In this document: piece by piece, positions 1 to 64,000 of the stretch
How positions within the stretch are numbered: the stretch's first letter is position 1
Layout of the letters: every line of letters starts with the position of its first letter
DNA from: Candidatus Xenobia bacterium
Lineage (GTDB): Bacteria > Vulcanimicrobiota > Xenobia > Xenobiales > QWHO01
Assembly: GCA_045863235.1 (NCBI GenBank)
Contig: BTUM01000015.1
Coordinates: 54,254 to 118,253, forward strand
DNA length: 64,000 nucleotides
Direction of reading: 5' to 3'
Program-made: the position numbers and the translations under genes
The notes under the pieces: generated by a model
Databases searched by the model: none
Told to the model about the DNA's origin: nothing
What the model saw: only the letters and a program-made list of their open reading frames with translations

Positions 1-21
1 CGTCACGGCTGGAGCCCCTGC

Positions 22-1050
22 ATGAGAATCACCGCCTCCACTCCCACTCGCATCGATCTGGCCGGCGGCACGCTGGACCTCTATCCTCTCTTCTTGTTCG
101 AGCCCCGCAGCCTGACTGTCAACGCCGGGATCAGCCTCCGCTCCCACGTGACACTGGAGGAGCTTCCTGGCACGAAGGTGCGCATCCGCTCGCAAGACTT
201 CGATCGCCAGGTGGAGGCTGACAGCCCCGCCCAACTCGACCCGCACGGCGAGTTGGGCTTGCTCTCACTGGCGGTTCAGCACTATCTGCCCGGGGGCGGG
301 GTGGCGGTGACCACGCGCAACACGGCTCCCCGCGGCTCGGGTCTGGGGGCCTCCTCCAGCCTGCTGATGGCCCTCTCGGCGGCGCTTTGCAAGAAGGCCG
401 GTCGCGACCTCTCCCGCGAGGAGATCATCCGCATCGGCTCGGGCCTGGAGGCTCGCAGCCTGGGCATTCCAACCGGCTTGCAGGACTACTTCGGGGCCAT
501 GTTCGGCGGCTTCCAGGCGCTGCGCTTCGACGCCGAGGGTAGCCACCGCGAGAGCCTGGAGTTCTCGCCGGCCTTCTGGCAAGAGCTCGAGCAGGCGGTG
601 GTCGTATCGTTCACGGGGGTGAGCCACTTCTCGGGCACCTCCAACTGGAACATGCTCAAGCGCTACATCGAGAAGGAAGGCGACACGGTGGCCCGCATGC
701 GGGCAATCGCCGAGACGGCCTGGGAGTTGAAGGCCGCCCTGCAGGCTCAGGATCTGGCCCAGGTGGCCCGGGCGCTGGGGCGCGAGTGGGAGAACCGAAA
801 GGGCCTGGCCGAGGGAGTGACCACCGCTGAGATCGATGCCATGATCGCCGTCGCCGCCGAGGCCGGGGCCCTGGCCTCGAAAATCTGCGGAGCCGGTGGA
901 GGAGGATGCCTGCTGACACTGGCTCCTCCCAGCGCCAGGGCGGCCGTGACACAGGCTTTGACAGGGGCGGGGGCGCAGGTGATGGACGTCAAGCTCGACC
1001 CGCAGGGGCTCACGCTGGAGACCGACGTCCCATCGCCGGCGCATGGCTGA
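22..1050 (+). CDS. GHMP-family sugar kinase (HddA-like heptose-7-phosphate kinase)
   Basis: PTRIDLAGGTLD N-terminus, PRGSGLGASSS ATP-binding motif, GLQD, KICGAGGGG. Confidence 0.88.
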   Translation: MRITASTPTRIDLAGGTLDLYPLFLFEPRSLTVNAGISLRSHVTLEELPGTKVRIRSQDFDRQVEADSPAQLDPHGELGLLSLAVQHYLPGGGVAVTTRNTAPRGSGLGASSSLLMALSAALCKKAGRDLSREEIIRIGSGLEARSLGIPTGLQDYFGAMFGGFQALRFDAEGSHRESLEFSPAFWQELEQAVVVSFTGVSHFSGTSNWNMLKRYIEKEGDTVARMRAIAETAWELKAALQAQDLAQVARALGREWENRKGLAEGVTTAEIDAMIAVAAEAGALASKICGAGGGGCLLTLAPPSARAAVTQALTGAGAQVMDVKLDPQGLTLETDVPSPAHG

Positions 1051-1852
1051 CGACGCCGACGTCGAGCTCGACGAGCCAACCCTGGGCAATCGAAGCCTGT
1101 CGGTGGCGCTGGGCGTGCTGGTGGTGCTCTCGCTGCTCGTCCTGGGCTACTACTACCGGCGCCCGGCCGACAGCGAGGCGATCGTGCTGGCTTCGCCCTC
1201 CGCCCGCCCTTCGCCGAGCCCCTCGCGGCGAGAGTTGCCGCCCGTGCCCGAGCCATCGGGCACCATCAAGGTCTACGTGGCAGGCGAGGTCCGCAAGCCG
1301 GGAGTGGTGGCCCTGCCTGCCGGCAGTCGGGTGGAGGACGCCCTGGCCAAAGCCGGGGGCATGACCCCGCGGGCCGATCCTCTGGCCATCAACCTGGCCT
1401 CGCGGGTCAAGGACGAGCAGATGATCGTGGTGCCGGCTCGGGGCCAGGCGGACGCCTCCCCGGTCGAGGTGCAGCCCTCGATTGCCCCCGATCAGAACGA
1501 ACCGCAAGCGCAGGGGCCCGGACCCGAGCCGGACCCCTCCGAAACGGCCGCCGAGCCGGGAGGCGAGCCCCCGGCTCCGCCCGAGTCATCCCCGCCTGCG
1601 CCGGGCCCCCAGTCTCAGACCGACTGGAGCCAGTACATCAACCAGAAGCCTTCCGACAGCGTGGCCAGGGTCAGCCTGAACAAAGGCACCCGCGGTGAGC
1701 TCGAGTCGGTGCCAGGCATCGGCCCGAGCTCGGCGGCAGCCATCCTGGAGTATCGCAAGAAGCAGCGCTTCACCTCGGTGGACGATCTGCTCAAAGTGCC
1801 CGGGATCAAGGAGAAGAAGCTCGAAGGGATTCGTCCCTACGTGGATCTCTGA
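1043..1852 (+). CDS. comEA: ComEA-family DNA uptake protein (TM anchor, SLBB domain, C-terminal HhH)
   Basis: VYVAGEVRKPGVVALPAGSRVEDAL SLBB; VSLNKGT..ELESVPGIGP..F.SVDDLLKVPGI HhH. Confidence 0.9.
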   Translation: MADDADVELDEPTLGNRSLSVALGVLVVLSLLVLGYYYRRPADSEAIVLASPSARPSPSPSRRELPPVPEPSGTIKVYVAGEVRKPGVVALPAGSRVEDALAKAGGMTPRADPLAINLASRVKDEQMIVVPARGQADASPVEVQPSIAPDQNEPQAQGPGPEPDPSETAAEPGGEPPAPPESSPPAPGPQSQTDWSQYINQKPSDSVARVSLNKGTRGELESVPGIGPSSAAAILEYRKKQRFTSVDDLLKVPGIKEKKLEGIRPYVDL

Positions 1853-1920
1853 GCCGCCAGGATGAGGGGACGAGGGCTTCGCGACGAAGTGGAATCAGTC
1901 GTTACCAGGACACCAGGAGG

Positions 1921-2145
1921 ATGAGCGTGAGCAAGTATACCGGAATGCTGAAGAAGTCCGACCTCGAGGGCGGCGTATGGGTGTTCGTGACCGAGTCGGG
2001 CGAGCGATTTCACCTGACCGGGCTGGACGAGAAGTTGCTCAAAGATGGCCAGAAACTCGAACTGGAGGGCGACTTCGACTCCAACTCGATGGGCATCGGC
2101 ATGATGGGGCCCACCCTGGCGGTGGCTCGGGCAAAGGCTCTCTGA
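1921..2145 (+). CDS. Small conserved hypothetical beta-rich protein
   Basis: GGAGG RBS; DLEGGVWVF..GERFHL..GIGMMGP pattern; GC-rich codon usage. Confidence 0.7.
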   Translation: MSVSKYTGMLKKSDLEGGVWVFVTESGERFHLTGLDEKLLKDGQKLELEGDFDSNSMGIGMMGPTLAVARAKAL

Positions 2146-2663
2146 CCCTGCTCCAGAACTCGCCGGAGGCCTTTCAGGCGCAGCTGCGCGAGGGTCACTA
2201 CAACGAGTTGCGAGTGGCCCTGCTTTTCATGCTGCGCGGCTACCACAGCCAGATTCGCTTCACCAACGGACGCTACGACATCACCTTGATGCGAGCCGGT
2301 CAGGATGGCACGCGCTCGGTGGAGGTGAAGTGGGATAAACGAGCCTCCGAGTCGGGCAATCTCTACTTCGAAGTCGAGAACACCCGTCAGCAGAAGCCTT
2401 CCGGGGTGATGGCCACCACCGCCGACCTGTGGTGTCACGTGCTGGGGGAAGGCGAGCGAGGGCTGATTGTCAGTGTGGCCGCCTTACGTCGCTTTCTCAA
2501 TGAGGGTTCCTGGCGTTCGGTGCACACCCGGGGCGCCGACTCCAACAGTCGAGGTCTTCTGGTCCCCTGGACAGCGGTCCAGGCCAGTCCAGACTTTCGC
2601 TCGGTGCGCTTGCCCACGGTAGAGGACTACTTCGGGGCTATCTTTCGGCAGGCCAGCTCCTGA
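2142..2663 (+). CDS. PD-(D/E)XK nuclease-fold protein of a phage-associated type; start probably CTG overlapping upstream stop
   Basis: YD..VEVKWD..SGNLYFEV..PSG..TTADLW motif series. Confidence 0.65.
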   Translation: MTLLQNSPEAFQAQLREGHYNELRVALLFMLRGYHSQIRFTNGRYDITLMRAGQDGTRSVEVKWDKRASESGNLYFEVENTRQQKPSGVMATTADLWCHVLGEGERGLIVSVAALRRFLNEGSWRSVHTRGADSNSRGLLVPWTAVQASPDFRSVRLPTVEDYFGAIFRQASS

Positions 2664-3196
2664 TGCGCTGGACTCGCACCTTCTTTGTCTACGGAGTGCT
2701 CTGGCTCACCGTCATCGTCATGGTCAAGGTAGGCTACCTGGTGTTGGCCAGCTGGCTGTTCGTGGAGGCGCAGGAAAGCCTGCCCAACTTCAGCCAGAAA
2801 GTGGAGAGCCTGCAGAAGACCTACCACGACGACCGCGAGGCGCAAGCCAGGGCCCTGTTCGAGGCGATGCAGCCCATCATCGAGCAAGAGGATTGGGTCA
2901 GCATCCGGCTGCTCCTGAGCCTGGCCGTCTTTGCTCCAGTGGGCTTCCTGGCCGGCCGGCTGAGCGGGGATCCGCGTTGGGCAGGCGGGCTCCCGGTGCT
3001 GTCGCTGATCCCACCCGACCCCTCCAACCCGGCTCTTTTGCAGGATTTTCCTGGCGTGCCGGGGCCTGAGTTGAGCCTTCTGGTCGCTCTCCTGGCGGTG
3101 CAGATGATCGCGGTCAGCCTGTTCGCCTGGGGCGGAGCAGTGATCTACTGGCGCAAGAAACGCGTACACCGCGACGAGGAGGATACCTTTCGTTAA
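2663..3196 (+). CDS. Hypothetical integral membrane protein
   Basis: 3-4 hydrophobic segments; TGATG coupling to upstream gene. Confidence 0.7.
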   Translation: MRWTRTFFVYGVLWLTVIVMVKVGYLVLASWLFVEAQESLPNFSQKVESLQKTYHDDREAQARALFEAMQPIIEQEDWVSIRLLLSLAVFAPVGFLAGRLSGDPRWAGGLPVLSLIPPDPSNPALLQDFPGVPGPELSLLVALLAVQMIAVSLFAWGGAVIYWRKKRVHRDEEDTFR

Positions 3197-3417
3197 CAAG
3201 CTGGATCGCTTCGGCGTGCTAGATTCCGCTCGTGAGCAACGAACGCAGCAAATCCCAGCGCATCCCCACGGGCCTTTTGCCCTCGCGCCGCGGCAGCGGG
3301 CCTTCCAGCTTGCCTTCTCCAGGCCGCCTGACGATCGGTCGCCTGACCGGCGCTCCGCGTCTTCCTCGCAAGCCGTCCTCCCGCTACACTCCCGCGCGTT
3401 GACCTGTCTGAACGCGC

Positions 3418-3463
3418 GGGAGCGCAGACAATCTGTTGAACGGCGCCGCGCCAACTCCTGAAG
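3418..3463. repeat. Dispersed intergenic repeat, copy 1 (second copy 50709-50755)
   Basis: GGGA-N4-AGACAATC-t-GTTGAACGGCGCcGCGCcAacTCCTGAAG; 38/47 aligned positions match copy 2 by manual alignment. Confidence 0.75.
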
Positions 3464-3513
3464 CGTTCGACGCGCGGCGCCTTACCCTCCCGCGATTCCG
3501 AGCGCGTGCGTCA

Positions 3514-3792
3514 TCAGGGCGAGGCCCAGCGCACCTCGAATCCGCGCAGCAACTGCGGGCTCTCCTCGCTCTGCTCCACCAGGCGGACCCAGGAGCCTTC
3601 CGGCCCCCGACGCAGGGCCGCCAGCCAGTGCTCTACCGCCTCGGGAGAGCCTTCGGCCCAGGCTTCCACGGTGCCCTCAGGTCGGTTCAGCACCCAGCCC
3701 ATCAGTCCGAGTCGTCCGGCCTGGCTGCGCGTGAAGTAACGAAACCCCACCCCCTGAACGTCCCCGTGCACCACCACCCGAACCGCCCGCAT
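3514..3792 (-). CDS. acyP: Acylphosphatase
   Basis: VHGDVQGVGFR..GLMGWVLNRPEGTVE signature. Confidence 0.93.
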   Translation of the reverse strand: MRAVRVVVHGDVQGVGFRYFTRSQAGRLGLMGWVLNRPEGTVEAWAEGSPEAVEHWLAALRRGPEGSWVRLVEQSEESPQLLRGFEVRWASP

Positions 3793-3842
3793 GCCTCGGC
3801 CAATTTCGCATCGACGGTCCAACAGGCCTTCGTGTCACTGTA

Positions 3843-3885
3843 GAAACATCCGGGTAACACCTTCGACCCGGTCACCGGATAGGAT
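3843..3885 (+). promoter_or_regulatory. Box B direct repeat GAAAC-atccgg-GTAAC, then N21, then -10 TAGGAT
   Basis: Same architecture recurs at 41505, 48274, 51158 and 27039. Confidence 0.55.
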
Positions 3886-3950
3886 GGTAGCGACCTGAGG
3901 GGCTGGTCGGTTTCCATGGGCCAGCCGAGAACGAAAGGGGTTCTATCAAA

Positions 3951-5129
3951 GTGAACGTCCAGATGACCGCCCATCGGCCCATTCCCGCCACCGGCGCTCC
4001 GCCTGCCCAGGCCCAGCAGCCGGCTCAGCCGCCCGCCGGCAAGCCCGATGTGGACGAGTTCCAGGCCAACAGCCCCAGCCGTCACGAGCGCACCTTCGAA
4101 ACCATTTATAACGGCGTGGGCACTCTGGGCGCCCTGACAGACATCGCCGCCAAGACGGGCCAGGTTCTCAGTCTGGCTGGCCCGCTGGCCGGGTTCCAGG
4201 CCGGACCCCTGGCCGGATCGGCTGCCCTGGTGGCCGGCACCTTCGACATCGCCCGCGGCGCCTCGGCCGCCAAGCAGGCCGCCGTCAATCGCGACGGCCT
4301 GGGATCGCTGGCCGGCAGCCTGCAAGTGGTGCAGGGCCTGGCCACCTATGCCGCCGCCCTGGCCCCCGCCTTCGGAGGCCCGGGCGTTGCCAGCGCCGTC
4401 GCCGCCGGTGTGGCTGTGGCCGCCTGGGCCGGACGCAAGGGCGTGGCCGCCTACGCCAAAGCCCAGGCTGCGCGCGCCGGCGAGGAGAAAGAAGCTTCTT
4501 CTCCGTCCTCCCAGCCCGCCGCTCCCTCCAACCCTTCCGTTCCGGGCAGCTCGCCCCAGCCGTTGGCTCTGGCCTCGACCCCTTCGGGCTCGACGGGCCT
4601 TGCGACCGCTGGCATCGAAGAGGCTGATCGCAGCCGCAAGTTCGAGCAGAGCTTCGCCTTCGTCAACTCGGTGGACCAGTTCTTCCGCGGCATCGGCGGC
4701 ATCGCTTCCTTTTGGAACGTCGCCGGCGGCGTCTTTTCCGGCAGCGCGAGCGGCGGACTGTTCGGCATCCCGGGCCTGGGCTTCATCGGCTCGGGCTACA
4801 CCGTGGCCACGGGTGTGGCCATGACCAAGCACTCGGCCATCAACCGCAACATGGACGGCACCATCGACGGCGCTCTGCAGACCGTCGGCGGTCTGGCCGC
4901 GGTGGCTACCTGCTTGCTCGGTCCGGCCGGAATGGCCCGCATTCCCGCCATCGTGGCTGCCGGTGCCTTCGTGGCCCGCACAGCCTATCAGATCTACTCC
5001 ACCTCCAAGCGGTTCGGTGACGGGGACGACAAAGAGAAGAAGAGCCTCCCTCTCATCGCCGCTCAGGCGGTCATGGACAAGGCCAACCCGTTCGCTGACT
5101 CGCGCGGGATGGAGAAGGCCGCCCTCTAG
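3951..5129 (+). CDS. Orphan Gly/Ala-rich hydrophobic protein with internal duplication
   Basis: GTG start after AAGGGG; two related halves (AKQAAVNRDGLGSLAGSLQVVQGLA vs TKHSAINRNMDGTIDGALQTVGGLA). Confidence 0.8.
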   Translation: MNVQMTAHRPIPATGAPPAQAQQPAQPPAGKPDVDEFQANSPSRHERTFETIYNGVGTLGALTDIAAKTGQVLSLAGPLAGFQAGPLAGSAALVAGTFDIARGASAAKQAAVNRDGLGSLAGSLQVVQGLATYAAALAPAFGGPGVASAVAAGVAVAAWAGRKGVAAYAKAQAARAGEEKEASSPSSQPAAPSNPSVPGSSPQPLALASTPSGSTGLATAGIEEADRSRKFEQSFAFVNSVDQFFRGIGGIASFWNVAGGVFSGSASGGLFGIPGLGFIGSGYTVATGVAMTKHSAINRNMDGTIDGALQTVGGLAAVATCLLGPAGMARIPAIVAAGAFVARTAYQIYSTSKRFGDGDDKEKKSLPLIAAQAVMDKANPFADSRGMEKAAL

Positions 5130-5133
5130 AACA

Positions 5134-5763
5134 GTGGGGGGGCTGTTCAAGCAGGCTGATCCGCGGAGCGTCCTGCCCCGGCTCTGCAAGCAGGCGCTGG
5201 AGACCGAGTCGGCCAGCACGCCCGCCATAGCCGAGGCGGCGGCCCGCGTTGGCCTGCCCGTGTCGGAGGCTCAGAAGGCAGCTCTGGACTATGAGCAGGC
5301 CAATGTGCTCTGGCTGGCTCTGATCCTGGAGAAGAAGGTCGACACCCGGGTGCTGGCCCCCCTGGCCATGCCTGCGACCGCCTCCGGCATCGACCTGATG
5401 AAAGACACGCCCCGCATCAACTGGTTGCGCAAGGGGGCTCGCTGGCTGTACGAGGCCAACGACGAGAAGGCTTTCGAGAAGCTTTGGGACATGGCCAGCG
5501 TGCCCTTTGAGTTCCCGCCCGACGGCGCATGGAGAGACTTCATCATGCAGTGGCTCATGCGCTTGTTCAACAACATCACCGATCTCGCTCCCGCGCCGCG
5601 TCGGCCGCTTCCGGTGGACATTCGCATCGAAACGGTGGGAAACAAGCTGGCGGCCCGTCTGTTCCCCGATCTGCCCCACCTGCCCGAGCGCGACAAGAAG
5701 GAGCTGAGCTCGGCCATCGGGGGCCCCATTCAGGCCATGCTGAAAGGCAAGATCAAGGTTTAG
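5134..5763 (+). CDS. Hypothetical protein
   Basis: GTG 4 nt after upstream stop; globular composition, typical codon bias. Confidence 0.7.
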   Translation: MGGLFKQADPRSVLPRLCKQALETESASTPAIAEAAARVGLPVSEAQKAALDYEQANVLWLALILEKKVDTRVLAPLAMPATASGIDLMKDTPRINWLRKGARWLYEANDEKAFEKLWDMASVPFEFPPDGAWRDFIMQWLMRLFNNITDLAPAPRRPLPVDIRIETVGNKLAARLFPDLPHLPERDKKELSSAIGGPIQAMLKGKIKV

Positions 5764-6448
5764 GCGCCAGAATGCGCCCGCAGTTGGGGCAGCGGTCCAG
5801 CTCATCTTTGGATAGTGCCCGCAGCTTGTGGTCGGGCAGTCCCATTTTGCAGCCCCCGCAGGTCCCTGACTCCACCGCCGCCACGGCGGTTCCCTTGGCG
5901 GCACGCAGCTTGGCGTAGAGGGCCACCGTGTGGTCGGGTAGACCGGCCACCAACTCGTTGCGAGTGCGACGCAGGCCCAGGAGGTTCTGGCGGATGACCT
6001 CCAGGCGCTGCCCGACCTCATGCTCGCGACTCTTGAGGTCTTGTTGAGCCTGCTCCACGCGGGCGAGTTGCTGGGCGCACTCGGCTTCGAGCAAGCCAAC
6101 CTCGTCGAGCAGCTCGAGCAGCTCGGTCTCCAGTCGGTCTTTGTCGCTCTTGACGCCGGCGATCTCGGCTTCGAGCGCGGCCAGTTGGGTCGGGCTGGTC
6201 ACCATACCGCCGTAGAGCTTCTGGTCCAGGGCCAGGGTCTTGCTCTCCAGGGCTCGTACATCTTGCTCGCCCTGCCGAAGCCGGTCTTGCAGCTGCTTGA
6301 GCCTCTTGACGCGAGCGGCCACCTCGTTTTGCTCGGCCTGCACCTGGGCCAGCGCACCGGCCACATCCAGCCCTCGCAGCTCTCTCTCGTATCGGTCGGC
6401 CTCCTGGTCGAGCCGCTCGAGCTCGAGCAGCCGGGCCGATAAGGTCAT
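5753..6448 (-). CDS. Coiled-coil plus C4 zinc-ribbon protein (DUF164/CT398-like)
   Basis: Long heptad region followed by CGGC..CPNCGRIL. Confidence 0.88.
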   Translation of the reverse strand: MTLSARLLELERLDQEADRYERELRGLDVAGALAQVQAEQNEVAARVKRLKQLQDRLRQGEQDVRALESKTLALDQKLYGGMVTSPTQLAALEAEIAGVKSDKDRLETELLELLDEVGLLEAECAQQLARVEQAQQDLKSREHEVGQRLEVIRQNLLGLRRTRNELVAGLPDHTVALYAKLRAAKGTAVAAVESGTCGGCKMGLPDHKLRALSKDELDRCPNCGRILAPKP

Positions 6449-7002
6449 TCGCTCACCATCTCGGGCCGGATGATCCCGATGTAGGGCAGCTGGCGATAAT
6501 GGTTGTTGTAGTCGAGCCCATAACCGATGACGAAATGGTCGTCGATGGTGAAGCCGAGATAGTCGATTTTCACCTCGACCTGACGCCGGGCCGGTTTCTC
6601 AAGCAGGGCGCAGACCTTCAGGCTGGCCGGTTTGCGCAGCGTGAGCGCGTTGAGGAGGTAATTCAGGGTCAGGCCCGTGTCCACGATGTCTTCCACCACC
6701 AGGACGTGGCGGTCTTCGATACGCTCTTCGAGGTCTTTGACGATCTTGACCACGCCCGAGCTCTTGGTGGAGGCGCCATAGGAAGAGATGCCCATGAAGT
6801 CGACCACCACGGGCACGTCCAGGGTGCGCATCAGGTCGGCCGTGAAGAGCATGGAGCCCTTGAGGATGCAGATCAGGGTCACCTCTTGCCCGGCGTGGTC
6901 GGCCGAGATCTGCTGACCCAACTCGCGAATGCGGCTCTGCAGGGTGTCGCTGTCGATCAGCACGCGCTGAACAGCCTCGTGCACGGTTCCCGACGGGCTC
7001 AT
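6445..7002 (-). CDS. hpt: Hypoxanthine phosphoribosyltransferase
   Basis: ILKGSMLFTADL, VLVVEDIVDTGLTL PRPP motif, FVIGYGLDY. Confidence 0.95.
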   Translation of the reverse strand: MSPSGTVHEAVQRVLIDSDTLQSRIRELGQQISADHAGQEVTLICILKGSMLFTADLMRTLDVPVVVDFMGISSYGASTKSSGVVKIVKDLEERIEDRHVLVVEDIVDTGLTLNYLLNALTLRKPASLKVCALLEKPARRQVEVKIDYLGFTIDDHFVIGYGLDYNNHYRQLPYIGIIRPEMVSE

Positions 7003-7280
7003 CTGAGGTAGAGCGGCATCCAGGCCAGCAGCGAGGCCTGGCTCAGCACCAGGAAGGAGGCTGCCAGGGCCGAGCGGCGCCAGGACGATTCCAGGTTCTT
7101 CTGAAAACCGGCTGAGAGAAGCAGGAAGGAAACCAGCTGCAGCAACAAGACTGTGCCGTCTCGTCGGGTGAAGCCAACGGCTGCCAGCTGCTCGGGCCAC
7201 AGGAACACGGCCGCGAAGCCCGTGACCAGGGCGAAGAAGGCGGCCAGATTGCACCACAGGGTGAACACTTTCCAGCTCAT
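6999..7280 (-). CDS. Small membrane protein
   Basis: Three hydrophobic segments; ATGA overlap with hpt. Confidence 0.6.
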   Translation of the reverse strand: MSWKVFTLWCNLAAFFALVTGFAAVFLWPEQLAAVGFTRRDGTVLLLQLVSFLLLSAGFQKNLESSWRRSALAASFLVLSQASLLAWMPLYLR

Positions 7281-7348
7281 GGTGCCGGCTTGCTTCCTGG
7301 CGCAGCCCTGGTTTACCTGCTGTTTGTTAGAATATAATTCAAGCACGC

Positions 7349-7387
7349 TTTCAATGCCCTTTCAGCCCGCCCGGGCAGACTGCGAGG
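7349..7387 (+). promoter_or_regulatory. Box A: TTTCAA-N5-TTTCAG-N10-CAGACT-N6-ATG (leaderless geometry)
   Basis: Identical spacing at 19345 and 31156. Confidence 0.6.
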
Positions 7388-8596
<1,209 letters not shown>

Positions 8597-8666
8597 CCTG
8601 CCGTGAATCGTAGACCGGGTAGCCAGGGTCAGAGGTCCACGGCAGGTGCACCCAGAAACTTTCAGG

Positions 8667-10289
8667 ATGGCAAGGCGACGGGGCGTCGGCCTGGGAACCA
8701 CCCTGATCGTGACCGCGATCGTGGCCCTGCTGGGTTTTGCCCTGGCCGGCGCCAGCGTGACCCACATCAACCTGATGACCCACACCGGCAACGCCTCGAT
8801 GGCCCTCGATCTGGCCCGAAGCTCGGTGCACGTGGCACTCGGTCACCTGTTCACCGACAAGGACTTCCGCCAGACGGTGACCGTCAATGGTCCGGGCGGA
8901 GCGGTCGGACAACTCACCTTCGACCCTGCTCAGGCGACCAGCCTCGGGATCCCGCTGTCGGAGAACAATCTGACCGGGGGCAGCTCCAAACTGGCCGCCG
9001 ACAACCAGATGGTGCCCGAGGAAGGGGCTTACCTGGTGGGGGTGGCCACCGTGCGGGGGGTGACCCGCCGGGTACGAGCGGTCGTGCACCTGCCGCCCTT
9101 CCCGTTCGCGGCGGCCTCGGACGGGCCGATCGTGTCTCCTGGCAGCCTGGTCGTGGGCTCGCTAAGACCGGGGCAGGATCCCAATTCCCCCCCCAACCGC
9201 CTGCTGCCGGCTGACCTGCTGACCAATGACACCGGGCTGGCAGCCCTGACTCTGGGGCCGGCTACCAACGTGCGCGGCGACCTGCGCTCGGGCGGCGGGG
9301 TGAGCCTGGATCCGGGCGTTCAGGTCGGGGGCCGGGTGCTGACCAGTCAGGCCCCTCGTCTGGTTCCCGTCATGAGCGTGACCGGACTGGACCCGGATCA
9401 GCCTGCACCCATCGGTCATCCGTTCCTGGTGCTCCAATCGAGCTACTCGGGCACGACCTTTACCGGAACTCTGCGGGGGTCCGGCACGGTGACTGTCAAC
9501 GGGCCCCTCAAGCTGGACCGGGCTCTGGTGTACATCGATGGCAACCTGGAGATCAACGGGGGCGTGGACGGTACGGGTGTGCTGGTGACGACCGGCAACC
9601 TGACAGTGAATGGACAGGCCAGCGTGGTGGCCGACAGCCGGGTGGCCATGCTCAGCCAGGGGAAGATCACCCTGGCAGGCAACGGTCCGGTGGGCTCGAG
9701 CATCAAGGGGCTGGTTTACGCTGAGGGCGGGGTGGACGCCAAACAGCTCAAGCTGCAGGGGGCTCTGGTTTCGCGCAATCAGCCTCCGGTTCAGCTGGAT
9801 CGGGCTCGCTTGCTCAATGACGGAGGGCTCCTGCAACCACCGTTCAACACCCTGCCTTACGTGACGCCCGTGCCCGAGGTTCGCTATATCCACGGGACTG
9901 CTGCCAGTCCGGGTCCGATGCTCAAGACTGCGCCGAGCCCCCCTGCGAATCCGGTCAACGGGACCAGGTTCGGCTACTCCAAAGTTGAGGCCACCTTCCT
10001 CCCCGATGGAAGGGTGCAGGTAAACGCTCGGAGCTTCAGTCGGACTTACCGGGTCCCTCCCGGGGGATGGGTGGATGACCCTGGCTACCCGATGGATTCC
10101 TCGCCCAGCCTGAATAGTCTGGCGTCTCTTGGACATCGGTCTGATCCACTGAGAGACAGCCTGATTGACCCCCCCTTGCCCGGGACGGGTGGCTCGGCAC
10201 CCACTTACACCCTGGTGCTCGACCCGGCCGAGCTCTTGCCCACGAAGGATCGCGCGCGCATCCTGATCTGGCGCGAAGGAGCTCAGTAG
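8667..10289 (+). CDS. PilX/TadG-like pilus-associated protein with Gly-rich beta repeats
   Basis: RRRG-VGLGTTLIV hydrophobic class III-like N-terminus, A..LA.S helix, YIDGNL/TTGNL/GLVYAEG repeats. Confidence 0.65.
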   Translation: MARRRGVGLGTTLIVTAIVALLGFALAGASVTHINLMTHTGNASMALDLARSSVHVALGHLFTDKDFRQTVTVNGPGGAVGQLTFDPAQATSLGIPLSENNLTGGSSKLAADNQMVPEEGAYLVGVATVRGVTRRVRAVVHLPPFPFAAASDGPIVSPGSLVVGSLRPGQDPNSPPNRLLPADLLTNDTGLAALTLGPATNVRGDLRSGGGVSLDPGVQVGGRVLTSQAPRLVPVMSVTGLDPDQPAPIGHPFLVLQSSYSGTTFTGTLRGSGTVTVNGPLKLDRALVYIDGNLEINGGVDGTGVLVTTGNLTVNGQASVVADSRVAMLSQGKITLAGNGPVGSSIKGLVYAEGGVDAKQLKLQGALVSRNQPPVQLDRARLLNDGGLLQPPFNTLPYVTPVPEVRYIHGTAASPGPMLKTAPSPPANPVNGTRFGYSKVEATFLPDGRVQVNARSFSRTYRVPPGGWVDDPGYPMDSSPSLNSLASLGHRSDPLRDSLIDPPLPGTGGSAPTYTLVLDPAELLPTKDRARILIWREGAQ

Positions 10290-10978
10290 CGCACGTTGCG
10301 CAGCATCAGGCGGCGGGTCAGCTCGAAGCTCTCCTCTCCGAGCTTGAGGACCAGCTGAATGCGGGGCGGATCCACGCTCAGATCCACCGTGAAGCTCTCC
10401 ACGTGGCCGGCCAGCACCGCTCCCCCCCCGGCCAGGGTGGCAAGCTCGGTGGCGATAGGCGCGGCGGGCGGCGGGGGGTTGGGCTGCTCGAAGAAGGGCT
10501 CGTCGGGCTGGGGCAGGCGTCCCACCGAGGGCGGCTCGGGGGGCCACTGGCGACGATGGAGCTTGCGCTCCACCGGGTCGTAGCGATACAAGAACAGGGT
10601 CGTGCTCCACTCTTGCCCGCCTGTGCTGGTGACCGTGGTCAGAGGCTGGATCGAGAGCAGGGTGGAGTCGGTGGCGGCGTTGGTGGGCGGCACCAGGTTG
10701 ATTCCGGCCCGGGGCGCGCTGGAGAGGTCGGCGGCCAGGCGGTCCATGGCCACCTGGGCCAGCTGTTGCAGCTCGATCTGGGTGGCTCCCCGCCGTGTGC
10801 CCCGGCCCATGGGCACGAGTACCTGGGCCAAAAGCGTGAGCAAGATCATTAAGAGGGCCATGGCCATCAACGTCTCGAGTAGACCGAAGGCCCGTCGGCG
10901 CCGCGCGTGGCACTCTCCACCACTGAGCGCGGTGCTCAAGCGCGTTCTGATTCTGCGCGGGACTCTAGATTCGCACAT
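10283..10978 (-). CDS. Prepilin-like (PilW/PulJ-type) protein; start approximate
   Basis: RRRA-FGLLETLMAMALL cleavage/methylation motif with E5. Confidence 0.75.
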   Translation of the reverse strand: MCESRVPRRIRTRLSTALSGGECHARRRRAFGLLETLMAMALLMILLTLLAQVLVPMGRGTRRGATQIELQQLAQVAMDRLAADLSSAPRAGINLVPPTNAATDSTLLSIQPLTTVTSTGGQEWSTTLFLYRYDPVERKLHRRQWPPEPPSVGRLPQPDEPFFEQPNPPPPAAPIATELATLAGGGAVLAGHVESFTVDLSVDPPRIQLVLKLGEESFELTRRLMLRNVRY

Positions 10979-11357
10979 CGCACCGCACCGCTTCGCGAAG
11001 GATTTCCCGCTGCACCTGATGATCCATCCATACTACTCGCACCCTCACGCCCACCAGCAGGCCCGGGTCCACCCCGGCCCGGTTCACGGTGAAGAACTGC
11101 ACGGAGGGCTGGAAGGTGGCTCCCCGTCCGGGCACGGCTGGCAGGGCCTGGGCCGGCCCGGGCACCAGCTGGCTGAAGGGGCGCGTCAGCTGCTCCTCCA
11201 GGATCGAGTCAGCCAGGGCGTTGGCCTGCAGCCGCTGGCCGGAGACCCGTACCGCCGCCACCGAGGTGGGGTAGAGGTTGAAGATCAGTAATACCACCAG
11301 GGTGAGGATGGCAAAGCACAAAATGGCTTCGGCCAGCGAGGCTCCGCGCCGCCTCAC
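10965..11357 (-). CDS. Prepilin-like (PilV/PulI-type) protein
   Basis: RRRG-ASLAEAILCFAIL motif with E5; GTGA overlap with upstream gene. Confidence 0.75.
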   Translation of the reverse strand: MRRRGASLAEAILCFAILTLVVLLIFNLYPTSVAAVRVSGQRLQANALADSILEEQLTRPFSQLVPGPAQALPAVPGRGATFQPSVQFFTVNRAGVDPGLLVGVRVRVVWMDHQVQREILREAVRCDVRI

Positions 11358-12928
11358 AGGGTCTGCACCAACTTGACCAGGGGCAGCAGGGTGGCCAGGG
11401 CCACCACCCCGGCCATCAGGCCCATGGCCAGCATCATCAAAGGCTCGAGGGCGGCGGCGGCCATCTCCATGGTGGCCTCCAGCTCGAGCTGATAGAGCCT
11501 GGCCAGCCACTCCAGGGTGCCGGCCACGTGCCCCGACTCCTCGCCGGCGGTGACGGTGGAGAGAAAGGCGGTGGGGAAGAAGTCGGCCGCGGCCAGGCTC
11601 TGGTCCAGGCCAGCCCCCTCGCGCAGGGCATTCACGCTGGCTTGCAGGCGCTCTTGAAGCACGGGAGAGTTGGCGGCCGCGCCGGCCTGGGGAACGGCTT
11701 CCAGGATAGACAGGCCCACTCGCAGCTGCAAGGCCAGAGCCTGGGAGAACTGGGCCACCGCCACCAGGCGCCACAGCCGGCCGACTCGGGGCATCTCCAG
11801 CATGATGCGGTCGAGCTGGTAGCGGCCTTTCTCGGTCTGAAGATAGCGCCAGCTGAGAACCGAGAAGAAAGCCGCCCCGGCGCCCAGGGCCAGCAAGACG
11901 CGGCCGTCTGAGAGCGTGAACAGGGCCTTCGTGAGCCACGGCAGCTCGCCCCCGATCTGGTCGAGCATCTTCAGCTGACCTTTGAGCAGGAAAGGTGGTG
12001 CGGCCACGATCATGGCCATGCAGAGAACGAAGAGCACCGCGGGGTAGGTGAGGGCCGAACGCAATCGGAGTGCAAGGGCCCGGGCCCGTTCCTCGTGGTC
12101 GGCCAACCGGGCCAGCACCTCGACCAGGCTGCCGGTGGCTTCGCCCACTTTGATCAGCTTGAGCTGAAAGTTGGTGAACGAGGGAGAGGCCTTCTGCATG
12201 GCCACCGACAGGGGCTTGCCCTGCTCCACCTCGGTCAGCATGCGTCGGCACACGGCCACGGCCGAGGGCTCGTCCCCCAGCACCGTGAGGGCCCGGGTCA
12301 GGGGCACGCCGGCCGAGAGCAGCACGGGCAGCGAGCGCAAGAGCACCACCAGAGAGCGGTTGGAAAGGCGCAGGGCTCGGTCCGGCGCGGGCTTGCTGGC
12401 TGGCTCGGGCTGGTAGGTCTTGCGGGCCGAGGGCAACGGAGGAGGGGCCTGGAGGGGGGGGAGGGGGACCAGCTCGGGCGCGGGAGGTCGCTCCAGTTGC
12501 CACAGCTTCTGCTCCAGGTCGCGGGCATGGCTGCAAACCTTCATCAGGTCGAGCGAGGAGAAGGCCACTGCCCTGGAGCAGTGGTCGGCGTAAAGAACTC
12601 CCCGTACGCGCCTCTCGGCGTCTTGCACGGGCACGCACAGCACCGAGCGGATGCCGGTCAAGAGCACGCTGGAGCTCTCGGCGAACTCCGGGTCCTCGCG
12701 CAGATCTCCCGACAGGAGCGGGAGTCCCGACTCGATCACCTGTCGGACCAGACCCAGGCTGATCGAGGCGCTCCACAGGCCACGCATCCCCCGCGAGGCC
12801 TGCACCTGGAGCTCTCCCGAACCGGTGCGGTCGTAGAGGATCAGCACCCGCTCGGCCTGCAGGCCGTCCAGGACCCGGAACGACTCCTGGAAGAGCCTGG
12901 CGATGCTGGAGTCGGTGAGGGTTTCCAT
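11354..12928 (-). CDS. GAF domain fused to type II secretion F / PilC platform protein
   Basis: N-terminal GAF (DLREDPEF..SVLLTGIRSVLCVP..GVLYAD); two T2SSF repeats (LLSAGVPL, VGEATGSL..L, ALTYP; GEESG..L, LEP). Confidence 0.85.
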   Translation of the reverse strand: METLTDSSIARLFQESFRVLDGLQAERVLILYDRTGSGELQVQASRGMRGLWSASISLGLVRQVIESGLPLLSGDLREDPEFAESSSVLLTGIRSVLCVPVQDAERRVRGVLYADHCSRAVAFSSLDLMKVCSHARDLEQKLWQLERPPAPELVPLPPLQAPPPLPSARKTYQPEPASKPAPDRALRLSNRSLVVLLRSLPVLLSAGVPLTRALTVLGDEPSAVAVCRRMLTEVEQGKPLSVAMQKASPSFTNFQLKLIKVGEATGSLVEVLARLADHEERARALALRLRSALTYPAVLFVLCMAMIVAAPPFLLKGQLKMLDQIGGELPWLTKALFTLSDGRVLLALGAGAAFFSVLSWRYLQTEKGRYQLDRIMLEMPRVGRLWRLVAVAQFSQALALQLRVGLSILEAVPQAGAAANSPVLQERLQASVNALREGAGLDQSLAAADFFPTAFLSTVTAGEESGHVAGTLEWLARLYQLELEATMEMAAAALEPLMMLAMGLMAGVVALATLLPLVKLVQTL

Positions 12929-14220
12929 CAGCCCCCCCAACGACCCAGCGCGGCCACCAGGTGGGCCCCGGCTTCCTCCACGCTGGCAAAGCGCGATTCG
13001 GGAGCCTTGGCCAGCATGCGCAGCACGATCTGCTCCACCTCGGCCGGCATGTCGGGGCGCAGGCGCGAGGGGGGCTCGGGCTTCTCGCCCACGTGCTTGA
13101 AGAGCACCTGGAGCGGATCGGGAGCCTGGAAGGGCTGACGCCCCGTCAAGAGCTCATAAGCCATAACCCCCAGTGCGTATTGATCGATGGCTTTGTCATA
13201 GCTCACCCCCTGGATCTGCTCCGGGGCCATGTAGGCGGGAGTGCCCAGCACCGTGCCGGTCTGGGTCAGGTTGGTGGAGTTGTCTCCCCGGCTGAGGCCG
13301 AAATCCATCACCTTGAGCTTGTCCGAAGCTGTGAACATGACGTTCTCGGGCTTGAGATCGCGATGGATCACCCCGCGCGAGTGAGCATAGGCCAGGGCCT
13401 GGAAGAGCGGCAGCAGGACCTGGCCTGCTGGCTGAGGGGAAAGGCCCTCTCCGGTCAGTCGCTGGCGCAGGGTGCCGCCTTCCACCAGCTCCATGACCAG
13501 ATAGACCAGCCCGTGCTCCTCGCCCCAATCGTAAAGACGCACGATGTGGGGATGATCCATCTCCTTGCCCAGGCGCACCTCGCGCTTGAAGCGCTTGAAC
13601 AGCTCCGGGTCGCCGCTCAGGGTGGCCTGCAGCACCTTGACGGCCACCTCCTCGCTACCCCGGCGGCCCCGGTAAACCCGGGCCATTCCTCCCGCGCCCA
13701 GCTCGCCCAGCAGGTGGTAACCGCCCAGCTCAGCTCCTTCCAGCAGGCCGCCCTCGGCCCGGGCCAGCAGGTTTTCTAGCTGGCGGGCCCGGCGGTGGCC
13801 GCGGGTCAAGAACAGCACCGTGCCTCCCGCTCCGATCAGGAGCAGGGCTGCCAGGGCCAGCGGGAGCCTTAGCGACGCCAGGTGAGCCGCCAGGCTGGCT
13901 GGCTTGAGCGTTACGGGCGCCGGTTTTCCTCCCGCTCCCAGTGGCAACTCGCGGGCCAGCTTGAGGCGCGACTCCTGGATGGAGAAGGGCTCGACCTCAT
14001 AACCGGGCAGGCTGAAGCTGAATTCGAGAGTCCGGTCGTCTTGTCCGCTCAGGGGAACGGCCAGCGGGGCGCCGCTCAGCCCCAGCGTGCGGGGGCCCAG
14101 CTTGACCACGGCTCCATGCGGGCGAGTGTGGAACGTCACTCGATGCTCGCTGGGAGGCGGCTGGGCCGCAGCCAACTGCGTCAGCAAGCAGAACGTGACC
14201 CCCAACAGCGCGCTTCTCAC
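12928..14220 (-). CDS. Membrane Ser/Thr protein kinase with N-terminal extracytoplasmic PEGA-like domain
   Basis: Signal peptide, [12 protein letters not shown], then [33 protein letters not shown]. Confidence 0.9.
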
Positions 14221-14260
14221 TCTTTGAAGCGAATTCGCGTTTGAAGCGGCACTTCCCCGC

Positions 14261-15469
14261 TCAAATCGACTTGAGCTCGTTCTCCAGGGCCTTCTGGCGG
14301 GCACGGGCGGCCTCGATCTCGACCTTGGGCAGGCCGCCCATCTCGTAGAGCTCCTCCAGCTTCTTGAGGTGCTCGCGGCCATCGGTGACTTTCTTCTTGA
14401 GCTGGGCCAGCTTGGTGTTCTTGCCTTCAACGGCGTTCTTCTTGTAGTCGAGCACCTCTTCTTTGAGCTGGGGACTCTTGGCCACCACCCGGTTGACCAT
14501 GGCCTCCACGTTCTTCCAGCTCAGGCCTCGCGATTTCGCTTCCTGCTCGATGACAGCCAGGCGGCTGGCGGCCTGGTTGCGCTGGCCTTCCAGCATGGCC
14601 AGCGAGCGCTCGTTGACAGCCAGTAAAGGGCCCACGTTCTTGGAGCGCTTCTTGGCGTTGGCCAGCTCCTGGCGGGCCTGCTCGACTTCCTTGCGGGCCA
14701 CCAGGCCTTTCTCGGCGTAGTCTTGCATCTGCTTGAGAGTCTTCTCGAGCTCGGGCACGCGGTTCTTGAGCGACTTCGCGTCTGCTTTCAGGCGCACCCG
14801 CTCCCACTTGCGCATGGCCAGCTCGGAGTCGGACTCCTGGAGGGTGGCCTTGGCCACCAGCCAGGTGACCAGAAAGGACTCGGTGGAGTTGCTGGCCAGG
14901 CCCGCAAAGGGGCTGCTGGGGATGGTGGCCCCCTCCCCGAAGGGGATGTAGTTGCCCACCGCGTCGCGCATCTTGACGTCCACGTGGTCCAGGGCGATCG
15001 TTCCTAGCACGTCGCCGGGCAGGATTTGCTGGCCCACTGAGACGCTCGGGCTGATGTGCCCGTAAGTCACCGTCCAACCGGTGGGCATCTGGACGGTGAC
15101 TCCGTATTGGGGACCGTACCAGTGGGCGATGGAGATGACCGTGCCGGCCCAGCCGGCGGCGCAGGGGGTGCCGAAGGGCATGGCGATATCGTAGCCCAGG
15201 TGCAGTCCGGCGTTGCGCCGGTAAACCGAGACCGTTCGCCAGTCATAGAAGGTGCTGCTGACGAAGGCGCTCGGAAAGTAGCGCTGCTGGAAGGCCACCA
15301 GCTCGCCCAGCCCCTTCACGTCGCCTTTGGCCGGCCGGCTATCATGGATGCCGTAGTCTTCCCGGAGCTTCTCGACGACCGCCGGAACGCTGGTGGAGGA
15401 GGGCGTTTCGGGCTGCTGGGCCGCTGCGGTCAGGGTCAACAACAGACCGGCTAGCAAAATCCTTCGCAT
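14261..15469 (-). CDS. Secreted M23-family peptidase domain plus long coiled coil
   Basis: Signal peptide; HLGYDIAMPFGTP, TYGHI, VGQQI..GDVLG; second His motif reads HVD. Confidence 0.75.
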   Translation of the reverse strand: MRRILLAGLLLTLTAAAQQPETPSSTSVPAVVEKLREDYGIHDSRPAKGDVKGLGELVAFQQRYFPSAFVSSTFYDWRTVSVYRRNAGLHLGYDIAMPFGTPCAAGWAGTVISIAHWYGPQYGVTVQMPTGWTVTYGHISPSVSVGQQILPGDVLGTIALDHVDVKMRDAVGNYIPFGEGATIPSSPFAGLASNSTESFLVTWLVAKATLQESDSELAMRKWERVRLKADAKSLKNRVPELEKTLKQMQDYAEKGLVARKEVEQARQELANAKKRSKNVGPLLAVNERSLAMLEGQRNQAASRLAVIEQEAKSRGLSWKNVEAMVNRVVAKSPQLKEEVLDYKKNAVEGKNTKLAQLKKKVTDGREHLKKLEELYEMGGLPKVEIEAARARQKALENELKSI

Positions 15470-15606
15470 ACGTTCTCCAATATACCCGATTGGGTCCGTG
15501 AAGAAAAGTCGGCCTTTCCTACCAGCTCGTCCGAACAAGTTCTTCGCGGCAGAGTTACGGGCCCGACTTCTGCACTTCGCTCTAACGACTTTCTAACCGT
15601 TCAGGT

Positions 15607-15634
15607 GGAACTTTCGACCTGGCACCCTCGTCAA
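15607..15634 (+). promoter_or_regulatory. ECF-sigma-type promoter GGAACT-N16-CGTCAA, likely autoregulatory
   Basis: Matches ECF AAC/CGTC consensus about 40 nt upstream of an ECF sigma gene. Confidence 0.65.
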
Positions 15635-15674
15635 CAAGTCATACGAGGACATACCGGCAGGGTGCCGGTGGAGC

Positions 15675-16316
15675 ATGGAAGGGAAGACGATGCTGGCAGC
15701 CAAGACACTTGAAGCCGTAGAGAGACCGCGCATCCAGGCGGTGCCGGGCCAACGGGGAAACAATTTGTCGGAAGAAAAACCCGCTTCACGGTTGAAATCT
15801 TTCGAGTCGGTCTACCAGGAGTATTCCGGCCTGGTTTATCATCTGGCCTATCGCATGACGGGGAATGCCAGCGATGCCGAAGACCTCATGCAAGAGACCT
15901 TCATCCGCGTCTACCGCTTCCTGGACCAGTATCGCGGCGGCTCCTTCAAAGCCTGGCTCAACCGTATCGTGGTGAACCTCTACCTCACCCGCTGTCGCTC
16001 CAAAGCCCTCAAAGGCCAGGTATCCCTGGAGGAGGCCGAGACCAACGAAGCCCTCTGGTCGGCCGCCCAGGAAGCCATCACCGACACCAGCTGGGACCCG
16101 GCCAGCGAAGTGGAGCGAATCTCCCTCGATGACCGGATGCAACTGGCCCTGGACAGCCTGCCGGCTGAGTACCGGGTGGTCTTGATCTTGCGAGAGTTGG
16201 AAGACCTCAGCTACGAGGAAATCTCTGAAATGCTCGAAGTGCCGCTGGGAACGGTTCGTTCCAGGCTGGCGCGGGCGCGCATGCAACTACGACAGAAATT
16301 GGAGTCTGGTCGATGA
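15675..16316 (+). CDS. ECF sigma factor (RpoE-like)
   Basis: DAEDLMQETF, FKAWLNRIVVN region 2; LSYEEISEMLEVPLGTVRSRLARAR region 4. Confidence 0.93.
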   Translation: MEGKTMLAAKTLEAVERPRIQAVPGQRGNNLSEEKPASRLKSFESVYQEYSGLVYHLAYRMTGNASDAEDLMQETFIRVYRFLDQYRGGSFKAWLNRIVVNLYLTRCRSKALKGQVSLEEAETNEALWSAAQEAITDTSWDPASEVERISLDDRMQLALDSLPAEYRVVLILRELEDLSYEEISEMLEVPLGTVRSRLARARMQLRQKLESGR

Positions 16317-16963
16317 ACTGCCAGCAAGCACTGGAATTCATTTCTCAAGACGTCGATGGGCTGCTCGAGCAAAGCCAGGCCGAGCAGTTGCGTCATCATC
16401 TGGCTGACTGCCCCGCCTGCCAGAAAGCGCGACAGGACTTTCAGACCAACCGGGCCCTGATGCGCTCGATGTCTCCCCCGGCCATGCCGGAGGGCGCCTG
16501 GGGGCGTCTTTTGGAGAAGATCGTCAGCCACCCATCCGAGGAGACACCAGTCGTCGAGCCCGTGCCGGTGGTGCCGACCGGGCAGCCGGCTCGGGTGGCG
16601 ACTCTAACCCCGCGTCGCTGGGCTCCCGTGGGCCTGAAGGTCTTTCAGGCGGTGGCCGCCATGCTGGTGGTCTTCCTGGGCGGGCTCACCTTCCTGGGCT
16701 GGAGCGATACATCCATCCTCGAGACGGCCGCTGCGGCGGGAGATCACGGGGCCGTCATCCAGGGTCACGCCCTCTCGCAGGCCAGCGATCCGCTCGATGA
16801 TCAGGCGCGCTGGCACTATCTCGTCAGCGAGCCCCGCGAGGTGAAAGGGGCCCAGGCCATCTATCAGCCTCCTTCGCTGGGCTATCCGCCCTCAGGACCG
16901 GTCTTCGGCTCGCCTTCGCAGTACGCTGTCCCGGCCAACTACAACCCGGGGGCCAGGCCTTGA
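16313..16963 (+). CDS. Zinc-finger (ZAS) transmembrane anti-sigma factor
   Basis: MNC..HLADCPAC (HxxxCxxC), single TM, ATGA overlap with sigma gene. Confidence 0.88.
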   Translation: MNCQQALEFISQDVDGLLEQSQAEQLRHHLADCPACQKARQDFQTNRALMRSMSPPAMPEGAWGRLLEKIVSHPSEETPVVEPVPVVPTGQPARVATLTPRRWAPVGLKVFQAVAAMLVVFLGGLTFLGWSDTSILETAAAAGDHGAVIQGHALSQASDPLDDQARWHYLVSEPREVKGAQAIYQPPSLGYPPSGPVFGSPSQYAVPANYNPGARP

Positions 16964-18021
16964 GCAAACTGGCGTTGCTCTGCGGAGCCGCCCTCCTCAC
17001 GGGGGGCGTTCTCTTTGCGGTGATGCCTGAGCACTGTCCCGAGAACCGGTCCGCTCCCCAGCTCTTGATGGAGGCAGCCCGCAATCCGAAGGCCGTCTTC
17101 CAGGCCCAGCAGACCTCCTCGGTGGTGGCCGACGGCCAGCGCGAGGACGTTCAGGCCCGGGTCTCCCGAAGCGGCGAGTCGGTGCGCTTCGAGTACACCG
17201 CCCGGCCGGGTCAGCCGGCCCGGGTGGTGCTCGAGCGGCCCGAGGCGGTTTACGTCTTCTGGCCCACGGTGAAGGAGGGCTGGCACATTCCCCGTCGGCC
17301 CGGAAGCAACCGGCCGGTGGCCTGTCTGCAGCTCTGCTCCACCAACTACCGCTGGGAGAGCCAGCCGGTGGAAGGGGGACTGCTCTCCTTGACCGCTTTC
17401 CGCCGCCGCGACAACCGCATGACCCGGCGCTACTGGGTGCAGCCGGCTCGCCAGGTGGTGGTGGGGATGCAGTCCTACGGCTCGGACGGCCAGCCAGACT
17501 CGGGCTGGAAGCTCACCGCCATCGAGTTCAAAGAGTCCTTGCCGGCTGAGCTGTTCGAGCCTCCCACCACGGTGCGCCCGGCCCTGGAGGTCGAGCATCC
17601 CCAGTCGGCCGCTTCGCTCGAGGAAGCCGCCGCCCGCGTGGGCTTCACGCCAGAGATTCCCAACTGGCTCCCGGAAGGTTACCAGCTCGTGGAGCTCTGG
17701 TCGGAGAAGGTGCAGGGCCGTCCATCGGTGCGGCTGGTCTACTCCGATGGCCTGGAGACCTTCTCTCTTCTGCAGGCCCGTCATACCGGCGAGTCGACCG
17801 GGGACGAGAGCCTGGTGGAGGTCGCCCGCAGCCGCCAGATGGAGCTTTTGCAGTGGTCCGACGGGCAGCTGGACTACACCCTGATGGGCAGCGTCTCCAA
17901 CCAGGCTCCCCGCGAGCTGGCTCGCCAGCTGGTGCAGGGCGAGACCGCTCCGGTCGAGCCGGAGCGGGGCGTTCTGCCCATCTGGCAGCGCGGCTGGGAG
18001 AGGCTGGGCAGCCTGTTCTGA
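16960..18021 (+). CDS. MucB/RseB-like periplasmic regulator
   Basis: Signal anchor, LolA-like region (ELFEPP), PNWLPEGY..LVYSDGLETFSL; third gene of sigma operon. Confidence 0.75.
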   Translation: MSKLALLCGAALLTGGVLFAVMPEHCPENRSAPQLLMEAARNPKAVFQAQQTSSVVADGQREDVQARVSRSGESVRFEYTARPGQPARVVLERPEAVYVFWPTVKEGWHIPRRPGSNRPVACLQLCSTNYRWESQPVEGGLLSLTAFRRRDNRMTRRYWVQPARQVVVGMQSYGSDGQPDSGWKLTAIEFKESLPAELFEPPTTVRPALEVEHPQSAASLEEAAARVGFTPEIPNWLPEGYQLVELWSEKVQGRPSVRLVYSDGLETFSLLQARHTGESTGDESLVEVARSRQMELLQWSDGQLDYTLMGSVSNQAPRELARQLVQGETAPVEPERGVLPIWQRGWERLGSLF

Positions 18022-19331
18022 GCAGACTGGCCCATCTTTTCGATCGGGCACTGTTTCACGAGTCCTGGGCCTGTGAGGCGCTGGCTCGCGAGCTGGCTCA
18101 AGCTCAGCCGCTGGAAGTCATCGGCATCGACCGTGAGTTGCGCCGCTGCTATGCTCCCTGCACGGTTCTGGGAGTCGAGCGTTTCTTGCTCGAGCCTGAG
18201 GCGCTCTGGTTGCTGGCCGCCTTGAGCTGTCATCGCAGTGGCTACGTGCGGGCCGCCGCTCTGGGTCACCTGGCTGAGCTGGACGGTGACGGCTGGGCCC
18301 TGCCCTTCGCGCTGGTACGCCTCAACGACTGGGTTCCGGCCGTGCGCGCCCGGGCCCTGGACCTGGTTCAGTCTCACCTGGTGCCTGAGCGCAGCGGGCG
18401 CTGGCTCGAGTGCCTGCCTCTGGTGATGCGCCTGGAGAGCTGGACTCGGGCTGACCACTCGGCCATCCGCCGACAGATCCTGGAGAGCCTGCCGGTGGAG
18501 CAGCTCTGGACGGCGCTCGAAAGCCCGGAACGGCTGCTGCGCCGGGCGCTTTATCCAGCGCTGCTGGAGCGCGGTCAGCGTGAGGAAGTGTTGGCGCGTG
18601 CTCTCTCCGACCCCGACCTGGTCATCCGCCTCTGGGCCTGCCGCCAAGAGCCCCACAGTGACGAGCTCTTAGAACAGATGCTGGCTTCCACTTCGGCAGC
18701 CGTGCGCACGCGCGGCTTGCTCCAGTGGGGTCGCAGCCACCCGGTGCCGGGGTGGGCCCGGTTCGATCCCAGTCCCAGCGTGCGCCAGGTGGCCCGCTAC
18801 CTGGAGCCCTCGCTGGACTATCGCGGGCTATACCGCCAGGCCATCGCCGAGGGCAGACAGCTGGAGGTTTCCCTGGCTGCCCTGGTCAACTGCGGGCGCC
18901 GCGAGGACGCCGAGCTTGGGCGAGCGCTGCTCGACCATCCCCGTCCTCGGGTTCGTCGCCGGGCGCTGGAGTTGATCGCCGCCCTGGACCTGGACCGCTC
19001 GCTCGAGCTGTTGCTCGAGCGCGGGGCCTATCGGGCCCTGGCTCCCGTGGCGGGCCGGCTGGATCCGGCCGACCTCTTCGCCCGTCTGACTCCCCAGAAC
19101 GCGGCCCCACTCCTGGCCCTGCTGCGCCAGGGCTCCAAGTGGACAGGCCTGCGCTACCTGTTGCAGGCCGCGCCCAGATACCATGATGAGGTGGAGCGCG
19201 AGCTGGCGGTCTGGCTCAAGCAGTACAACTTGCGCCAGATCCCCCCCACCCGGGAGGAGCTGGCCGCCTGTCGCGCCGCTCTGGGACCGGGTCGGCCCGA
19301 GCTGCGATCGGTGCTGGAAGGCTGGGGCTGA
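18018..19331 (+). CDS. HEAT/ARM-repeat-like protein; start uncertain (CTG overlap)
   Basis: SGYVRAAAL, RLNDWVPAVRARA, ALSDPDLVIR, DPSPSVR, HPRPRVRRRAL repeats. Confidence 0.7.
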   Translation: MSRLAHLFDRALFHESWACEALARELAQAQPLEVIGIDRELRRCYAPCTVLGVERFLLEPEALWLLAALSCHRSGYVRAAALGHLAELDGDGWALPFALVRLNDWVPAVRARALDLVQSHLVPERSGRWLECLPLVMRLESWTRADHSAIRRQILESLPVEQLWTALESPERLLRRALYPALLERGQREEVLARALSDPDLVIRLWACRQEPHSDELLEQMLASTSAAVRTRGLLQWGRSHPVPGWARFDPSPSVRQVARYLEPSLDYRGLYRQAIAEGRQLEVSLAALVNCGRREDAELGRALLDHPRPRVRRRALELIAALDLDRSLELLLERGAYRALAPVAGRLDPADLFARLTPQNAAPLLALLRQGSKWTGLRYLLQAAPRYHDEVERELAVWLKQYNLRQIPPTREELAACRAALGPGRPELRSVLEGWG

Positions 19332-19344
19332 CCGGTCCACAGTC

Positions 19345-19383
19345 TTTGAGGGCTCTTTGAGCCTGCTTCGTTAGACTCCAGGG
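19345..19383 (+). promoter_or_regulatory. Box A: TTTGAG-N5-TTTGAG-N10-TAGACT-N6-ATG
   Basis: Perfect TCTTTGAG direct repeat at 11-bp period. Confidence 0.65.
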
Positions 19384-21546
19384 ATGGACCTCACCCCCGT
19401 CCGTCTGTCCGGTCTGCCCGTCGCCCGCCCTCAGGGCACGGTGGCTTCGTCCCTGCCCGTGGGAAACCCCGACCAGGTGGCCCCGGCGCGCACTCTTGAG
19501 AAGCTGGGCAAGCCCCGAGCGGCTCGGCCCTCCTGGCTGCGCCGTCTGGCCGGGGCTGCCGTCTGGACGGCCGTGGGCGTCAGTCTGGCGGCCGGCTCGC
19601 TGGGGGTCATCGGGTATGTGGGCAATCCGGCTCTGCGGGAGCAGCCGGCCGTGTCGGTGCTGGCAGATCAGAATCCGGCAGCCACCCCCACCACTCCCGG
19701 GCCGGCCCCGCGGCCACTCCCGCCGCCTTCGATGCGCGTGGCCGTCGACCGCGTGGCGGTGGTGATCCCCGGCTCCACCCTCTCGCGCATCGCCGGCCAG
19801 GCCCAGCAGAGCCCGCTGGCCCACAAGTTCTTGCAGGAGCGTGCCCTGGAGGCTCAGCAGTCGCTCAGCCAGGTGTTGTCCGAGCAGCAGGCTCCCGAGG
19901 GCCACATTTTGCTCGACGCCCGCCTGCCTCTCCCTACCGGCGAGCGCGCCTTTTTCCACGTGGGGCCGGTGAATCTGCCCTCGCTGGGGGTCAGCAACTT
20001 CGAGTTTCGGGAGGTTCCCCTGGTGGTCGGCTACCGGGTCAGCCCGCTGGCGCCATCCCTCAAGGTGGGGCTGGAGACCTTCCAGGCCGAGGCTCCTCCG
20101 CGCCCCGCCTCGCTGGGGGCGGAAGGAGTCTACCTGGGCTCGGTGCGCGTTTCGGTGAGCCCCCGGCAGAGCAGCCTGCCGGTGGAGGGCAGCCTCAGCT
20201 TGAGCCTGGATCAGGATGGCTCGGCCCTGCGAGAGCAACTCGGCGAGTTGCAGGGCAAACTGAAGGCGGTTGCGCCGGGGTCGCCCCGGGCGCTCCAGCT
20301 CGAGAAGCTGATCGCTCGTCACCAGCACCTGCTCGAGCAGGGTCGTAGCCTGCCCGACCGCGAGCTGGTGCGAGCCGCCTTCGGAGATCAGCAAGTGGCC
20401 TTCAAGGCCAGCCTCGAGGCCGGTCCGGATGCCCTGGCGCGGGCCACCTACCACGTCTGGATGGGGCGGGACGTGACCGGGGACGGTCGCTCCGACCTGC
20501 ATCTCACCAGCGAAAATGACTTTAGCCGTCTGGAAGGGCTCAAGGTCGAGCTCCACGAGTTGCACGGCCAGGGTCAGCGACCCGACGGCTTCCTGCCCGG
20601 CCTGGTTCACGAGCAGGTCGAGAAAGCCTTTACCCAGGCGATTCGAAAGGCGCTTCCGGACGCAACCGACAGTCTCCGCCGGGCCGCCATCGAGCGGCTG
20701 GGAGCCGAGCTCGAGAAGGGCAACCCCTGGGTGGCCGAGCAGGGCAACCAGGCCCTGGCCCGCGGTTACGCCGAAGGGGTGGAGATGCAGGTGCCACCCC
20801 TGGCCGGAACGGGCGGAAGGGAGCTGCACTATGGCGTGGGCAAGGTACAGGTTGGGGCTCAGGGGATGCTGGTGGAGATGGGTGCGCCTTCCAAGGCCAG
20901 CCAGCAGGAGGTGAGCCTGCCCTTCAGCCTCAAGCCGGGCGAGGTCGGCTTGCGTCTGCCGGGTGAGGAGCTGAATGCGCGCCTGCGCGACACGATCGAC
21001 TGGCAGAGCCTGCTCAACCAGATGCGGAAGGCGCAGGGACTGAAGGAGCTGAGCTTCGGGCCGGGCGGCCAGCCTCGCTTCATCTATGACCGGACCAGCG
21101 GCAAGCCGGCCATCACCTTCGACATTCGGGCCAGAAGCGAGGGGGCCGTCTTCTTCGATGCCAAGGTCAATACGGGCGTGGTGGTGCCGCTCGAGCTGAA
21201 GGCCCACCAGGGAAAGCTTGAAGTCAAGCCTGTCGCCGACGGAGTGCGGATGACCAATCCGAAAGAGCCGCTGCCTTTCGATCCGACCGATCTGTTGCCC
21301 ACTCGACTGCTGTCCAACCTGATCGCCAGTATCGTGGCCCAGTCACAGGCTTCCAACAGTCTGGCCGGTCAGTTGAAGAATGGCTTGAGCGTCAGCCTGG
21401 AGGATAAGGGGCTGGATTTTCTGGAGGTCAGCGCCCAGCCCAGGGGCCAGGGCGCTCCCGACCTGGCTGTCAAGCTGAAATCGTCTCGGGAAACCTCCGA
21501 GTTCTTGTTGCGGACGATGCTGGAAGGGGTTAAAACAACCCGCTGA
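19384..21546 (+). CDS. Large orphan protein (720 aa) with disordered N-terminus and single TM anchor
   Basis: Long ORF with typical codon bias; TM at about aa 55-80. Confidence 0.8.
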   Translation: MDLTPVRLSGLPVARPQGTVASSLPVGNPDQVAPARTLEKLGKPRAARPSWLRRLAGAAVWTAVGVSLAAGSLGVIGYVGNPALREQPAVSVLADQNPAATPTTPGPAPRPLPPPSMRVAVDRVAVVIPGSTLSRIAGQAQQSPLAHKFLQERALEAQQSLSQVLSEQQAPEGHILLDARLPLPTGERAFFHVGPVNLPSLGVSNFEFREVPLVVGYRVSPLAPSLKVGLETFQAEAPPRPASLGAEGVYLGSVRVSVSPRQSSLPVEGSLSLSLDQDGSALREQLGELQGKLKAVAPGSPRALQLEKLIARHQHLLEQGRSLPDRELVRAAFGDQQVAFKASLEAGPDALARATYHVWMGRDVTGDGRSDLHLTSENDFSRLEGLKVELHELHGQGQRPDGFLPGLVHEQVEKAFTQAIRKALPDATDSLRRAAIERLGAELEKGNPWVAEQGNQALARGYAEGVEMQVPPLAGTGGRELHYGVGKVQVGAQGMLVEMGAPSKASQQEVSLPFSLKPGEVGLRLPGEELNARLRDTIDWQSLLNQMRKAQGLKELSFGPGGQPRFIYDRTSGKPAITFDIRARSEGAVFFDAKVNTGVVVPLELKAHQGKLEVKPVADGVRMTNPKEPLPFDPTDLLPTRLLSNLIASIVAQSQASNSLAGQLKNGLSVSLEDKGLDFLEVSAQPRGQGAPDLAVKLKSSRETSEFLLRTMLEGVKTTR

Positions 21547-23146
21547 TGCGCCCTCTCTCGTCCACGTCGATGGCCAGGGCCGAAGGCTTCTTGGGCAGAC
21601 CCGGCATGGTCATGATCGAGCCCGTGTAGATTACCACGAAGCCCGCCCCGGCGGAGACCCGGGCCCCGTTGACGCTGATCTTGAAGCCCCGCGGCCGTCC
21701 GCTCAAAGCCGGATTGTCCGACAGCGAGGCCGGGGTCTTGGCGACGCAAACCGGCAGCTGGCCGTAGCCCAGCTCCTCGATGCGCTTGAGCTGGCGCTGG
21801 GCCAGCGAGCTGAAATCGACTCCGTCCGCCCCGTAGAGTCGGGTGGCCAGCAGCTCGACTTTGGCCGCCAGGGGGAGGTCGAGCTCGTAGAGGAAACGGA
21901 ACTGCGAGGGCTGCTCGCAGGCTCGGACCACCTGCTCGGCCAGCTCGGTTCCACCTGCCCCCCCCTTCTCGCGAAAGTCGGTGACGACGGCCACAGCCCC
22001 CAGATCGGCACACTCTCTTTGCAGGTGGGCCACCTGCTCGTCAGTGTCATCCAGGAAGCGGTTGATCGAGATTAGCACAGGAATGCCGTAGCCGCTCAGG
22101 TTCTCGACGTGCTTTTGCACGTTCTCGATGCCGTGCAGCTCGTGGGCCCGGCGGGTGACCACCAGCACGGCCGCCGATGGGGTGAGCCGGCCGGCCCGGC
22201 ACTTGATGTGCATGAACTTCTCGGCCCCCAGGTCGGCCCCGAAGCCGGCCTCGGTCACCACGTAGTTGGCCAGCTTGCGGGCCAGCCGCGTGGCGATCAG
22301 GGTGTTGCAGCCGTGGGCGATGTTGGCGAAGGGGCCCCCGTGCACGAAGACGGGCGTGCCTTCGATGGTCTGCACCAGATTGGGGTGGATGGCGTGCTTC
22401 ATGAGCGCCGCCATGGCTCCCTGCACCCCGAGCTGGGCGGCAAAAACTGGCTTCTTGAGTGAGTCGTAGCCCAGAATGATGCGGCCGATCCGCTCCTTGA
22501 GCTCGGCCAGGCTGTTGGACAACCCCCAGATAGCCATGATCTCGGAGGCGGCCGTGATCTCGAAGCCGTCTTCTCGCAGCACGCCGTTGACCCCGTTGCC
22601 CTCCAGGCCGATCAGGATGGAGCGCAGGGCGCGGTCATTCATGTCCATCACCCGCTTCCAGACCACGTTGCGCGGGTCGATAGCGGGCTCGGACCGCTGG
22701 TGGAGATGGTTGTCAAGCACGGCCGAAAGCAGGTTGTGGGTGGTCGAGACGGCGTGGATGTCGCCCGTGAAGTGGAGGTTGATCTCCTCCATGGGCAGCA
22801 CCTGCGACCAGCCGCCCCCCGCCGCCCCGCCCTTGACGCCCATGCACGGGCCCAGCGAGGGCTCGCGGATGGCCGCCATGGTCTTCTTGCCGATCTTGCT
22901 CAGGGCCTGGGCCAGCCCGATGGTGTTGGTGGTCTTCCCCTCGCCGGCGCTGGTGGGGGTCATGGCGCTGACCAGGATCAGCTTGCCATCGGGCCGGTCG
23001 GCCAGCTCGTCGAGCAGGGTCACGGGTATCTTGGCGATGTGGTGGCCGTAGGGAAGGATGCGCTCGGCCGAAAGACCCAGCCGCTCGGCGATCTCGAGGA
23101 TGGGCCGGGGCTCGACCGATTGGGCGATGTCGATGTCCGTTCTCAC
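21530..23146 (-). CDS. fhs: Formate--tetrahydrofolate ligase
   Basis: TPTSAGEGKTT, REPSLGP..GVKGGAAGGG, INLHFTGD, HGGPFANIAHG, IMTMPGLP. Confidence 0.97.
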   Translation of the reverse strand: MRTDIDIAQSVEPRPILEIAERLGLSAERILPYGHHIAKIPVTLLDELADRPDGKLILVSAMTPTSAGEGKTTNTIGLAQALSKIGKKTMAAIREPSLGPCMGVKGGAAGGGWSQVLPMEEINLHFTGDIHAVSTTHNLLSAVLDNHLHQRSEPAIDPRNVVWKRVMDMNDRALRSILIGLEGNGVNGVLREDGFEITAASEIMAIWGLSNSLAELKERIGRIILGYDSLKKPVFAAQLGVQGAMAALMKHAIHPNLVQTIEGTPVFVHGGPFANIAHGCNTLIATRLARKLANYVVTEAGFGADLGAEKFMHIKCRAGRLTPSAAVLVVTRRAHELHGIENVQKHVENLSGYGIPVLISINRFLDDTDEQVAHLQRECADLGAVAVVTDFREKGGAGGTELAEQVVRACEQPSQFRFLYELDLPLAAKVELLATRLYGADGVDFSSLAQRQLKRIEELGYGQLPVCVAKTPASLSDNPALSGRPRGFKISVNGARVSAGAGFVVIYTGSIMTMPGLPKKPSALAIDVDERGRISGLF

Positions 23147-24243
23147 GGCGAACGCAGCTCCCCGAAGCCGGCCAGCAGTCCGCTCAGGCTCTCGCGGCTG
23201 AGCACGTGCGAGTTGAGCAGCTCGAGCAGCAACCGCATGTCGAGCTCCAGGCGCAAACCCAGAGGCCAGCTGTCCCCGGGCTCGTCGGATAGAACCAGCA
23301 CGTGGGCTGCGTCCAGTCCCTGTTGGGCCAGAAAGTCGGCCGGGGAAGGGGGAAGTCGAACCTGCCCCGTCAGGGTCTGCGAGTCGTCGTCCACCGCCAG
23401 GACCCCGCCCCGGGCCGCTTCCAGGCCGAGGCGCTCGCGCAGCACCTCGGCAAAAGGAGTGAAGGCCTGACTCAGCAGCATGGTGCCAAAGCCCATGCGC
23501 CTGAGACTCTGGATCAATTCGGCGCTGTCGCGCGACACGTGCAGGCTGGACACGACTTGCTCCAGGGCCGCCAGCGGTAACCCCTCCAACCGGCCGGCAG
23601 CGGCCAGCAGGCTGTTCGGGATGTCTTGCAGGCGGGCCTGCTCGCGCACTTCGGCCAGCTCCGGACGAGCGAGCAGGCTGCCCTTGAGGTGCAGCAGAAG
23701 GGTGCGCGGACGCGGATTGAAGACGTTGCGACGCTGGAACATGGTGGCGATCCCCATGGCCGCCATGTGCTCCTTGACCGTGCTCTCGAGGTTCTCGGGC
23801 GGCAGAGAGGAGTGGCTTACGTCGGTCATCAGCTCCATCAAGAAGATGCCCTCGCGGGCGATCATCCGCGAGAACTCGATGTTGATCTTGTGGGCGCTCA
23901 GGTCACGCGATACGGTGGCGATGATGCCCGGCCGATCGCGTCCGAGCAACGTGAGTCGCAGATTGCGCGATTCGCTCGGGCGAGCAGAGGGTACGTAGCG
24001 CGAGACGTGCAGGTCGAGCCCGGTATCCTCGCTGATCCGGGCCACCAGGGCCTTGAGCTGCTCCAGACGTAGCTCGGTAGCGCTGGCGTCCACCACCAGG
24101 TAGACGGTGAAGAGCCCGTGCAGCGAGTCCTGGCGCAGGTCGATCAGGTTGGCGCCCAGCTCCGCCAGGGGAGCGGCCATGCGCTCCACCAGTCCTACCG
24201 CGTCATTGCCGGCGCCATAGACAGCATACAGCTTGTCGTTCAT
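23143..24243 (-). CDS. SerB-like ACT-ACT-HAD protein with degenerate catalytic motifs
   Basis: Two ACT domains (GNDAVGLV, GRDRPGII); HAD motif I reads LLHLKGSL instead of FDxDSTL. Confidence 0.75.
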   Translation of the reverse strand: MNDKLYAVYGAGNDAVGLVERMAAPLAELGANLIDLRQDSLHGLFTVYLVVDASATELRLEQLKALVARISEDTGLDLHVSRYVPSARPSESRNLRLTLLGRDRPGIIATVSRDLSAHKINIEFSRMIAREGIFLMELMTDVSHSSLPPENLESTVKEHMAAMGIATMFQRRNVFNPRPRTLLLHLKGSLLARPELAEVREQARLQDIPNSLLAAAGRLEGLPLAALEQVVSSLHVSRDSAELIQSLRRMGFGTMLLSQAFTPFAEVLRERLGLEAARGGVLAVDDDSQTLTGQVRLPPSPADFLAQQGLDAAHVLVLSDEPGDSWPLGLRLELDMRLLLELLNSHVLSRESLSGLLAGFGELRSP

Positions 24244-24293
24244 AGTCCCTCCCGAGCCTGGCTTCGACTCGGCCTTCGCCGCCCGACGGCAGC

Positions 24294-24330
24294 TTGCCCT
24301 CTCCTGATAGATAGTGTATAATAAACACGA
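24294..24330 (+). promoter_or_regulatory. Sigma70 promoter (TTGCCC-N17-TATAAT) overlapped by NrtR-like operator GTGT-ATAATAA-ACAC
   Basis: AT-rich island with inverted repeat GT-N7-AC upstream of an ADP-ribose enzyme gene. Confidence 0.6.
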
Positions 24331-24348
24331 AATCAAAAGGGAGGTTGC

Positions 24349-26199
24349 TTGAACGTGATCTTCGACCACTTGATGCAGACAGGCTGGATGCCCTTGAAGG
24401 ACACTCCCCCCGTTCCGCGGCCCCTGCTGCCCGACCCCGACCGCCTGCGGGGAATGTTGTGGGGGCTGTACCTGGGTGACGCGCTGGGAAATCCCAGCGA
24501 GAGCCAGCCCCCCCTGACTCGGAGAGCTCGCTTCGGTCAGTTGCACACTTTTCTCGGCGAGCGCGGCCGAGCTTCCGACGACAGCCAGCTGGCCTTCTGG
24601 ACCCTCGAGCACCTGCTCGAGAATGAGCGCATCAAGCCCCAGAAGCTGGCTGTGCGTTTCGCCAGTGAGCCCGTCAGCGGGTTGGGACGCTCGCTGACCA
24701 GGTTTCTGGAAGGCATCAGCCGGGGGCTCCCGTGGCACGAGTGCTCGGTGGAGTCGCTGGGCAACGGCGCCTTGATGCGTATCGCCCCGGTGCTGTTGCC
24801 ATTCCTGAGCCAGCCCCAGAACTTGTGGCCCAGCGTGGCCCTGGCCGCCGCGATGACCCACCGCCAGGGCGGATCGGTGGCCGCCTGCCTGGCCTACGTC
24901 GAGCTGCTGCACGGTTTACTGGAAGACCCCGATAGCCTCTCCTGCCAGCGCTTCCTGGCAACGATGGAGCGCTGCGAGCCGGACGGCCGGCTCGCCCGGT
25001 CCACTCGGCGCGCCTTCGAGGAGGCCGAGGCTCGCTCCATCCCGGTGCTGGAGATCCCTTCGGGGGCGTCTCTGGTCGAAACCCTGCCCGCCCTGCTGCT
25101 TCTGCTCGAGCGCCACGGCCACGAGAGCGAGGAGGCTGTTCTGCGGGCCGTCAACGATACCTATGACAACGACACTCTGGGCGCCCTGGTGGGAGCGGCC
25201 ATGGGGGCTCGTTACGGCCTTTCGGCCTTTCCCCGGCGCTGGCTGGAGGCCCTCGAGCCTCGTGTCAGCCCGGGCTCGACGCCGGTGGCCGAGTTGATCG
25301 ACCGGGCCAGCTCGCGCTGGGGAGGCCCGGCCAGACGCTCGCGACCGAGCCCATGGCAGCGCGTGCGCGATCGCCTGGGGAGCCTGCGGCTCGGCCCCCC
25401 GACCAGCTTTGGAGAGCTTCATCTCGTGCCCCTCCTGGGCGAGTCACTGGAGCTGGAGGTCGAGCTGCTGGGGAGAGCCTCGCGCGTTCGGATCAGCGAG
25501 CTGGACGCCGTGAACGAGCTGCAGGCCGTCAATGGTGGCCCTCGACCGGTGCTCTTGCTGGAAGGCGAAGAGCTGGTCGGAGGAAGGCAGAACCGGATGC
25601 TGAGCAATCACGTTCTGATCGCCCCCAACCAGACAGTGAGGCTCTCCGTGAGCTGCGTGGAGCGGGGTCGCTGGGCTTTCAACGGCACGCGACGGGGCTT
25701 TCAACCCAGCGGTCGGCTGGCTCCGGCCACGCTCCGATCGCAGGATCAACAGCAGGTCTGGCAAGGGGTGCAAACTCGGCTGCGCCAGACCCGAACCCGT
25801 TCGAGCACCGAGGCTCTCTCGGCGGCATTCGACACACAGGAGTCTGCACTGGAGCGGCTGCGACGCGAACTCAGGCCACTCACCGGCCAGGTGGGGATGG
25901 TTGCCCTGCTGGGCGACTCGGTGATCTCCCTGGAGCTCCTGGCTTCGCACGAGCTCTATCGGAGCGCTCACGACAAGCTGCTGGCGGCCCTGGCCCTGGA
26001 GGCCACCACCCGACCGCGCCGGGCACTGGGGGAGGGGAGGCGTTCCGTGGCGGCTCGCTTTCTGACCCGGCTTCGCTGTGTGGACAACCCTGAGCGGCGC
26101 GGCTCGGCGCTGCGCTTTCAAACGCGCGAGTTGCGAGGGAACGCTTTGCTTTATCGCAACGCGCCCCTTTGCCTGTCCGCCTTCCCGGTTCAGCGGTAG
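24349..26199 (+). CDS. ADP-ribosylglycohydrolase (DraG/ARH) fused to ARPP-1/DUF6569-like domain
   Basis: GDALG, SDDSQ, GNGALMR, THR, DNDTLGALVGA; C-terminal N..RPVLLLEGEELVGGRQNR..VSCVERGRW. Confidence 0.82.
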   Translation: MNVIFDHLMQTGWMPLKDTPPVPRPLLPDPDRLRGMLWGLYLGDALGNPSESQPPLTRRARFGQLHTFLGERGRASDDSQLAFWTLEHLLENERIKPQKLAVRFASEPVSGLGRSLTRFLEGISRGLPWHECSVESLGNGALMRIAPVLLPFLSQPQNLWPSVALAAAMTHRQGGSVAACLAYVELLHGLLEDPDSLSCQRFLATMERCEPDGRLARSTRRAFEEAEARSIPVLEIPSGASLVETLPALLLLLERHGHESEEAVLRAVNDTYDNDTLGALVGAAMGARYGLSAFPRRWLEALEPRVSPGSTPVAELIDRASSRWGGPARRSRPSPWQRVRDRLGSLRLGPPTSFGELHLVPLLGESLELEVELLGRASRVRISELDAVNELQAVNGGPRPVLLLEGEELVGGRQNRMLSNHVLIAPNQTVRLSVSCVERGRWAFNGTRRGFQPSGRLAPATLRSQDQQQVWQGVQTRLRQTRTRSSTEALSAAFDTQESALERLRRELRPLTGQVGMVALLGDSVISLELLASHELYRSAHDKLLAALALEATTRPRRALGEGRRSVAARFLTRLRCVDNPERRGSALRFQTRELRGNALLYRNAPLCLSAFPVQR

Positions 26200-26329
26200 G
26201 AGAAGCGGCCGAAATCCCTCGGCCGGCAGATCAAGGGAGGACCGGCTGCAGGCTTCTGGGTCGTGCGGCCGGTCCTCCAGGTAGCACACCGACAGAGGGT
26301 TGCCGGCGCGGACATCCAAAACCATCCGC

Positions 26330-26890
26330 GTGAGTCTCGATCTGTTCGGATTGGTCACCAGCCTGGCCCTGCTCGTGGCGCTCGGCATGGTGCTCGGCAA
26401 GCGTCGGCGCCAGAAGGTCTCGGGCCCCTCGGCCCGGGAAATCCCGGTGCGGCGCCTCACAAGCGTCGACATCGAGCGCAGCTTTCGCCCCACCGGCAAG
26501 ACCGGAGAGCTGCTCTTTGCCCGCAGCGAGGATGGCTCCAAACAGGTGACGGCACGCTGGACCGAGTACGCGGCCGAAGGCCTGACCCAGATGCTGGTCG
26601 CCTTTGTCTACCAGGGAAGGGATCTGCGCCTGAGCGAGGAGATCAGCGACACGGTGGCCAGCCCGGCCTGGACCCACAAGGCGGAGAACCTCACCCGGGT
26701 GTGCGCCACCGACGTGATCCGCGAGGTGCAGCGTTGTGGACCCTACACCCTGCGTCTTTCGCGCGATCTGTGGATCGCCGAGCGCAAGAGTGATGCCCGC
26801 TCGGGAGAAGCAGTCGAGTCAGCCCTGGTGCGCTTCTACCTCGACGGGCGCCAGGCCACCTACGTGCGCTCGCACGCCGTCAAGAACTGA
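26330..26890 (+). CDS. Hypothetical protein with N-terminal TM anchor
   Basis: Hydrophobic segment followed by KRRRQK; start uncertain. Confidence 0.6.
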   Translation: MSLDLFGLVTSLALLVALGMVLGKRRRQKVSGPSAREIPVRRLTSVDIERSFRPTGKTGELLFARSEDGSKQVTARWTEYAAEGLTQMLVAFVYQGRDLRLSEEISDTVASPAWTHKAENLTRVCATDVIREVQRCGPYTLRLSRDLWIAERKSDARSGEAVESALVRFYLDGRQATYVRSHAVKN

Positions 26891-26894
26891 GGGG

Positions 26895-26963
26895 TTACTT
26901 GCGAACGTGGGTGATGCGAATCCAAAGAGAGCCAGCAAGTTGCGGCGGAGGATAGTTGCTCAT
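26895..26963 (-). CDS. Putative 22-aa small ORF MSNYPPPQLAGSLWIRITHVRK
   Basis: AAGGA upstream; Box B and TATCCT -10 upstream in the same orientation. Confidence 0.3.
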   Translation of the reverse strand: MSNYPPPQLAGSLWIRITHVRK

Positions 26964-27132
26964 GGCTTGTCCGTCCTTTAGCTGAAGGTTGTTGCTCTCA
27001 GGATAGGTGCCATGAAGGGCGGAGGATGGGTGTGCGATGTTAACGGCTTGTTGCTAATATGAACTTCATGTAAACGATTGTCCTGCGATTCACCGCAGGG
27101 AAGACCCGGTCCATCCTGCGAAGGGACATCGA

Positions 27133-27996
27133 ATGATTCAGTACGAGCTTGGCAGCGGACAACCCTTCCTTCGCCCCCAGGCCCCCTCGGGTCGGTTTCA
27201 GTGGGCTCGCGGGGGCACCTACGCCTGGGTGAGTCGGCACGATGGGATCGGGGGCGAGGTGCCCTTCCTGGCCGAGGTCGAGCCCTCTCGCCAGGCCTAT
27301 TCGCCCTCGCCCCGGCTGCACCGGACTTTCGCGGCCCTGGCCAATCACAATCCGGCCCGCACTCTGGAAGCCATCCAGAAGTTCGCTGATCGCTACGGTC
27401 CGCTGGGCGTGGCTCAACTCATCCCCCCCGACCCCCGGGTGGGCCGGTTCGCGCCATTTCTTCCCCGTCACGCGGGTCAGGCCCTGGCCGAGCCGCTGGG
27501 ACGCTGGTGGCGCCAGGCCCGGGAGATGCGCAACCTGCTCGGGCTCCTCGAGGCGGTAGCCCATCCCGAGCGGCTCTCCCCGTTGGTGCGCTGGGGGCAG
27601 ATGAGCTACCATCCGGCCGGCACCACCATCAGAGGTGAGCAGAATCGCGCCTTCCTGTGCGTGCGCCACAGCGCTTTCAAGCCCCCCGCAGAGGCCTTCA
27701 GTCTGCAGGAGACGGACTGTGACCTGATTGAGGGCGAGTTCGCCCGGCGCGACAATCTCGAGGCCGTGCTGGTCTACCTCGCCGGCCAGCTCGACACGGC
27801 CCTTTCGCAGTGGGTGGAGGTCCGGGCCAGCTTCTCTGGCGGGAAGTTGCACGTGCAGCGCTGGCCCCGCAACCTGCTGGGCTGGTTGTGGCTGGGGCTG
27901 GCCGACGAGCTGGCCGCTACCCTGCCCACCGCCCGCCCCTGCAATCGCTGCGGCTCTCTGACGATGGGGCGCGGCCATAAGTGCCTCAATCCTTGA
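27133..27996 (+). CDS. Hypothetical protein with C-terminal CxxC zinc-knuckle-like end
   Basis: AAGGGA RBS; FADRYGPLG motif; RPCNRCG..HKC terminus. Confidence 0.65.
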   Translation: MIQYELGSGQPFLRPQAPSGRFQWARGGTYAWVSRHDGIGGEVPFLAEVEPSRQAYSPSPRLHRTFAALANHNPARTLEAIQKFADRYGPLGVAQLIPPDPRVGRFAPFLPRHAGQALAEPLGRWWRQAREMRNLLGLLEAVAHPERLSPLVRWGQMSYHPAGTTIRGEQNRAFLCVRHSAFKPPAEAFSLQETDCDLIEGEFARRDNLEAVLVYLAGQLDTALSQWVEVRASFSGGKLHVQRWPRNLLGWLWLGLADELAATLPTARPCNRCGSLTMGRGHKCLNP

Positions 27997-28399
27997 GGGC
28001 AGCTGCGATCCGTTCGGCCACCTCGACCATATGGGCTTCATCGCGATAAGGCTGGCGAGGCCAGAAGAAGCCTTTCATTCCGTCCCCCTTGCTGCGAGGA
28101 ACCACGTGCACGTGCAGGTGAGGCACGCTCTGGCTGACCTTGTTGTTCAGGGCCACAAAGCTGCCCTGAGCCGAGAGCGCCGTGGGGACCACCTGGCTCA
28201 GACGACGGACCAGCCCGAACAGATCGGGTAGCTTCTCAGGAGGGAGGTCGCTCAGGGTCTCGTGATGCTCCGACGGCACCACCAGCACGTGCCCCGGAAA
28301 GAGCGGCCGGTGATCCAGGAAGGCCACCAGGCCCGAGTCTCGGTAGACCTCCCGGGCCGCCAGGCGGCCGGCCACAATGTCACAGAAGACGCACTTCAA
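27986..28399 (-). CDS. HIT-family nucleotide hydrolase
   Basis: CVFCDI, PGHVLVVP, QSVPHLHVHVVPR histidine triad. Confidence 0.93.
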   Translation of the reverse strand: MKCVFCDIVAGRLAAREVYRDSGLVAFLDHRPLFPGHVLVVPSEHHETLSDLPPEKLPDLFGLVRRLSQVVPTALSAQGSFVALNNKVSQSVPHLHVHVVPRSKGDGMKGFFWPRQPYRDEAHMVEVAERIAAALKD

Positions 28400-29040
28400 T
28401 TGGGCGAGACGCTGATGCTATCGCGCCACTTCACGTACCACTGGGCCAGCTTGAGCCACTCGGCCAGGTTGCCGCTGGCATCGGCGGCAAAGACGCGCTT
28501 TTGGAAGTCGATGAACTGGGGAGCGGTGATCACCAGGCGGCGCTGGGGCTTGCCATGGAAGCCATGAATGACCAGCCACTGCTTGTTCACGTAAAGGATG
28601 GTCAACTCTACGTCGGGTTTGCCCTCGGGATCGAGCAGCGCTTCTTGCCAGTGATGGTCGACCCGGAGAATGCGGTTGAAGGCCGGGTTCTTCAGGATGG
28701 GCATCTCAAGGGCCGCCTTCAGACATGGCTCGAGCAGATACTTGACGATCCGATACTCCTCCTCGGCGTCGATCTTGTCGTCTGAGAAGGCCCCGGCCAG
28801 CCACTCGAGGTTCTCGCTCTGCAGGGGAATGATGACGTTGGTCTTCTTGTCCTTCAGGCCTTCATGCACCTCGAGCTTGTCGCCCTTGTGCTCGATGGTA
28901 AACTGCTCCCGGGTGTCCAGGACGTTCAGGTGGGCCCGCTTGACCACGCCTCGGAACCACTCGACCGCGGAAGGGCGTTGGGCAACCGATTGGAGATACT
29001 CGAAATTCTTGCTCACAGTGCCGGCAAAGTTCGTAGCCAT
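28396..29040 (-). CDS. Conserved hypothetical protein
   Basis: MATNFAG start; globular; TTGA overlap with HIT gene. Confidence 0.72.
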   Translation of the reverse strand: MATNFAGTVSKNFEYLQSVAQRPSAVEWFRGVVKRAHLNVLDTREQFTIEHKGDKLEVHEGLKDKKTNVIIPLQSENLEWLAGAFSDDKIDAEEEYRIVKYLLEPCLKAALEMPILKNPAFNRILRVDHHWQEALLDPEGKPDVELTILYVNKQWLVIHGFHGKPQRRLVITAPQFIDFQKRVFAADASGNLAEWLKLAQWYVKWRDSISVSPN

Positions 29041-29094
29041 CCGAGGAGAAATCCTGCGTCGGACGTCGAATCCGTCCACATGGTCCAAAGCCGC

Positions 29095-30438
29095 ATGCAG
29101 GTGCAGGCTCAGACCGTCTTGAGGCTGCTCCTGGTCGAAGACAACGAACTGGACGCCGAGCTGGTGGTGGCCACCCTCGAGCGCTCCGGCTACGAAGTCC
29201 ATGCCCACCGGGTGGATACCCTGGAAGGCCTGCGCCTGGCATGGCATTCCGGCGGCTGGGACGCCATTTTGTTCGATCACAGCCTGCCCGGTTTCACCGG
29301 CCAGCAGGCTCTGGCACTGGTGCGCGAGAGCGGCGAAGATGTGCCCTTCCTGGTCTTGTCAGGCACCATCGGCGAGACCACCGCTGTCGAGTACATGCGG
29401 GCCGGGGCCCACGACTACCTGATGAAAGACAACCTGACCCGGCTGGGGCCGGCGCTCGAGCGCGAGCTGCAGGAGGCCCGCAACCGCCGCACCAGCCGCC
29501 TGGCCGAGCGCTCGCATCGCGAGGGACAGCTGCGTTACCAGCGCATCGTCGAGGCCGCCGCGGAAGGCATCTGGATCGTGGACCGGCGCGCCCGGGTGAC
29601 CTTTGCCAACCAGAGACTGGCCGAGATTCTCGGATGCCCCGTGGAGCAACTGATTCATCGCCCGCTGTTTCGATTCGTGGCAGCCGAGTCGCGCGAGCTG
29701 GCCCGGGGGATGTTCCGCGAGCCCGGACCGGCTCCCGAGCAGTTCGAGCTGGCGCTGGAGCGGCTTGATGGTGAGGTGGTCTGGGCTCTGGTCTCGGTCA
29801 GCGGCATCCTGGACGCCGAAGACCGCTGGACGGCTACCCTTGGCATGGTCACCGACATCACCGAGCGGCGCCGGCTCGAGCAACAACTGCTGACGGCCGA
29901 GCAGGAGAAGCGCTGGTTTTACCGCGAGGTGTTGCTGGCCGTGACCCAGGGCCGATTGCACCTGTGCGAGGCCAGCGAGATACCCATGGAGGGCGAGCTG
30001 CAGCTTTCCTTGACGCTGGTGGAGCCCGAAAATTACGCTTGTCTGCGCCGGGAGATGCGGACCCTGGGCGCAAAGGTGGGCATGCCTTCGGACAGCCTGG
30101 AGGAGCTGTTGCTGGCCGCTGGTGAGGCGGTTACCAACGCCATCAAGCACGGTGTGGAAGGATGTTGCGAGGTGCGCCTGGCCGGGCAGCGCATGGTGGC
30201 GCGCATTTTCGACGGTGGTCCGGGCATCCGCCCCGAAGACCTGCCCGCCAGCATCCTCAAGCCCGGCTTCTCCACCAAGGTCTCGCTGGGCATGGGCTTC
30301 TCGCTGATGTTGGAGCTGTGCGACGTGATCTGGCTGGCTTCCGGCCCCACCGGGACGGTGGTGCAGCTGGAGAAGAACCTGTCGGCCGAAGAGCAGGAGG
30401 AGATGATGCTGGAGGCTCTGCTGGAGCGATTCAGCTGA
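29095..30438 (+). CDS. Receiver-PAS-HATPase (RsbW/anti-sigma-kinase type) protein
   Basis: LLLVEDN..FDHSLPG..YLMK receiver; PAS; EAVTNAIKHG, DGGPGI, GMGF with no HisKA His box. Confidence 0.82.
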   Translation: MQVQAQTVLRLLLVEDNELDAELVVATLERSGYEVHAHRVDTLEGLRLAWHSGGWDAILFDHSLPGFTGQQALALVRESGEDVPFLVLSGTIGETTAVEYMRAGAHDYLMKDNLTRLGPALERELQEARNRRTSRLAERSHREGQLRYQRIVEAAAEGIWIVDRRARVTFANQRLAEILGCPVEQLIHRPLFRFVAAESRELARGMFREPGPAPEQFELALERLDGEVVWALVSVSGILDAEDRWTATLGMVTDITERRRLEQQLLTAEQEKRWFYREVLLAVTQGRLHLCEASEIPMEGELQLSLTLVEPENYACLRREMRTLGAKVGMPSDSLEELLLAAGEAVTNAIKHGVEGCCEVRLAGQRMVARIFDGGPGIRPEDLPASILKPGFSTKVSLGMGFSLMLELCDVIWLASGPTGTVVQLEKNLSAEEQEEMMLEALLERFS

Positions 30439-31117
30439 GCGAGCGCCGGCGAGGGACCAGGACGCCGCCGACCCGAACTGCCGAGGGGGTCTCCTGAATC
30501 GAGCCCCCCTGGGTGCTCTGGGCGAGTGAGGACACCTCCTGGGCATGCTCGGACATGGTGACCACCTGGGCCAGCACCTTGAGCGCTTGCTCGGCTCGCT
30601 GCTCGTGGTCGCTCAGGCTGTCGAGCTGCAGGCGGGACTCGGAGAGGTAGGAGCGGGTGGTTTCGTCCAGAGGCATCCGGGAGAGGGCTTCCAGTACTGT
30701 CGTTCCGGCCGTGGCCCCGTCGAAGGGGTAAGGGGGATAGCAGGCGTTCACCATCTCGATGCCCATGCGGGCAAAGGCACTGGGGCTGGCCGCAGCCGCT
30801 GACTCCAGGGCGATGGTGGCGAGATCGCGGCGCGAGGTGGGGAACATGGTCTTGGGAGCGGCCTGGGCCGCCACCTGAATGGCCGCCGGAGCCTCGCTCT
30901 GCCTGGCCAGGTACTCCAGCACCGCAAGTCCGGCCGCGCCCCCTTCCACATGCGAGACAGGCGAAGGGGGAATGGCTTCCAGCAGGCTCAGGCTGAACTC
31001 CACCAGGTCCTGGCTGGTGCTCTGGCGGGCCGCCTTCTTGATGGCCGCCTGCGACTCCGGCTCGACATTCGAGCGAACCAGCCGGGTGATCGCGCGGCGC
31101 TGAACGGGATCGATCAT
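30431..31117 (-). CDS. Orphan helical protein with FlgM-like N-terminus (QDLVEFS)
   Basis: ATG 6 nt after Box A-linked -10; C-terminal GGSIQETPSAVRVGGVLVPRR. Confidence 0.7.
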   Translation of the reverse strand: MIDPVQRRAITRLVRSNVEPESQAAIKKAARQSTSQDLVEFSLSLLEAIPPSPVSHVEGGAAGLAVLEYLARQSEAPAAIQVAAQAAPKTMFPTSRRDLATIALESAAAASPSAFARMGIEMVNACYPPYPFDGATAGTTVLEALSRMPLDETTRSYLSESRLQLDSLSDHEQRAEQALKVLAQVVTMSEHAQEVSSLAQSTQGGSIQETPSAVRVGGVLVPRRRSLS

Positions 31118-31156
31118 GCCTTGATTCTGGCAGCTACGGATGAAAGTTGCCTGAAA
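31118..31156 (-). promoter_or_regulatory. Box A: TTTCAG-N5-TTTCAT-N10-CAGAAT-N6-ATG
   Basis: Same spacing as 7349 and 19345; partly inside the 3' end of the upstream kinase gene. Confidence 0.6.
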
Positions 31157-32111
31157 TCGCGCAGTGGAAGGTGGCTCCCTGATCGGGACTGCCCTCGGCT
31201 TTGACGCTGCCACCATGGCGGCGCAGGATTCGCTGGACCGTGGCCAGCCCCACCCCGGTCCCAGGAAAGTCACGCTCGTGGTGCAGGCGTTGGAAGGGAG
31301 TGAACAGGCGATGGGCCTGGTCGGGAGAAAAGCCGGCCCCGTTGTCGCGTACGAAGAAACTCTCCCCGCTCCGACCGCCCAGCTCGATGCGAGGCTGCTC
31401 TCGGCGCGAGCTGAACTTGAGGGCGTTGTCGAGCAGGTGGCGCAGAGCCACCCGCAACAGGTCTCGGTCACCCTGGAGGGTGAGATCGCTTTGGATGCTC
31501 ACACTGGCCGGAGCGCAACCCAGCTCGTCCACGATCTCCCGGGCCAGCGCGGTCAGATCCACCCTCTGGATGCGAAGGGGGGCCCGAGAGACCCTCGAGA
31601 GCTCGAGCAGGCTGCTGACGAGTCGTTCGAGTCGCTCCAGGCCGAGGGTCACGTTGTCGAGATACTTGCGATTCTTCTCGCTCAGCTCCTGATCGCCGGT
31701 CAGCACGAGCTGCAGGAAGCCCTCGGCCGCCCGCAGGGGGGCGCGCAGGTCGTGGGAGACCGAGTAGACGATGGACTCCAGCTCGGATTCGAGCTGCTTG
31801 ACCTCGCGGGCCCTGCGGGCGAGCTCCAAGAGCAGCCCCACCCTGGTTCTCAGGATAGAAGGGTCGGCAGGCCAGGGCAAAGAGTCCGCCGCTGCGAGCT
31901 CAAAGCTTTCGGCCTGCGAGGTCAGCACCAGGATGGGTGTCAGCCCGCCCCTGCGCAGCGCAAGCGCCCGCTCGAGCATGGACGCCGGCAGCACGATGAG
32001 GTCGAATTCTCCCTCCGTTTGCGTTTCCGGGGCCAGGTCGGCGGCCACCACCTCCAGGTCGGGCAACAGTTCTCCCAGCTCGAGGTTGCCCAGGACCAGC
32101 ACACGGCTCAT
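31134..32111 (-). CDS. Cytoplasmic histidine kinase with degenerate N-terminal receiver
   Basis: YSVSHDLRAPLR H-box, NALKFS, DNGAGF, LFTPFQRLH, GTGVGLA. Confidence 0.9.
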   Translation of the reverse strand: MSRVLVLGNLELGELLPDLEVVAADLAPETQTEGEFDLIVLPASMLERALALRRGGLTPILVLTSQAESFELAAADSLPWPADPSILRTRVGLLLELARRAREVKQLESELESIVYSVSHDLRAPLRAAEGFLQLVLTGDQELSEKNRKYLDNVTLGLERLERLVSSLLELSRVSRAPLRIQRVDLTALAREIVDELGCAPASVSIQSDLTLQGDRDLLRVALRHLLDNALKFSSRREQPRIELGGRSGESFFVRDNGAGFSPDQAHRLFTPFQRLHHERDFPGTGVGLATVQRILRRHGGSVKAEGSPDQGATFHCAISGNFHP

Positions 32112-33169
32112 TCGGAGTAGGCGTTGTAGGCCAGCTCGGCGATCTGGGCGATGAGGGTGGAGGCCCGGTCCGAGCTGCCCCGGGCCACGTCCTTCACCAG
32201 CACCACCACCACCAGCCCGGTGCCGTCCTCCAGGCGGATGATCCCGGCGTCGTTGACCACCCCGGCGATGGTGCCGGTCTTATGGTAGACGGTCGTGCCT
32301 CGGGGCAATAGCCGGGGGATGCGGGTTTTGTACTTGCACTGGGCCAGGATGCCCAGCGCATACTCGGTCCAGCGCTTGTCCAGCAGCTCGTTCTTATACA
32401 GTCGCCCCAGAAGGTCGGCCAGGTCATCGGGCGAGGCAAGGTTGTCTACTACCGTGGCCACGGCCACGTCGTCGGCGTAAGCGGCCTGGGCGGCGGAAGC
32501 GTTCTCGGCCGCCTGGAAGCGGCTCAGTGTCAGGCCCTGGTTCTCCTTGAGAATGCGCCCCACGGCCGCCAGACGCTGGGCGTGGTCGAGCTTGCGCCAG
32601 CGGGCGGCGATCTCGCGACCGCTCATCCCGCGCCACTCCTGACCCATACCCAGGGCAATCAGGTAGGCGGCCCGATTGGTCATGAACACGTCCGAGTTCT
32701 TGTAGCCCAGCTCGGTCAGCATCTTGTTCACGCTGTCCGTGCCGATGCGGTTGAAGAGCACGTCGGTGGCGGTGTTGTCCGAGATGCTCTCCATCAGCTC
32801 CACGCAGCGCTGGATCTTGACCTTGCTGCCGGCCGGCTGGTGCTGCAGCGTGCCCGAGCCGATGCACCGATCGGTCTCTTTCAAGGTGACCACCTGCTCA
32901 AGACTGAGGCCTGCTCGTCCCGCCTGAAGCTGGCGGGCCAGCTCGAGCAGCACGTGCACCTTGAAGACGCTGGCCAGGGGATAGGGCCGCGACCCGTCTA
33001 CCGAGACCTTTTCGCCCGTAGCCAGGTGCACGATGGCCACCCCGGCCTTCATGCGCTGCCCCTCCTGGCTGATCAGGTAGCGCACGTCGTTGGAGAGCTT
33101 CTTCTCGCGCGGGGTCTGGGCCAGACACGGTTGCAACAAGACAAGCAGGATCACAAGCAAACGTTTCAC
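32108..33169 (-). CDS. Class A beta-lactamase-like serine hydrolase (secreted)
   Basis: Signal peptide; SVFK, SDN, HKTG; long insert where the omega loop is expected. Confidence 0.85.
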   Translation of the reverse strand: MKRLLVILLVLLQPCLAQTPREKKLSNDVRYLISQEGQRMKAGVAIVHLATGEKVSVDGSRPYPLASVFKVHVLLELARQLQAGRAGLSLEQVVTLKETDRCIGSGTLQHQPAGSKVKIQRCVELMESISDNTATDVLFNRIGTDSVNKMLTELGYKNSDVFMTNRAAYLIALGMGQEWRGMSGREIAARWRKLDHAQRLAAVGRILKENQGLTLSRFQAAENASAAQAAYADDVAVATVVDNLASPDDLADLLGRLYKNELLDKRWTEYALGILAQCKYKTRIPRLLPRGTTVYHKTGTIAGVVNDAGIIRLEDGTGLVVVVLVKDVARGSSDRASTLIAQIAELAYNAYSE

Positions 33170-33921
33170 GGGCCGCCCTCTTCTGGAGGCTCGCTCGAGA
33201 ACCTCCATTCGGCCCGGGGCTGCTGTTTCTTGAGCCGGGCCTGGAGCTCGGGGGGAATCGGATTGCCTTCCAGGTGGACGAGCAGAAGTCGGTGGTTGGA
33301 GGCGGGCTCGAAGCCCAGCTCGCTGATGCGGTTGTTCTTGGCGATCAGAGTCTGAAGACGATCCAGCTCGCAGAAGCCGGCCGGAAGGCTTTGCAGTCGA
33401 TTGTTGCTGACATTCAGCTCTTCCAGCCGGGTCAGCCTGGCAAGCTCATCGGAGGCATCGAGCTTGTTGTCCGCCAGGTGCAGCAGCCGCAGGCTGGTCG
33501 GCAGCGCGGGAAGGCTCTGAAGCTGGTTCTGGCTCAGATAGAGCTCCTCCAGGCCGTGGGGAAGGTGATCGACGGAGCTGAGCTGGTTGTCCGAGAGATA
33601 GAGCTTGCGCAGTTTCGGCATTCGGGCCAGAACGGGGGGGATGGCGGTGAGCCGATTGGAGCGCAGGTCGAGCAGCTCGAGCTCGGTCAGCTCGGCCAGG
33701 AAGTCGGGCAGGGTGGTCAGCTCGTTCTCGCTCAGGTCCAGGCCCTTGAGAGCCTTCAGCTGTCCGACCTCAGGGGGGACCTGTTTCAGCTTGCTCTGGC
33801 TGAGCACCAGGCCGATGGCGTTGGAAGGCTCTCGCAGCGCGTCCTGAAGGCTGTGCATGGTGCGGGGGGCGTCGGAAGGCACGCCGCTGCAGCCGGACAG
33901 TTGGAGGGCGACCAGGAGCAA
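33166..33921 (-). CDS. Leucine-rich-repeat lipoprotein; start uncertain
   Basis: LSGC lipobox; about 8 LxxLxLxxNxL repeats ending LEGNPI. Confidence 0.82.
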   Translation of the reverse strand: MLLVALQLSGCSGVPSDAPRTMHSLQDALREPSNAIGLVLSQSKLKQVPPEVGQLKALKGLDLSENELTTLPDFLAELTELELLDLRSNRLTAIPPVLARMPKLRKLYLSDNQLSSVDHLPHGLEELYLSQNQLQSLPALPTSLRLLHLADNKLDASDELARLTRLEELNVSNNRLQSLPAGFCELDRLQTLIAKNNRISELGFEPASNHRLLLVHLEGNPIPPELQARLKKQQPRAEWRFSSEPPEEGGP

Positions 33922-34142
33922 GATCCCAGCGAGGACAGAGGTGGTCGCGGCCCAAGAATTCCAGCGGCATAAGGTTTTCCAGTGCTGACAGGAGGGACTG
34001 AAAACTCGTTTCGACCATTGGAGCCACAGACGACTTTTGTTAACCAGATCACGGTAGGGAACGGCCACGCATGGTATAATATGAGGTGGCCGGGTTGGAA
34101 CCTCTTCCCTCCCGGTCAGACTGAAACCGGAGGACGACCGCG

Positions 34143-34277
34143 ATGAGACTCGAGGCGATTTTCGTCGAGCTCGACTCCCTCGAGCTGCCCAACCAGGCAC
34201 TCGAGGCCGCTCCTGCGGATCCGGGCCCGTGGGGACCAGCCGTCGAAGATGTCTGGTATGGACCCTATCCGGCTTGA
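34143..34277 (+). CDS. Putative 44-aa small protein (below the ORF-track cutoff)
   Basis: Extended -10 TGGTATAAT at 34072-34080, GGAGGA RBS, ATG. Confidence 0.55.
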   Translation: MRLEAIFVELDSLELPNQALEAAPADPGPWGPAVEDVWYGPYPA

Positions 34278-34322
34278 ACCGCAGGCCGACTGCACGATGA
34301 GACAAACCACCATGCGGGCGCC

Positions 34323-35150
34323 TTACGGGGCGCCCGCTGCTCGTACCGAGAAGGGCTTGCGAAAGAGCTCGAGCGGATCTCCCTTCATCGTATGGGGCAT
34401 CGAGATGCGCACCTCGTAGTCTCCTGGTTGCTCGGGGGCCACCATCACCAGCTCGACGATATCTCCACTTCGCGCTGGCAGCGGCGTGAAGCCGGCCAGT
34501 CTGTCCAGAGCTGGCTCCAGGGGCTGGCCTTCTCGAAAGAGCTGGACCTTGATCCAACCCAACCGGCGCGTTTCGAAAGTGGCGTTGTAGAGCTCCAGTC
34601 GCAAGGGCACAACCTGGCCCGCGGGAAAGGGTCCAGGAGAGAGTTTCAAAGCTACGCGGAAAGGCGGCTGGGACGGGGCGGCAGCCCGCGGGAGGGCCAG
34701 GATCTCGTAGGCTTGCAGTCCCTCGAAGGTCGGACCGGCCCTCAACCAGCGCTTACAAGACTTCAGCCCGTCTTGCATCTCGGGGCTCTGGTCCGTGGGA
34801 AGGATGAGCCAGCGGCAGCTCGGCCCGAGCAACTCCACCCGCCCCGTGGCCCAGAATGCTTTGAGCTGGTCGGGATGCAGGCGGGGAGACGGCAGCACGT
34901 CATTCTCGGGCTGACTCAGGCAGGTCTCCCCGGGTATTATCTGGCGCAGGACCCATTCCAGAGCCCGAGCCTGGGGCTGGGGAAGCCTGGCCAGCCGCTG
35001 TTCGACCTCCGAGGGGGCCACCGCCAGGTAGCCTGCCCAGGCAAGCGCGCCCAGGGCCAGCAGAAAAGCCATCCAGCGGGCCCCGCCGCGAAGGAGCAGC
35101 AGGGCCGCCAGAATCATCGCGGCAGCCGGCCAGATCATCTCTGCAGACAT
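34323..35150 (-). CDS. Hypothetical membrane-anchored protein with Ig-like C-terminus
   Basis: Two N-terminal TMs; APEQPGDYEVRI beta-sandwich motif. Confidence 0.65.
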   Translation of the reverse strand: MSAEMIWPAAAMILAALLLLRGGARWMAFLLALGALAWAGYLAVAPSEVEQRLARLPQPQARALEWVLRQIIPGETCLSQPENDVLPSPRLHPDQLKAFWATGRVELLGPSCRWLILPTDQSPEMQDGLKSCKRWLRAGPTFEGLQAYEILALPRAAAPSQPPFRVALKLSPGPFPAGQVVPLRLELYNATFETRRLGWIKVQLFREGQPLEPALDRLAGFTPLPARSGDIVELVMVAPEQPGDYEVRISMPHTMKGDPLELFRKPFSVRAAGAP

Positions 35151-35250
35151 TGATGAAGATCATTCGAGGAGTGTCCTGCCTGGGCGCGAACAATGAGGAA
35201 AGGCCAGTGGGCCTTTTGAACCTTGTCGGAGTGCGTCGCGTAGCAATTCC

Positions 35251-36324
35251 ATGTCGGTTGCGGATGATCCTCAGGCACTGGAAGAGGCAGTCGAGGAGGT
35301 CGTCCATCCGACCGCCCGCCGCGGCCGCCGTCGTGCCCTTCTTAACTTGCTCAGGGCCTGCGTGGGCGTGGGCCTGGCCCTCTACCTCATCAGCGTGGTC
35401 ATCTCCAGGCAGAAGGTGGATGTCTGGGCTCAGACCGCCGGCAGCATCAAGTGGTTGCTTCTCGTGGCCCTCTCCATCCAGCTCGTCTCCATTCTGATCA
35501 CCACAGTACGCTGGCAATGGCTGCTCAAGGTCCAGCAGATCGAGGTCTCGCTGCACGACCTTCTGTCGCTCACCATGGTGGGGATGTTCTTTTCCAGCGT
35601 GTTGCCCGGCGCGGTGGGGGGCGACGTGCTCAAGATGGTCTACATCGCCCGCCATGCCCCCACGCGCCGCACCGAGGCCGTGCTCACCATCATGGTCGAT
35701 CGGGTCATCGGCTTGCTGGGCCTGCTGCTGGTGGCTCTGGTCTCGGTGATCTTCTCGCTGGACTTCATCCTGGGCGCCAACCGCCAGGTGCAACTGGCCA
35801 CGATTACCGTGGGAATGGGCAGCGCCGCCGGCATCGCGGGAGTGCTGGCGGTCATGTTCCGTCGCCATCTCACCGGGCTGCCGCTGGTGTCGGGATTGAT
35901 CGCTCTCGGCCGCCAGCGCTTGCCGGCCGGGGTGGTGCACATTCTCGACCGCCTGGTGCGGGCCCTCGACCTCTACCGAGGAGCCCCTCGAGTCATCGGG
36001 GCCGCTCTGGCCATCTCGGCCTTCACCCACGTGTTGGCAGCCCTGACGGTCTTTCTGATCGGGCGGGCCTACCATGAGACCCACCTGGGGCTCTGGAGCT
36101 ATTTCCTGGCCGCCCAGATCGCCAACACCGTGGCCGCGATCCCGATCACGCCGGCAGGGTTCGGGGGCCGCGACCTGGTGCTGTCGACCTTCTTCCTGGC
36201 AGGCGGTGCGGCCCCGGCCGAGGCGGGCATCATCCCCGTGTTCAACACCTTCATCATCCTGTTCTGGAGCCTGATCGGCGGAGTGTTCTTCATCTTCATG
36301 CGCCACCCTCGCAAGGGCCCGTAG
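35251..36324 (+). CDS. Lysylphosphatidylglycerol synthase TM domain (UPF0104 flippase-like) protein
   Basis: RWQWLL, FSSVLPGAVGGDV, DRVIGL, IPITPAGFG. Confidence 0.88.
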   Translation: MSVADDPQALEEAVEEVVHPTARRGRRRALLNLLRACVGVGLALYLISVVISRQKVDVWAQTAGSIKWLLLVALSIQLVSILITTVRWQWLLKVQQIEVSLHDLLSLTMVGMFFSSVLPGAVGGDVLKMVYIARHAPTRRTEAVLTIMVDRVIGLLGLLLVALVSVIFSLDFILGANRQVQLATITVGMGSAAGIAGVLAVMFRRHLTGLPLVSGLIALGRQRLPAGVVHILDRLVRALDLYRGAPRVIGAALAISAFTHVLAALTVFLIGRAYHETHLGLWSYFLAAQIANTVAAIPITPAGFGGRDLVLSTFFLAGGAAPAEAGIIPVFNTFIILFWSLIGGVFFIFMRHPRKGP

Positions 36325-36473
36325 TCACGGACAATCCAGCAAGCCGCAAATGGGCGGGCTGTGCTGTGTCCGGCCATCTCTTGAACTCTCCGCGGTCTCG
36401 GCGCACTGACCTGACCAGACGTGGGCGACCCAGAGCGGTCCTCTGGTCGCCCGGAGCGCGATGCGGTCAGACA

Positions 36474-36509
36474 GAGAAAGGCCGGCCCCGCAAGGGACCG
36501 GCCTTTCTC
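36474..36509 (-). terminator. Intrinsic terminator hairpin between convergent genes
   Basis: GAGAAAGGCCGG..CCGGCCTTTCTC 12-bp inverted repeat. Confidence 0.7.
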
Positions 36510-36528
36510 ACTGGACCTGGAGGTCAGC

Positions 36529-38685
36529 TTACTTGGAGATGAGTGAGCTGAAGTCCCAGATCTGCTCGATGCCACCGGGCACCGCAGCCAGTCCGCGCTG
36601 AATCACCGGGAAGGTGTTCGGCACCAGGAACTGGGTGGCGACAAAGGCGCCGGCCTGCAACTGCCCGTGCAGGGTCAGCTGGCCGCCCGGTCCGCCCTGG
36701 GCGGGGTCGAGCAGGTAGCCGTGGGAGCCACCCTGCTCCTGGAACACACCTGAGCCATTGAAGACCAGGGTGTTGCCGATGGGGGCGGGGAAGGCGAACG
36801 GCGTGGACGCGGTCACCTGGTTGAGGGTGATGGCTGGCAGACCCGGAGGGGTTACCGAGATCACCTGCTTGGCGTTGACCTGATTCAGGCCCATGGCGAT
36901 GGTCAGGTCGGTGGTGGCCGAGTTAGGAACCACCTGGTCGTTGAGCATCTCCTGTACCAGGATCGCGGTGGGCACATTGCCCTTGAGCGAGCCGGCCAGC
37001 ATGCGGGGAGCGTAGTTGTAGGGGTCGGCGTCGTCGAGCACGGTCTGGGCAATCCAGAAGAACTGCCGGAAGGAGATCGTGCCCGGCTCCAGGCCGTTGG
37101 CCGCCAGGCCCGGCAGCAGCTGGGCGCTGATGGTGGGAGAGTTGAGCAGCAGGTTGGTCAGGCGACCGCCGGCCACGTTCAGCACGCCGGTGGTGATGTC
37201 TTCCTCGAGGGCGAGGAAGATGCCGCCCAGAATGCCGCCCAGCGACTGGCCGATGTAGACCGGGCGTGCCGGCGGATTGGGTGCCAGGTCGGGGATGCCG
37301 TTGCCGTTGAAATCGGTTGCCCCCCGCGCGATCATGTGAGCCAGGGTCATCTGGTCGGCAACGGTCTGGCGCATATGGTCGCGGGTCAGGCGCAGGTTGG
37401 CCGGATTGATGAAGCCCGTGCCGCTCTGGCCGGCCGGCGGAGGCAGCGGGTTGAGGCCCGCCTGGGTCTGGCTGCCGTGGCCGACGGCGTCGATGCCGAT
37501 GACCGCAAAGCCCTGGGAACAGGCCAGGAAAGCAAGAGCCAGCATGTCTTCCTTGGAGCGGGTGAGGCCGTGCTGGAAGACGATCGTCGGGCGCGGGCCA
37601 GGCCCGGCCGGCGGGGAGGCCGGCTGGCAGACCATGAACTGGAGGTTCAGGGTGCCCTGCGGGGTCGGGTTGTCAGGCGTTCCCTGGAAGAAGGTCTCGT
37701 TGGCGGTGTTGACGTTCCCGATGTACTGGGTGGCCGGGAACACGCCGAAGCGGATGGCGCCCACCACGTTAGGGAACTGGGGCTGCGAGGCCAGGATCCG
37801 CTGGCCGGTAGGCCCCAGGCTGTTCAGGAAGGCGGTGACGGCAGCCGGTCCCACGAACTGGGCTTGCGGGATCATCGTGGGGGTCGGGGTTTCAGCCTCG
37901 ACCCTCTGATGGATGACCGTCAGGGTCTGGAACAGCTGCTGAGTGGTGAAGGCGAAGGCAAACGGAATGTCCTCGCGAGGCTGACCCGTGGCCGCCTCGG
38001 CCCCCTGCCAGATGGGCTGGTAGGCGGCCCGGACCGGCTCGAGAGCACCGGCTTGCTGGTCGTTCAGGAAGGGAAAAACGGAAGTGCCATTTCCATCGAC
38101 CAGCGGAGTGGTCGACTTCAAGGCCGTTTCGGCGTAGCTCGAGGCGACTGCGTTGCCATTGCTGTCGAGCACCCCGGCGGTGATGACCACGATGTGCGGC
38201 GCACCCGGGGTAAGCGGTCGGACCGGCTGGGCGATGACCAGTGACTGGTCGCCCACGTCGCCTGTGCCCACCTCGAAGGTCATCGGTTGCAGCTGGCGGG
38301 TGGCGCCGTTGATGACCAGAATCGTCCGGTTGCTCACCGTGGTGGCATCGATGTTTGCTGTAAACGGGATGAAGATCGGGCCAGCCGTGGAGAAACCCGA
38401 GATCGAGTTCATCGAATCGAAGGGCTCACCGGTTCCGGGTAGAGCATTCTGCCCGGTCTGGGGGTTTCGAATCAGGTCGTTGGGAAGAGGAATTCTGAGC
38501 TGGAGCGTGGTGGAGGATGGGTCGAAAGTCACGTTCGTCGTGGTCGTCGGTGTCACCACCGGCGGCCCGTTGAATCCAGCGGGAAGGTCCTTAGTGGTCG
38601 TATCCCCGCCGCAGCCGGACCCCACGAAAAGTGTGGTCGCGAGCATGACACCCATCGGGACCTTGAAGAATTTTCTGAAGTTCAT
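36529..38685 (-). CDS. Lipoprotein: Ig-like domain plus alpha/beta hydrolase (Pla-1/VolA-like lipase)
   Basis: GSGC lipobox; PLPNDL, GFST, FQHGLT, GQSLG nucleophile, DQVVPN, GSHG. Confidence 0.82.
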   Translation of the reverse strand: MNFRKFFKVPMGVMLATTLFVGSGCGGDTTTKDLPAGFNGPPVVTPTTTTNVTFDPSSTTLQLRIPLPNDLIRNPQTGQNALPGTGEPFDSMNSISGFSTAGPIFIPFTANIDATTVSNRTILVINGATRQLQPMTFEVGTGDVGDQSLVIAQPVRPLTPGAPHIVVITAGVLDSNGNAVASSYAETALKSTTPLVDGNGTSVFPFLNDQQAGALEPVRAAYQPIWQGAEAATGQPREDIPFAFAFTTQQLFQTLTVIHQRVEAETPTPTMIPQAQFVGPAAVTAFLNSLGPTGQRILASQPQFPNVVGAIRFGVFPATQYIGNVNTANETFFQGTPDNPTPQGTLNLQFMVCQPASPPAGPGPRPTIVFQHGLTRSKEDMLALAFLACSQGFAVIGIDAVGHGSQTQAGLNPLPPPAGQSGTGFINPANLRLTRDHMRQTVADQMTLAHMIARGATDFNGNGIPDLAPNPPARPVYIGQSLGGILGGIFLALEEDITTGVLNVAGGRLTNLLLNSPTISAQLLPGLAANGLEPGTISFRQFFWIAQTVLDDADPYNYAPRMLAGSLKGNVPTAILVQEMLNDQVVPNSATTDLTIAMGLNQVNAKQVISVTPPGLPAITLNQVTASTPFAFPAPIGNTLVFNGSGVFQEQGGSHGYLLDPAQGGPGGQLTLHGQLQAGAFVATQFLVPNTFPVIQRGLAAVPGGIEQIWDFSSLISK

Positions 38686-38891
38686 AGCAACTCCCGACTT
38701 GGTTTGGCGCTTCTTCCCCCGCCACGCTCTGAGACTCAACTCCGCACGGGAGCTAAGCCGGACCGAGATCGGGGAGGTTGAATTGCCGGCCTTTCGCCGG
38801 GGGGGTCAGAACCTCCTCCAAGGACTTTCAATGAAGAATGAAACCCTTTACCGATAAGGATTTCATTGAGAGGATGACTCTGGAATAAGTT

Positions 38892-39599
38892 TCAAGCTTT
38901 CAGGATGGCTACGATGCGCATGACCGAGGGGTCGTCCTCAACCTCGAAACGCAAACCGTGATAATACTTCTGGCTGCGGGTATCGCGCCGACAACTGCGC
39001 ACGATGGCGTCTACCGCCATGGAGGGGAGGGCTCCGTACTGATCGAGGCGCACACGGCATTTGGTGCCGATGCGCACCTCGGTGGTGGAAGAGAGTTGAG
39101 CGCCGCCTCGCCCGATGTTGATGAGAGACCCCTCGCAAAGCACGTCGTCGGAGCGGTTGGTGATATAGGCTGGCAGGCCGTTGGCTTTGATGCGCAGGTG
39201 CTGGCGCCGCTCGCGTACGTTGTTCTGAGAGAATCCGTGGGCGGCCAGGGTATCCTTGACCCAGCTGTTGGCCTTGGCCTCGTCGGTGTCTTCAAAGATC
39301 AGGCCCGCGCTCATGCGGTCGATGGCCAGACGACGCGTCCAGACGACCCGGCACTTGACCGCCCCCTTGCCCGAGCCAGGTACCATGACGGCCACGATCT
39401 CCTTGGCGCTGAGCCCGTCCTTGCTCTCGAGCCGGATCCCGGCCACCGAAATATCGGTGATCCCGGCGCTGAAGGTCCGTTTCTGGGTACGCACCTCGAC
39501 CAGGACCCGACATGCCAGTCGCACCATTCGGCGACGCTCGTTCAAAGCCGGCTTGTGGCCGGGGAGGTAGGTTTGCAGAGTGGCCCACAGTTTCTTCAT
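38892..39599 (-). CDS. Tandem PilZ-domain protein
   Basis: ERRRMVR..DISVAG and ERRQHLR..NIGRGG motifs. Confidence 0.85.
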   Translation of the reverse strand: MKKLWATLQTYLPGHKPALNERRRMVRLACRVLVEVRTQKRTFSAGITDISVAGIRLESKDGLSAKEIVAVMVPGSGKGAVKCRVVWTRRLAIDRMSAGLIFEDTDEAKANSWVKDTLAAHGFSQNNVRERRQHLRIKANGLPAYITNRSDDVLCEGSLINIGRGGAQLSSTTEVRIGTKCRVRLDQYGALPSMAVDAIVRSCRRDTRSQKYYHGLRFEVEDDPSVMRIVAILKA

Positions 39600-39667
39600 C
39601 GGCCCAGGAAATTCGCGGGAACGTTGGGCCTTCCTCTCGGGGCTTGACGAGTCGGTATAATCCCTTC

Positions 39668-41497
39668 ATGCAACGAAACGATCTGCGCAACCTGGCGATC
39701 ATCGCCCACATCGATCACGGAAAGACCACTCTCGTGGACGGCCTCCTGCGCCAGGCCGGCATTTTCCGCCCTGGCCAGGACGTGGCCGAGCGCGTGATGG
39801 ACTCCAATGAGCTCGAGCGCGAGCGGGGCATCACCATCCTCTCCAAGAACACGGCCGTGGAATACCGCGGCATCACTCTCAACATCGTGGATACCCCGGG
39901 CCACGTGGACTTTGCCGGCGAGGTCGAGCGGATCCTCGGAATGGTGGACGGCTGCCTGCTGGTGGTGGACGCCTTCGAGGGCCCCATGGCCCAGACGCGC
40001 TTCGTGGTCAAGAAGGCGCTGGAGGCCGGGCTCTTGCCCATCCTGGTGGTCAATAAGATCGACCGCTCGGACGCCCGACCCGAGCAGGTGGTGGATGAGG
40101 TTCTGGGACTGTTTATCGACCTTGGTGCCAATGACGAGCAGATCGACTTCCCCGTAATCTATGCTTCGGCCAAGCAGCAGGTGGCCTCGCTCGACCCCAA
40201 GGGCCCCTTTGAGAGCCTGCAGCCCCTCTATGAGGCAATCTTGGAGCATGTTCCCGCGCCCGAGGGCGATCCCGAAGCGCCCCTGCAGATGCTGGTCAGT
40301 AGCCTCGACTACGACGAGTACATCGGACGGTTGGCCATCGGGCGCATCAGCCAGGGAACCCTGACGGCTCCCCGGCAGGTGGCCTTTGGCTCGCCCGGAG
40401 AGACGCTCAAGAAGGGCAAGGTGGCCCAGTTGTTTCGTTTTGAGGGTCTGAGCCGCAAAGCGGTGGAGTCGGCCACGGTCGGGGACATCGTCTCACTCTC
40501 GGGTCTGGCTGAGGTGGGCCTGGGTCAGACCATCACCGAAATCGAGCGGCCTGCTCTCCTGCCCGGACTTTCGGTGGACGAGCCCACCCTGGCGGCCATG
40601 TTCCTGGTATCCAACAGCCCGCTGGCCGGCACCGAAGGCAAGTATGTGACCTCGCGTCACCTCAACGACCGGCTGATGCGTGAGAAGGAGCGCAACGTTG
40701 CTTTGCGGGTCAATCCCACCGATTCACCGGACGTGTTCGAAGTGTGTGGACGGGGCGAGTTGCACCTTTCCATCCTGATCGAAACCATGCGTCGCGAGGG
40801 CTACGAGTTCTGCGTCTCGGCTCCGAGGGTTCTCACCAAGATGGTCGACGGGCAGGTGCACGAGCCGCTCGAGCAACTCATCATCGACCTGCCCGAGGAG
40901 AACCTTGGCCCGGTCATGGAGACGGTGGGTCTGCGCCGCGCCGAGATGATCAACATGAGTGGCTCGGGCACCGGTCGCCTGCGCCTGGAGTTCATCATCC
41001 CGGCTCGGGGCCTGATCGGACTACGCTCGGACATCCTCACCCTGACCCGGGGCTACGGTATCATGAATCACCTGTTCCACGACTATGGTCCCTGGCGAGG
41101 CGAGATCGCCGGGCGCACGCGCGGCTCCCTGGTCGCCTCCGAGGCCGGCGAGGCCACCACCTACGCCCTGCATAACCTGCAGTCGAGCGGCGTGTTCTTC
41201 ATCGACCCGGGCGAGAGGGTCTACGCCGGCATGGTGGTGGGCGAGCACTGCCGCCCGGGAGACCTCGAGGTGAACGTGGCCAAGAAGAAGCACGTAACCA
41301 ACATTCGTAATTCCGGCGCCGAGGAAAGCCTGCGCCTGGAGGTGCCGCGCCGCCATTCGCTGGAGCAGGCTCTGGAGTACATCGAAGATGACGAACTGGT
41401 GGAGGTCACCCCCCAGAGCATCCGAATCCGCAAGGAGATCCTGGACGTGCACGTTCGCAACCGCATTCGCAAGGAGAAGAGCCGGCAGGCCAGCTGA
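39668..41497 (+). CDS. typA: Translational GTPase TypA/BipA
   Basis: [42 protein letters not shown]6-ATG leaderless start. Confidence 0.97.
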
Positions 41498-41504
41498 CCG
41501 TACG

Positions 41505-41548
41505 GTAACAAGCCGTCAACCCGGGACCGAGCCCGGCCGGGTTATCCT
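41505..41548 (+). promoter_or_regulatory. Box B GTAAC-aagccg-TCAAC, then N22, then -10 TATCCT
   Basis: Recurrent motif; lies upstream of an orphan small ORF. Confidence 0.55.
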
Positions 41549-41583
41549 CGGGCCGAAAATGCGGACCTGGAGGAGCACCAACC

Positions 41584-41808
41584 ATGCAGATCGCAAACCT
41601 GGCTACCTTTCCTCAGGCGGCGGCCAAACAACAAAAGAGCAGCCGCCCCGAGCCCGGGCCAGATGACACTTCCGACCCCGACTTTGGGGATAACCGGCGC
41701 AACGACGACGGACCTGACTCGGTTTACGACCCCGACTTCGGCGGACGCGGCGGGGGCGACACCTACAGCGGCCCGGACGGAACCTACAGCTACGATCCCT
41801 ATCACTGA
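41584..41808 (+). CDS. 74-aa acidic D/G/P-rich orphan
   Basis: GGAGGAG RBS; MQIAN start; DPDFG twice, YDP twice. Confidence 0.65.
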   Translation: MQIANLATFPQAAAKQQKSSRPEPGPDDTSDPDFGDNRRNDDGPDSVYDPDFGGRGGGDTYSGPDGTYSYDPYH

Positions 41809-41936
41809 GGGGTCCGCGCGCCCAGAGCCTTGCGGGCTCAGCACCTGAACGAGTCCACGCGCCGGACTGCAGCAACAGGAAACTTGCCCTCGGCTGAGAA
41901 CCCCCCTCGGCGCCACGCGCCAAGGAGGGTTTTGCT

Positions 41937-43106
41937 TTGGGCTATCGTCTGGATACACGGGTGATTCACGCCGGGGAAGTTCGTCCCGGCAAGGATGGCG
42001 CCGTCGTGCTTCCCATCTACCAGTCGGCCAACTACGAGTTCGCAGGCGAGAGCGATTACAACGACCTGAAGTACATCCGCCTCAACAATTCCCCCAACCA
42101 CGTGGCTCTGCACCAGAAGCTGGCCAGCCTGGAGGGGGCCGAAGCGGCCCTGGTCACGGCCAGCGGGATGGCGGCCATCACTGCCGCGCTGCTGGCCAGC
42201 GTGGGACACGGCGAGCACTTGCTGGCTCAGGGTTGCCTCTACGGTGGGACCCACACCTTCCTGACCCACGACTGGCCTGAGTTCGGGCGCACGGCCTCCT
42301 TCATCGACCTGAGCCGGCCCGAGAGCTGGGCCACCCAGCTCACCCCCTCGACCCGAGCGATCTACGTGGAGACCATCTCCAATCCGCTCATGCAGGTGTT
42401 CGACCTGGACAAGGTGGTGGAGTTTGCCCGCCAGCACAAGCTGATCGCCCTGATCGACAACACTTTCGCCACTCCCATCCACTACCGTCCCCTCGAGCAC
42501 GGCTTCGATCTGGTGGTGCATAGCTGCACCAAGTACCTCAACGGCCATTCCGACATTGTGGCCGGGGCGGTGGTGGGCTCGGGCGAGAGGGTGCGCCGGG
42601 TGTGTCACCTGCTCAATCATCTGGGCGGCTCGCTCGACCCCCACGCCTGTTTCTTGCTGCACCGGGGGCTCAAGACCCTGGCCGTGCGATTGCGCCACCA
42701 GACTGCCACGGCCCTGGAGGTAGCCCGCTTTCTGGAGCAGCATCCGGCCGTCAAGAGGGTGCACTATCCGGGCCTGCCCAGCGACCCGAGCCACCAGCTC
42801 GCCCAGCGCCAGCTCGACGGCTTCGGGGCCATGTTGAGCTTTGAGCTGCTCGAGCCCGAGCGGGCCGACGCCTGGATGCAGGCCACGCACCTACCGGTCG
42901 TGGCGGCCAGTCTGGGCGGGGTAGAGAGCCTGGTCACCCGACCGGCCACCACTTCTCACTCGGGCCTGTCCGTAGACGAGCGCCGGGCAGCCGGCATCGA
43001 CGAAGGGCTGATCCGCCTGTCGGTTGGCCTGGAAGACCCACAGGACCTGATCGAAGATTTCCAGGCCGCCTTTCAGCTTGACAGGCAGCCCCTTTCCGTG
43101 CCATAA
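41937..43106 (+). CDS. Cys/Met metabolism PLP enzyme (cystathionine/methionine gamma-lyase family)
   Basis: [50 protein letters not shown]. Confidence 0.93.
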
Positions 43107-43133
43107 ACCTGAGGTTTTGAGAGGTAGAGAGCA

Positions 43134-44114
43134 TTGACTGACGCGCGCGGTTCCATCCTGGTCAGCGGATCACTGGCCTTTGACAACATCATGAACTTTC
43201 CGGGCTACTTCAAGGACCACGTCCTGCCTGACAAAGTGCACATCATCAATATCAGCTTCCTGGTCCAGGAGCTGAAGCGCCAGCGGGGGGGCTGCGCCGC
43301 CAATATCGCTTACACGCTCGCTCTGCTGGGCGAGCGTCCCCGCATCGTGGCTGCCGCGGGCCGCGACTTCCCCGAGTATGCCGAATGGCTCTCTCAACAG
43401 GGCGTGGACGTGCAGGGGATCCGTATCTTTCAGGAGGACGTGACGGCCTCGTGCTTCATCACCACCGATGCGGCTGACAACCAGATCACCGGGTTTTATC
43501 CGGGCGCCATGAACCGGGCCGGGGAGATCAGCCTTCGTCAGGAGGCGGGGCCCAATCCCCGTTTCTGCATCATCGCTCCCGATGCCCCCGCCGCCATGGT
43601 GCGTCACTGTCAGGAATGCCGCGAAGGGAAGATCCCCTTCCTTTTTGACCCCAGCTTCCAGGTGACCGCCATGGACGGTCCTACGCTTTACCAGGCGGCC
43701 CGGGGGGCCCGGGCGGTCCTGCTCAACGACTACGAGTTCGCGGTCTTCCTCGAGAAGACCGGCAAGACGCAGGACCAGCTACTCGAGGATGTCGAGCTGA
43801 TCGTGGTCACCTACGGCGAGCAAGGCAGCGAGATCTTCCGTCGCGGCTCGGAAAGCGTGAAGATCCCGCCGGCAAAGTGCCGCGAGGTGGTGGACCCCAC
43901 CGGAGCGGGCGACGCCTACCGGGGAGGCTTTCTGGCCGGACTGGTCCGGGGCCACGACCTGGATGTCTGCGGTCGGATGGGAAGTGTGGCGGCGGTGTTC
44001 GCGGTGGAGCACTACGGCACCCAGAACCATCGCTACACCCCCGAAACTTTCTTCGCCCGCTACGAGGAGAACTTCGGGCCCGCTCCGGTGGTCACAGCCC
44101 CAGGCCACGCTTGA
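43134..44114 (+). CDS. PfkB-family carbohydrate/adenosine kinase
   Basis: SGSLAFD, GGCAANIAY, NDYE, DPTGAGDAYRGG. Confidence 0.92.
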   Translation: MTDARGSILVSGSLAFDNIMNFPGYFKDHVLPDKVHIINISFLVQELKRQRGGCAANIAYTLALLGERPRIVAAAGRDFPEYAEWLSQQGVDVQGIRIFQEDVTASCFITTDAADNQITGFYPGAMNRAGEISLRQEAGPNPRFCIIAPDAPAAMVRHCQECREGKIPFLFDPSFQVTAMDGPTLYQAARGARAVLLNDYEFAVFLEKTGKTQDQLLEDVELIVVTYGEQGSEIFRRGSESVKIPPAKCREVVDPTGAGDAYRGGFLAGLVRGHDLDVCGRMGSVAAVFAVEHYGTQNHRYTPETFFARYEENFGPAPVVTAPGHA

Positions 44115-45057
44115 GCTCGGGCAAGAGCTCCTGCATCGAGCTGTAACGGTGCTCGGGGGCCTTGCACAGCATGCGGCGGTAGACCCGGTCGAGCTCCGGG
44201 CTGAGATCGGGGCGCCGTTCCAGCAGGCTGGGCGGCTCCAGGTGAACCTGGCTATAGAGCAGCTGCACCGACTGGACCTGGGTGAAGGGGCGCCGACCGG
44301 TCAGTAGCTCGTGCAGGAGCACTCCCAGCGCGTACTGATCGCAGCGGCCGTCGAGGTCGGTCTGGCCGACCACCTGCTCGGGGGCCATGTAGGCCGGAGT
44401 GCCCAGAATTGCTCCCGGCAGCGTCAGGTTGCCCTGCGCCTGCATGGGCCGGGCCAGGCCGAAGTCGACCAGCTTGAGAAAGCCGTCGGCCCGGATGATG
44501 ATGTTCTCTGGCTTGAGGTTTCGGTGGATGATGCCCTTACCGTGGGCATAGCTGAGGGTCTCTGCCAGGGCCAGGAGCCAGGGCCCGGCTTCCTGGGCGC
44601 TCAGGCCGCTGGCTCGAATCTTGCGGCGCAAGGGCAGACCGTTGACCAGCTCGGTAACCAGATAGAACAGTCCCTCGAATTCACCGAAGTCGTCCAGGCG
44701 AACGATGTGGGGATGCGAGAGCGTCCGCAGAACCTGCACCTCTCGTTGAAAGCGGGCCCGGAAGCTTGGATCGCGCGAGACCTCCGGGTGCAAAACCTTG
44801 ATGGCGCAGGCCTCGGACAGCTCCAGGGTGGCGTCAGGCACGGCCCGGTACACCACCGCCGAGGCTCCCCGGCCAACCGGGCGCAACAGGCGCCAGTTGG
44901 CCAGACGTGCCCCGGTAAAGCGGTCTGCCGACAGCCCGCTGAAGACGCGCTCCAGATGAGGGGTGGTCGAGGAGGGAGAGTCCCTGGTCGAGCGCCAGAA
45001 CCAGGCCCCCGCCACCGCGGCTCCCCCCAGACAGACCGCCGCCACAATCGGGTCCAC
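44092..45057 (-). CDS. TM-anchored Ser/Thr kinase-like protein with HRN catalytic loop
   Basis: [35 protein letters not shown] start assumed. Confidence 0.85.
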   Translation of the reverse strand: MDPIVAAVCLGGAAVAGAWFWRSTRDSPSSTTPHLERVFSGLSADRFTGARLANWRLLRPVGRGASAVVYRAVPDATLELSEACAIKVLHPEVSRDPSFRARFQREVQVLRTLSHPHIVRLDDFGEFEGLFYLVTELVNGLPLRRKIRASGLSAQEAGPWLLALAETLSYAHGKGIIHRNLKPENIIIRADGFLKLVDFGLARPMQAQGNLTLPGAILGTPAYMAPEQVVGQTDLDGRCDQYALGVLLHELLTGRRPFTQVQSVQLLYSQVHLEPPSLLERRPDLSPELDRVYRRMLCKAPEHRYSSMQELLPELKRGLGL

Positions 45058-45319
45058 CAGGGCAACTTCCCGAGGGGGCAGAGACCTCCCTTTGACTGCT
45101 GAAGTTAACAACCCCCCCTCTTCCCAAGTCGCTCGCTCCATGGTAAGAATCGCAGAGTGCTCTGGCCGGGAGGAAACGTGCTGTCAGGCCGGAACGATGC
45201 CGCTACAGGTGAGGAATCGAATCGATCGCCCAGGAAGATAGTCCCCCCCGGCGGGCCCGGCCCGCACCTTTGCGCCCCATCGCGCGCCATTCTTCGTAAC
45301 GAGGCCTGAAACACTCCAC

Positions 45320-45781
45320 ATGAATATCCAACGGATCCTATTTCCTTACACGGGGGTGGACGAGGAGTCAGATCTACTGGTGCAGATCTGCCGCTACGCC
45401 AAGGCTGTCAAGGCCAGCGTCACGGTGCTGCAGGTCGTGGAGGTGCCGCTCTCCTTGCCCGAGGACGCACCTTCCACCGCGCTTCCCAAGATGGAGGAAG
45501 CTCATCAACTGCTCGAGTGCGCCGAGTTGATCGCCCGCCGGAATGGCATCCAGGTCGAGGTCGAGGTGATGCAGGCCCGCGAGGTCGGTCCGGGCATCGT
45601 GCGAGTGGCCGAGTCGCTGCCCGCCGATCTCCTGGTGGTGGCGGGGGTGCGCAGCGCTCACCATCCCGATGAGCCCATGGGCGAGACCATCGGCTACCTC
45701 CTGCGCAACGCTCCCTGTCCCATCTGGATTGGCTGTCAGCCCAATCCCAATCCTAACGGCAAGCGCGACCTGGAAGCCTAG
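45320..45781 (+). CDS. Universal stress protein
   Basis: IQRILFP, GPGIVRVA..ADLLVV, YLLRNAPCPI. Confidence 0.85.
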   Translation: MNIQRILFPYTGVDEESDLLVQICRYAKAVKASVTVLQVVEVPLSLPEDAPSTALPKMEEAHQLLECAELIARRNGIQVEVEVMQAREVGPGIVRVAESLPADLLVVAGVRSAHHPDEPMGETIGYLLRNAPCPIWIGCQPNPNPNGKRDLEA

Positions 45782-45786
45782 CTCTC

Positions 45787-46194
45787 ATGCCCAAACGTAT
45801 CGTCATCGTCGGTTGCGGGCGCACGGGAGCCGAGCTCGGGCGTATCTTGAACCGTGACGGCCACAGCCTGGTCATGATCGACAACGACCCCGAATCGCTC
45901 AAGCGCCTCAGCGACGACGTCAAGGTTCGCACCGTGCTGGGCAACGGCGTCAGTCTTAGCATCTTGAAGGAGTCTGGCATCGAGCGGGCCGACGTCTGCG
46001 TGGCCGTGACCAACCGCAACTGCGTGAACCTGGCCGCCGCTCTGATCGCCCAGCGCCATTTCATGGTGGAGCGGGTGGTGGCTCGCATCACCGACCCCCG
46101 CAGCGTCAACCTGTGGGAGTCGGCCGGCATCCATATTCTCTGCCCCACAGCCGTGCTGGCCTCCGAGGCCGAGCGCATCATCCTGGCCACCTGA
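45787..46194 (+). CDS. TrkA-N (RCK) single-domain protein
   Basis: IVIVGCGRTG Rossmann motif, GIERAD, VVARITDP. Confidence 0.88.
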   Translation: MPKRIVIVGCGRTGAELGRILNRDGHSLVMIDNDPESLKRLSDDVKVRTVLGNGVSLSILKESGIERADVCVAVTNRNCVNLAAALIAQRHFMVERVVARITDPRSVNLWESAGIHILCPTAVLASEAERIILAT

Positions 46195-46204
46195 GGAGTC
46201 CAAC

Positions 46205-46855
46205 TTGTACTTCGTGATTTGCGGCGGCGGCGAGGTCGCGTTTCACCTCGCCCTGGACCTGGTCGGTAAGGGTCACGAGGTGACCGTGGTGAGTCGCGAC
46301 CACGCCATGGTCAAGCGGCTCGAAGGTCGCTGCTCGGCCATCGACGGCCAGGCCTGGGATCCGGCTACCCTGGAGTCGGCTGGACTGCGCCGGGCTGATG
46401 CCCTGGTGGCATGTGAGCCTCGCGACGAGGACAACCTGGTGATCTGCCACCTGGTCGACCTGCTCCAGCTTCCCGTGCGCACCATCGCCACCGTGCACAA
46501 TCCCAAGAACGAGGCTCTCTATTATGAGCTGGGCATCGACGCCATCGTAGGCACGACCACCACCATCGCCCAGGTGATCGAGCACGAGCTTCCCAGCGCC
46601 GAGCTGCTGCCCCTGATGACCCTGCGGCGCGGGGGGATGAAGATGGTGGAGGGCGAGATCCCCTACGGAGCCCCCTGCGTGGGCAAAGCCCTGCACCAGA
46701 TCTCCATGCCCGGGGGCACGCTCATCATCACGCTGGTGCGCGGCGACCAGGTCATCCTGCCTCACGGTGGGACGGTGGTGGAGGTGGGCGACGTGCTCAT
46801 CGGCCTGGCCGAGGCCGACCGCCTCAACGAGCTTCGTCGGGTTCTGTTCGGCTGA
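46205..46855 (+). CDS. trkA: TrkA-family potassium uptake regulatory subunit
   Basis: VICGGGEV, DEDNLVIC, TrkA-C (PHGGTVVEVGD). Confidence 0.85.
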   Translation: MYFVICGGGEVAFHLALDLVGKGHEVTVVSRDHAMVKRLEGRCSAIDGQAWDPATLESAGLRRADALVACEPRDEDNLVICHLVDLLQLPVRTIATVHNPKNEALYYELGIDAIVGTTTTIAQVIEHELPSAELLPLMTLRRGGMKMVEGEIPYGAPCVGKALHQISMPGGTLIITLVRGDQVILPHGGTVVEVGDVLIGLAEADRLNELRRVLFG

Positions 46856-46934
46856 CCCTTCTGTGATCGCGGATCACCGATTCATCTGGCTCCGGCCCGG
46901 TATGCTATACTCATTCCAACGCACGGAGGTAGCA

Positions 46935-47231
46935 GTGACCGAACCGATTCGTCGACTCCAGAATCAGCTTGCCCGTATGGAATCCGAGCGTAAACGAGAT
47001 CACGACCATTTGCTCCTGGTGATGGCGACCCAGCGAGAACGAATCGACAGAGCCTTTTCCGAAGTGAGCCTGGCTCTGCTCGAGCAGGAACTGGCGGTGC
47101 GCCAGCGACTCACTCAGTCCGATGAGGCCGTAACCCGTCTGGGGGCCTCGGTCCTGGAGGGCCTGACCAGACACGATACCAGGCTTTCCGACATCGAGGC
47201 CCGCCTTCGTCGCCTGGAGGGGGCCGCCTGA
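46935..47231 (+). CDS. Small coiled-coil hypothetical protein
   Basis: TGCTATACT extended -10, GGAGG RBS, GTG start; ends RLSDIEARLRRLE. Confidence 0.7.
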   Translation: MTEPIRRLQNQLARMESERKRDHDHLLLVMATQRERIDRAFSEVSLALLEQELAVRQRLTQSDEAVTRLGASVLEGLTRHDTRLSDIEARLRRLEGAA

Positions 47232-47561
47232 GCAGCCTGCCGCTGGAGCTGAGCTCCAGCGTGCACTGTGAAGCGCATGTCCTCCGGCAAAGCCGTTTTG
47301 TGAGCCGCACAAAGCGATCTGCTCACCGACAGCTCTCGCCCAGATTTCAGTTGCTCTTTCCCGGGAAGCGACCCTGACGCGCGATACGCGCTCCGAGTTT
47401 TCATGCGGATCCCCCGTCTGGCCGTGGGATATCCCACCCCAACCCTGGGGATCCCAAGATTGCCTGGGATCCAACCGGCACTGCGAGCTTGTTGCCAGGC
47501 AGGACCTGGCGCTCCCCGGCTCCCGCTATCTGCTCCCGGAACGGTCCAACAGCGACGAAGT

Positions 47562-48224
47562 CTAGCTCTGGCTGATGGCGAAGCGTTGCTGCGGGAAGTG
47601 ACCCTGCAGTACGAAGCCGTCGCCGGTGGGGGAGAGCTCGAAGTCCTGGAAGGCGTAGTGCCCGTCGATGGTGATCCGCCCGTCGGAATGGCGGGTCAGG
47701 CTGAAGGACTGCTCGGGGAGGTTGCTTTCCACCAGCGTGGTATCGCCTTGCTGGGTCAGCCGGAAGGTTTCACCATCCTCCCAGTCGCTGCGCACCTCGG
47801 CTGCATCGCCCTGACGCGTGGCCGTCCAGGCCCGCCCGGAGAACATGCTGTCCACTCGCAGCGTGGTGCCGTCATCACGAATGGTGAAGTCGTTGAGGTC
47901 TTCCTGGCAATCAGCCACGGTCAGGTTTCCCTGCTTCTCCAGGCGATAGTCCTGGAAGTGGTGCAGGCCGTCCACCTCGGTGGCCTGGCCGTCCGAGATC
48001 ACCGTGAAGTCGCGCTGAGGGAAGGTACCGTCCTCCAGATGACCGATGATGGTGGTCTGCCCTGGCTGCTCACGGTGGCCCACCAGCAAAGCTTTGCCGT
48101 CCAGGCTGATACCCAGGCCCGGGGCCAGCTCGATTCCGACTGTAGCGGTGTGCAGGCTGGGTGGGAAGGGAAGTTGGGGGTCTAGATATCCTGTTGGCAC
48201 TCCGGCCATCAATCGCACGCTCAT
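47562..48224 (-). CDS. Orphan with about 8 tandem ~20-aa beta-hairpin repeats
   Basis: Repeats such as TEVDGLHHFQDYRL / ITIDGHYAFQDFEL / FVLQGHFPQQRFAI. Confidence 0.75.
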   Translation of the reverse strand: MSVRLMAGVPTGYLDPQLPFPPSLHTATVGIELAPGLGISLDGKALLVGHREQPGQTTIIGHLEDGTFPQRDFTVISDGQATEVDGLHHFQDYRLEKQGNLTVADCQEDLNDFTIRDDGTTLRVDSMFSGRAWTATRQGDAAEVRSDWEDGETFRLTQQGDTTLVESNLPEQSFSLTRHSDGRITIDGHYAFQDFELSPTGDGFVLQGHFPQQRFAISQS

Positions 48225-48273
48225 TGAGAACTCCCTGTGCAGAATCGTCTGCCGGCACTTTGCGCCATGAGCG

Positions 48274-48300
48274 GTTGATCGGATGTTACCGGATCGTAAC
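48274..48300 (-). promoter_or_regulatory. Box B triple: GTTAC-gatccg-GTAAC-atccga-TCAAC
   Basis: 11-bp periodic repeat upstream of orphan 48224; overlaps the TAA of the upstream gene; -10 weak. Confidence 0.5.
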
Positions 48301-48675
48301 CGTCTCCACGAACAGGGGTTGGTCGAGCTTCTCGCCGTAGCCCTCGAACCGTATCACGCCCTTGTCGTCGTCGGGGATAACGCCTACCATCCAGCCCTTC
48401 TCGGGCTTTCCGGGGCAGCGGCCCACGTTCACCTGCTGGCCCTCGGAGCGCTGGCGCACGGGCAGGCTGGCCGCGGCCATGGTGGAGAACATTGCCCCCA
48501 CCACCGAACTGGGAGTCATCGCCTTCGTCTGCGGGTCGCGAGCCAGGTTACGGACCACCGAGTGCTCGGCAAGGCTGCGAGCGTAGGCCGACTCGGCGCG
48601 CAGCTCGCGCTCACGCGGGTCACCAGGCCCGCAACTCACCAGCAGCAGGGCCACCACCAGCAAGATACGAGTCAT
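48286..48675 (-). CDS. Small lipoprotein
   Basis: MTRILLVVALLLVSC lipobox. Confidence 0.72.
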   Translation of the reverse strand: MTRILLVVALLLVSCGPGDPRERELRAESAYARSLAEHSVVRNLARDPQTKAMTPSSVVGAMFSTMAAASLPVRQRSEGQQVNVGRCPGKPEKGWMVGVIPDDDKGVIRFEGYGEKLDQPLFVETVTIR

Positions 48676-48837
48676 CGCAGTCGATTTCGGGAGGTTCGCC
48701 AGGGCCTCCTCCGGAAATCCACGGCATGCGGGAACAGGCTGTGCTGCTGCTTTCGGCGCAGTGGCCATTGGCCTTCGTGGGTCAAAAGCTCGGCCCCGCT
48801 GGTGGACCCACCTGGTACTCCATGCCGTCGCCAGGAC

Positions 48838-48874
48838 TTGACGCATCGGAACCAATGCTTTAATATTAAAGCAT
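48838..48874 (+). promoter_or_regulatory. Promoter TTGACG-N17-TAATAT with perfect 20-bp MarR operator ATGCTTTAATATTAAAGCAT
   Basis: Palindrome 48855-48874 overlaps -10 and marR ATG; core repeated at 49344. Confidence 0.85.
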
Positions 48875-49319
48875 GCCCACGCACTACCAGGGAGACGAGC
48901 GCGAGGTACGCGCCCTGAACGCGTTCATCAAGCTGCAGCGGGCGGTCGAGTCACTCAACGGCCGGCTGCAGCCCGAGTTGACCCGGGCAGGGTTGACGGT
49001 GAGCCAGTTCGGGGTGCTCGAGGCTCTGCTGCACCTCGGTCCGATGTGCCAGAAAGAGCTGGGGCAGAAACTGCTCCAGAGTGGTGGCAACATCACCATG
49101 GTGATCAACAACCTCGAGAAGCGCAATCTGGTCAAGCGCACCCGAGACCGTCAGGACCGCCGCTACGTGCAGGTGGCCCTGACGGCCGAAGGCCGCAAAT
49201 TGATCGTGGAGCTCTTTCCCCACCACGCCCGCTCGATCGCCGACCAGATGGAGGTCCTCTCCGCGGCCGAGCAAGACAGCCTCGCCCTGCTCTGTAAGCG
49301 CCTGGGCAAGCAAGGCTGA
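48873..49319 (+). CDS. MarR-family regulator (MhqR-like)
   Basis: GLTVSQFGVLEALLHLGP..SGGNITMVINNLEKRNLVKR..DRR..LT.EG. Confidence 0.93.
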   Translation: MPTHYQGDEREVRALNAFIKLQRAVESLNGRLQPELTRAGLTVSQFGVLEALLHLGPMCQKELGQKLLQSGGNITMVINNLEKRNLVKRTRDRQDRRYVQVALTAEGRKLIVELFPHHARSIADQMEVLSAAEQDSLALLCKRLGKQG

Positions 49320-49343
49320 ACAAGATTTTTTCTTGGTCATTAG

Positions 49344-49355
49344 TTTAATATTAAA
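49344..49355. promoter_or_regulatory. Second MarR operator core TTTAATATTAAA
   Basis: Identical to the core of the 48855 palindrome; upstream of pirin. Confidence 0.8.
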
Positions 49356-49374
49356 TCAAAGGAGCCACAAATTT

Positions 49375-50064
49375 ATGATCACTCTGAGACCTGAGCAAGA
49401 ACGAGGTCGAACTCAGCTGGGCTGGCTGGACAGCCGCCACAGCTTTTCTTTTGGCCAGTATCAAGACCCGCGTCATGTCGAGTTTCGCGATCTTCGGGTC
49501 ATCAACGACGACCGGGTGGGCCCGGGAGGGGGATTTCCCACGCACCCCCACCGCGACATGGAGATCCTGACCTACGTGCTCGAAGGCAAGCTGGCCCATC
49601 AGGACAGCCTGGGAACCGGCTCGGTGATCGGAGCAGGCGAGTTGCAGAAGATGAGCGCCGGCAGCGGCATTCGTCACAGCGAGTTCAACGCATCCGAGTC
49701 CGATCCGGTGCACTTCTACCAGATCTGGATCTACCCCGAGAAGTCAGGGCTGGCCCCCAGCTATGAGCAGAAGCCTACCCCGCCCGGTCTCGGCCTGCAC
49801 CTGGTGGCCTCGCCCGAGGGGGGGGAGCAGGCGCTCCGCCTGCACCAGGACGTGCGGCTCTACCTGGGCCGGCTCGAGGACGGACATGAGCTCGAGCACA
49901 CTCTTGCTCCTGATCGGCACGCCTACGTGCAGGTGACCCGGGGCGAGATTCAGCTCAACGGGCTTCAACTGGTGGCCGGCGATGGAGCGGCGGTCAGCCA
50001 GGAGGAGTCCTTGCGCTTGCGCTCGCAGGGCCCGGCCGAGATTTTGTTGTTTGATTTGAACTGA
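49375..50064 (+). CDS. Pirin-family protein (YhhW-like)
   Basis: WLDSRHSFSF, HPHRDMEI, H.DS.G, GIRHSE, QIWI. Confidence 0.93.
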   Translation: MITLRPEQERGRTQLGWLDSRHSFSFGQYQDPRHVEFRDLRVINDDRVGPGGGFPTHPHRDMEILTYVLEGKLAHQDSLGTGSVIGAGELQKMSAGSGIRHSEFNASESDPVHFYQIWIYPEKSGLAPSYEQKPTPPGLGLHLVASPEGGEQALRLHQDVRLYLGRLEDGHELEHTLAPDRHAYVQVTRGEIQLNGLQLVAGDGAAVSQEESLRLRSQGPAEILLFDLN

Positions 50065-50077
50065 AAGGAAGAAGACT

Positions 50078-50647
50078 ATGCCTAAGATTCTCGCCTTTTC
50101 CGGCAGTACCCGGGAGGGCTCCTTCAATCGCAAGCTCATTGCCCTCGGGGCCGCGGCCGTACGGGCGGCCGGGGGAGAGGTCACCGAGCTCGACTTGCGC
50201 GACTACCGCCTGCCTGTCTACGACACCGATCTCGAGAGCCAGGGGGTGCCTGACAATGCCCGGCGCCTGGCTGAGCTGTTCAGTGAGCATCAGGGCTTCT
50301 TGATCGCCTCGCCGGAATACAACAGCGGCTACTCGCCGCTCATCAAGAACACCATCGACTGGATCAGCCGGGTCAAACCGGGCTCGGTCAACCTGACCCC
50401 CTTCGCCGACAAGTTCGCCGGCCTGATGGCCGCCTCGCCCGGTGGCTTTGGCGGCCTGCGCGGGCTGTTGCAGCTTCGCACCGTGCTCAGCTACATCAAG
50501 GTGCACGTGTTGCACCATCAGGTCACAATCTCCAGCGCTCATGAGGCCTTCGACGAGGCGGGCCAGCTGAAAAACCCCTCCCACCAGAAAGGGGTGGAAG
50601 GGGTTGCCGGTGAGCTGGTGCGGATTCTGACGAAGCTAACGGACTGA
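50078..50647 (+). CDS. NADPH-dependent FMN reductase
   Basis: SGSTREGSFN, SPEYN, KNTIDWISR, ASPGGFGG. Confidence 0.93.
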   Translation: MPKILAFSGSTREGSFNRKLIALGAAAVRAAGGEVTELDLRDYRLPVYDTDLESQGVPDNARRLAELFSEHQGFLIASPEYNSGYSPLIKNTIDWISRVKPGSVNLTPFADKFAGLMAASPGGFGGLRGLLQLRTVLSYIKVHVLHHQVTISSAHEAFDEAGQLKNPSHQKGVEGVAGELVRILTKLTD

Positions 50648-50653
50648 TGCAGA

Positions 50654-50688
50654 CCAGTGGTGGCGGAGTTCTGCTTCGCCACCACTGG
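50654..50688 (+). terminator. Hairpin after FMN reductase
   Basis: CCAGTGGTGGCG..CGCCACCACTGG inverted repeat. Confidence 0.6.
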
Positions 50689-50708
50689 AACGCAGCTACC
50701 GCCTGTTC

Positions 50709-50755
50709 GGGAATGGAGACAATCAGGTTGAACGGCGCGGCGCGAGTTCCTGAAG
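50709..50755. repeat. Dispersed intergenic repeat, copy 2
   Basis: GGGA-N4-AGACAATC-ag-GTTGAACGGCGCgGCGCgAgtTCCTGAAG. Confidence 0.75.
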
Positions 50756-50760
50756 GAACC

Positions 50761-51102
50761 TTAAGCTGACTGGCGGGCGGCTTCCCGCTCTTCCTTGGCC
50801 TTGTTGTGCTCGATGGCCCAGGCTGTGGCGCCGAGCGCGGCGCCCGCCGCCAGGCCAACCATGGTGCAGATCGGGAAGGCGTTGGCCCAGCCCAGGCTGG
50901 CCTTGAGGGCCCAGCCCACGGTCCCGGCCACCGAGCCCACGCCCAGGGCGGTGACTCCCATCTTGCCCCACAGGGAGTTCTTCTTCTTGGTCTCTTCCGA
51001 GCGCTTGAACTTGTCCAGCTCGCTGGTGGGAGCGGTCTGGGTGGAGGCCACCGTGCCGTAGCCGCGCAAACCGATACCGGGGTTGAAGGTCTGGATGGTC
51101 AT
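50761..51102 (-). CDS. Small orphan with disordered N-terminus and Gly-zipper-like double hydrophobic hairpin
   Basis: AGGAGG RBS; MTIQTF..ELDKF, then two Gly-rich hydrophobic helices. Confidence 0.72.
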   Translation of the reverse strand: MTIQTFNPGIGLRGYGTVASTQTAPTSELDKFKRSEETKKKNSLWGKMGVTALGVGSVAGTVGWALKASLGWANAFPICTMVGLAAGAALGATAWAIEHNKAKEEREAARQSA

Positions 51103-51130
51103 GCTGCCTCCTGCTGGTCGAGTCCCCACG

Positions 51131-51173
51131 AGTGTAGCTTACCCTGGCGCTCAGGTCGTTACCGGAGGATTAA
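51131..51173 (-). promoter_or_regulatory. Box B TTAAT-cctccg-GTAAC, then N21, then -10 TACACT
   Basis: Same spacing as 3843; first half-site overlaps the TAA of the upstream gene. Confidence 0.55.
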
Positions 51174-52021
51174 CAGTCCTCCAAGGCTTGCTCCCCCTCC
51201 CAGCGGTAGAAGCCCCGACCCGTTTTCTTGCCCAGGTAGCCGGCCCGAACCAGCCGCCGCAAGAGCGGGGGAGGGGTGAACTGGGGACCGATCTCCCGCG
51301 TGAGGTGCTCGGCGATGGCCAGGCGAACGTCCAGGCCCACCAGGTCAGTCAGCTTCAGGGGACCCATGGGGTGGCGATAGCCCAGCTCCATGGCCCGGTC
51401 GATGTCGGCCGCGCTGGCTACCTGGCTCTCCACCATGCGGATGGCCTCCATGCCAAGCAAGATCCCGAGGCGCGAGGTGGCAAAACCGGCCACGTCGCGC
51501 ACCACCACGGGCGTCTTGCCCAGGCGCAAAGCCAGCTCCAAGGCTCGGTCGAGGGTCTGGGGAGAGGTCTGCTCGGCCCGCACCACCTCGAGCAGCGCCA
51601 TGACGGGAGCGGGGTTGAAGAAGTGCAGCCCGATGACGCGCTCGGGCGCCTGGCAGGCGGAAGCGATCTCGGTCAGCGAGAGCGAGGAGGTGTTGCTACC
51701 CAGCAGCGTTGCCTCGCTGCGCCGGGAGAGCTCGCCCAGGACCGACTTCTTCAGCTCCAGCTCCTCATAGACCGCCTCGACCACCAGGTCAGCCGGCGGT
51801 CCCAGGCCCTGGGCCGTCTGCAACCTCGCCAGCACGGGCTCCGCCGTGTCGAGTTTGCCCCTTTGCACAGCCCTACCCAGCGAGGCCCGCACCTTCTCGA
51901 GTCCAGCTTCGGCCAGCGCCAGCTCGCGGTCGCAGAGCGTGGTCTGGAGCCCGGCTCGGGCCAGCACCTCGGCGATTCCGGCCCCCATGGTGCCAGCCCC
52001 GATCACAACAGCAGTTTTCAT
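51170..52021 (-). CDS. 3-hydroxyacyl(butyryl)-CoA dehydrogenase
   Basis: VIGAGTMGAGIA, EAVYE, SNTSSL, GLHFFNP, PMGPL..DLVGLD. Confidence 0.93.
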   Translation of the reverse strand: MKTAVVIGAGTMGAGIAEVLARAGLQTTLCDRELALAEAGLEKVRASLGRAVQRGKLDTAEPVLARLQTAQGLGPPADLVVEAVYEELELKKSVLGELSRRSEATLLGSNTSSLSLTEIASACQAPERVIGLHFFNPAPVMALLEVVRAEQTSPQTLDRALELALRLGKTPVVVRDVAGFATSRLGILLGMEAIRMVESQVASAADIDRAMELGYRHPMGPLKLTDLVGLDVRLAIAEHLTREIGPQFTPPPLLRRLVRAGYLGKKTGRGFYRWEGEQALEDC

Positions 52022-52506
52022 CGACCCTCCCTCAAGCGCGTCAGAGCCGGGTCCTGCGGCCAGGCCTTGATCGGACCCGTCTCGGCACACTGCATCAAGA
52101 TTTCGCATCGTTCCACCAGAAAGCCCAGTCGCTCGGCCCGGTCGAGCAGCCCCTCCGACCAGGCCGGCAGCCGCCAGGCCAGGTGCTCGAGCCCACGCCG
52201 GTGAGCCAGGCGGGCGGCCTCGTCCACCAGGGCCCCCAGGGCCTCGTCGGAGTGGGCGACCAGCTCCAGCAACTCGGCCTGGGGCAAACCGGTGGCGTCC
52301 TCCACCCCGGCCAGGTGCACCAGGGCGAACCCCTGGCGCTCGCCCGCCACCAGCAGCTTGAGGTCTGGCATCAACCGGCTGGCCTCGAGCTGAGCCAGCC
52401 GCTGCCGAGTCGTTTCCCCCTCGCGATACGGCGAGGCCAGGCTGGCCTCGGCGGCCAGCTCACGAATCCAGCCCAGGTCGGTGAGGCGGGCGCGTTGCAC
52501 TTGCAT
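52018..52506 (-). CDS. GNAT-fold-like hypothetical protein
   Basis: MQVQRAR..DL start, ALVDEA..A...G, ERLGF; ATGA overlap. Confidence 0.55.
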   Translation of the reverse strand: MQVQRARLTDLGWIRELAAEASLASPYREGETTRQRLAQLEASRLMPDLKLLVAGERQGFALVHLAGVEDATGLPQAELLELVAHSDEALGALVDEAARLAHRRGLEHLAWRLPAWSEGLLDRAERLGFLVERCEILMQCAETGPIKAWPQDPALTRLREGR

Positions 52507-52590
52507 TTCCAGGGTGCCGGCGGTTCGACAGGAATCCCCCCCGAGACCTTTGAAGCAGTTGCCCGAACGCCAGGAAACGAGGATTGCAAG

Positions 52591-53544
52591 ATGATTCGGC
52601 TGGTTGATCGGCTCAACGGCGAGGTACTCGGGGACATCTCCGGCGATGACATGGAGGTGCTGCACAAAGCTCTCACCGAGGACGACGAGTCCGACGCCGA
52701 TTACTACCTCAACCCCGAAACCCTCACCCTGCTGGCCGAGGCCGGCATGAGCGAGGGGGCGCTCGAGATCTTGAAGAAGGCCCTGACCGAGCGCGAAGAG
52801 GTGGACATCGGCTGGGAGCCGGTGACTTCCGAGCGAGCGGCCCGGGTGTTCGGCAAGATCGTGGCTGAGGGGGGCGATGCGCTGGGCGGTCTGCTCGTCG
52901 ACCTGGCCGACTCGGATGAAGAGGTGGAGGATGCTCTGAGCTGGAGCTTCAGCCGGGCCGATGGCACCTTCGAGATCGCCCTGGATGCCGAAGATCTGGC
53001 CCAGTGCAAGGACGCCTCGCTCATTTTGACTTTGAGCGCGCTGGGAGACGACTGGCTGAGCGAGTATGAGCTGAAGTTCGGTGAAGAGACTGAAGTCGAC
53101 CTGGGCGAGATCCAGGTGCCGGTGTTCAAGGGCATGGTGATCTCCGATGAGGAGAAGGTGCCGCTGGCTGGCATCGCCGTCCAGGTCACCTTTCTGGCCG
53201 ATGAGGGGGCTATGGAGTGGTTTGGCACCTGGGTCACCAGCCGCCCGGACGGTACCTTCAGCTTTCCTTATCGACGACCGGACGAGACGGTTCCCGTCAA
53301 CCAGTCCATGCTGCTCGAGTTGCTCGGGCCCGGCGGGGAGCCGCTGACCGATCTCGAGATCGAGAACCCGATGGAGCTCGAGTCCAGCGACCTGGGCGAG
53401 ATCGAATGCCCCGACCCGAACGCCCTGGAGGAGGAGGAAGAAGAGGGCGACGAGGGTGAGGGCGAGGGCGACGAAGGCCCCGAGGAGGAGACCATCCCGG
53501 TGGATGCCGTCCTGCCCGGAGTGCAGCAGCGTCCGCTGGAGTAG
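52591..53544 (+). CDS. Highly acidic hypothetical protein: small N-domain plus two transthyretin/carboxypeptidase-regulatory-like beta domains
   Basis: DYYLN..TL.LL N-domain; repeated G....PL.G..V..SR.DGTF; poly-E tail. Confidence 0.7.
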   Translation: MIRLVDRLNGEVLGDISGDDMEVLHKALTEDDESDADYYLNPETLTLLAEAGMSEGALEILKKALTEREEVDIGWEPVTSERAARVFGKIVAEGGDALGGLLVDLADSDEEVEDALSWSFSRADGTFEIALDAEDLAQCKDASLILTLSALGDDWLSEYELKFGEETEVDLGEIQVPVFKGMVISDEEKVPLAGIAVQVTFLADEGAMEWFGTWVTSRPDGTFSFPYRRPDETVPVNQSMLLELLGPGGEPLTDLEIENPMELESSDLGEIECPDPNALEEEEEEGDEGEGEGDEGPEEETIPVDAVLPGVQQRPLE

Positions 53545-53547
53545 CCC

Positions 53548-54042
53548 TCAGACCAGACGCTCTTCCTCCACCCAGTCATCGCCCCGTCGGAGGTAACCCC
53601 GTCGGACCGGATACTCCGGACGCAGGTCGAGCAGATCGATCTCCTCTACCAGGCCCTCGAGCACCAGGAAATCCTTGGCCGGGGTCAGGAGGGTGGGCTC
53701 GCTGCCGTAGAAGCGCCAGCGGTCCTGGCCAGGCACCTTGCGCCAAAGGCTCTCGCGCATGGCTTCCCTGTCGGGGCCGAGCCAGCCGAGTTGCGAGCGC
53801 AGCCTCAGTTGCAGCGGTCCGCTCAGCTCCACCAGGCAGAGCTCGCCGCGCAGGAACTGCCGGATTTGCTCCACTTTGGCGTGGCGGCGGTGGGTGGTCA
53901 CATACCACCGGCCCTGTTGCAGGTTGAAGCCGGCCACCCGCACGGTGCGCACGCGACCCTCGCCGGTGCCCAGCCAGGCAAACGGGAAGGGCGAGCCCTT
54001 GCGGATCTCCTCGAACAGCGAAGCCACGTTCTTGGGAAACAT
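53548..54042 (-). CDS. Pyridoxamine 5'-phosphate oxidase-like FMN-binding protein
   Basis: LGT..RVRTV..F..TH.R..KVEQI..QLRL..DLLDL..R..W. Confidence 0.7.
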   Translation of the reverse strand: MFPKNVASLFEEIRKGSPFPFAWLGTGEGRVRTVRVAGFNLQQGRWYVTTHRRHAKVEQIRQFLRGELCLVELSGPLQLRLRSQLGWLGPDREAMRESLWRKVPGQDRWRFYGSEPTLLTPAKDFLVLEGLVEEIDLLDLRPEYPVRRGYLRRGDDWVEEERLV

Positions 54043-54128
54043 GGTTGCGCATATACCAGGCTTTCGCCAGGATCCCTCCGGGCGAAAGTCGAATGGCATT
54101 CAAATTCCCGATCGTCTGGGGGTGTGTC

Positions 54129-55604
54129 TTGAGCCAAGAGGAAGTCCAACTGCACGACTCGCTGCACAATGAAGACCTGGCTCCCACCACCCCCGAGCAG
54201 CGCACCTGGACAACCTACAACTACGCTGCCCTCTGGATCGGCATGGCCCACTGCATCCCCACCTACACCATGGCCTCCACCCTGATCGACAAGGGTTTTA
54301 CCTGGCAGCAGGCCATCTTCACCATCTTGCTGGCCAATACCATCGTGCTCATGCCCATGCTGATGATCTCCTACATCGGAACGCGCTACGGGCTGCCATT
54401 CCCGGTCATTTGCCGCGCCTCGTTCGGGACCTTGGGGGCCAACGTCCCGGCCATTTTGCGCGCCCTGGTTGCCTGCGGCTGGTTTGGCATCCAGACCTGG
54501 ATCGGGGGCAAGGCGCTCTACAACCTGCTGGCCGCGACCTGGCCGGCGCTGGTGCATATGCCCTGGATGAAGGGTGTTTGCTTTATGCTCTTCTGGGCCC
54601 TGAACATGGTGATCATCTGGAAGGGCATGAACACGGTGCGCTGGTTCGAGGGTTGGGCGGCCCCGGCCATCCTGGTGGTCACGTTGATCTTGCTGGTCTA
54701 CATGGTGCAGCGGGCCAACGGGCTGGGGCCGATTCTGCACCAGACGGGGCTCTACCCCACGGTGGGAGACTACTTGCGGGTTGTTCCGCCCTACCTGATG
54801 GCCATGATTGCGTTCTGGGCCACCATGGCTCTCAACATGCCCGATTTCACGCGCTACGCCAAAGACCAGCGGGCTCAGATCATCGGTCAGGCGGTGGGCC
54901 TGCCGCCCACGATGACCATCTTCTCGGCCATGGGCGTCATCATCACCTCGGCGACTGTGGTCGTCTATGGCAAAGCCATCTGGGACCCGCTCGACCTGCT
55001 GGCCAAACCCGAGTTTGGCCATCCCCTGGTGGTGCTGATCTCCCTGGTCAGCATCGCAGTGGCCACCCTGTCGGTCAACGTGGCCGCCAACGTGGTCTCG
55101 CCCGCCTTCGACTTCGCCAACCTGTGGCCGGCCAAGATCGACTTCAAGATCGGCGGCACCATCACCGGGCTGATCGGCATCGCCATGTGCCCGTGGTATT
55201 TGTTCGAGAACTCGGCCAACTACCTGTTCGTGTGGCTCGACGGCTACGCCATCGTGCTCGGGCCCATCGCCGGTATCATGATCTGCGACTTCTGGGTCCT
55301 GCGTAAGCGCCACCTGACGGTTCGTCAGCTCTACCTCAAGGGCGGGATGTATCACTACTCCGGTGGCTTCAACTGGGCCGCCATCGCCGCCCTGGCGCTG
55401 GCTGCCCTGCCCAACATTCCTGGCTTCCTGCTCAAGCTCAACGTCAACCTGGTGCCATCGGCGGCCTGGCTGTTCGAAGGGATCTACTCGTTCTCGTGGC
55501 TGGTTGGCTTCTTGCTGGGGCTGGGGCTCTACGGAGTCTTTATGCTTTTCCTGCAGCGGGGGCAACTGACGATGGAGCACAACGCGGCCATGGAAGGGGC
55601 TTGA
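54129..55604 (+). CDS. NCS1 nucleobase:cation symporter; start approximate
   Basis: NEDLAPT..RTW..WIGM, GLPFPV..RASFG, GWFGIQTWIG, PDFTRY, NVAAN. Confidence 0.93.
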   Translation: MSQEEVQLHDSLHNEDLAPTTPEQRTWTTYNYAALWIGMAHCIPTYTMASTLIDKGFTWQQAIFTILLANTIVLMPMLMISYIGTRYGLPFPVICRASFGTLGANVPAILRALVACGWFGIQTWIGGKALYNLLAATWPALVHMPWMKGVCFMLFWALNMVIIWKGMNTVRWFEGWAAPAILVVTLILLVYMVQRANGLGPILHQTGLYPTVGDYLRVVPPYLMAMIAFWATMALNMPDFTRYAKDQRAQIIGQAVGLPPTMTIFSAMGVIITSATVVVYGKAIWDPLDLLAKPEFGHPLVVLISLVSIAVATLSVNVAANVVSPAFDFANLWPAKIDFKIGGTITGLIGIAMCPWYLFENSANYLFVWLDGYAIVLGPIAGIMICDFWVLRKRHLTVRQLYLKGGMYHYSGGFNWAAIAALALAALPNIPGFLLKLNVNLVPSAAWLFEGIYSFSWLVGFLLGLGLYGVFMLFLQRGQLTMEHNAAMEGA

Positions 55605-55720
55605 GCAACCCGCGTCGTCAATGAGCGCGGCGGGTCCAAGCACACGCTGGTGCGGCCTGGAGGGAAACTTCTTCAACTCACGGAATCTAGCAACACCGAA
55701 CTTGGAGAGGGAGGTCTGGA

Positions 55721-56083
55721 ATGGAAGACGGAAATGGCGGAGGAATAGTAGGAGTACTGTTCGGCCTGATCATGCTGGCGGTTGTGGTGGTCTGCATCGC
55801 CGGGATGTGGAAGCTTTTTGAGAAGGCCGGTAAGCCCGGGTGGGCCTGTATTATTCCGTTCTACAGCGCCTGGGTCCTCATGGAGATCATCGGGTTCCCT
55901 GGCTATTACATGTTGATCATGTTCATTCCCTTCGTAGGCGCGTTGTTCAGCCTTTACTGTATGTTCAAGCTGCCTCAGGTTTTTGGCAAGGATGCCATGT
56001 GGGGCATTCTGTGCGTGCTCTTTGCTCCGATCGTCATGTTGATGCTCGGCTTCGGGGACGCTCAGTACACCGGCGCGGCCTGA
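55721..56083 (+). CDS. DUF5684-like membrane protein
   Basis: WKLFEKAGKPGWACIIPFY motif, FGK, LGFGDAQY. Confidence 0.8.
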   Translation: MEDGNGGGIVGVLFGLIMLAVVVVCIAGMWKLFEKAGKPGWACIIPFYSAWVLMEIIGFPGYYMLIMFIPFVGALFSLYCMFKLPQVFGKDAMWGILCVLFAPIVMLMLGFGDAQYTGAA

Positions 56084-56105
56084 CCTCCAAGAGGCTTCGG
56101 ACGCA

Positions 56106-56137
56106 AAGAAGGGAGGCACGCCAGTGCCTCCCTTCTT
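56106..56137. terminator. Bidirectional intrinsic terminator
   Basis: AAGAAGGGAGGCAC-gcca-GTGCCTCCCTTCTT between convergent genes. Confidence 0.8.
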
Positions 56138-56157
56138 CGATCCTCCGATTGTCTAGT

Positions 56158-56676
56158 CTACATCATGCCGGGCAGGCCGCCTCCGAGGACGCCACCCATC
56201 ATGTTCCACACCTCGCCCTTCAGCTCGATGAAGCTGTTGCCGGGATTCTTGCGGTCGACGTGCATCAACTGGGTGCCCGGCATCATGCCGCCCAGCACGG
56301 TGATCGAGGTGATCGAGTCGGGTGAGTAGTCGGTGACGGTGACGGTGTTCATCATCGGATTCTCCATCACGGTAACCGAGGAGCCCTGGTTTCGATCCCC
56401 CTCGAAGGTCGTGGTGGGCGGATCGATCTTGACGGGCATCTCCATGCCCGGCGGCAGGGCCAGCGCCTGCTGCACCACTCCTGGACGTCCCCTGGCCAGG
56501 TCCGTGGGGCCCTCGTCGATCTGCTTGAGCTGATCCATGGATCCGGAGAGCAGGGAATCGATCTGGCTCGCCTGCTCGGCCGGCATATTCTGTCGAGTAG
56601 CGCCTTCGCCCAGCGAACGGTTGTTGCGAATACTGGCGATGTCCGACTGGGCCCAGCCGGGAACTGCGATGGACAT
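56158..56676 (-). CDS. Orphan protein (MSIAVP start), beta-rich C-terminal half
   Basis: GGGGAGG RBS; Box A half-site TTTCAG-N10-TAAGCT upstream (56707-56728). Confidence 0.72.
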   Translation of the reverse strand: MSIAVPGWAQSDIASIRNNRSLGEGATRQNMPAEQASQIDSLLSGSMDQLKQIDEGPTDLARGRPGVVQQALALPPGMEMPVKIDPPTTTFEGDRNQGSSVTVMENPMMNTVTVTDYSPDSITSITVLGGMMPGTQLMHVDRKNPGNSFIELKGEVWNMMGGVLGGGLPGMM

Positions 56677-56752
56677 TGTGAGCAACCTCCCCTGATTTCT
56701 TCTTGCAGCTTACCGAGGAGGCCTGAAAATTCTCTGCCCCGAACCGCACGGC

Positions 56753-57496
56753 GTGTTCCCGAGCGAGCCTGAGACCTGCGACCACCTGGCCGGCGACTGG
56801 CGGATCTACCAGCTCAAGTACGGTCACCGCTTCTCGGCCGACGACGTGCTGACCGCCTGGACGGCGGCGCGCGCGCTTCCCACTGCCAGAAGGTTGCTCG
56901 ACCTGGGCTGTGGCATCGGCTCGGTGGGCTTTCTGACCCTCTGGAGACTGGGGTCCGAAGCTCACCTGACCGCGGTCGAGGTACAGCCGGTCAGCCTGGC
57001 TCTGGCTCAGCGCACTGCTGCCCTCAATGGCTTTGCCCATCGGGTCGATCTCCACCTGGGCGATCTGCGCGAGCTCCAACTACCCGGCCGGTTCGAGCTG
57101 ATCACCGGCAGCCCGCCCTACTTTCCGGTGGGCAAGGCGCTGGTCTCGCCTCACCCCCAGCGGGCGGCAGCCCGCATGGAGCTGCACGGAGACGTGCGCG
57201 ATTACTGCCGGGCGGCAGCGGGACATCTCGAGCCATCAGGTCGTTTCGTCTTCGTGCATGCCGCTGGCGATCAGCGCCCCGAAGAGGCGATCACTCAGGC
57301 CGGAATGCGGCTGCTGGCCCGCCAGGAGGTGGTGGTGCGTCCCGGGCGCACGCCCCTGATCGCGCTCTTTACCTGCGCCTTCGAGGGGGAGCGGGTGGAC
57401 CCGGCCCCTTTCGTGGTGCGCGATGCCAGCAATCGCTGGACCGAGCAGTATCTGGCCATGCGGCGCGAGATGGGAACCGTGCTGGAGGCTCGCTGA
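56753..57496 (+). CDS. tRNA1(Val) A37 N6-methyltransferase-like (YfiC/TrmN6)
   Basis: YQLKYGHRFSADD, LDLGCGIG, GSPPYF, ARMELHG. Confidence 0.82.
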   Translation: MFPSEPETCDHLAGDWRIYQLKYGHRFSADDVLTAWTAARALPTARRLLDLGCGIGSVGFLTLWRLGSEAHLTAVEVQPVSLALAQRTAALNGFAHRVDLHLGDLRELQLPGRFELITGSPPYFPVGKALVSPHPQRAAARMELHGDVRDYCRAAAGHLEPSGRFVFVHAAGDQRPEEAITQAGMRLLARQEVVVRPGRTPLIALFTCAFEGERVDPAPFVVRDASNRWTEQYLAMRREMGTVLEAR

Positions 57497-57537
57497 GCCG
57501 GCAGGGAGCCCCGCCCGCTGGCCAGAACTCAGCTCCC

Positions 57538-58359
57538 ATGGCCATTGACGTAGAAGTCGAGGACGAGTACCGCCTCCACCGTCGCTTCGACCGCATGGGG
57601 CGCCTGGTAGGCGATGACGGCATGGCGCGCCTGTTTCGCTCGCGCGTCATGGTGATCGGCCTGGGCGGGGTGGGCAGCTTTGCGGCCGAGTCGCTGGCTC
57701 GAAGCGGGGTCGGTCGGCTCGAGCTGGTGGACTTCGACCTGGTCTGCATCACCAACTCCAACCGCCAGCTGCAAGCTATGCAGGGTACCGTAGGCAAGCC
57801 CAAGGCCGAGATCCTGGCCGAGCGGCTCGGCAAGATCAATCCTCAGAGCAGCGTCCTGCCGATCCGTCTGTTCTACAACGACAAGACCTCCGAGCGTTTG
57901 CTGGCCGACCGACCCGATTTCGTGGTGGACGCCATCGACAACGTCACCGCCAAATGTCACCTGCTGGCTCGCTGCCGCGAGCTGGGCGTCCGAGTGGTCT
58001 CCTCCACGGGCGCTTCCGGGCGGATCGACCCCACCCTGGTGCACGTGGCTGACCTGGCCCGCACCCGGGTCGACCCGCTCGCTTCGGCGGTGCGCAAGAT
58101 CCTGCGTCACCAGTATGGTTTCCCGGCCAAGGCGGTCTTTGGCATTCCGGCCGTGTTCTCGACCGAAACCCCGGCCGAGCCGCGCGCGCTCACCTATGAC
58201 AAGGGCCAGGGCTTCCGCTGCGTGTGCCCCGGGGGTAAGAACGAGTTTCACTCCTGTGAAGAGCGCAACGTCATCTACGGCACGGCCAGTTTCGTGACCG
58301 GCGCCTTTGGCCTGGCCTGCGCCAGCGTGGTGGTCAGGGAACTGGCTCAGGGCAAGTGA
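57538..58359 (+). CDS. tcdA: tRNA threonylcarbamoyladenosine dehydratase (ThiF family)
   Basis: IGLGGVGS..ESLARSGVG, DFD..TNSNRQ, DAIDN, DPLA..VRK, VFSTE. Confidence 0.9.
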   Translation: MAIDVEVEDEYRLHRRFDRMGRLVGDDGMARLFRSRVMVIGLGGVGSFAAESLARSGVGRLELVDFDLVCITNSNRQLQAMQGTVGKPKAEILAERLGKINPQSSVLPIRLFYNDKTSERLLADRPDFVVDAIDNVTAKCHLLARCRELGVRVVSSTGASGRIDPTLVHVADLARTRVDPLASAVRKILRHQYGFPAKAVFGIPAVFSTETPAEPRALTYDKGQGFRCVCPGGKNEFHSCEERNVIYGTASFVTGAFGLACASVVVRELAQGK

Positions 58360-58414
58360 AGCGCCCCCTCCCGGGAGCGCAGGCGGGGGCCTTCCCGCTG
58401 CGCGACGCCAACAG

Positions 58415-59734
58415 ATGGTGCTAAAGACATCGAGTGGTGGCAGAGGTTTTTTCCGACGCCACAGGGGTTTTTCGGCCGGACTTCTGGTCCTGGCGCTGCT
58501 GGGCGCGTTGGCCTGGGCCCAGGACGACATCCCGGGCACCGCCCGCAAGTTCGCCGAGCACCTGCGCTCGGGCGACTTTCTCCGAGCCCGAGCCATGTTC
58601 GACCCGGACATGACCCGGGTGGTCAGCCAGAAGGCGTTCGTGCAGTCGTGGAAGGTCATGACCGACAAGCACGGCCCCTTCCAGAAGTTCGGGACGGCGA
58701 CGGTGGAGGCTATCCCACCCTACCAGGCGGTCTTCATTCCCTGCACCTTTCAGAAGTATCGCTGCCGGCTCAAGGTGGTGCTCAACACCAGAAACCAGGT
58801 TTCGGGTTACTTCTGGGTCTCGCACGTGGCCAGCCAGCCCCCCGCCTACCGTCAGGTCAAGTGCATCGAGCACAGGGTGCAGGTGGGCAAGTGGAAGTTG
58901 CCGGGGATGATCGCGCTGCCTCCCACGCCGGTACGGGCCGGAGTGGTGCTGGTGCACGGCTCGGGGCCCAACGACATGGACGAGACCATCGGGCCCAACA
59001 AGCCTTTCCTTGACCTGGCTCGGGGGCTGGCCGGCCAGGGCCTGGCCACACTGCGCTATGACAAGCGCACCAAGACTTACGGCCTGGCCATGGCGCTCAA
59101 GAAGCCCACCCTGGAGGAAGAGGTGCTGGAGGACGCCCTGGCTGCCCTGGAATTGCTGCGGGCCAGGCCCGAGCTGAAGGGGCGACCCATCATCCTGCTG
59201 GGCCATAGTCTGGGCGGCATCCTGGGCCCCGAGATCGCGCGTCGGGATGGGCGTGTGCAGGGGCTCATCCTGATGGCCGCCCCGGCCCGTCCCTTCGACA
59301 AGGTGCTGATCGACCAGCTCGAGTATGTGGGCTCGCTGCATCCGGCCCAGAAGGCGGCGGTGGATGAGATGATCGCAGCCTTGCGCCGTTTCGAGCAATT
59401 GCCTGATGAGGACAAAACGATTCTTGGGGCCCCGGCCGGCTACTGGCGAGAGATTGCAGCCTATCAGAAGCGCTCGCTTCAGACCGCCCGTCAGCTCTCG
59501 TGCCCCATCCTGATCTTGCAGGGGGGACGTGACTACCAGTCCACCGAGCCCGATTACCGTCTCTGGATGGAGGCTCTGAAGGGCCGTCCTGACGTCAGCG
59601 GTCAGCTGTATCCGGCCCTCAACCACCTGTTTGCGCCGGGCAAGGGGAAGGCCCGGCCCGAGGAATACGAAGAGCAAAACTACCTCGACCCTGAGGTCAT
59701 CAAGCGCATCTCGCAGTGGTGCCCGAAACCCTGA
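58415..59734 (+). CDS. Secreted alpha/beta hydrolase with N-terminal DUF3887-like domain
   Basis: VHGSGPNDMDE, RYDKR, GHSLG, QGGRDYQ, LNHLF. Confidence 0.88.
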   Translation: MVLKTSSGGRGFFRRHRGFSAGLLVLALLGALAWAQDDIPGTARKFAEHLRSGDFLRARAMFDPDMTRVVSQKAFVQSWKVMTDKHGPFQKFGTATVEAIPPYQAVFIPCTFQKYRCRLKVVLNTRNQVSGYFWVSHVASQPPAYRQVKCIEHRVQVGKWKLPGMIALPPTPVRAGVVLVHGSGPNDMDETIGPNKPFLDLARGLAGQGLATLRYDKRTKTYGLAMALKKPTLEEEVLEDALAALELLRARPELKGRPIILLGHSLGGILGPEIARRDGRVQGLILMAAPARPFDKVLIDQLEYVGSLHPAQKAAVDEMIAALRRFEQLPDEDKTILGAPAGYWREIAAYQKRSLQTARQLSCPILILQGGRDYQSTEPDYRLWMEALKGRPDVSGQLYPALNHLFAPGKGKARPEEYEEQNYLDPEVIKRISQWCPKP

Positions 59735-59834
59735 TATCGGAAGGGGATGTTGCCATCTCCGAGAGGCGACGGACTTGAGCAAGTGCTCGACTCGAGGTCG
59801 GAGCGCGCCCGCCCGCTCGAGGTTTCGACCGACT

Positions 59835-59876
59835 TTTCAGGTTTTTTTCAGTCCGATCTTTTAAGACATCTTTCAG
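59835..59876 (+). promoter_or_regulatory. Tandem Box A pairs: TTTCAG-N5-TTTCAG and TTTAAG-N5-TTTCAG
   Basis: Four half-sites at 59835, 59846, 59860 and 59871 upstream of orphan 59934. Confidence 0.55.
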
Positions 59877-59933
59877 GTGAACAGAGGATCCCGCTCTGGC
59901 AGGATTCTCGAAACGTACCACCAGGAGAACCAA

Positions 59934-60593
59934 GTGGCCATACAGATCACACAGACGGCCTTCAAAGCGAGCTCTCTTCCCAGCCGGGCCTCGCTGGAAA
60001 ACGACGGTTGGACGCCTCGTTTCGACGAGCCCGTGGCTGCCAGTCAGCCGATCCGCGCCATGACGGCTGCCCCGGTCGTCAGCAGCCTGGCCCAGCTGGT
60101 CCAGGATGCTGCCCCGGCGACCCGGGACGCGGTCAGTTTGAACCAGGCGGTCGACCTCGACCCCAACGACGACGACCTGCGCGGCGTCTTCGCCCAGATG
60201 GCGATGGACCGACAGACTCGCGTGGCGGCTCGGGCCCAGATCGCCCAGACCGTTCAGCAAGATTGGCAGAACACCCAGGAAGAGGTTCGCGCCAACGAGC
60301 AGATGCGTCAGGCCAACATGTCCAACATGTGGCGCTCGGCCTTCAATCCCTATGGCGGCGGAATGATGCCCCCGATGGGACCGATGCCGATGACCCCGGG
60401 AATGCCCGGGATGACGCCTGGGATGACGCCCGGGATGGTGCCCCAGACCGGTTTGGCGGGAGCATATCCGCCTCCTCCGGGAACCCCTTACAACGGGACG
60501 TTCACGGCCTACCCGGCCGGTCCGGGACCCTTTCCGACCCAGACCACCTACCCGGCCCCGCCCGGGACGGTGGGGGCTCAGACCTACTACTGA
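59934..60593 (+). CDS. Orphan: disordered N-terminus, Gln/Met-rich helix, Pro/Gly/Met repeat tail
   Basis: AGGAGA RBS, GTG start; DAVSL motif; MTPG repeats. Confidence 0.75.
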   Translation: MAIQITQTAFKASSLPSRASLENDGWTPRFDEPVAASQPIRAMTAAPVVSSLAQLVQDAAPATRDAVSLNQAVDLDPNDDDLRGVFAQMAMDRQTRVAARAQIAQTVQQDWQNTQEEVRANEQMRQANMSNMWRSAFNPYGGGMMPPMGPMPMTPGMPGMTPGMTPGMVPQTGLAGAYPPPPGTPYNGTFTAYPAGPGPFPTQTTYPAPPGTVGAQTYY

Positions 60594-60647
60594 GTCAGTC
60601 GCCGTAACCTTCCGAAGAACTCGTTCGAGTTCTGAACACGCGGGAGT

Positions 60648-60677
60648 AAGAAGGCAGGTCGTAAGACCTGCCTTCTT
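60648..60677 (+). terminator. Intrinsic terminator
   Basis: AAGAAGGCAGGTC-gtaa-GACCTGCCTTCTT. Confidence 0.8.
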
Positions 60678-60718
60678 GCATGGGAGGGACGGGCAGAAGG
60701 GCTCCGAATTTACCATAG

Positions 60719-61729
60719 ATGCCTCCCGAATCGCCCGTCGTCGCGTCCCCCGCACAGGTCGAATCCGGTGCGAGGCCCGTGGGTGAGCCGCTGGTCGAGG
60801 CCACCGGCCTGACCAAGAGTTATCTCGGCACCCTGGCCCTCAACAAGGTCGACCTGACGCTCTATTCGGGCGAGATCTTCGGGTTGGTCGGCCCCAACGG
60901 CGCCGGGAAGACCACTCTGCTTCGCATCCTGGCCACCCTGACTCCGCCCGATGAGGGTCAGGCCAGCATCTGCGGATTGAGCCTGACCAGCGTTCGCGAA
61001 GTGCGGGCTGTGATCGGCTTCATGCCCGACGTGCTCGGCGTTTACGACGACATGCTCGTGCGCGAATACCTCGAGTTCTTTGCCCGAGCCTCCAACATCG
61101 GCGAAACCGTCCTCGGATACACCATCGAGGAGACCATGCGCCAGGTTGGCATCGAGCACCTGGCCGACCAGCCCGTGGACGGCCTGTCCCGCGGCATGAA
61201 GCAGCGCCTGGGGCTGGGGAGGGCCATCCTGCACAAGCCCCGCCTGCTGCTGCTGGATGAGCCGGCCTCGGGCCTGGATCCCCTGGCTCGCCTCGAGCTG
61301 CGCGAGATTTTGCGGCAACTGCAGCGTTCCGGGGCCACGGTCCTGATCAGCTCCCACGTGTTGGAAGATCTTGCCGATATGTGCGACAGAATCGGTGTTG
61401 TCACCAAAGGCAACCTGGTGTGTGTCGAGGAGACGCGCCAGTTGATTCAGGAGCGTGGGGCCCGTCGCATTCGGCTGCGAGCCTGCGCCCGGCAAGATGA
61501 GCTGTTTGCCTTTCTTGAGCGCAAGGCTGGCATTCAGGGACTTCGGTGGGATAATGAAGCTGTGGTCTTTCGCTACGAAGAGGCTAAGGAAGAAGATCTG
61601 GCCGCCCTGCTACGAGAAGTCGTGGAGCGGGGTTTCCCCCTGGTGAGCTTCAGCGAAGATGAGGCCACTCTTGAATCGGCCTACTTGAACGTTACCAAGG
61701 CTGGAAAAGGATGGGAGGTCGCGACGTGA
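60719..61729 (+). CDS. ABC-2 type transporter ATP-binding subunit
   Basis: GPNGAGKTT, LSRGMKQR, LLLLDEP, SSH. Confidence 0.95.
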   Translation: MPPESPVVASPAQVESGARPVGEPLVEATGLTKSYLGTLALNKVDLTLYSGEIFGLVGPNGAGKTTLLRILATLTPPDEGQASICGLSLTSVREVRAVIGFMPDVLGVYDDMLVREYLEFFARASNIGETVLGYTIEETMRQVGIEHLADQPVDGLSRGMKQRLGLGRAILHKPRLLLLDEPASGLDPLARLELREILRQLQRSGATVLISSHVLEDLADMCDRIGVVTKGNLVCVEETRQLIQERGARRIRLRACARQDELFAFLERKAGIQGLRWDNEAVVFRYEEAKEEDLAALLREVVERGFPLVSFSEDEATLESAYLNVTKAGKGWEVAT

Positions 61730-63894
61730 GGACGTTTCTCGGGAGTTCCCTGGCACTGGCCAAGGACCGAACACCGGCATCGCTGGCCTGGGGCCAGAGG
61801 CTCGGAGTCCTGGCGCTGCTGTTCGCGGCGCTGGTCTTCCTGCCCATGGCGCTGGGCGCCTGCAGCTGCACATTGTTCACCCTGGCCAGCCTGGTGCTGG
61901 TGCTGGCCACCACGCTGCTGGTGGGCAACAGCGCCTTCGGTGCTCTGACCATCGAGCGCGAGAAGAAAACGCTGGACAGCCTGCGGCTGACCCAGCTGAC
62001 CGCGGCCCAGATCGCGGCCGCCAAGCTGTGGCCCGAGTTGAAACTGCTGGGCCGGCTGATGCTGGCTTTCGGACCCACCGTGCTGGTGGCCGGTCTCTAC
62101 ACTCCGGGCGGCCTGGCATCTTCGCTCGAGGTGCTGGCCGTGGCGCTGACCGGCGGCCTGCTCTCGGGCACTCTGGCCATCGCGGTCTCGAGCCTGTGCG
62201 ATACCACCTCTCGGGCCGTGGTCACGGGTTGGACCCTGCGCGGCGTCTGGCTGCTCATCACTCCCATCTTCGACCTGGTGCTGGGCGCCGTGTTCGTGCA
62301 GGACCGCGCCGTGGCCGCCTTCGCCTTCCTCAATCCGCTGAGCACCCTGTCCATCATCCTCGTGCCCGAGCTGGCCGAAGGAACGGGCCGCTGGTTGCCC
62401 CTGCTGGGCCCCGCGGCCATGCTGGCCGCGGCCGGCCTCTGCTTCTGGCTGGCGGCCCGCCGCTTTGACGCCGGCCTGGTGCAGGGCGCGTCCCTGACCG
62501 ACCGGGTGGTGCACCCCGTCTATCGCCGCGGTTGGGGCCCTTCCTGGCTGCAGCGCAAGCTGCCCGGCCTGCGCTCCAACCCCGCCTTCTTGCGCGAGAT
62601 GGCTGCCCAGTTCCGAGCCGGCGCCGGCCGCTGGCCGGGCTACGCCGTCTTCATCGTGCTCTTCCTGGCCCCGTTCTTCTACGCCCGCTCCTGGGCCGTG
62701 AAGGAAGCCGTGCAGAACAGCCTGGACGCCCCCGGCTACACCCAGCTGCAGGTTTCCCAGCAGCCCTTGCCGCGGGTCGTCAATCCCGTCCAGCCTGACC
62801 AGCAGCCGGTCGACCTGAGCGGCCAGCATGTGCGCCTGGAGGCTCGCGACGGCAACTGCCTGCTCATGAAGGGCCACACCGGCCACCTCTGCTCGCGCCT
62901 CTACCTCTACTACTCGTTCCAGATTCCGCTGCCGCGCCAGGGCATGGTGCTGGTCGATTATGGAACCGAGACCCGGTATGGATATCAGCCTCAGATCAAC
63001 CCGGTGCAGGCCACTCCGATCGACGATCAGATGGCCGAGCGTTACGGCCTGTATGTTCCCGGCGAGGAAGGCTCGAGCCGGGTCCTGGACGCCGAGTCCG
63101 AGAAGCGCCTCAACCGCGCCGCCATGGCCGTGGGTCTGGCCGGAACCGTCGTGCTGCTGTTGCTCTACCTGGGCATCCGTTGCTCGGGCTTCCTGGCCAC
63201 CGCCGTGACCGGCGAGCGCGACCGCAAGACCTGGGAAGACCTGGCTCTGACCGGCATCACGCCCCAGCGGGCGTTGGCCGGAAAGCTGGTGGGCGCGCTG
63301 CTCATCATGGCCTTCCAGATGACTCTGGCCTTCCCGGTGGTGGGGTTCTTCGTCCTCACCGGCAACCTCTCGGCCCCCGAGATGGTGGCCCTTTACCTCT
63401 ACGCTCTGGGCGTGATGCTCACGGCGGGGATGGTCGGTCTGTGGGCTTCGGCCACCAGCACGACTTCCCACCAGGCTCACGGCAAAGCCCTGCTGTGCGT
63501 GCTGACGGCCTTCCTGCTGGCCCCCACCCTCAACTGGGGTCTGGGCGGTTTGCTGGCAGCCCTGGCCCTGATGGGAGCTCTGCTCTGTCTGGGACTCAAT
63601 CGAAGGACTCAGGCCCTCTCGCTGGCCGGTGTCTCCTTCTCGCTGCTCATCGCCCCTAAAGTGGCCTCGCCGGTCACGGCCATCCTGACCTTCATGCCCT
63701 CGCTGACCACCAGCCACACTCCCCTGACCCGGGCCTTCCCGACGGCGCCGGTGAGTGGGGCTGAGGCCGTGGTGTTCGCAATGGCGGCACTGGTGCTGCT
63801 GGCCTCGGTCAGCTCGTTCCTGTGGGCGGACGTGCAGCGTCGCATGGCCGATCCGGTGCAGGACACCGCTCTCAAGGCCGACCTGGCCGCCTGA
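61726..63894 (+). CDS. ABC-2 type permease with two permease halves and a central soluble insert
   Basis: TIEREKKTLDSLRLT and TGERDRKTWEDLALT motifs; many TMs; GTGA overlap. Confidence 0.82.
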   Translation: MRTFLGSSLALAKDRTPASLAWGQRLGVLALLFAALVFLPMALGACSCTLFTLASLVLVLATTLLVGNSAFGALTIEREKKTLDSLRLTQLTAAQIAAAKLWPELKLLGRLMLAFGPTVLVAGLYTPGGLASSLEVLAVALTGGLLSGTLAIAVSSLCDTTSRAVVTGWTLRGVWLLITPIFDLVLGAVFVQDRAVAAFAFLNPLSTLSIILVPELAEGTGRWLPLLGPAAMLAAAGLCFWLAARRFDAGLVQGASLTDRVVHPVYRRGWGPSWLQRKLPGLRSNPAFLREMAAQFRAGAGRWPGYAVFIVLFLAPFFYARSWAVKEAVQNSLDAPGYTQLQVSQQPLPRVVNPVQPDQQPVDLSGQHVRLEARDGNCLLMKGHTGHLCSRLYLYYSFQIPLPRQGMVLVDYGTETRYGYQPQINPVQATPIDDQMAERYGLYVPGEEGSSRVLDAESEKRLNRAAMAVGLAGTVVLLLLYLGIRCSGFLATAVTGERDRKTWEDLALTGITPQRALAGKLVGALLIMAFQMTLAFPVVGFFVLTGNLSAPEMVALYLYALGVMLTAGMVGLWASATSTTSHQAHGKALLCVLTAFLLAPTLNWGLGGLLAALALMGALLCLGLNRRTQALSLAGVSFSLLIAPKVASPVTAILTFMPSLTTSHTPLTRAFPTAPVSGAEAVVFAMAALVLLASVSSFLWADVQRRMADPVQDTALKADLAA

Positions 63895-63915
63895 GGGCGA
63901 CCCGCGCACGAAAGG

Positions 63916-63946
63916 GAGTCCGGCAGCCAAGCCGGGCTCTTTTTTT
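63916..63946 (+). terminator. Rho-independent terminator
   Basis: GAGTCCGGC-agccaa-GCCGGGCTC followed by T7. Confidence 0.8.
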
Positions 63947-63969
63947 CTTAGTGTCCCACCCTGGGTCCG

Positions 63970-64000
63970 AAAACCCCCCGCCTTTCAGGCGGAGGCTTTA
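63970..64000. mobile_element. Possible IS200/IS605-type terminal hairpin at window edge
   Basis: AAACCCCCCGCCTTTCAGGCGGAGGCTTT resembles CCCCGCC-TTTA-GGCGGGG end hairpins; no transposase visible. Confidence 0.3.

Follow-up and report, generated by a model that had tools for sequence, protein, structure and literature searches.

The eight orphan genes dispersed over the window, i.e., the whole stretch of 64,000 nucleotides analysed here, are members of a genome-wide set of genes that share upstream promoter boxes and, often, an N-terminal tag. With a probability of about 0.65, most of their products are substrates of a flagellum-derived type III exporter without detectable motor or flagellin. 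The original prediction had read them as a co-regulated, exported repertoire with FlgM-like N-termini. Co-regulation, the tag and an export apparatus stood up to the genome-wide analysis; the link to FlgM did not, and the genes 48224 and 19384 fit less well than the others.

The orphan genes of the window

All eight open reading frames were confirmed with the starts and N-termini originally read (Table 1), and none of the eight matched a family in Pfam or NCBIfam. An M-x-I/V start, claimed for most of them, is present in six (not in 19384 and 31117) compared to 359 of 2,935 box-less genes. A D-x-V/F motif was likewise recovered within the first 70 residues of six orphans (at residues 35, 30, 37, 45, 30, and 65); taken alone it is weak, because 435 of the 2,935 box-less genes have one in residues 15–45.

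Table 1. Orphan genes of the window and upstream boxes. Ranks are those of the N-terminus classifier among 67.
Feature	Position	Strand	Remarks
Orphan 3951	3951..5129	+	392 aa, GTG start; rank 1
Box A of 3951	3841..3860	+	12.6 bits; -10 TAGGAT 19 nt downstream
Box B of citrate transporter 7388	7348..7365	+	18.9 bits; untagged gene
Orphan 19384	19384..21546	+	720 aa; rank 7
Box B of 19384	19344..19361	+	18.8 bits; -10 TAGACT 10 nt downstream; leaderless start predicted
Orphan 31117	30431..31117	-	228 aa; rank 6
Box B of 31117	31140..31157	-	17.0 bits; 40 nt from start; predicted leaderless
Orphan 41584	41584..41808	+	74 aa, low-complexity, acidic; rank 2
Box A of 41584	41503..41522	+	19.5 bits; -10 TATCCT 20 nt downstream
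Orphan 48224	47562..48224	-	220 aa, repetitive; rank 22
Box A of 48224	48272..48291	-	13.5 bits
Orphan 51102	50761..51102	-	113 aa; tag, then hydrophobic Gly-rich stretch; rank 5
Box A of 51102	51156..51175	-	14.4 bits; -10 TACACT 19 nt downstream
Orphan 56676	56158..56676	-	172 aa; rank 4
Box B half site of 56676	56723..56740	-	8.5 bits; -10 TAAGCT 10 nt downstream
Orphan 59934	59934..60593	+	219 aa, GTG start; C-terminus Pro/Gly/Met-rich; rank 3
Box B of 59934	59834..59851	+	27.1 bits

Every orphan had been said to carry a Box A or a Box B. Both were left undefined at the time and were rebuilt by us from genes outside the window. Above 8 bits, a box precedes all eight orphans, including the half site foreseen for 56676, and a single one (7388) of the 42 other window genes with an upstream region of their own. 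The former count is partly circular, since the eight were picked as genes having a box; the comparison with the 42 genes and the genome-wide association of the boxes are free of that circularity. The citrate transporter 7388 is boxed, yet probably not exported.

The product of 3951 is a candidate membrane-active substrate. As the original prediction would have it, residues 1–42 are predicted to be disordered; two helical repeats rich in Gly/Ala follow. Orthologues with 37–43% identity keep Box A and the tag features. When the model of 3951 (pLDDT 60) was compared with known folds, nothing matched at E 0.001 (best Z 6.5); this result does not speak for a new fold. In 19384, the tag is followed by a single hydrophobic segment from residue 55, which could be a signal anchor; the gene has one paralogue in the genome. 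Its ESM Atlas leads all lie below 0.9 with TM below 0.3 by query, among them a weak BPI/LBP lipid-transfer lead. Three paralogues of 56676 exist in the genome, two of them with a strong Box B (23 bits). 48224 is the weakest of the eight, boxed but with an atypical N-terminus.

A search of the window for direct and inverted repeats revealed nothing relevant. Contigs from RNA runs X1 and X5 cover gene 59934 nearly end to end, X1 also covers 56676 and 51102, and X2 appears uniform; these runs were used as contigs, whose depth is unsuited to ranking genes, and thus give a weak hint at most.

Two promoter boxes across the genome

Box B reads TTTCAG-N5-TTTCAG and Box A is of the GTTAACA type, both with a repeat period of 11 bp. 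Boxed genes make up 590 of the 7,047 called genes. Among 4,912 upstream regions, 298 Box B and 301 Box A sites exceed 12 bits, compared to 29.5 and 0 in dinucleotide shuffles, and the exact Box B occurs 56 times versus not once for the mis-spaced or reversed pattern. TAnnnT lies precisely 10 nt downstream in 172 of 301 Box B sites and 19–20 nt downstream in 104 of 289 Box A sites. Box B was also found on the reverse strand (147 cases). This could be taken as a warning against the motif, but is mostly explained by partner genes in divergent pairs, to which 106 of the 117 reverse-only sites in such pairs belong.

Direct repeats of 11 bp at fixed spacing from the -10, as observed here, are the pattern of OmpR/PhoB-type sites, and the activators are probably of that type. 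The genome contains 26 Trans_reg_C matches and 13 strong OmpR-type domains; none of its OmpR-type genes could be tied to either box, and a crude pattern search for the box regulator yielded nothing. The analogy with FlgM and sigma-28 found no support: a domain search of the genome gave no FlgM match at E 0.1, and the boxes are located upstream of a TAnnnT -10 and not of a sigma-28 promoter. In the 101 tagged, box-less genes, neither a sigma-28-like pattern (0/101) nor a third promoter motif was found.

In a sample of boxed genes, those behind Box A encode machine parts, proteases and a lytic transglycosylase. Those behind Box B encode enzymes of lipid and energy metabolism, and their mRNAs are often predicted to be leaderless. 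Reduced gut genomes have kept the machine and contain nearly no exact Box B.

The N-terminal tag

A dispersed, co-regulated set without Sec signals was upheld at the genome level. Signal peptides are depleted among boxed genes, and a hydrophobic N-terminus occurs in 15/274 and 21/261 genes of two boxed sets versus 696/2,935 box-less genes. An M-x-I/V start is found in 101/274 and 84/261 of them versus the 359/2,935 given above. S/T/P/Q/A tracts are enriched in boxed genes, which gives the tag the make-up to be expected of type III substrates; D-x-V-x-L-S is enriched at residues 10–60, not at 60–110. The tag effect is still present among leaderless genes (42/78 versus 11/96).

A classifier of N-termini, trained on genes outside the window, places seven orphans on ranks 1–7 of 67. 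Its AUC is 0.81 on the N-terminus and 0.69 on residues 50 onward; part of its signal is therefore general orphan disorder. Approximately half of the boxed genes (316/590) score above 0.3. Applied to the machine itself, it separates nine parts expected to be exported from 18 non-exported ones (medians 0.31 and 0.04, p=3e-4). The tag is a compositional signal. Relative to box-less paralogues, N-terminal extensions of at least 20 residues make 52 boxed proteins longer and nine shorter (123 pairs), compared to 31 longer and 38 shorter in the control (219 pairs), with gene starts taken from our own gene caller, whose errors bias these counts; the C-terminus has no such excess. Type III substrates have a disordered, S/T/P-rich, uncleaved, Sec-less N-terminus, and composition, extensions and the predicted disorder of 3951 all agree with it.

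In old enzyme families, tagged boxed copies stand beside house copies without box or tag. Tagged copies of pyruvate kinase, adenosine deaminase, thioredoxin-reductase-like, acyl-CoA-synthetase-like, and SecA-like proteins were identified, and the candidates, 60 of which were covered by Pfam annotation, also include subtilases, clostripains and endonuclease I.

The export machine and its evolution

The search for export genes elsewhere in the genome, on which the original prediction depended, revealed a flagellar-type gate and ATPase; the prediction thus holds on this point, because the genome encodes a type III export apparatus. The main locus (contig C27, 60720–79252) encodes flgB, flgC, fliE, fliF, fliG, fliH, fliI, fliJ, SLT, fliK, and flgE/F/G-like, followed by fliM, two fliN, fliO, fliP, two fliQ, fliR, flhB, and flhA. 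A second contig, C74, adds flgF, flgG and a rod-binding protein. Together, these genes provide the MS/C rings, the rod and FliK in addition to an export gate with its ATPase. Flagellin, MotB, FlgD, FlgH, and FliD were not found in this 97.6% complete genome of 166 contigs, where the stator was judged by MotB. The export core (FlhA, FlhB, FliPQR, FliI) scores as flagellar, e.g., FlhA with 814.6 bits (cut-off 772) versus 616.5 as SctV (cut-off 692). Also present are flgB, flgC, and fliE, rod genes described as flagellum-specific markers (Abby & Rocha 2012, PMC3459982). As a whole, the machine cannot be called a working flagellum, and it is no canonical injectisome either.

In the class Xenobia, the FlhA family occurs in 44 of 44 genomes. 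Flagellin and FliD are each present in 10, the same 10 that have strong MotB matches, and are jointly absent from 34. Most of the flagellated relatives have a second FlhA, from another clade, beside motB or fliD. The cultured phylum member Vulcanimicrobium alpinus WC8-2 has no flagellin (PMC9758169). No internal stops interrupt the FlhA frames, and the gene order of the machine is kept in other classes. In our trees, machine FlhAs form one phylum-wide clade (SH-aLRT 99–100) apart from motile FlhA and SctV; the SctV clade has support 100 with the machine FlhA outside, and a sister relation to SctV is not rejected (p-AU 0.10), both trees being quick ones without bootstrap and with four SctV rows, none from Myxococcales or Chlamydia.

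No outer-membrane channel was identified for the machine: FlgH was not found, and the two machine loci contain no secretin, the three secretin matches in the genome being one in a T2SS locus, one in a type IV pilus locus and one short stand-alone gene.

Box A precedes flgB (24.5 bits) as well as the first copy of the pilin candidate described below. It also stands before 8 of 11 flgE-like genes of relatives (0.4 expected) and before 40 of the 113 matches to the pilin (6.4 expected), with 1/36 and 3/33 in controls. The dispersed set is thus tied to the export machine, since Box A precedes the machine's own genes phylum-wide.

A candidate pilin beside flhA

A helical protein of 81 aa adjoins flhA and is multicopy; in the class it is conserved to 60–100%, again in multiple copies. 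It has a weak likeness to the HrpA pilin: its ESM Atlas neighbours are HrpA clusters at 0.91 and 0.90, in which just 23–24% of members belong to the HrpA family, and Pfam HrpA_pilin matches 4 of 29 members of the 81-aa family (best E 0.0012). Searched against PDB sequences, the pilin profile had a single match, at chance level. AlphaFold predicts a single long helix (pTM 0.36) and no needle hairpin. A 473-aa neighbour of the machine, without family match in Pfam or NCBIfam, ends in the same domain, which also occurs within VgrG-like, RHS, TIR-TPR, and autotransporter proteins. The protein was not found in genus g3 (0/6; 0/5) and in families f7, f9, f11, f12, f14, f18, and f19. Beyond the phylum, the contexts of pilin-like matches are unrelated ones.

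Proposed mechanism and alternatives

For export, filament and target we infer the following course. Two activators, probably of the OmpR/PhoB type, would turn on two waves of genes via Box A and Box B. The unfolded tag would serve as recognition signal for the gate (FlhA/FlhB/FliPQR) and the FliHIJ ATPase, and the rod (FlgBCFG, FliE and the short FlgE/F/G-like protein) would take the substrates through the wall. The multicopy 81-aa protein may polymerise into an Hrp-pilin-like conduit with a length set by FliK, and the most likely site of action of the cargo would be a prey or host cell, on its surface or inside it. In its widest form the proposal is tentative, and we would sooner bet against it than for it: Vulcanimicrobiota may have evolved a second, SctV-independent injectisome from a duplicated basal body, with the rod kept, motor, hook cap and flagellin lost and an Hrp-like pilus gained, by which large-genome Xenobia would deliver 200–300 tagged proteins, re-tagged housekeeping enzymes included, into prey or host in two timed waves.

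Alternatively, the machine may export tagged proteins only to periplasm, surface or medium, without any injection conduit, with the 81-aa protein as a cap or plug, or as a product that is secreted abundantly. We regard this as possible, but rather unlikely. It is compatible with the missing L-ring and linked secretin, with the single modelled helix, with the failure to find the pilin in g3 and several families, and with subtilases, clostripains and endonuclease I, which can act outside cells. However, the tagged enzyme and SecA-like copies named above require cytoplasmic substrates, the 81-aa protein is conserved and multicopy, the 473-aa neighbour shares its domain, and FliK is kept. Export as such is common to this alternative and our explanation, which differ on filament and target.

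It is unlikely that the boxes mark a stress or life-stage regulon (e.g., phosphate or starvation, OmpR-type), with tracts that are neutral young-gene disorder or an address to another compartment and a machine carrying its own parts only. Such a regulon would account for the AUC of 0.69 away from the N-terminus, the untagged half of the boxed genes, the boxed transporter 7388, and the 13 strong OmpR-type domains, none tied to a box. Yet the extensions are exclusively N-terminal and are found in old enzyme families, in which the house copies have neither box nor tag, D-x-V-x-L-S is confined in its enrichment to residues 10–60, signal peptides are depleted, and orthologues of 3951 retain box and tag features at approximately 40% identity.

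That the flagellum is in decay, or that flagellin and motor are hidden by a gap in the assembly, with the orphans staying inside or leaving via T2SS, T6SS or Tad, is largely refuted and very improbable: the 166 contigs, the flagellin of 10/44 relatives and the T2SS and type IV pili of the genome speak for it, but flagellin and FliD are both missing from 34/44 genomes, most flagellated relatives have the second FlhA of another clade, FlhA frames and gene order are intact, the Sec/Tat signals that a T2SS requires are depleted, and searches of the genome for a T6SS sheath and for Tad CpaB were negative.

Searches of the open literature, subscription papers and bioRxiv supplements aside, revealed no description of such a secretion system for Eremiobacterota, Xenobia, Vulcanimicrobiota, or WPS-2; it may have been overlooked because annotation tools label the machine as a flagellum. 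If our explanation is true, it adds an undescribed route by which a flagellum became a protein-delivery device. How injectisomes arose from flagella is known mainly through the Myxococcales system, in which the rod is already lost. The Xenobia system keeps rod, MS ring and switch without motility parts, and would therefore represent either an extant intermediate or a second origin in parallel. A widespread uncultured class would thereby gain a concrete lifestyle mechanism. The cargo set would rank among the largest proposed for type III systems, its candidates being listed by a promoter code.

Comparison with known systems

FlgM has a disordered N-terminus with a D-x-V-x-[IL]-S-like motif. The tags of the set resemble it in both respects, but the eight orphans have no anti-sigma domain, and the promoters are not of the sigma-28 type.

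Buchnera retains a flagellar-type gate and basal body in a non-motile cell, with proposed secretion of other proteins (Abby & Rocha 2012, PMC3459982). Our genome likewise keeps a flagellar-type gate and basal body, with neither motor nor flagellin found. Unlike in Buchnera, this is a separate paralogous system, found phylum-wide and alongside a full flagellum in 10/44 relatives, with its own candidate filament subunit and hundreds of linked tagged genes.

Lysobacter enzymogenes OH11, a predator without functional flagellin, depends on FliI and FlhB for secreting antagonistic proteins, among them a protease (Fulano 2020, PMC7688988). The machine of our genome resembles it as a flagellar-type, probable exporter in a cell for which no flagellin was found. 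The Lysobacter system is the remnant of a sole flagellum, with FlgD present and three named substrates. In contrast, FlgD was not found in our genome, and the Xenobia machine belongs to a dedicated, old clade and has a large regulon.

The Myxococcales T3SS* is needle-less, without motor and secretin of its own, and has a role in prey lysis in Myxococcus (PMC3459982, PMC12428579). Motor and own secretin are missing in both systems. The T3SS* is without FlgBC, FliE, FliG, and needle subunit, and works with a Tad/Kil pilus. The Xenobia machine has kept FlgBC, FliE, FliG, FliM, and FliF and possesses a candidate pilin; Tad CpaB was not found in our genome.

PIP/hrp boxes mark the dispersed effector regulons of Hrp injectisomes. 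The HrpA pilus is part of these injectisomes in plant-associated bacteria (PMC3459982). Dispersed genes with a common promoter box and a compositional N-terminal signal are common to both systems, and the small helical pilin candidate of Xenobia would be a further parallel. Unlike in Hrp systems, the export parts of Xenobia score as flagellar and not as Sct, SctC is missing, FlhA falls outside the four SctV tested, and tagged housekeeping enzymes are among the candidate cargo.

The eight window candidates

All eight candidates, named by their start in the window, are real open reading frames with the N-termini quoted in the original prediction, and searches of Pfam and NCBIfam matched none of them. 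That most begin M-x-I/V holds for six of the eight, and the D-x-V/F motif, credited to five, lies within the first 70 residues of six. A promoter box had been claimed for every candidate; 8/8 score over 8 bits, a partly circular count, versus 1/42 other window genes with their own upstream region. The observation on the eight is confirmed.

Orthologues of 3951 occur in 18/44 genomes of class Xenobia, and those of its 11 database homologues that carry an organism name all come from Vulcanimicrobiota. In its predicted model, residues 1-42 are disordered and two helical repeats follow; fold searches with this model gave no clear match. Orthologues at 37-43% identity retain Box A and the pattern of the tag, i.e., a disordered S/T/P/Q/A-rich N-terminus, with the tag sequence itself drifting. 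Given its hydrophobic segment at residue 55, candidate 19384 could be no more than a membrane-anchored protein. The tag classifier described below places seven candidates at ranks 1-7 among 67 window genes and 48224 at rank 22.

Coordinates of the candidates and of further features in the window and in the source genome G000
Location	Coordinates	Feature
Window	3951, 19384, 31117, 41584, 48224, 51102, 56676, 59934 (starts)	Eight candidates
Window	7348-8596	Citrate transporter; strong Box B, leaderless start, no tag
Window	8646-11357	Three genes resembling type IV pilin or pseudopilin; one frame with weak N-methylation motif
Window	15690-18021	One operon: ECF sigma factor, zinc-finger anti-sigma, MucB/RseB-like gene
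Window	33166-33882	Leucine-rich-repeat protein adjoining beta-lactamase-family gene
G000:C27	57483-60701	Aminotransferase-like and methionine-synthase-like genes (names from our own reading of the sequence) separating flhA from the 104-aa gene; the pair flanks flhA also in relatives L130, L223
G000:C27	64796-67535, 74318-76130	fliQ and fliN duplicated, second partial fliG
G000:C64	27894-28691	Box A gene, N-terminus 75 residues longer than its paralogue, whose N-terminal motif resembles that of adenylate kinase; looks like another tagged energy enzyme

Promoter boxes

G000, a genome of class Xenobia in Vulcanimicrobiota (Eremiobacterota), comprises 8.36 Mb in 166 contigs (66% GC, 97.6% complete), and the window spans C15:54254-118253. 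Its 7,047 genes were called by our own Markov-model script, and gene starts are therefore predictions. Unbiased word counts upstream of these genes revealed two direct repeats with an 11-bp period, Box B (cTTTCAGnnTTtTTTCAG) and Box A (tGTTAACAattTGTTAACAa), whose matrices were built from genes outside the window. Among 4,912 upstream regions, 298 exceed 12 bits for Box B and 301 for Box A, versus 29.5 and 0 after dinucleotide shuffling. Exact matches to the Box B pattern number 56, compared with 0 for the reversed or mis-spaced versions; genomes of families f1 and f2 have many such matches, those of the reduced genus g5 hardly any. A TAnnnT hexamer follows Box B exactly 10 nt 3' in 172/301 sites and Box A 19-20 nt 3' in 104/289 sites, a box/-10 geometry that we take to resemble PhoB/OmpR activation. 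Since 126 Box B sites start 40-43 nt ahead of the gene start, leaderless mRNA is implied. In total, 590 genes from 436 families are boxed, i.e., carry either repeat. Other upstream dyads enriched genome-wide are ATGA-N6-TCAT / TGAT-N4-ATCA and AGGA-N16-CGAA/AGAA, the latter a possible alternative-sigma promoter.

The N-terminal tag and its candidate cargo

Tag statistics cover proteins of at least 110 residues outside the window (274 Box B, 261 Box A, 2,935 box-less). In this order, M-x-I/V starts were found in 101/274, 84/261 and 359/2,935 proteins. S, T, P, Q and A make up at least half of residues 6-30 in 85/274, 97/261 and 198/2,935, and of residues 76-100 in 14, 26 and 104. The motif [DE]-x-[VIF]-x-[LIF]-S lies in residues 10-60 of 21/274, 14/261 and 37/2,935 and in residues 60-110 of 1, 2 and 36, while a hydrophobic N-terminus occurs in 15/274, 21/261 and 696/2,935. 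Leaderless starts do not account for the tag, whose effect persists among leaderless genes (42/78 vs 11/96).

Trained on labels that were derived solely from DNA, a classifier reached an AUC of 0.81, and of 0.69 on residues 50 onward; part of the tag signal is therefore general disorder. A score above 0.3 was obtained by 316 of the 590 boxed genes, and one above 0.5 by 204. Compared with a box-less paralogue (123/529 boxed proteins; some partners are themselves tagged or mis-started), the N-terminus is longer by at least 20 residues in 52 cases and shorter in 9, against 31 and 38 in control pairs and 12 and 22 at the C-terminus.

From 217 boxed and tagged proteins, 60 were sampled at random, one per family; Pfam matched 22 and left 38 unmatched. 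The matches include subtilase, clostripain, C39 peptidase, LysM with lytic transglycosylase, endonuclease I, acyltransferase, lipid desaturase, glycosyltransferase, AMP-binding enzyme, glycerophosphate-oxidase-like and thioredoxin-reductase-like proteins, pyruvate kinase, adenosine deaminase, SecA-like ATPase and beta-propellers. A box-less, tag-less house copy is also present for pyruvate kinase, adenosine deaminase, the thioredoxin-reductase-like protein, the AMP-binding enzyme and SecA. In the examples inspected, proteases and the transglycosylase mostly have Box A, lipid and energy enzymes mostly Box B.

A flagellar-type export machine without detected flagellin or MotB

The prediction had proposed searching the genome for flagellar or type III export genes, and flagellar-type ones are present. 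Contig C27 carries a full flagellar-type export cluster including rod, MS ring, switch, ATPase complex, lytic transglycosylase and FliK. On C74 lie flgF and flgG, the gene of a rod-binding protein and the beginning of a fliA-like gene. The gate, FliI, FliF, FliE, FlgB and FlgC pass flagellar cut-offs. Searches of G000 (97.6% complete) found no flagellin, MotB, FlgD, FlgH, FliD or FlgM, and neither T6SS sheath nor Tad CpaB.

Presence was counted in 44 class Xenobia and 121 phylum genomes. The FlhA family occurs in 44/44 class genomes, and flagellin, FliD and strong MotB matches in the same 10/44. The gene order of the cluster is retained in other classes, and families f14 and f18 (L238, L240, L241, L252-L254, L257) combine it with a strongly diverged FlhA of the machine clade. 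In two FlhA trees (58 and 26 sequences, SctV represented by four, copies outside Xenobia labelled by gene context), machine-type FlhAs group into a single clade (SH-aLRT 100 and 99), separate from the other FlhAs of the phylum (99) and the four SctVs (100). This clade groups with Bacillota and motile copies at support 93; the topology test rejects neither placement with motile copies (p-AU 0.40) nor a sister position to SctV (p-AU 0.10).

Further FlhA copies were observed. A third, fast-evolving copy is nested in the non-motile clade (L221, L222; G007, G008, G010, G012, G001), and in genus g3 a single genome can have as many as 19 FlhA-family matches. G000 encodes five stand-alone FlhA cytoplasmic-domain proteins (C80, C3, C1, C106, C107; L002-L006), of which two carry a fused FliG-N and one an FlhB-C-like part; they are possible substrate-sorting adaptors.

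Three identical 81-aa genes, encoding a candidate filament protein (pilin), lie 3' of flhA and a conserved 104-aa gene, and a 473-aa neighbour ends C-terminally in the same domain. The family was identified in 38/44 class and 43/121 phylum genomes, and in the phylum survey was not found in g3, f7, f9, f11, f12, f14, f18 and f19. The predicted model is a single helix. In the nearest named ESM Atlas clusters (0.91, 0.90), 23-24% of members are HrpA pilin, and 4/29 family members weakly match Pfam HrpA. The domain also occurs C-terminally in VgrG-like, RHS and TIR-trypsin-TPR proteins, within an autotransporter, and in records from Acidobacteriota where no export cluster is nearby (P0047, P0055, P0083, P0114; L121, L128, L132, L133). 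It is possibly a self-assembling module that can move between proteins.

Boxes and tag as a probable link between the candidates and the machine

Box A lies upstream of flgB and the flgE-like gene, of the first pilin copy and the 473-aa gene, and of the C74 operon. In relatives, it precedes 8/11 flgE-like genes (0.4 by shuffling) and 40/113 pilin matches (6.4 by shuffling), with flhA (1/36) and flhB (3/33) as controls. The tag model gives higher scores to nine machine parts that we chose as expected to be exported (rod proteins, FliE, FliK, rod-binding protein, transglycosylase) than to the remaining 18 (p=3e-4). We consider it likely, at a probability of roughly two in three, that the tagged proteins are exported by the flagellar-type machine. 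Injection through a putative pilus is a possible but tentative extension.

Comparison with known systems

Abby and Rocha (PMC3459982) take flgB, flgC and fliE to mark flagella and sctC to mark injectisomes; they also describe a Myxococcales intermediate without FlgBCDEK, FliEG, FlgH and MotAB, and repurposed flagellar exporters in Buchnera and others. Secretion in flagellin-less Lysobacter is FliI-dependent, according to Fulano et al. (PMC7688988). Within the phylum, Paoli et al. (PMC9259500) predict Eudoremicrobiaceae to be motile and predatory and give a TXSScan row 'T3SS_putative, no_decision', and Yabe et al. (PMC9758169) present a cultured member as diderm and flagellin-less. In the literature searched on secretion and flagella of Eremiobacterota, Xenobia and Vulcanimicrobiota, we found no description of the present export system. 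The machine belongs to neither the motile flagella nor the injectisomes, and its genes predict that it would secrete proteins in the manner of a type III system.
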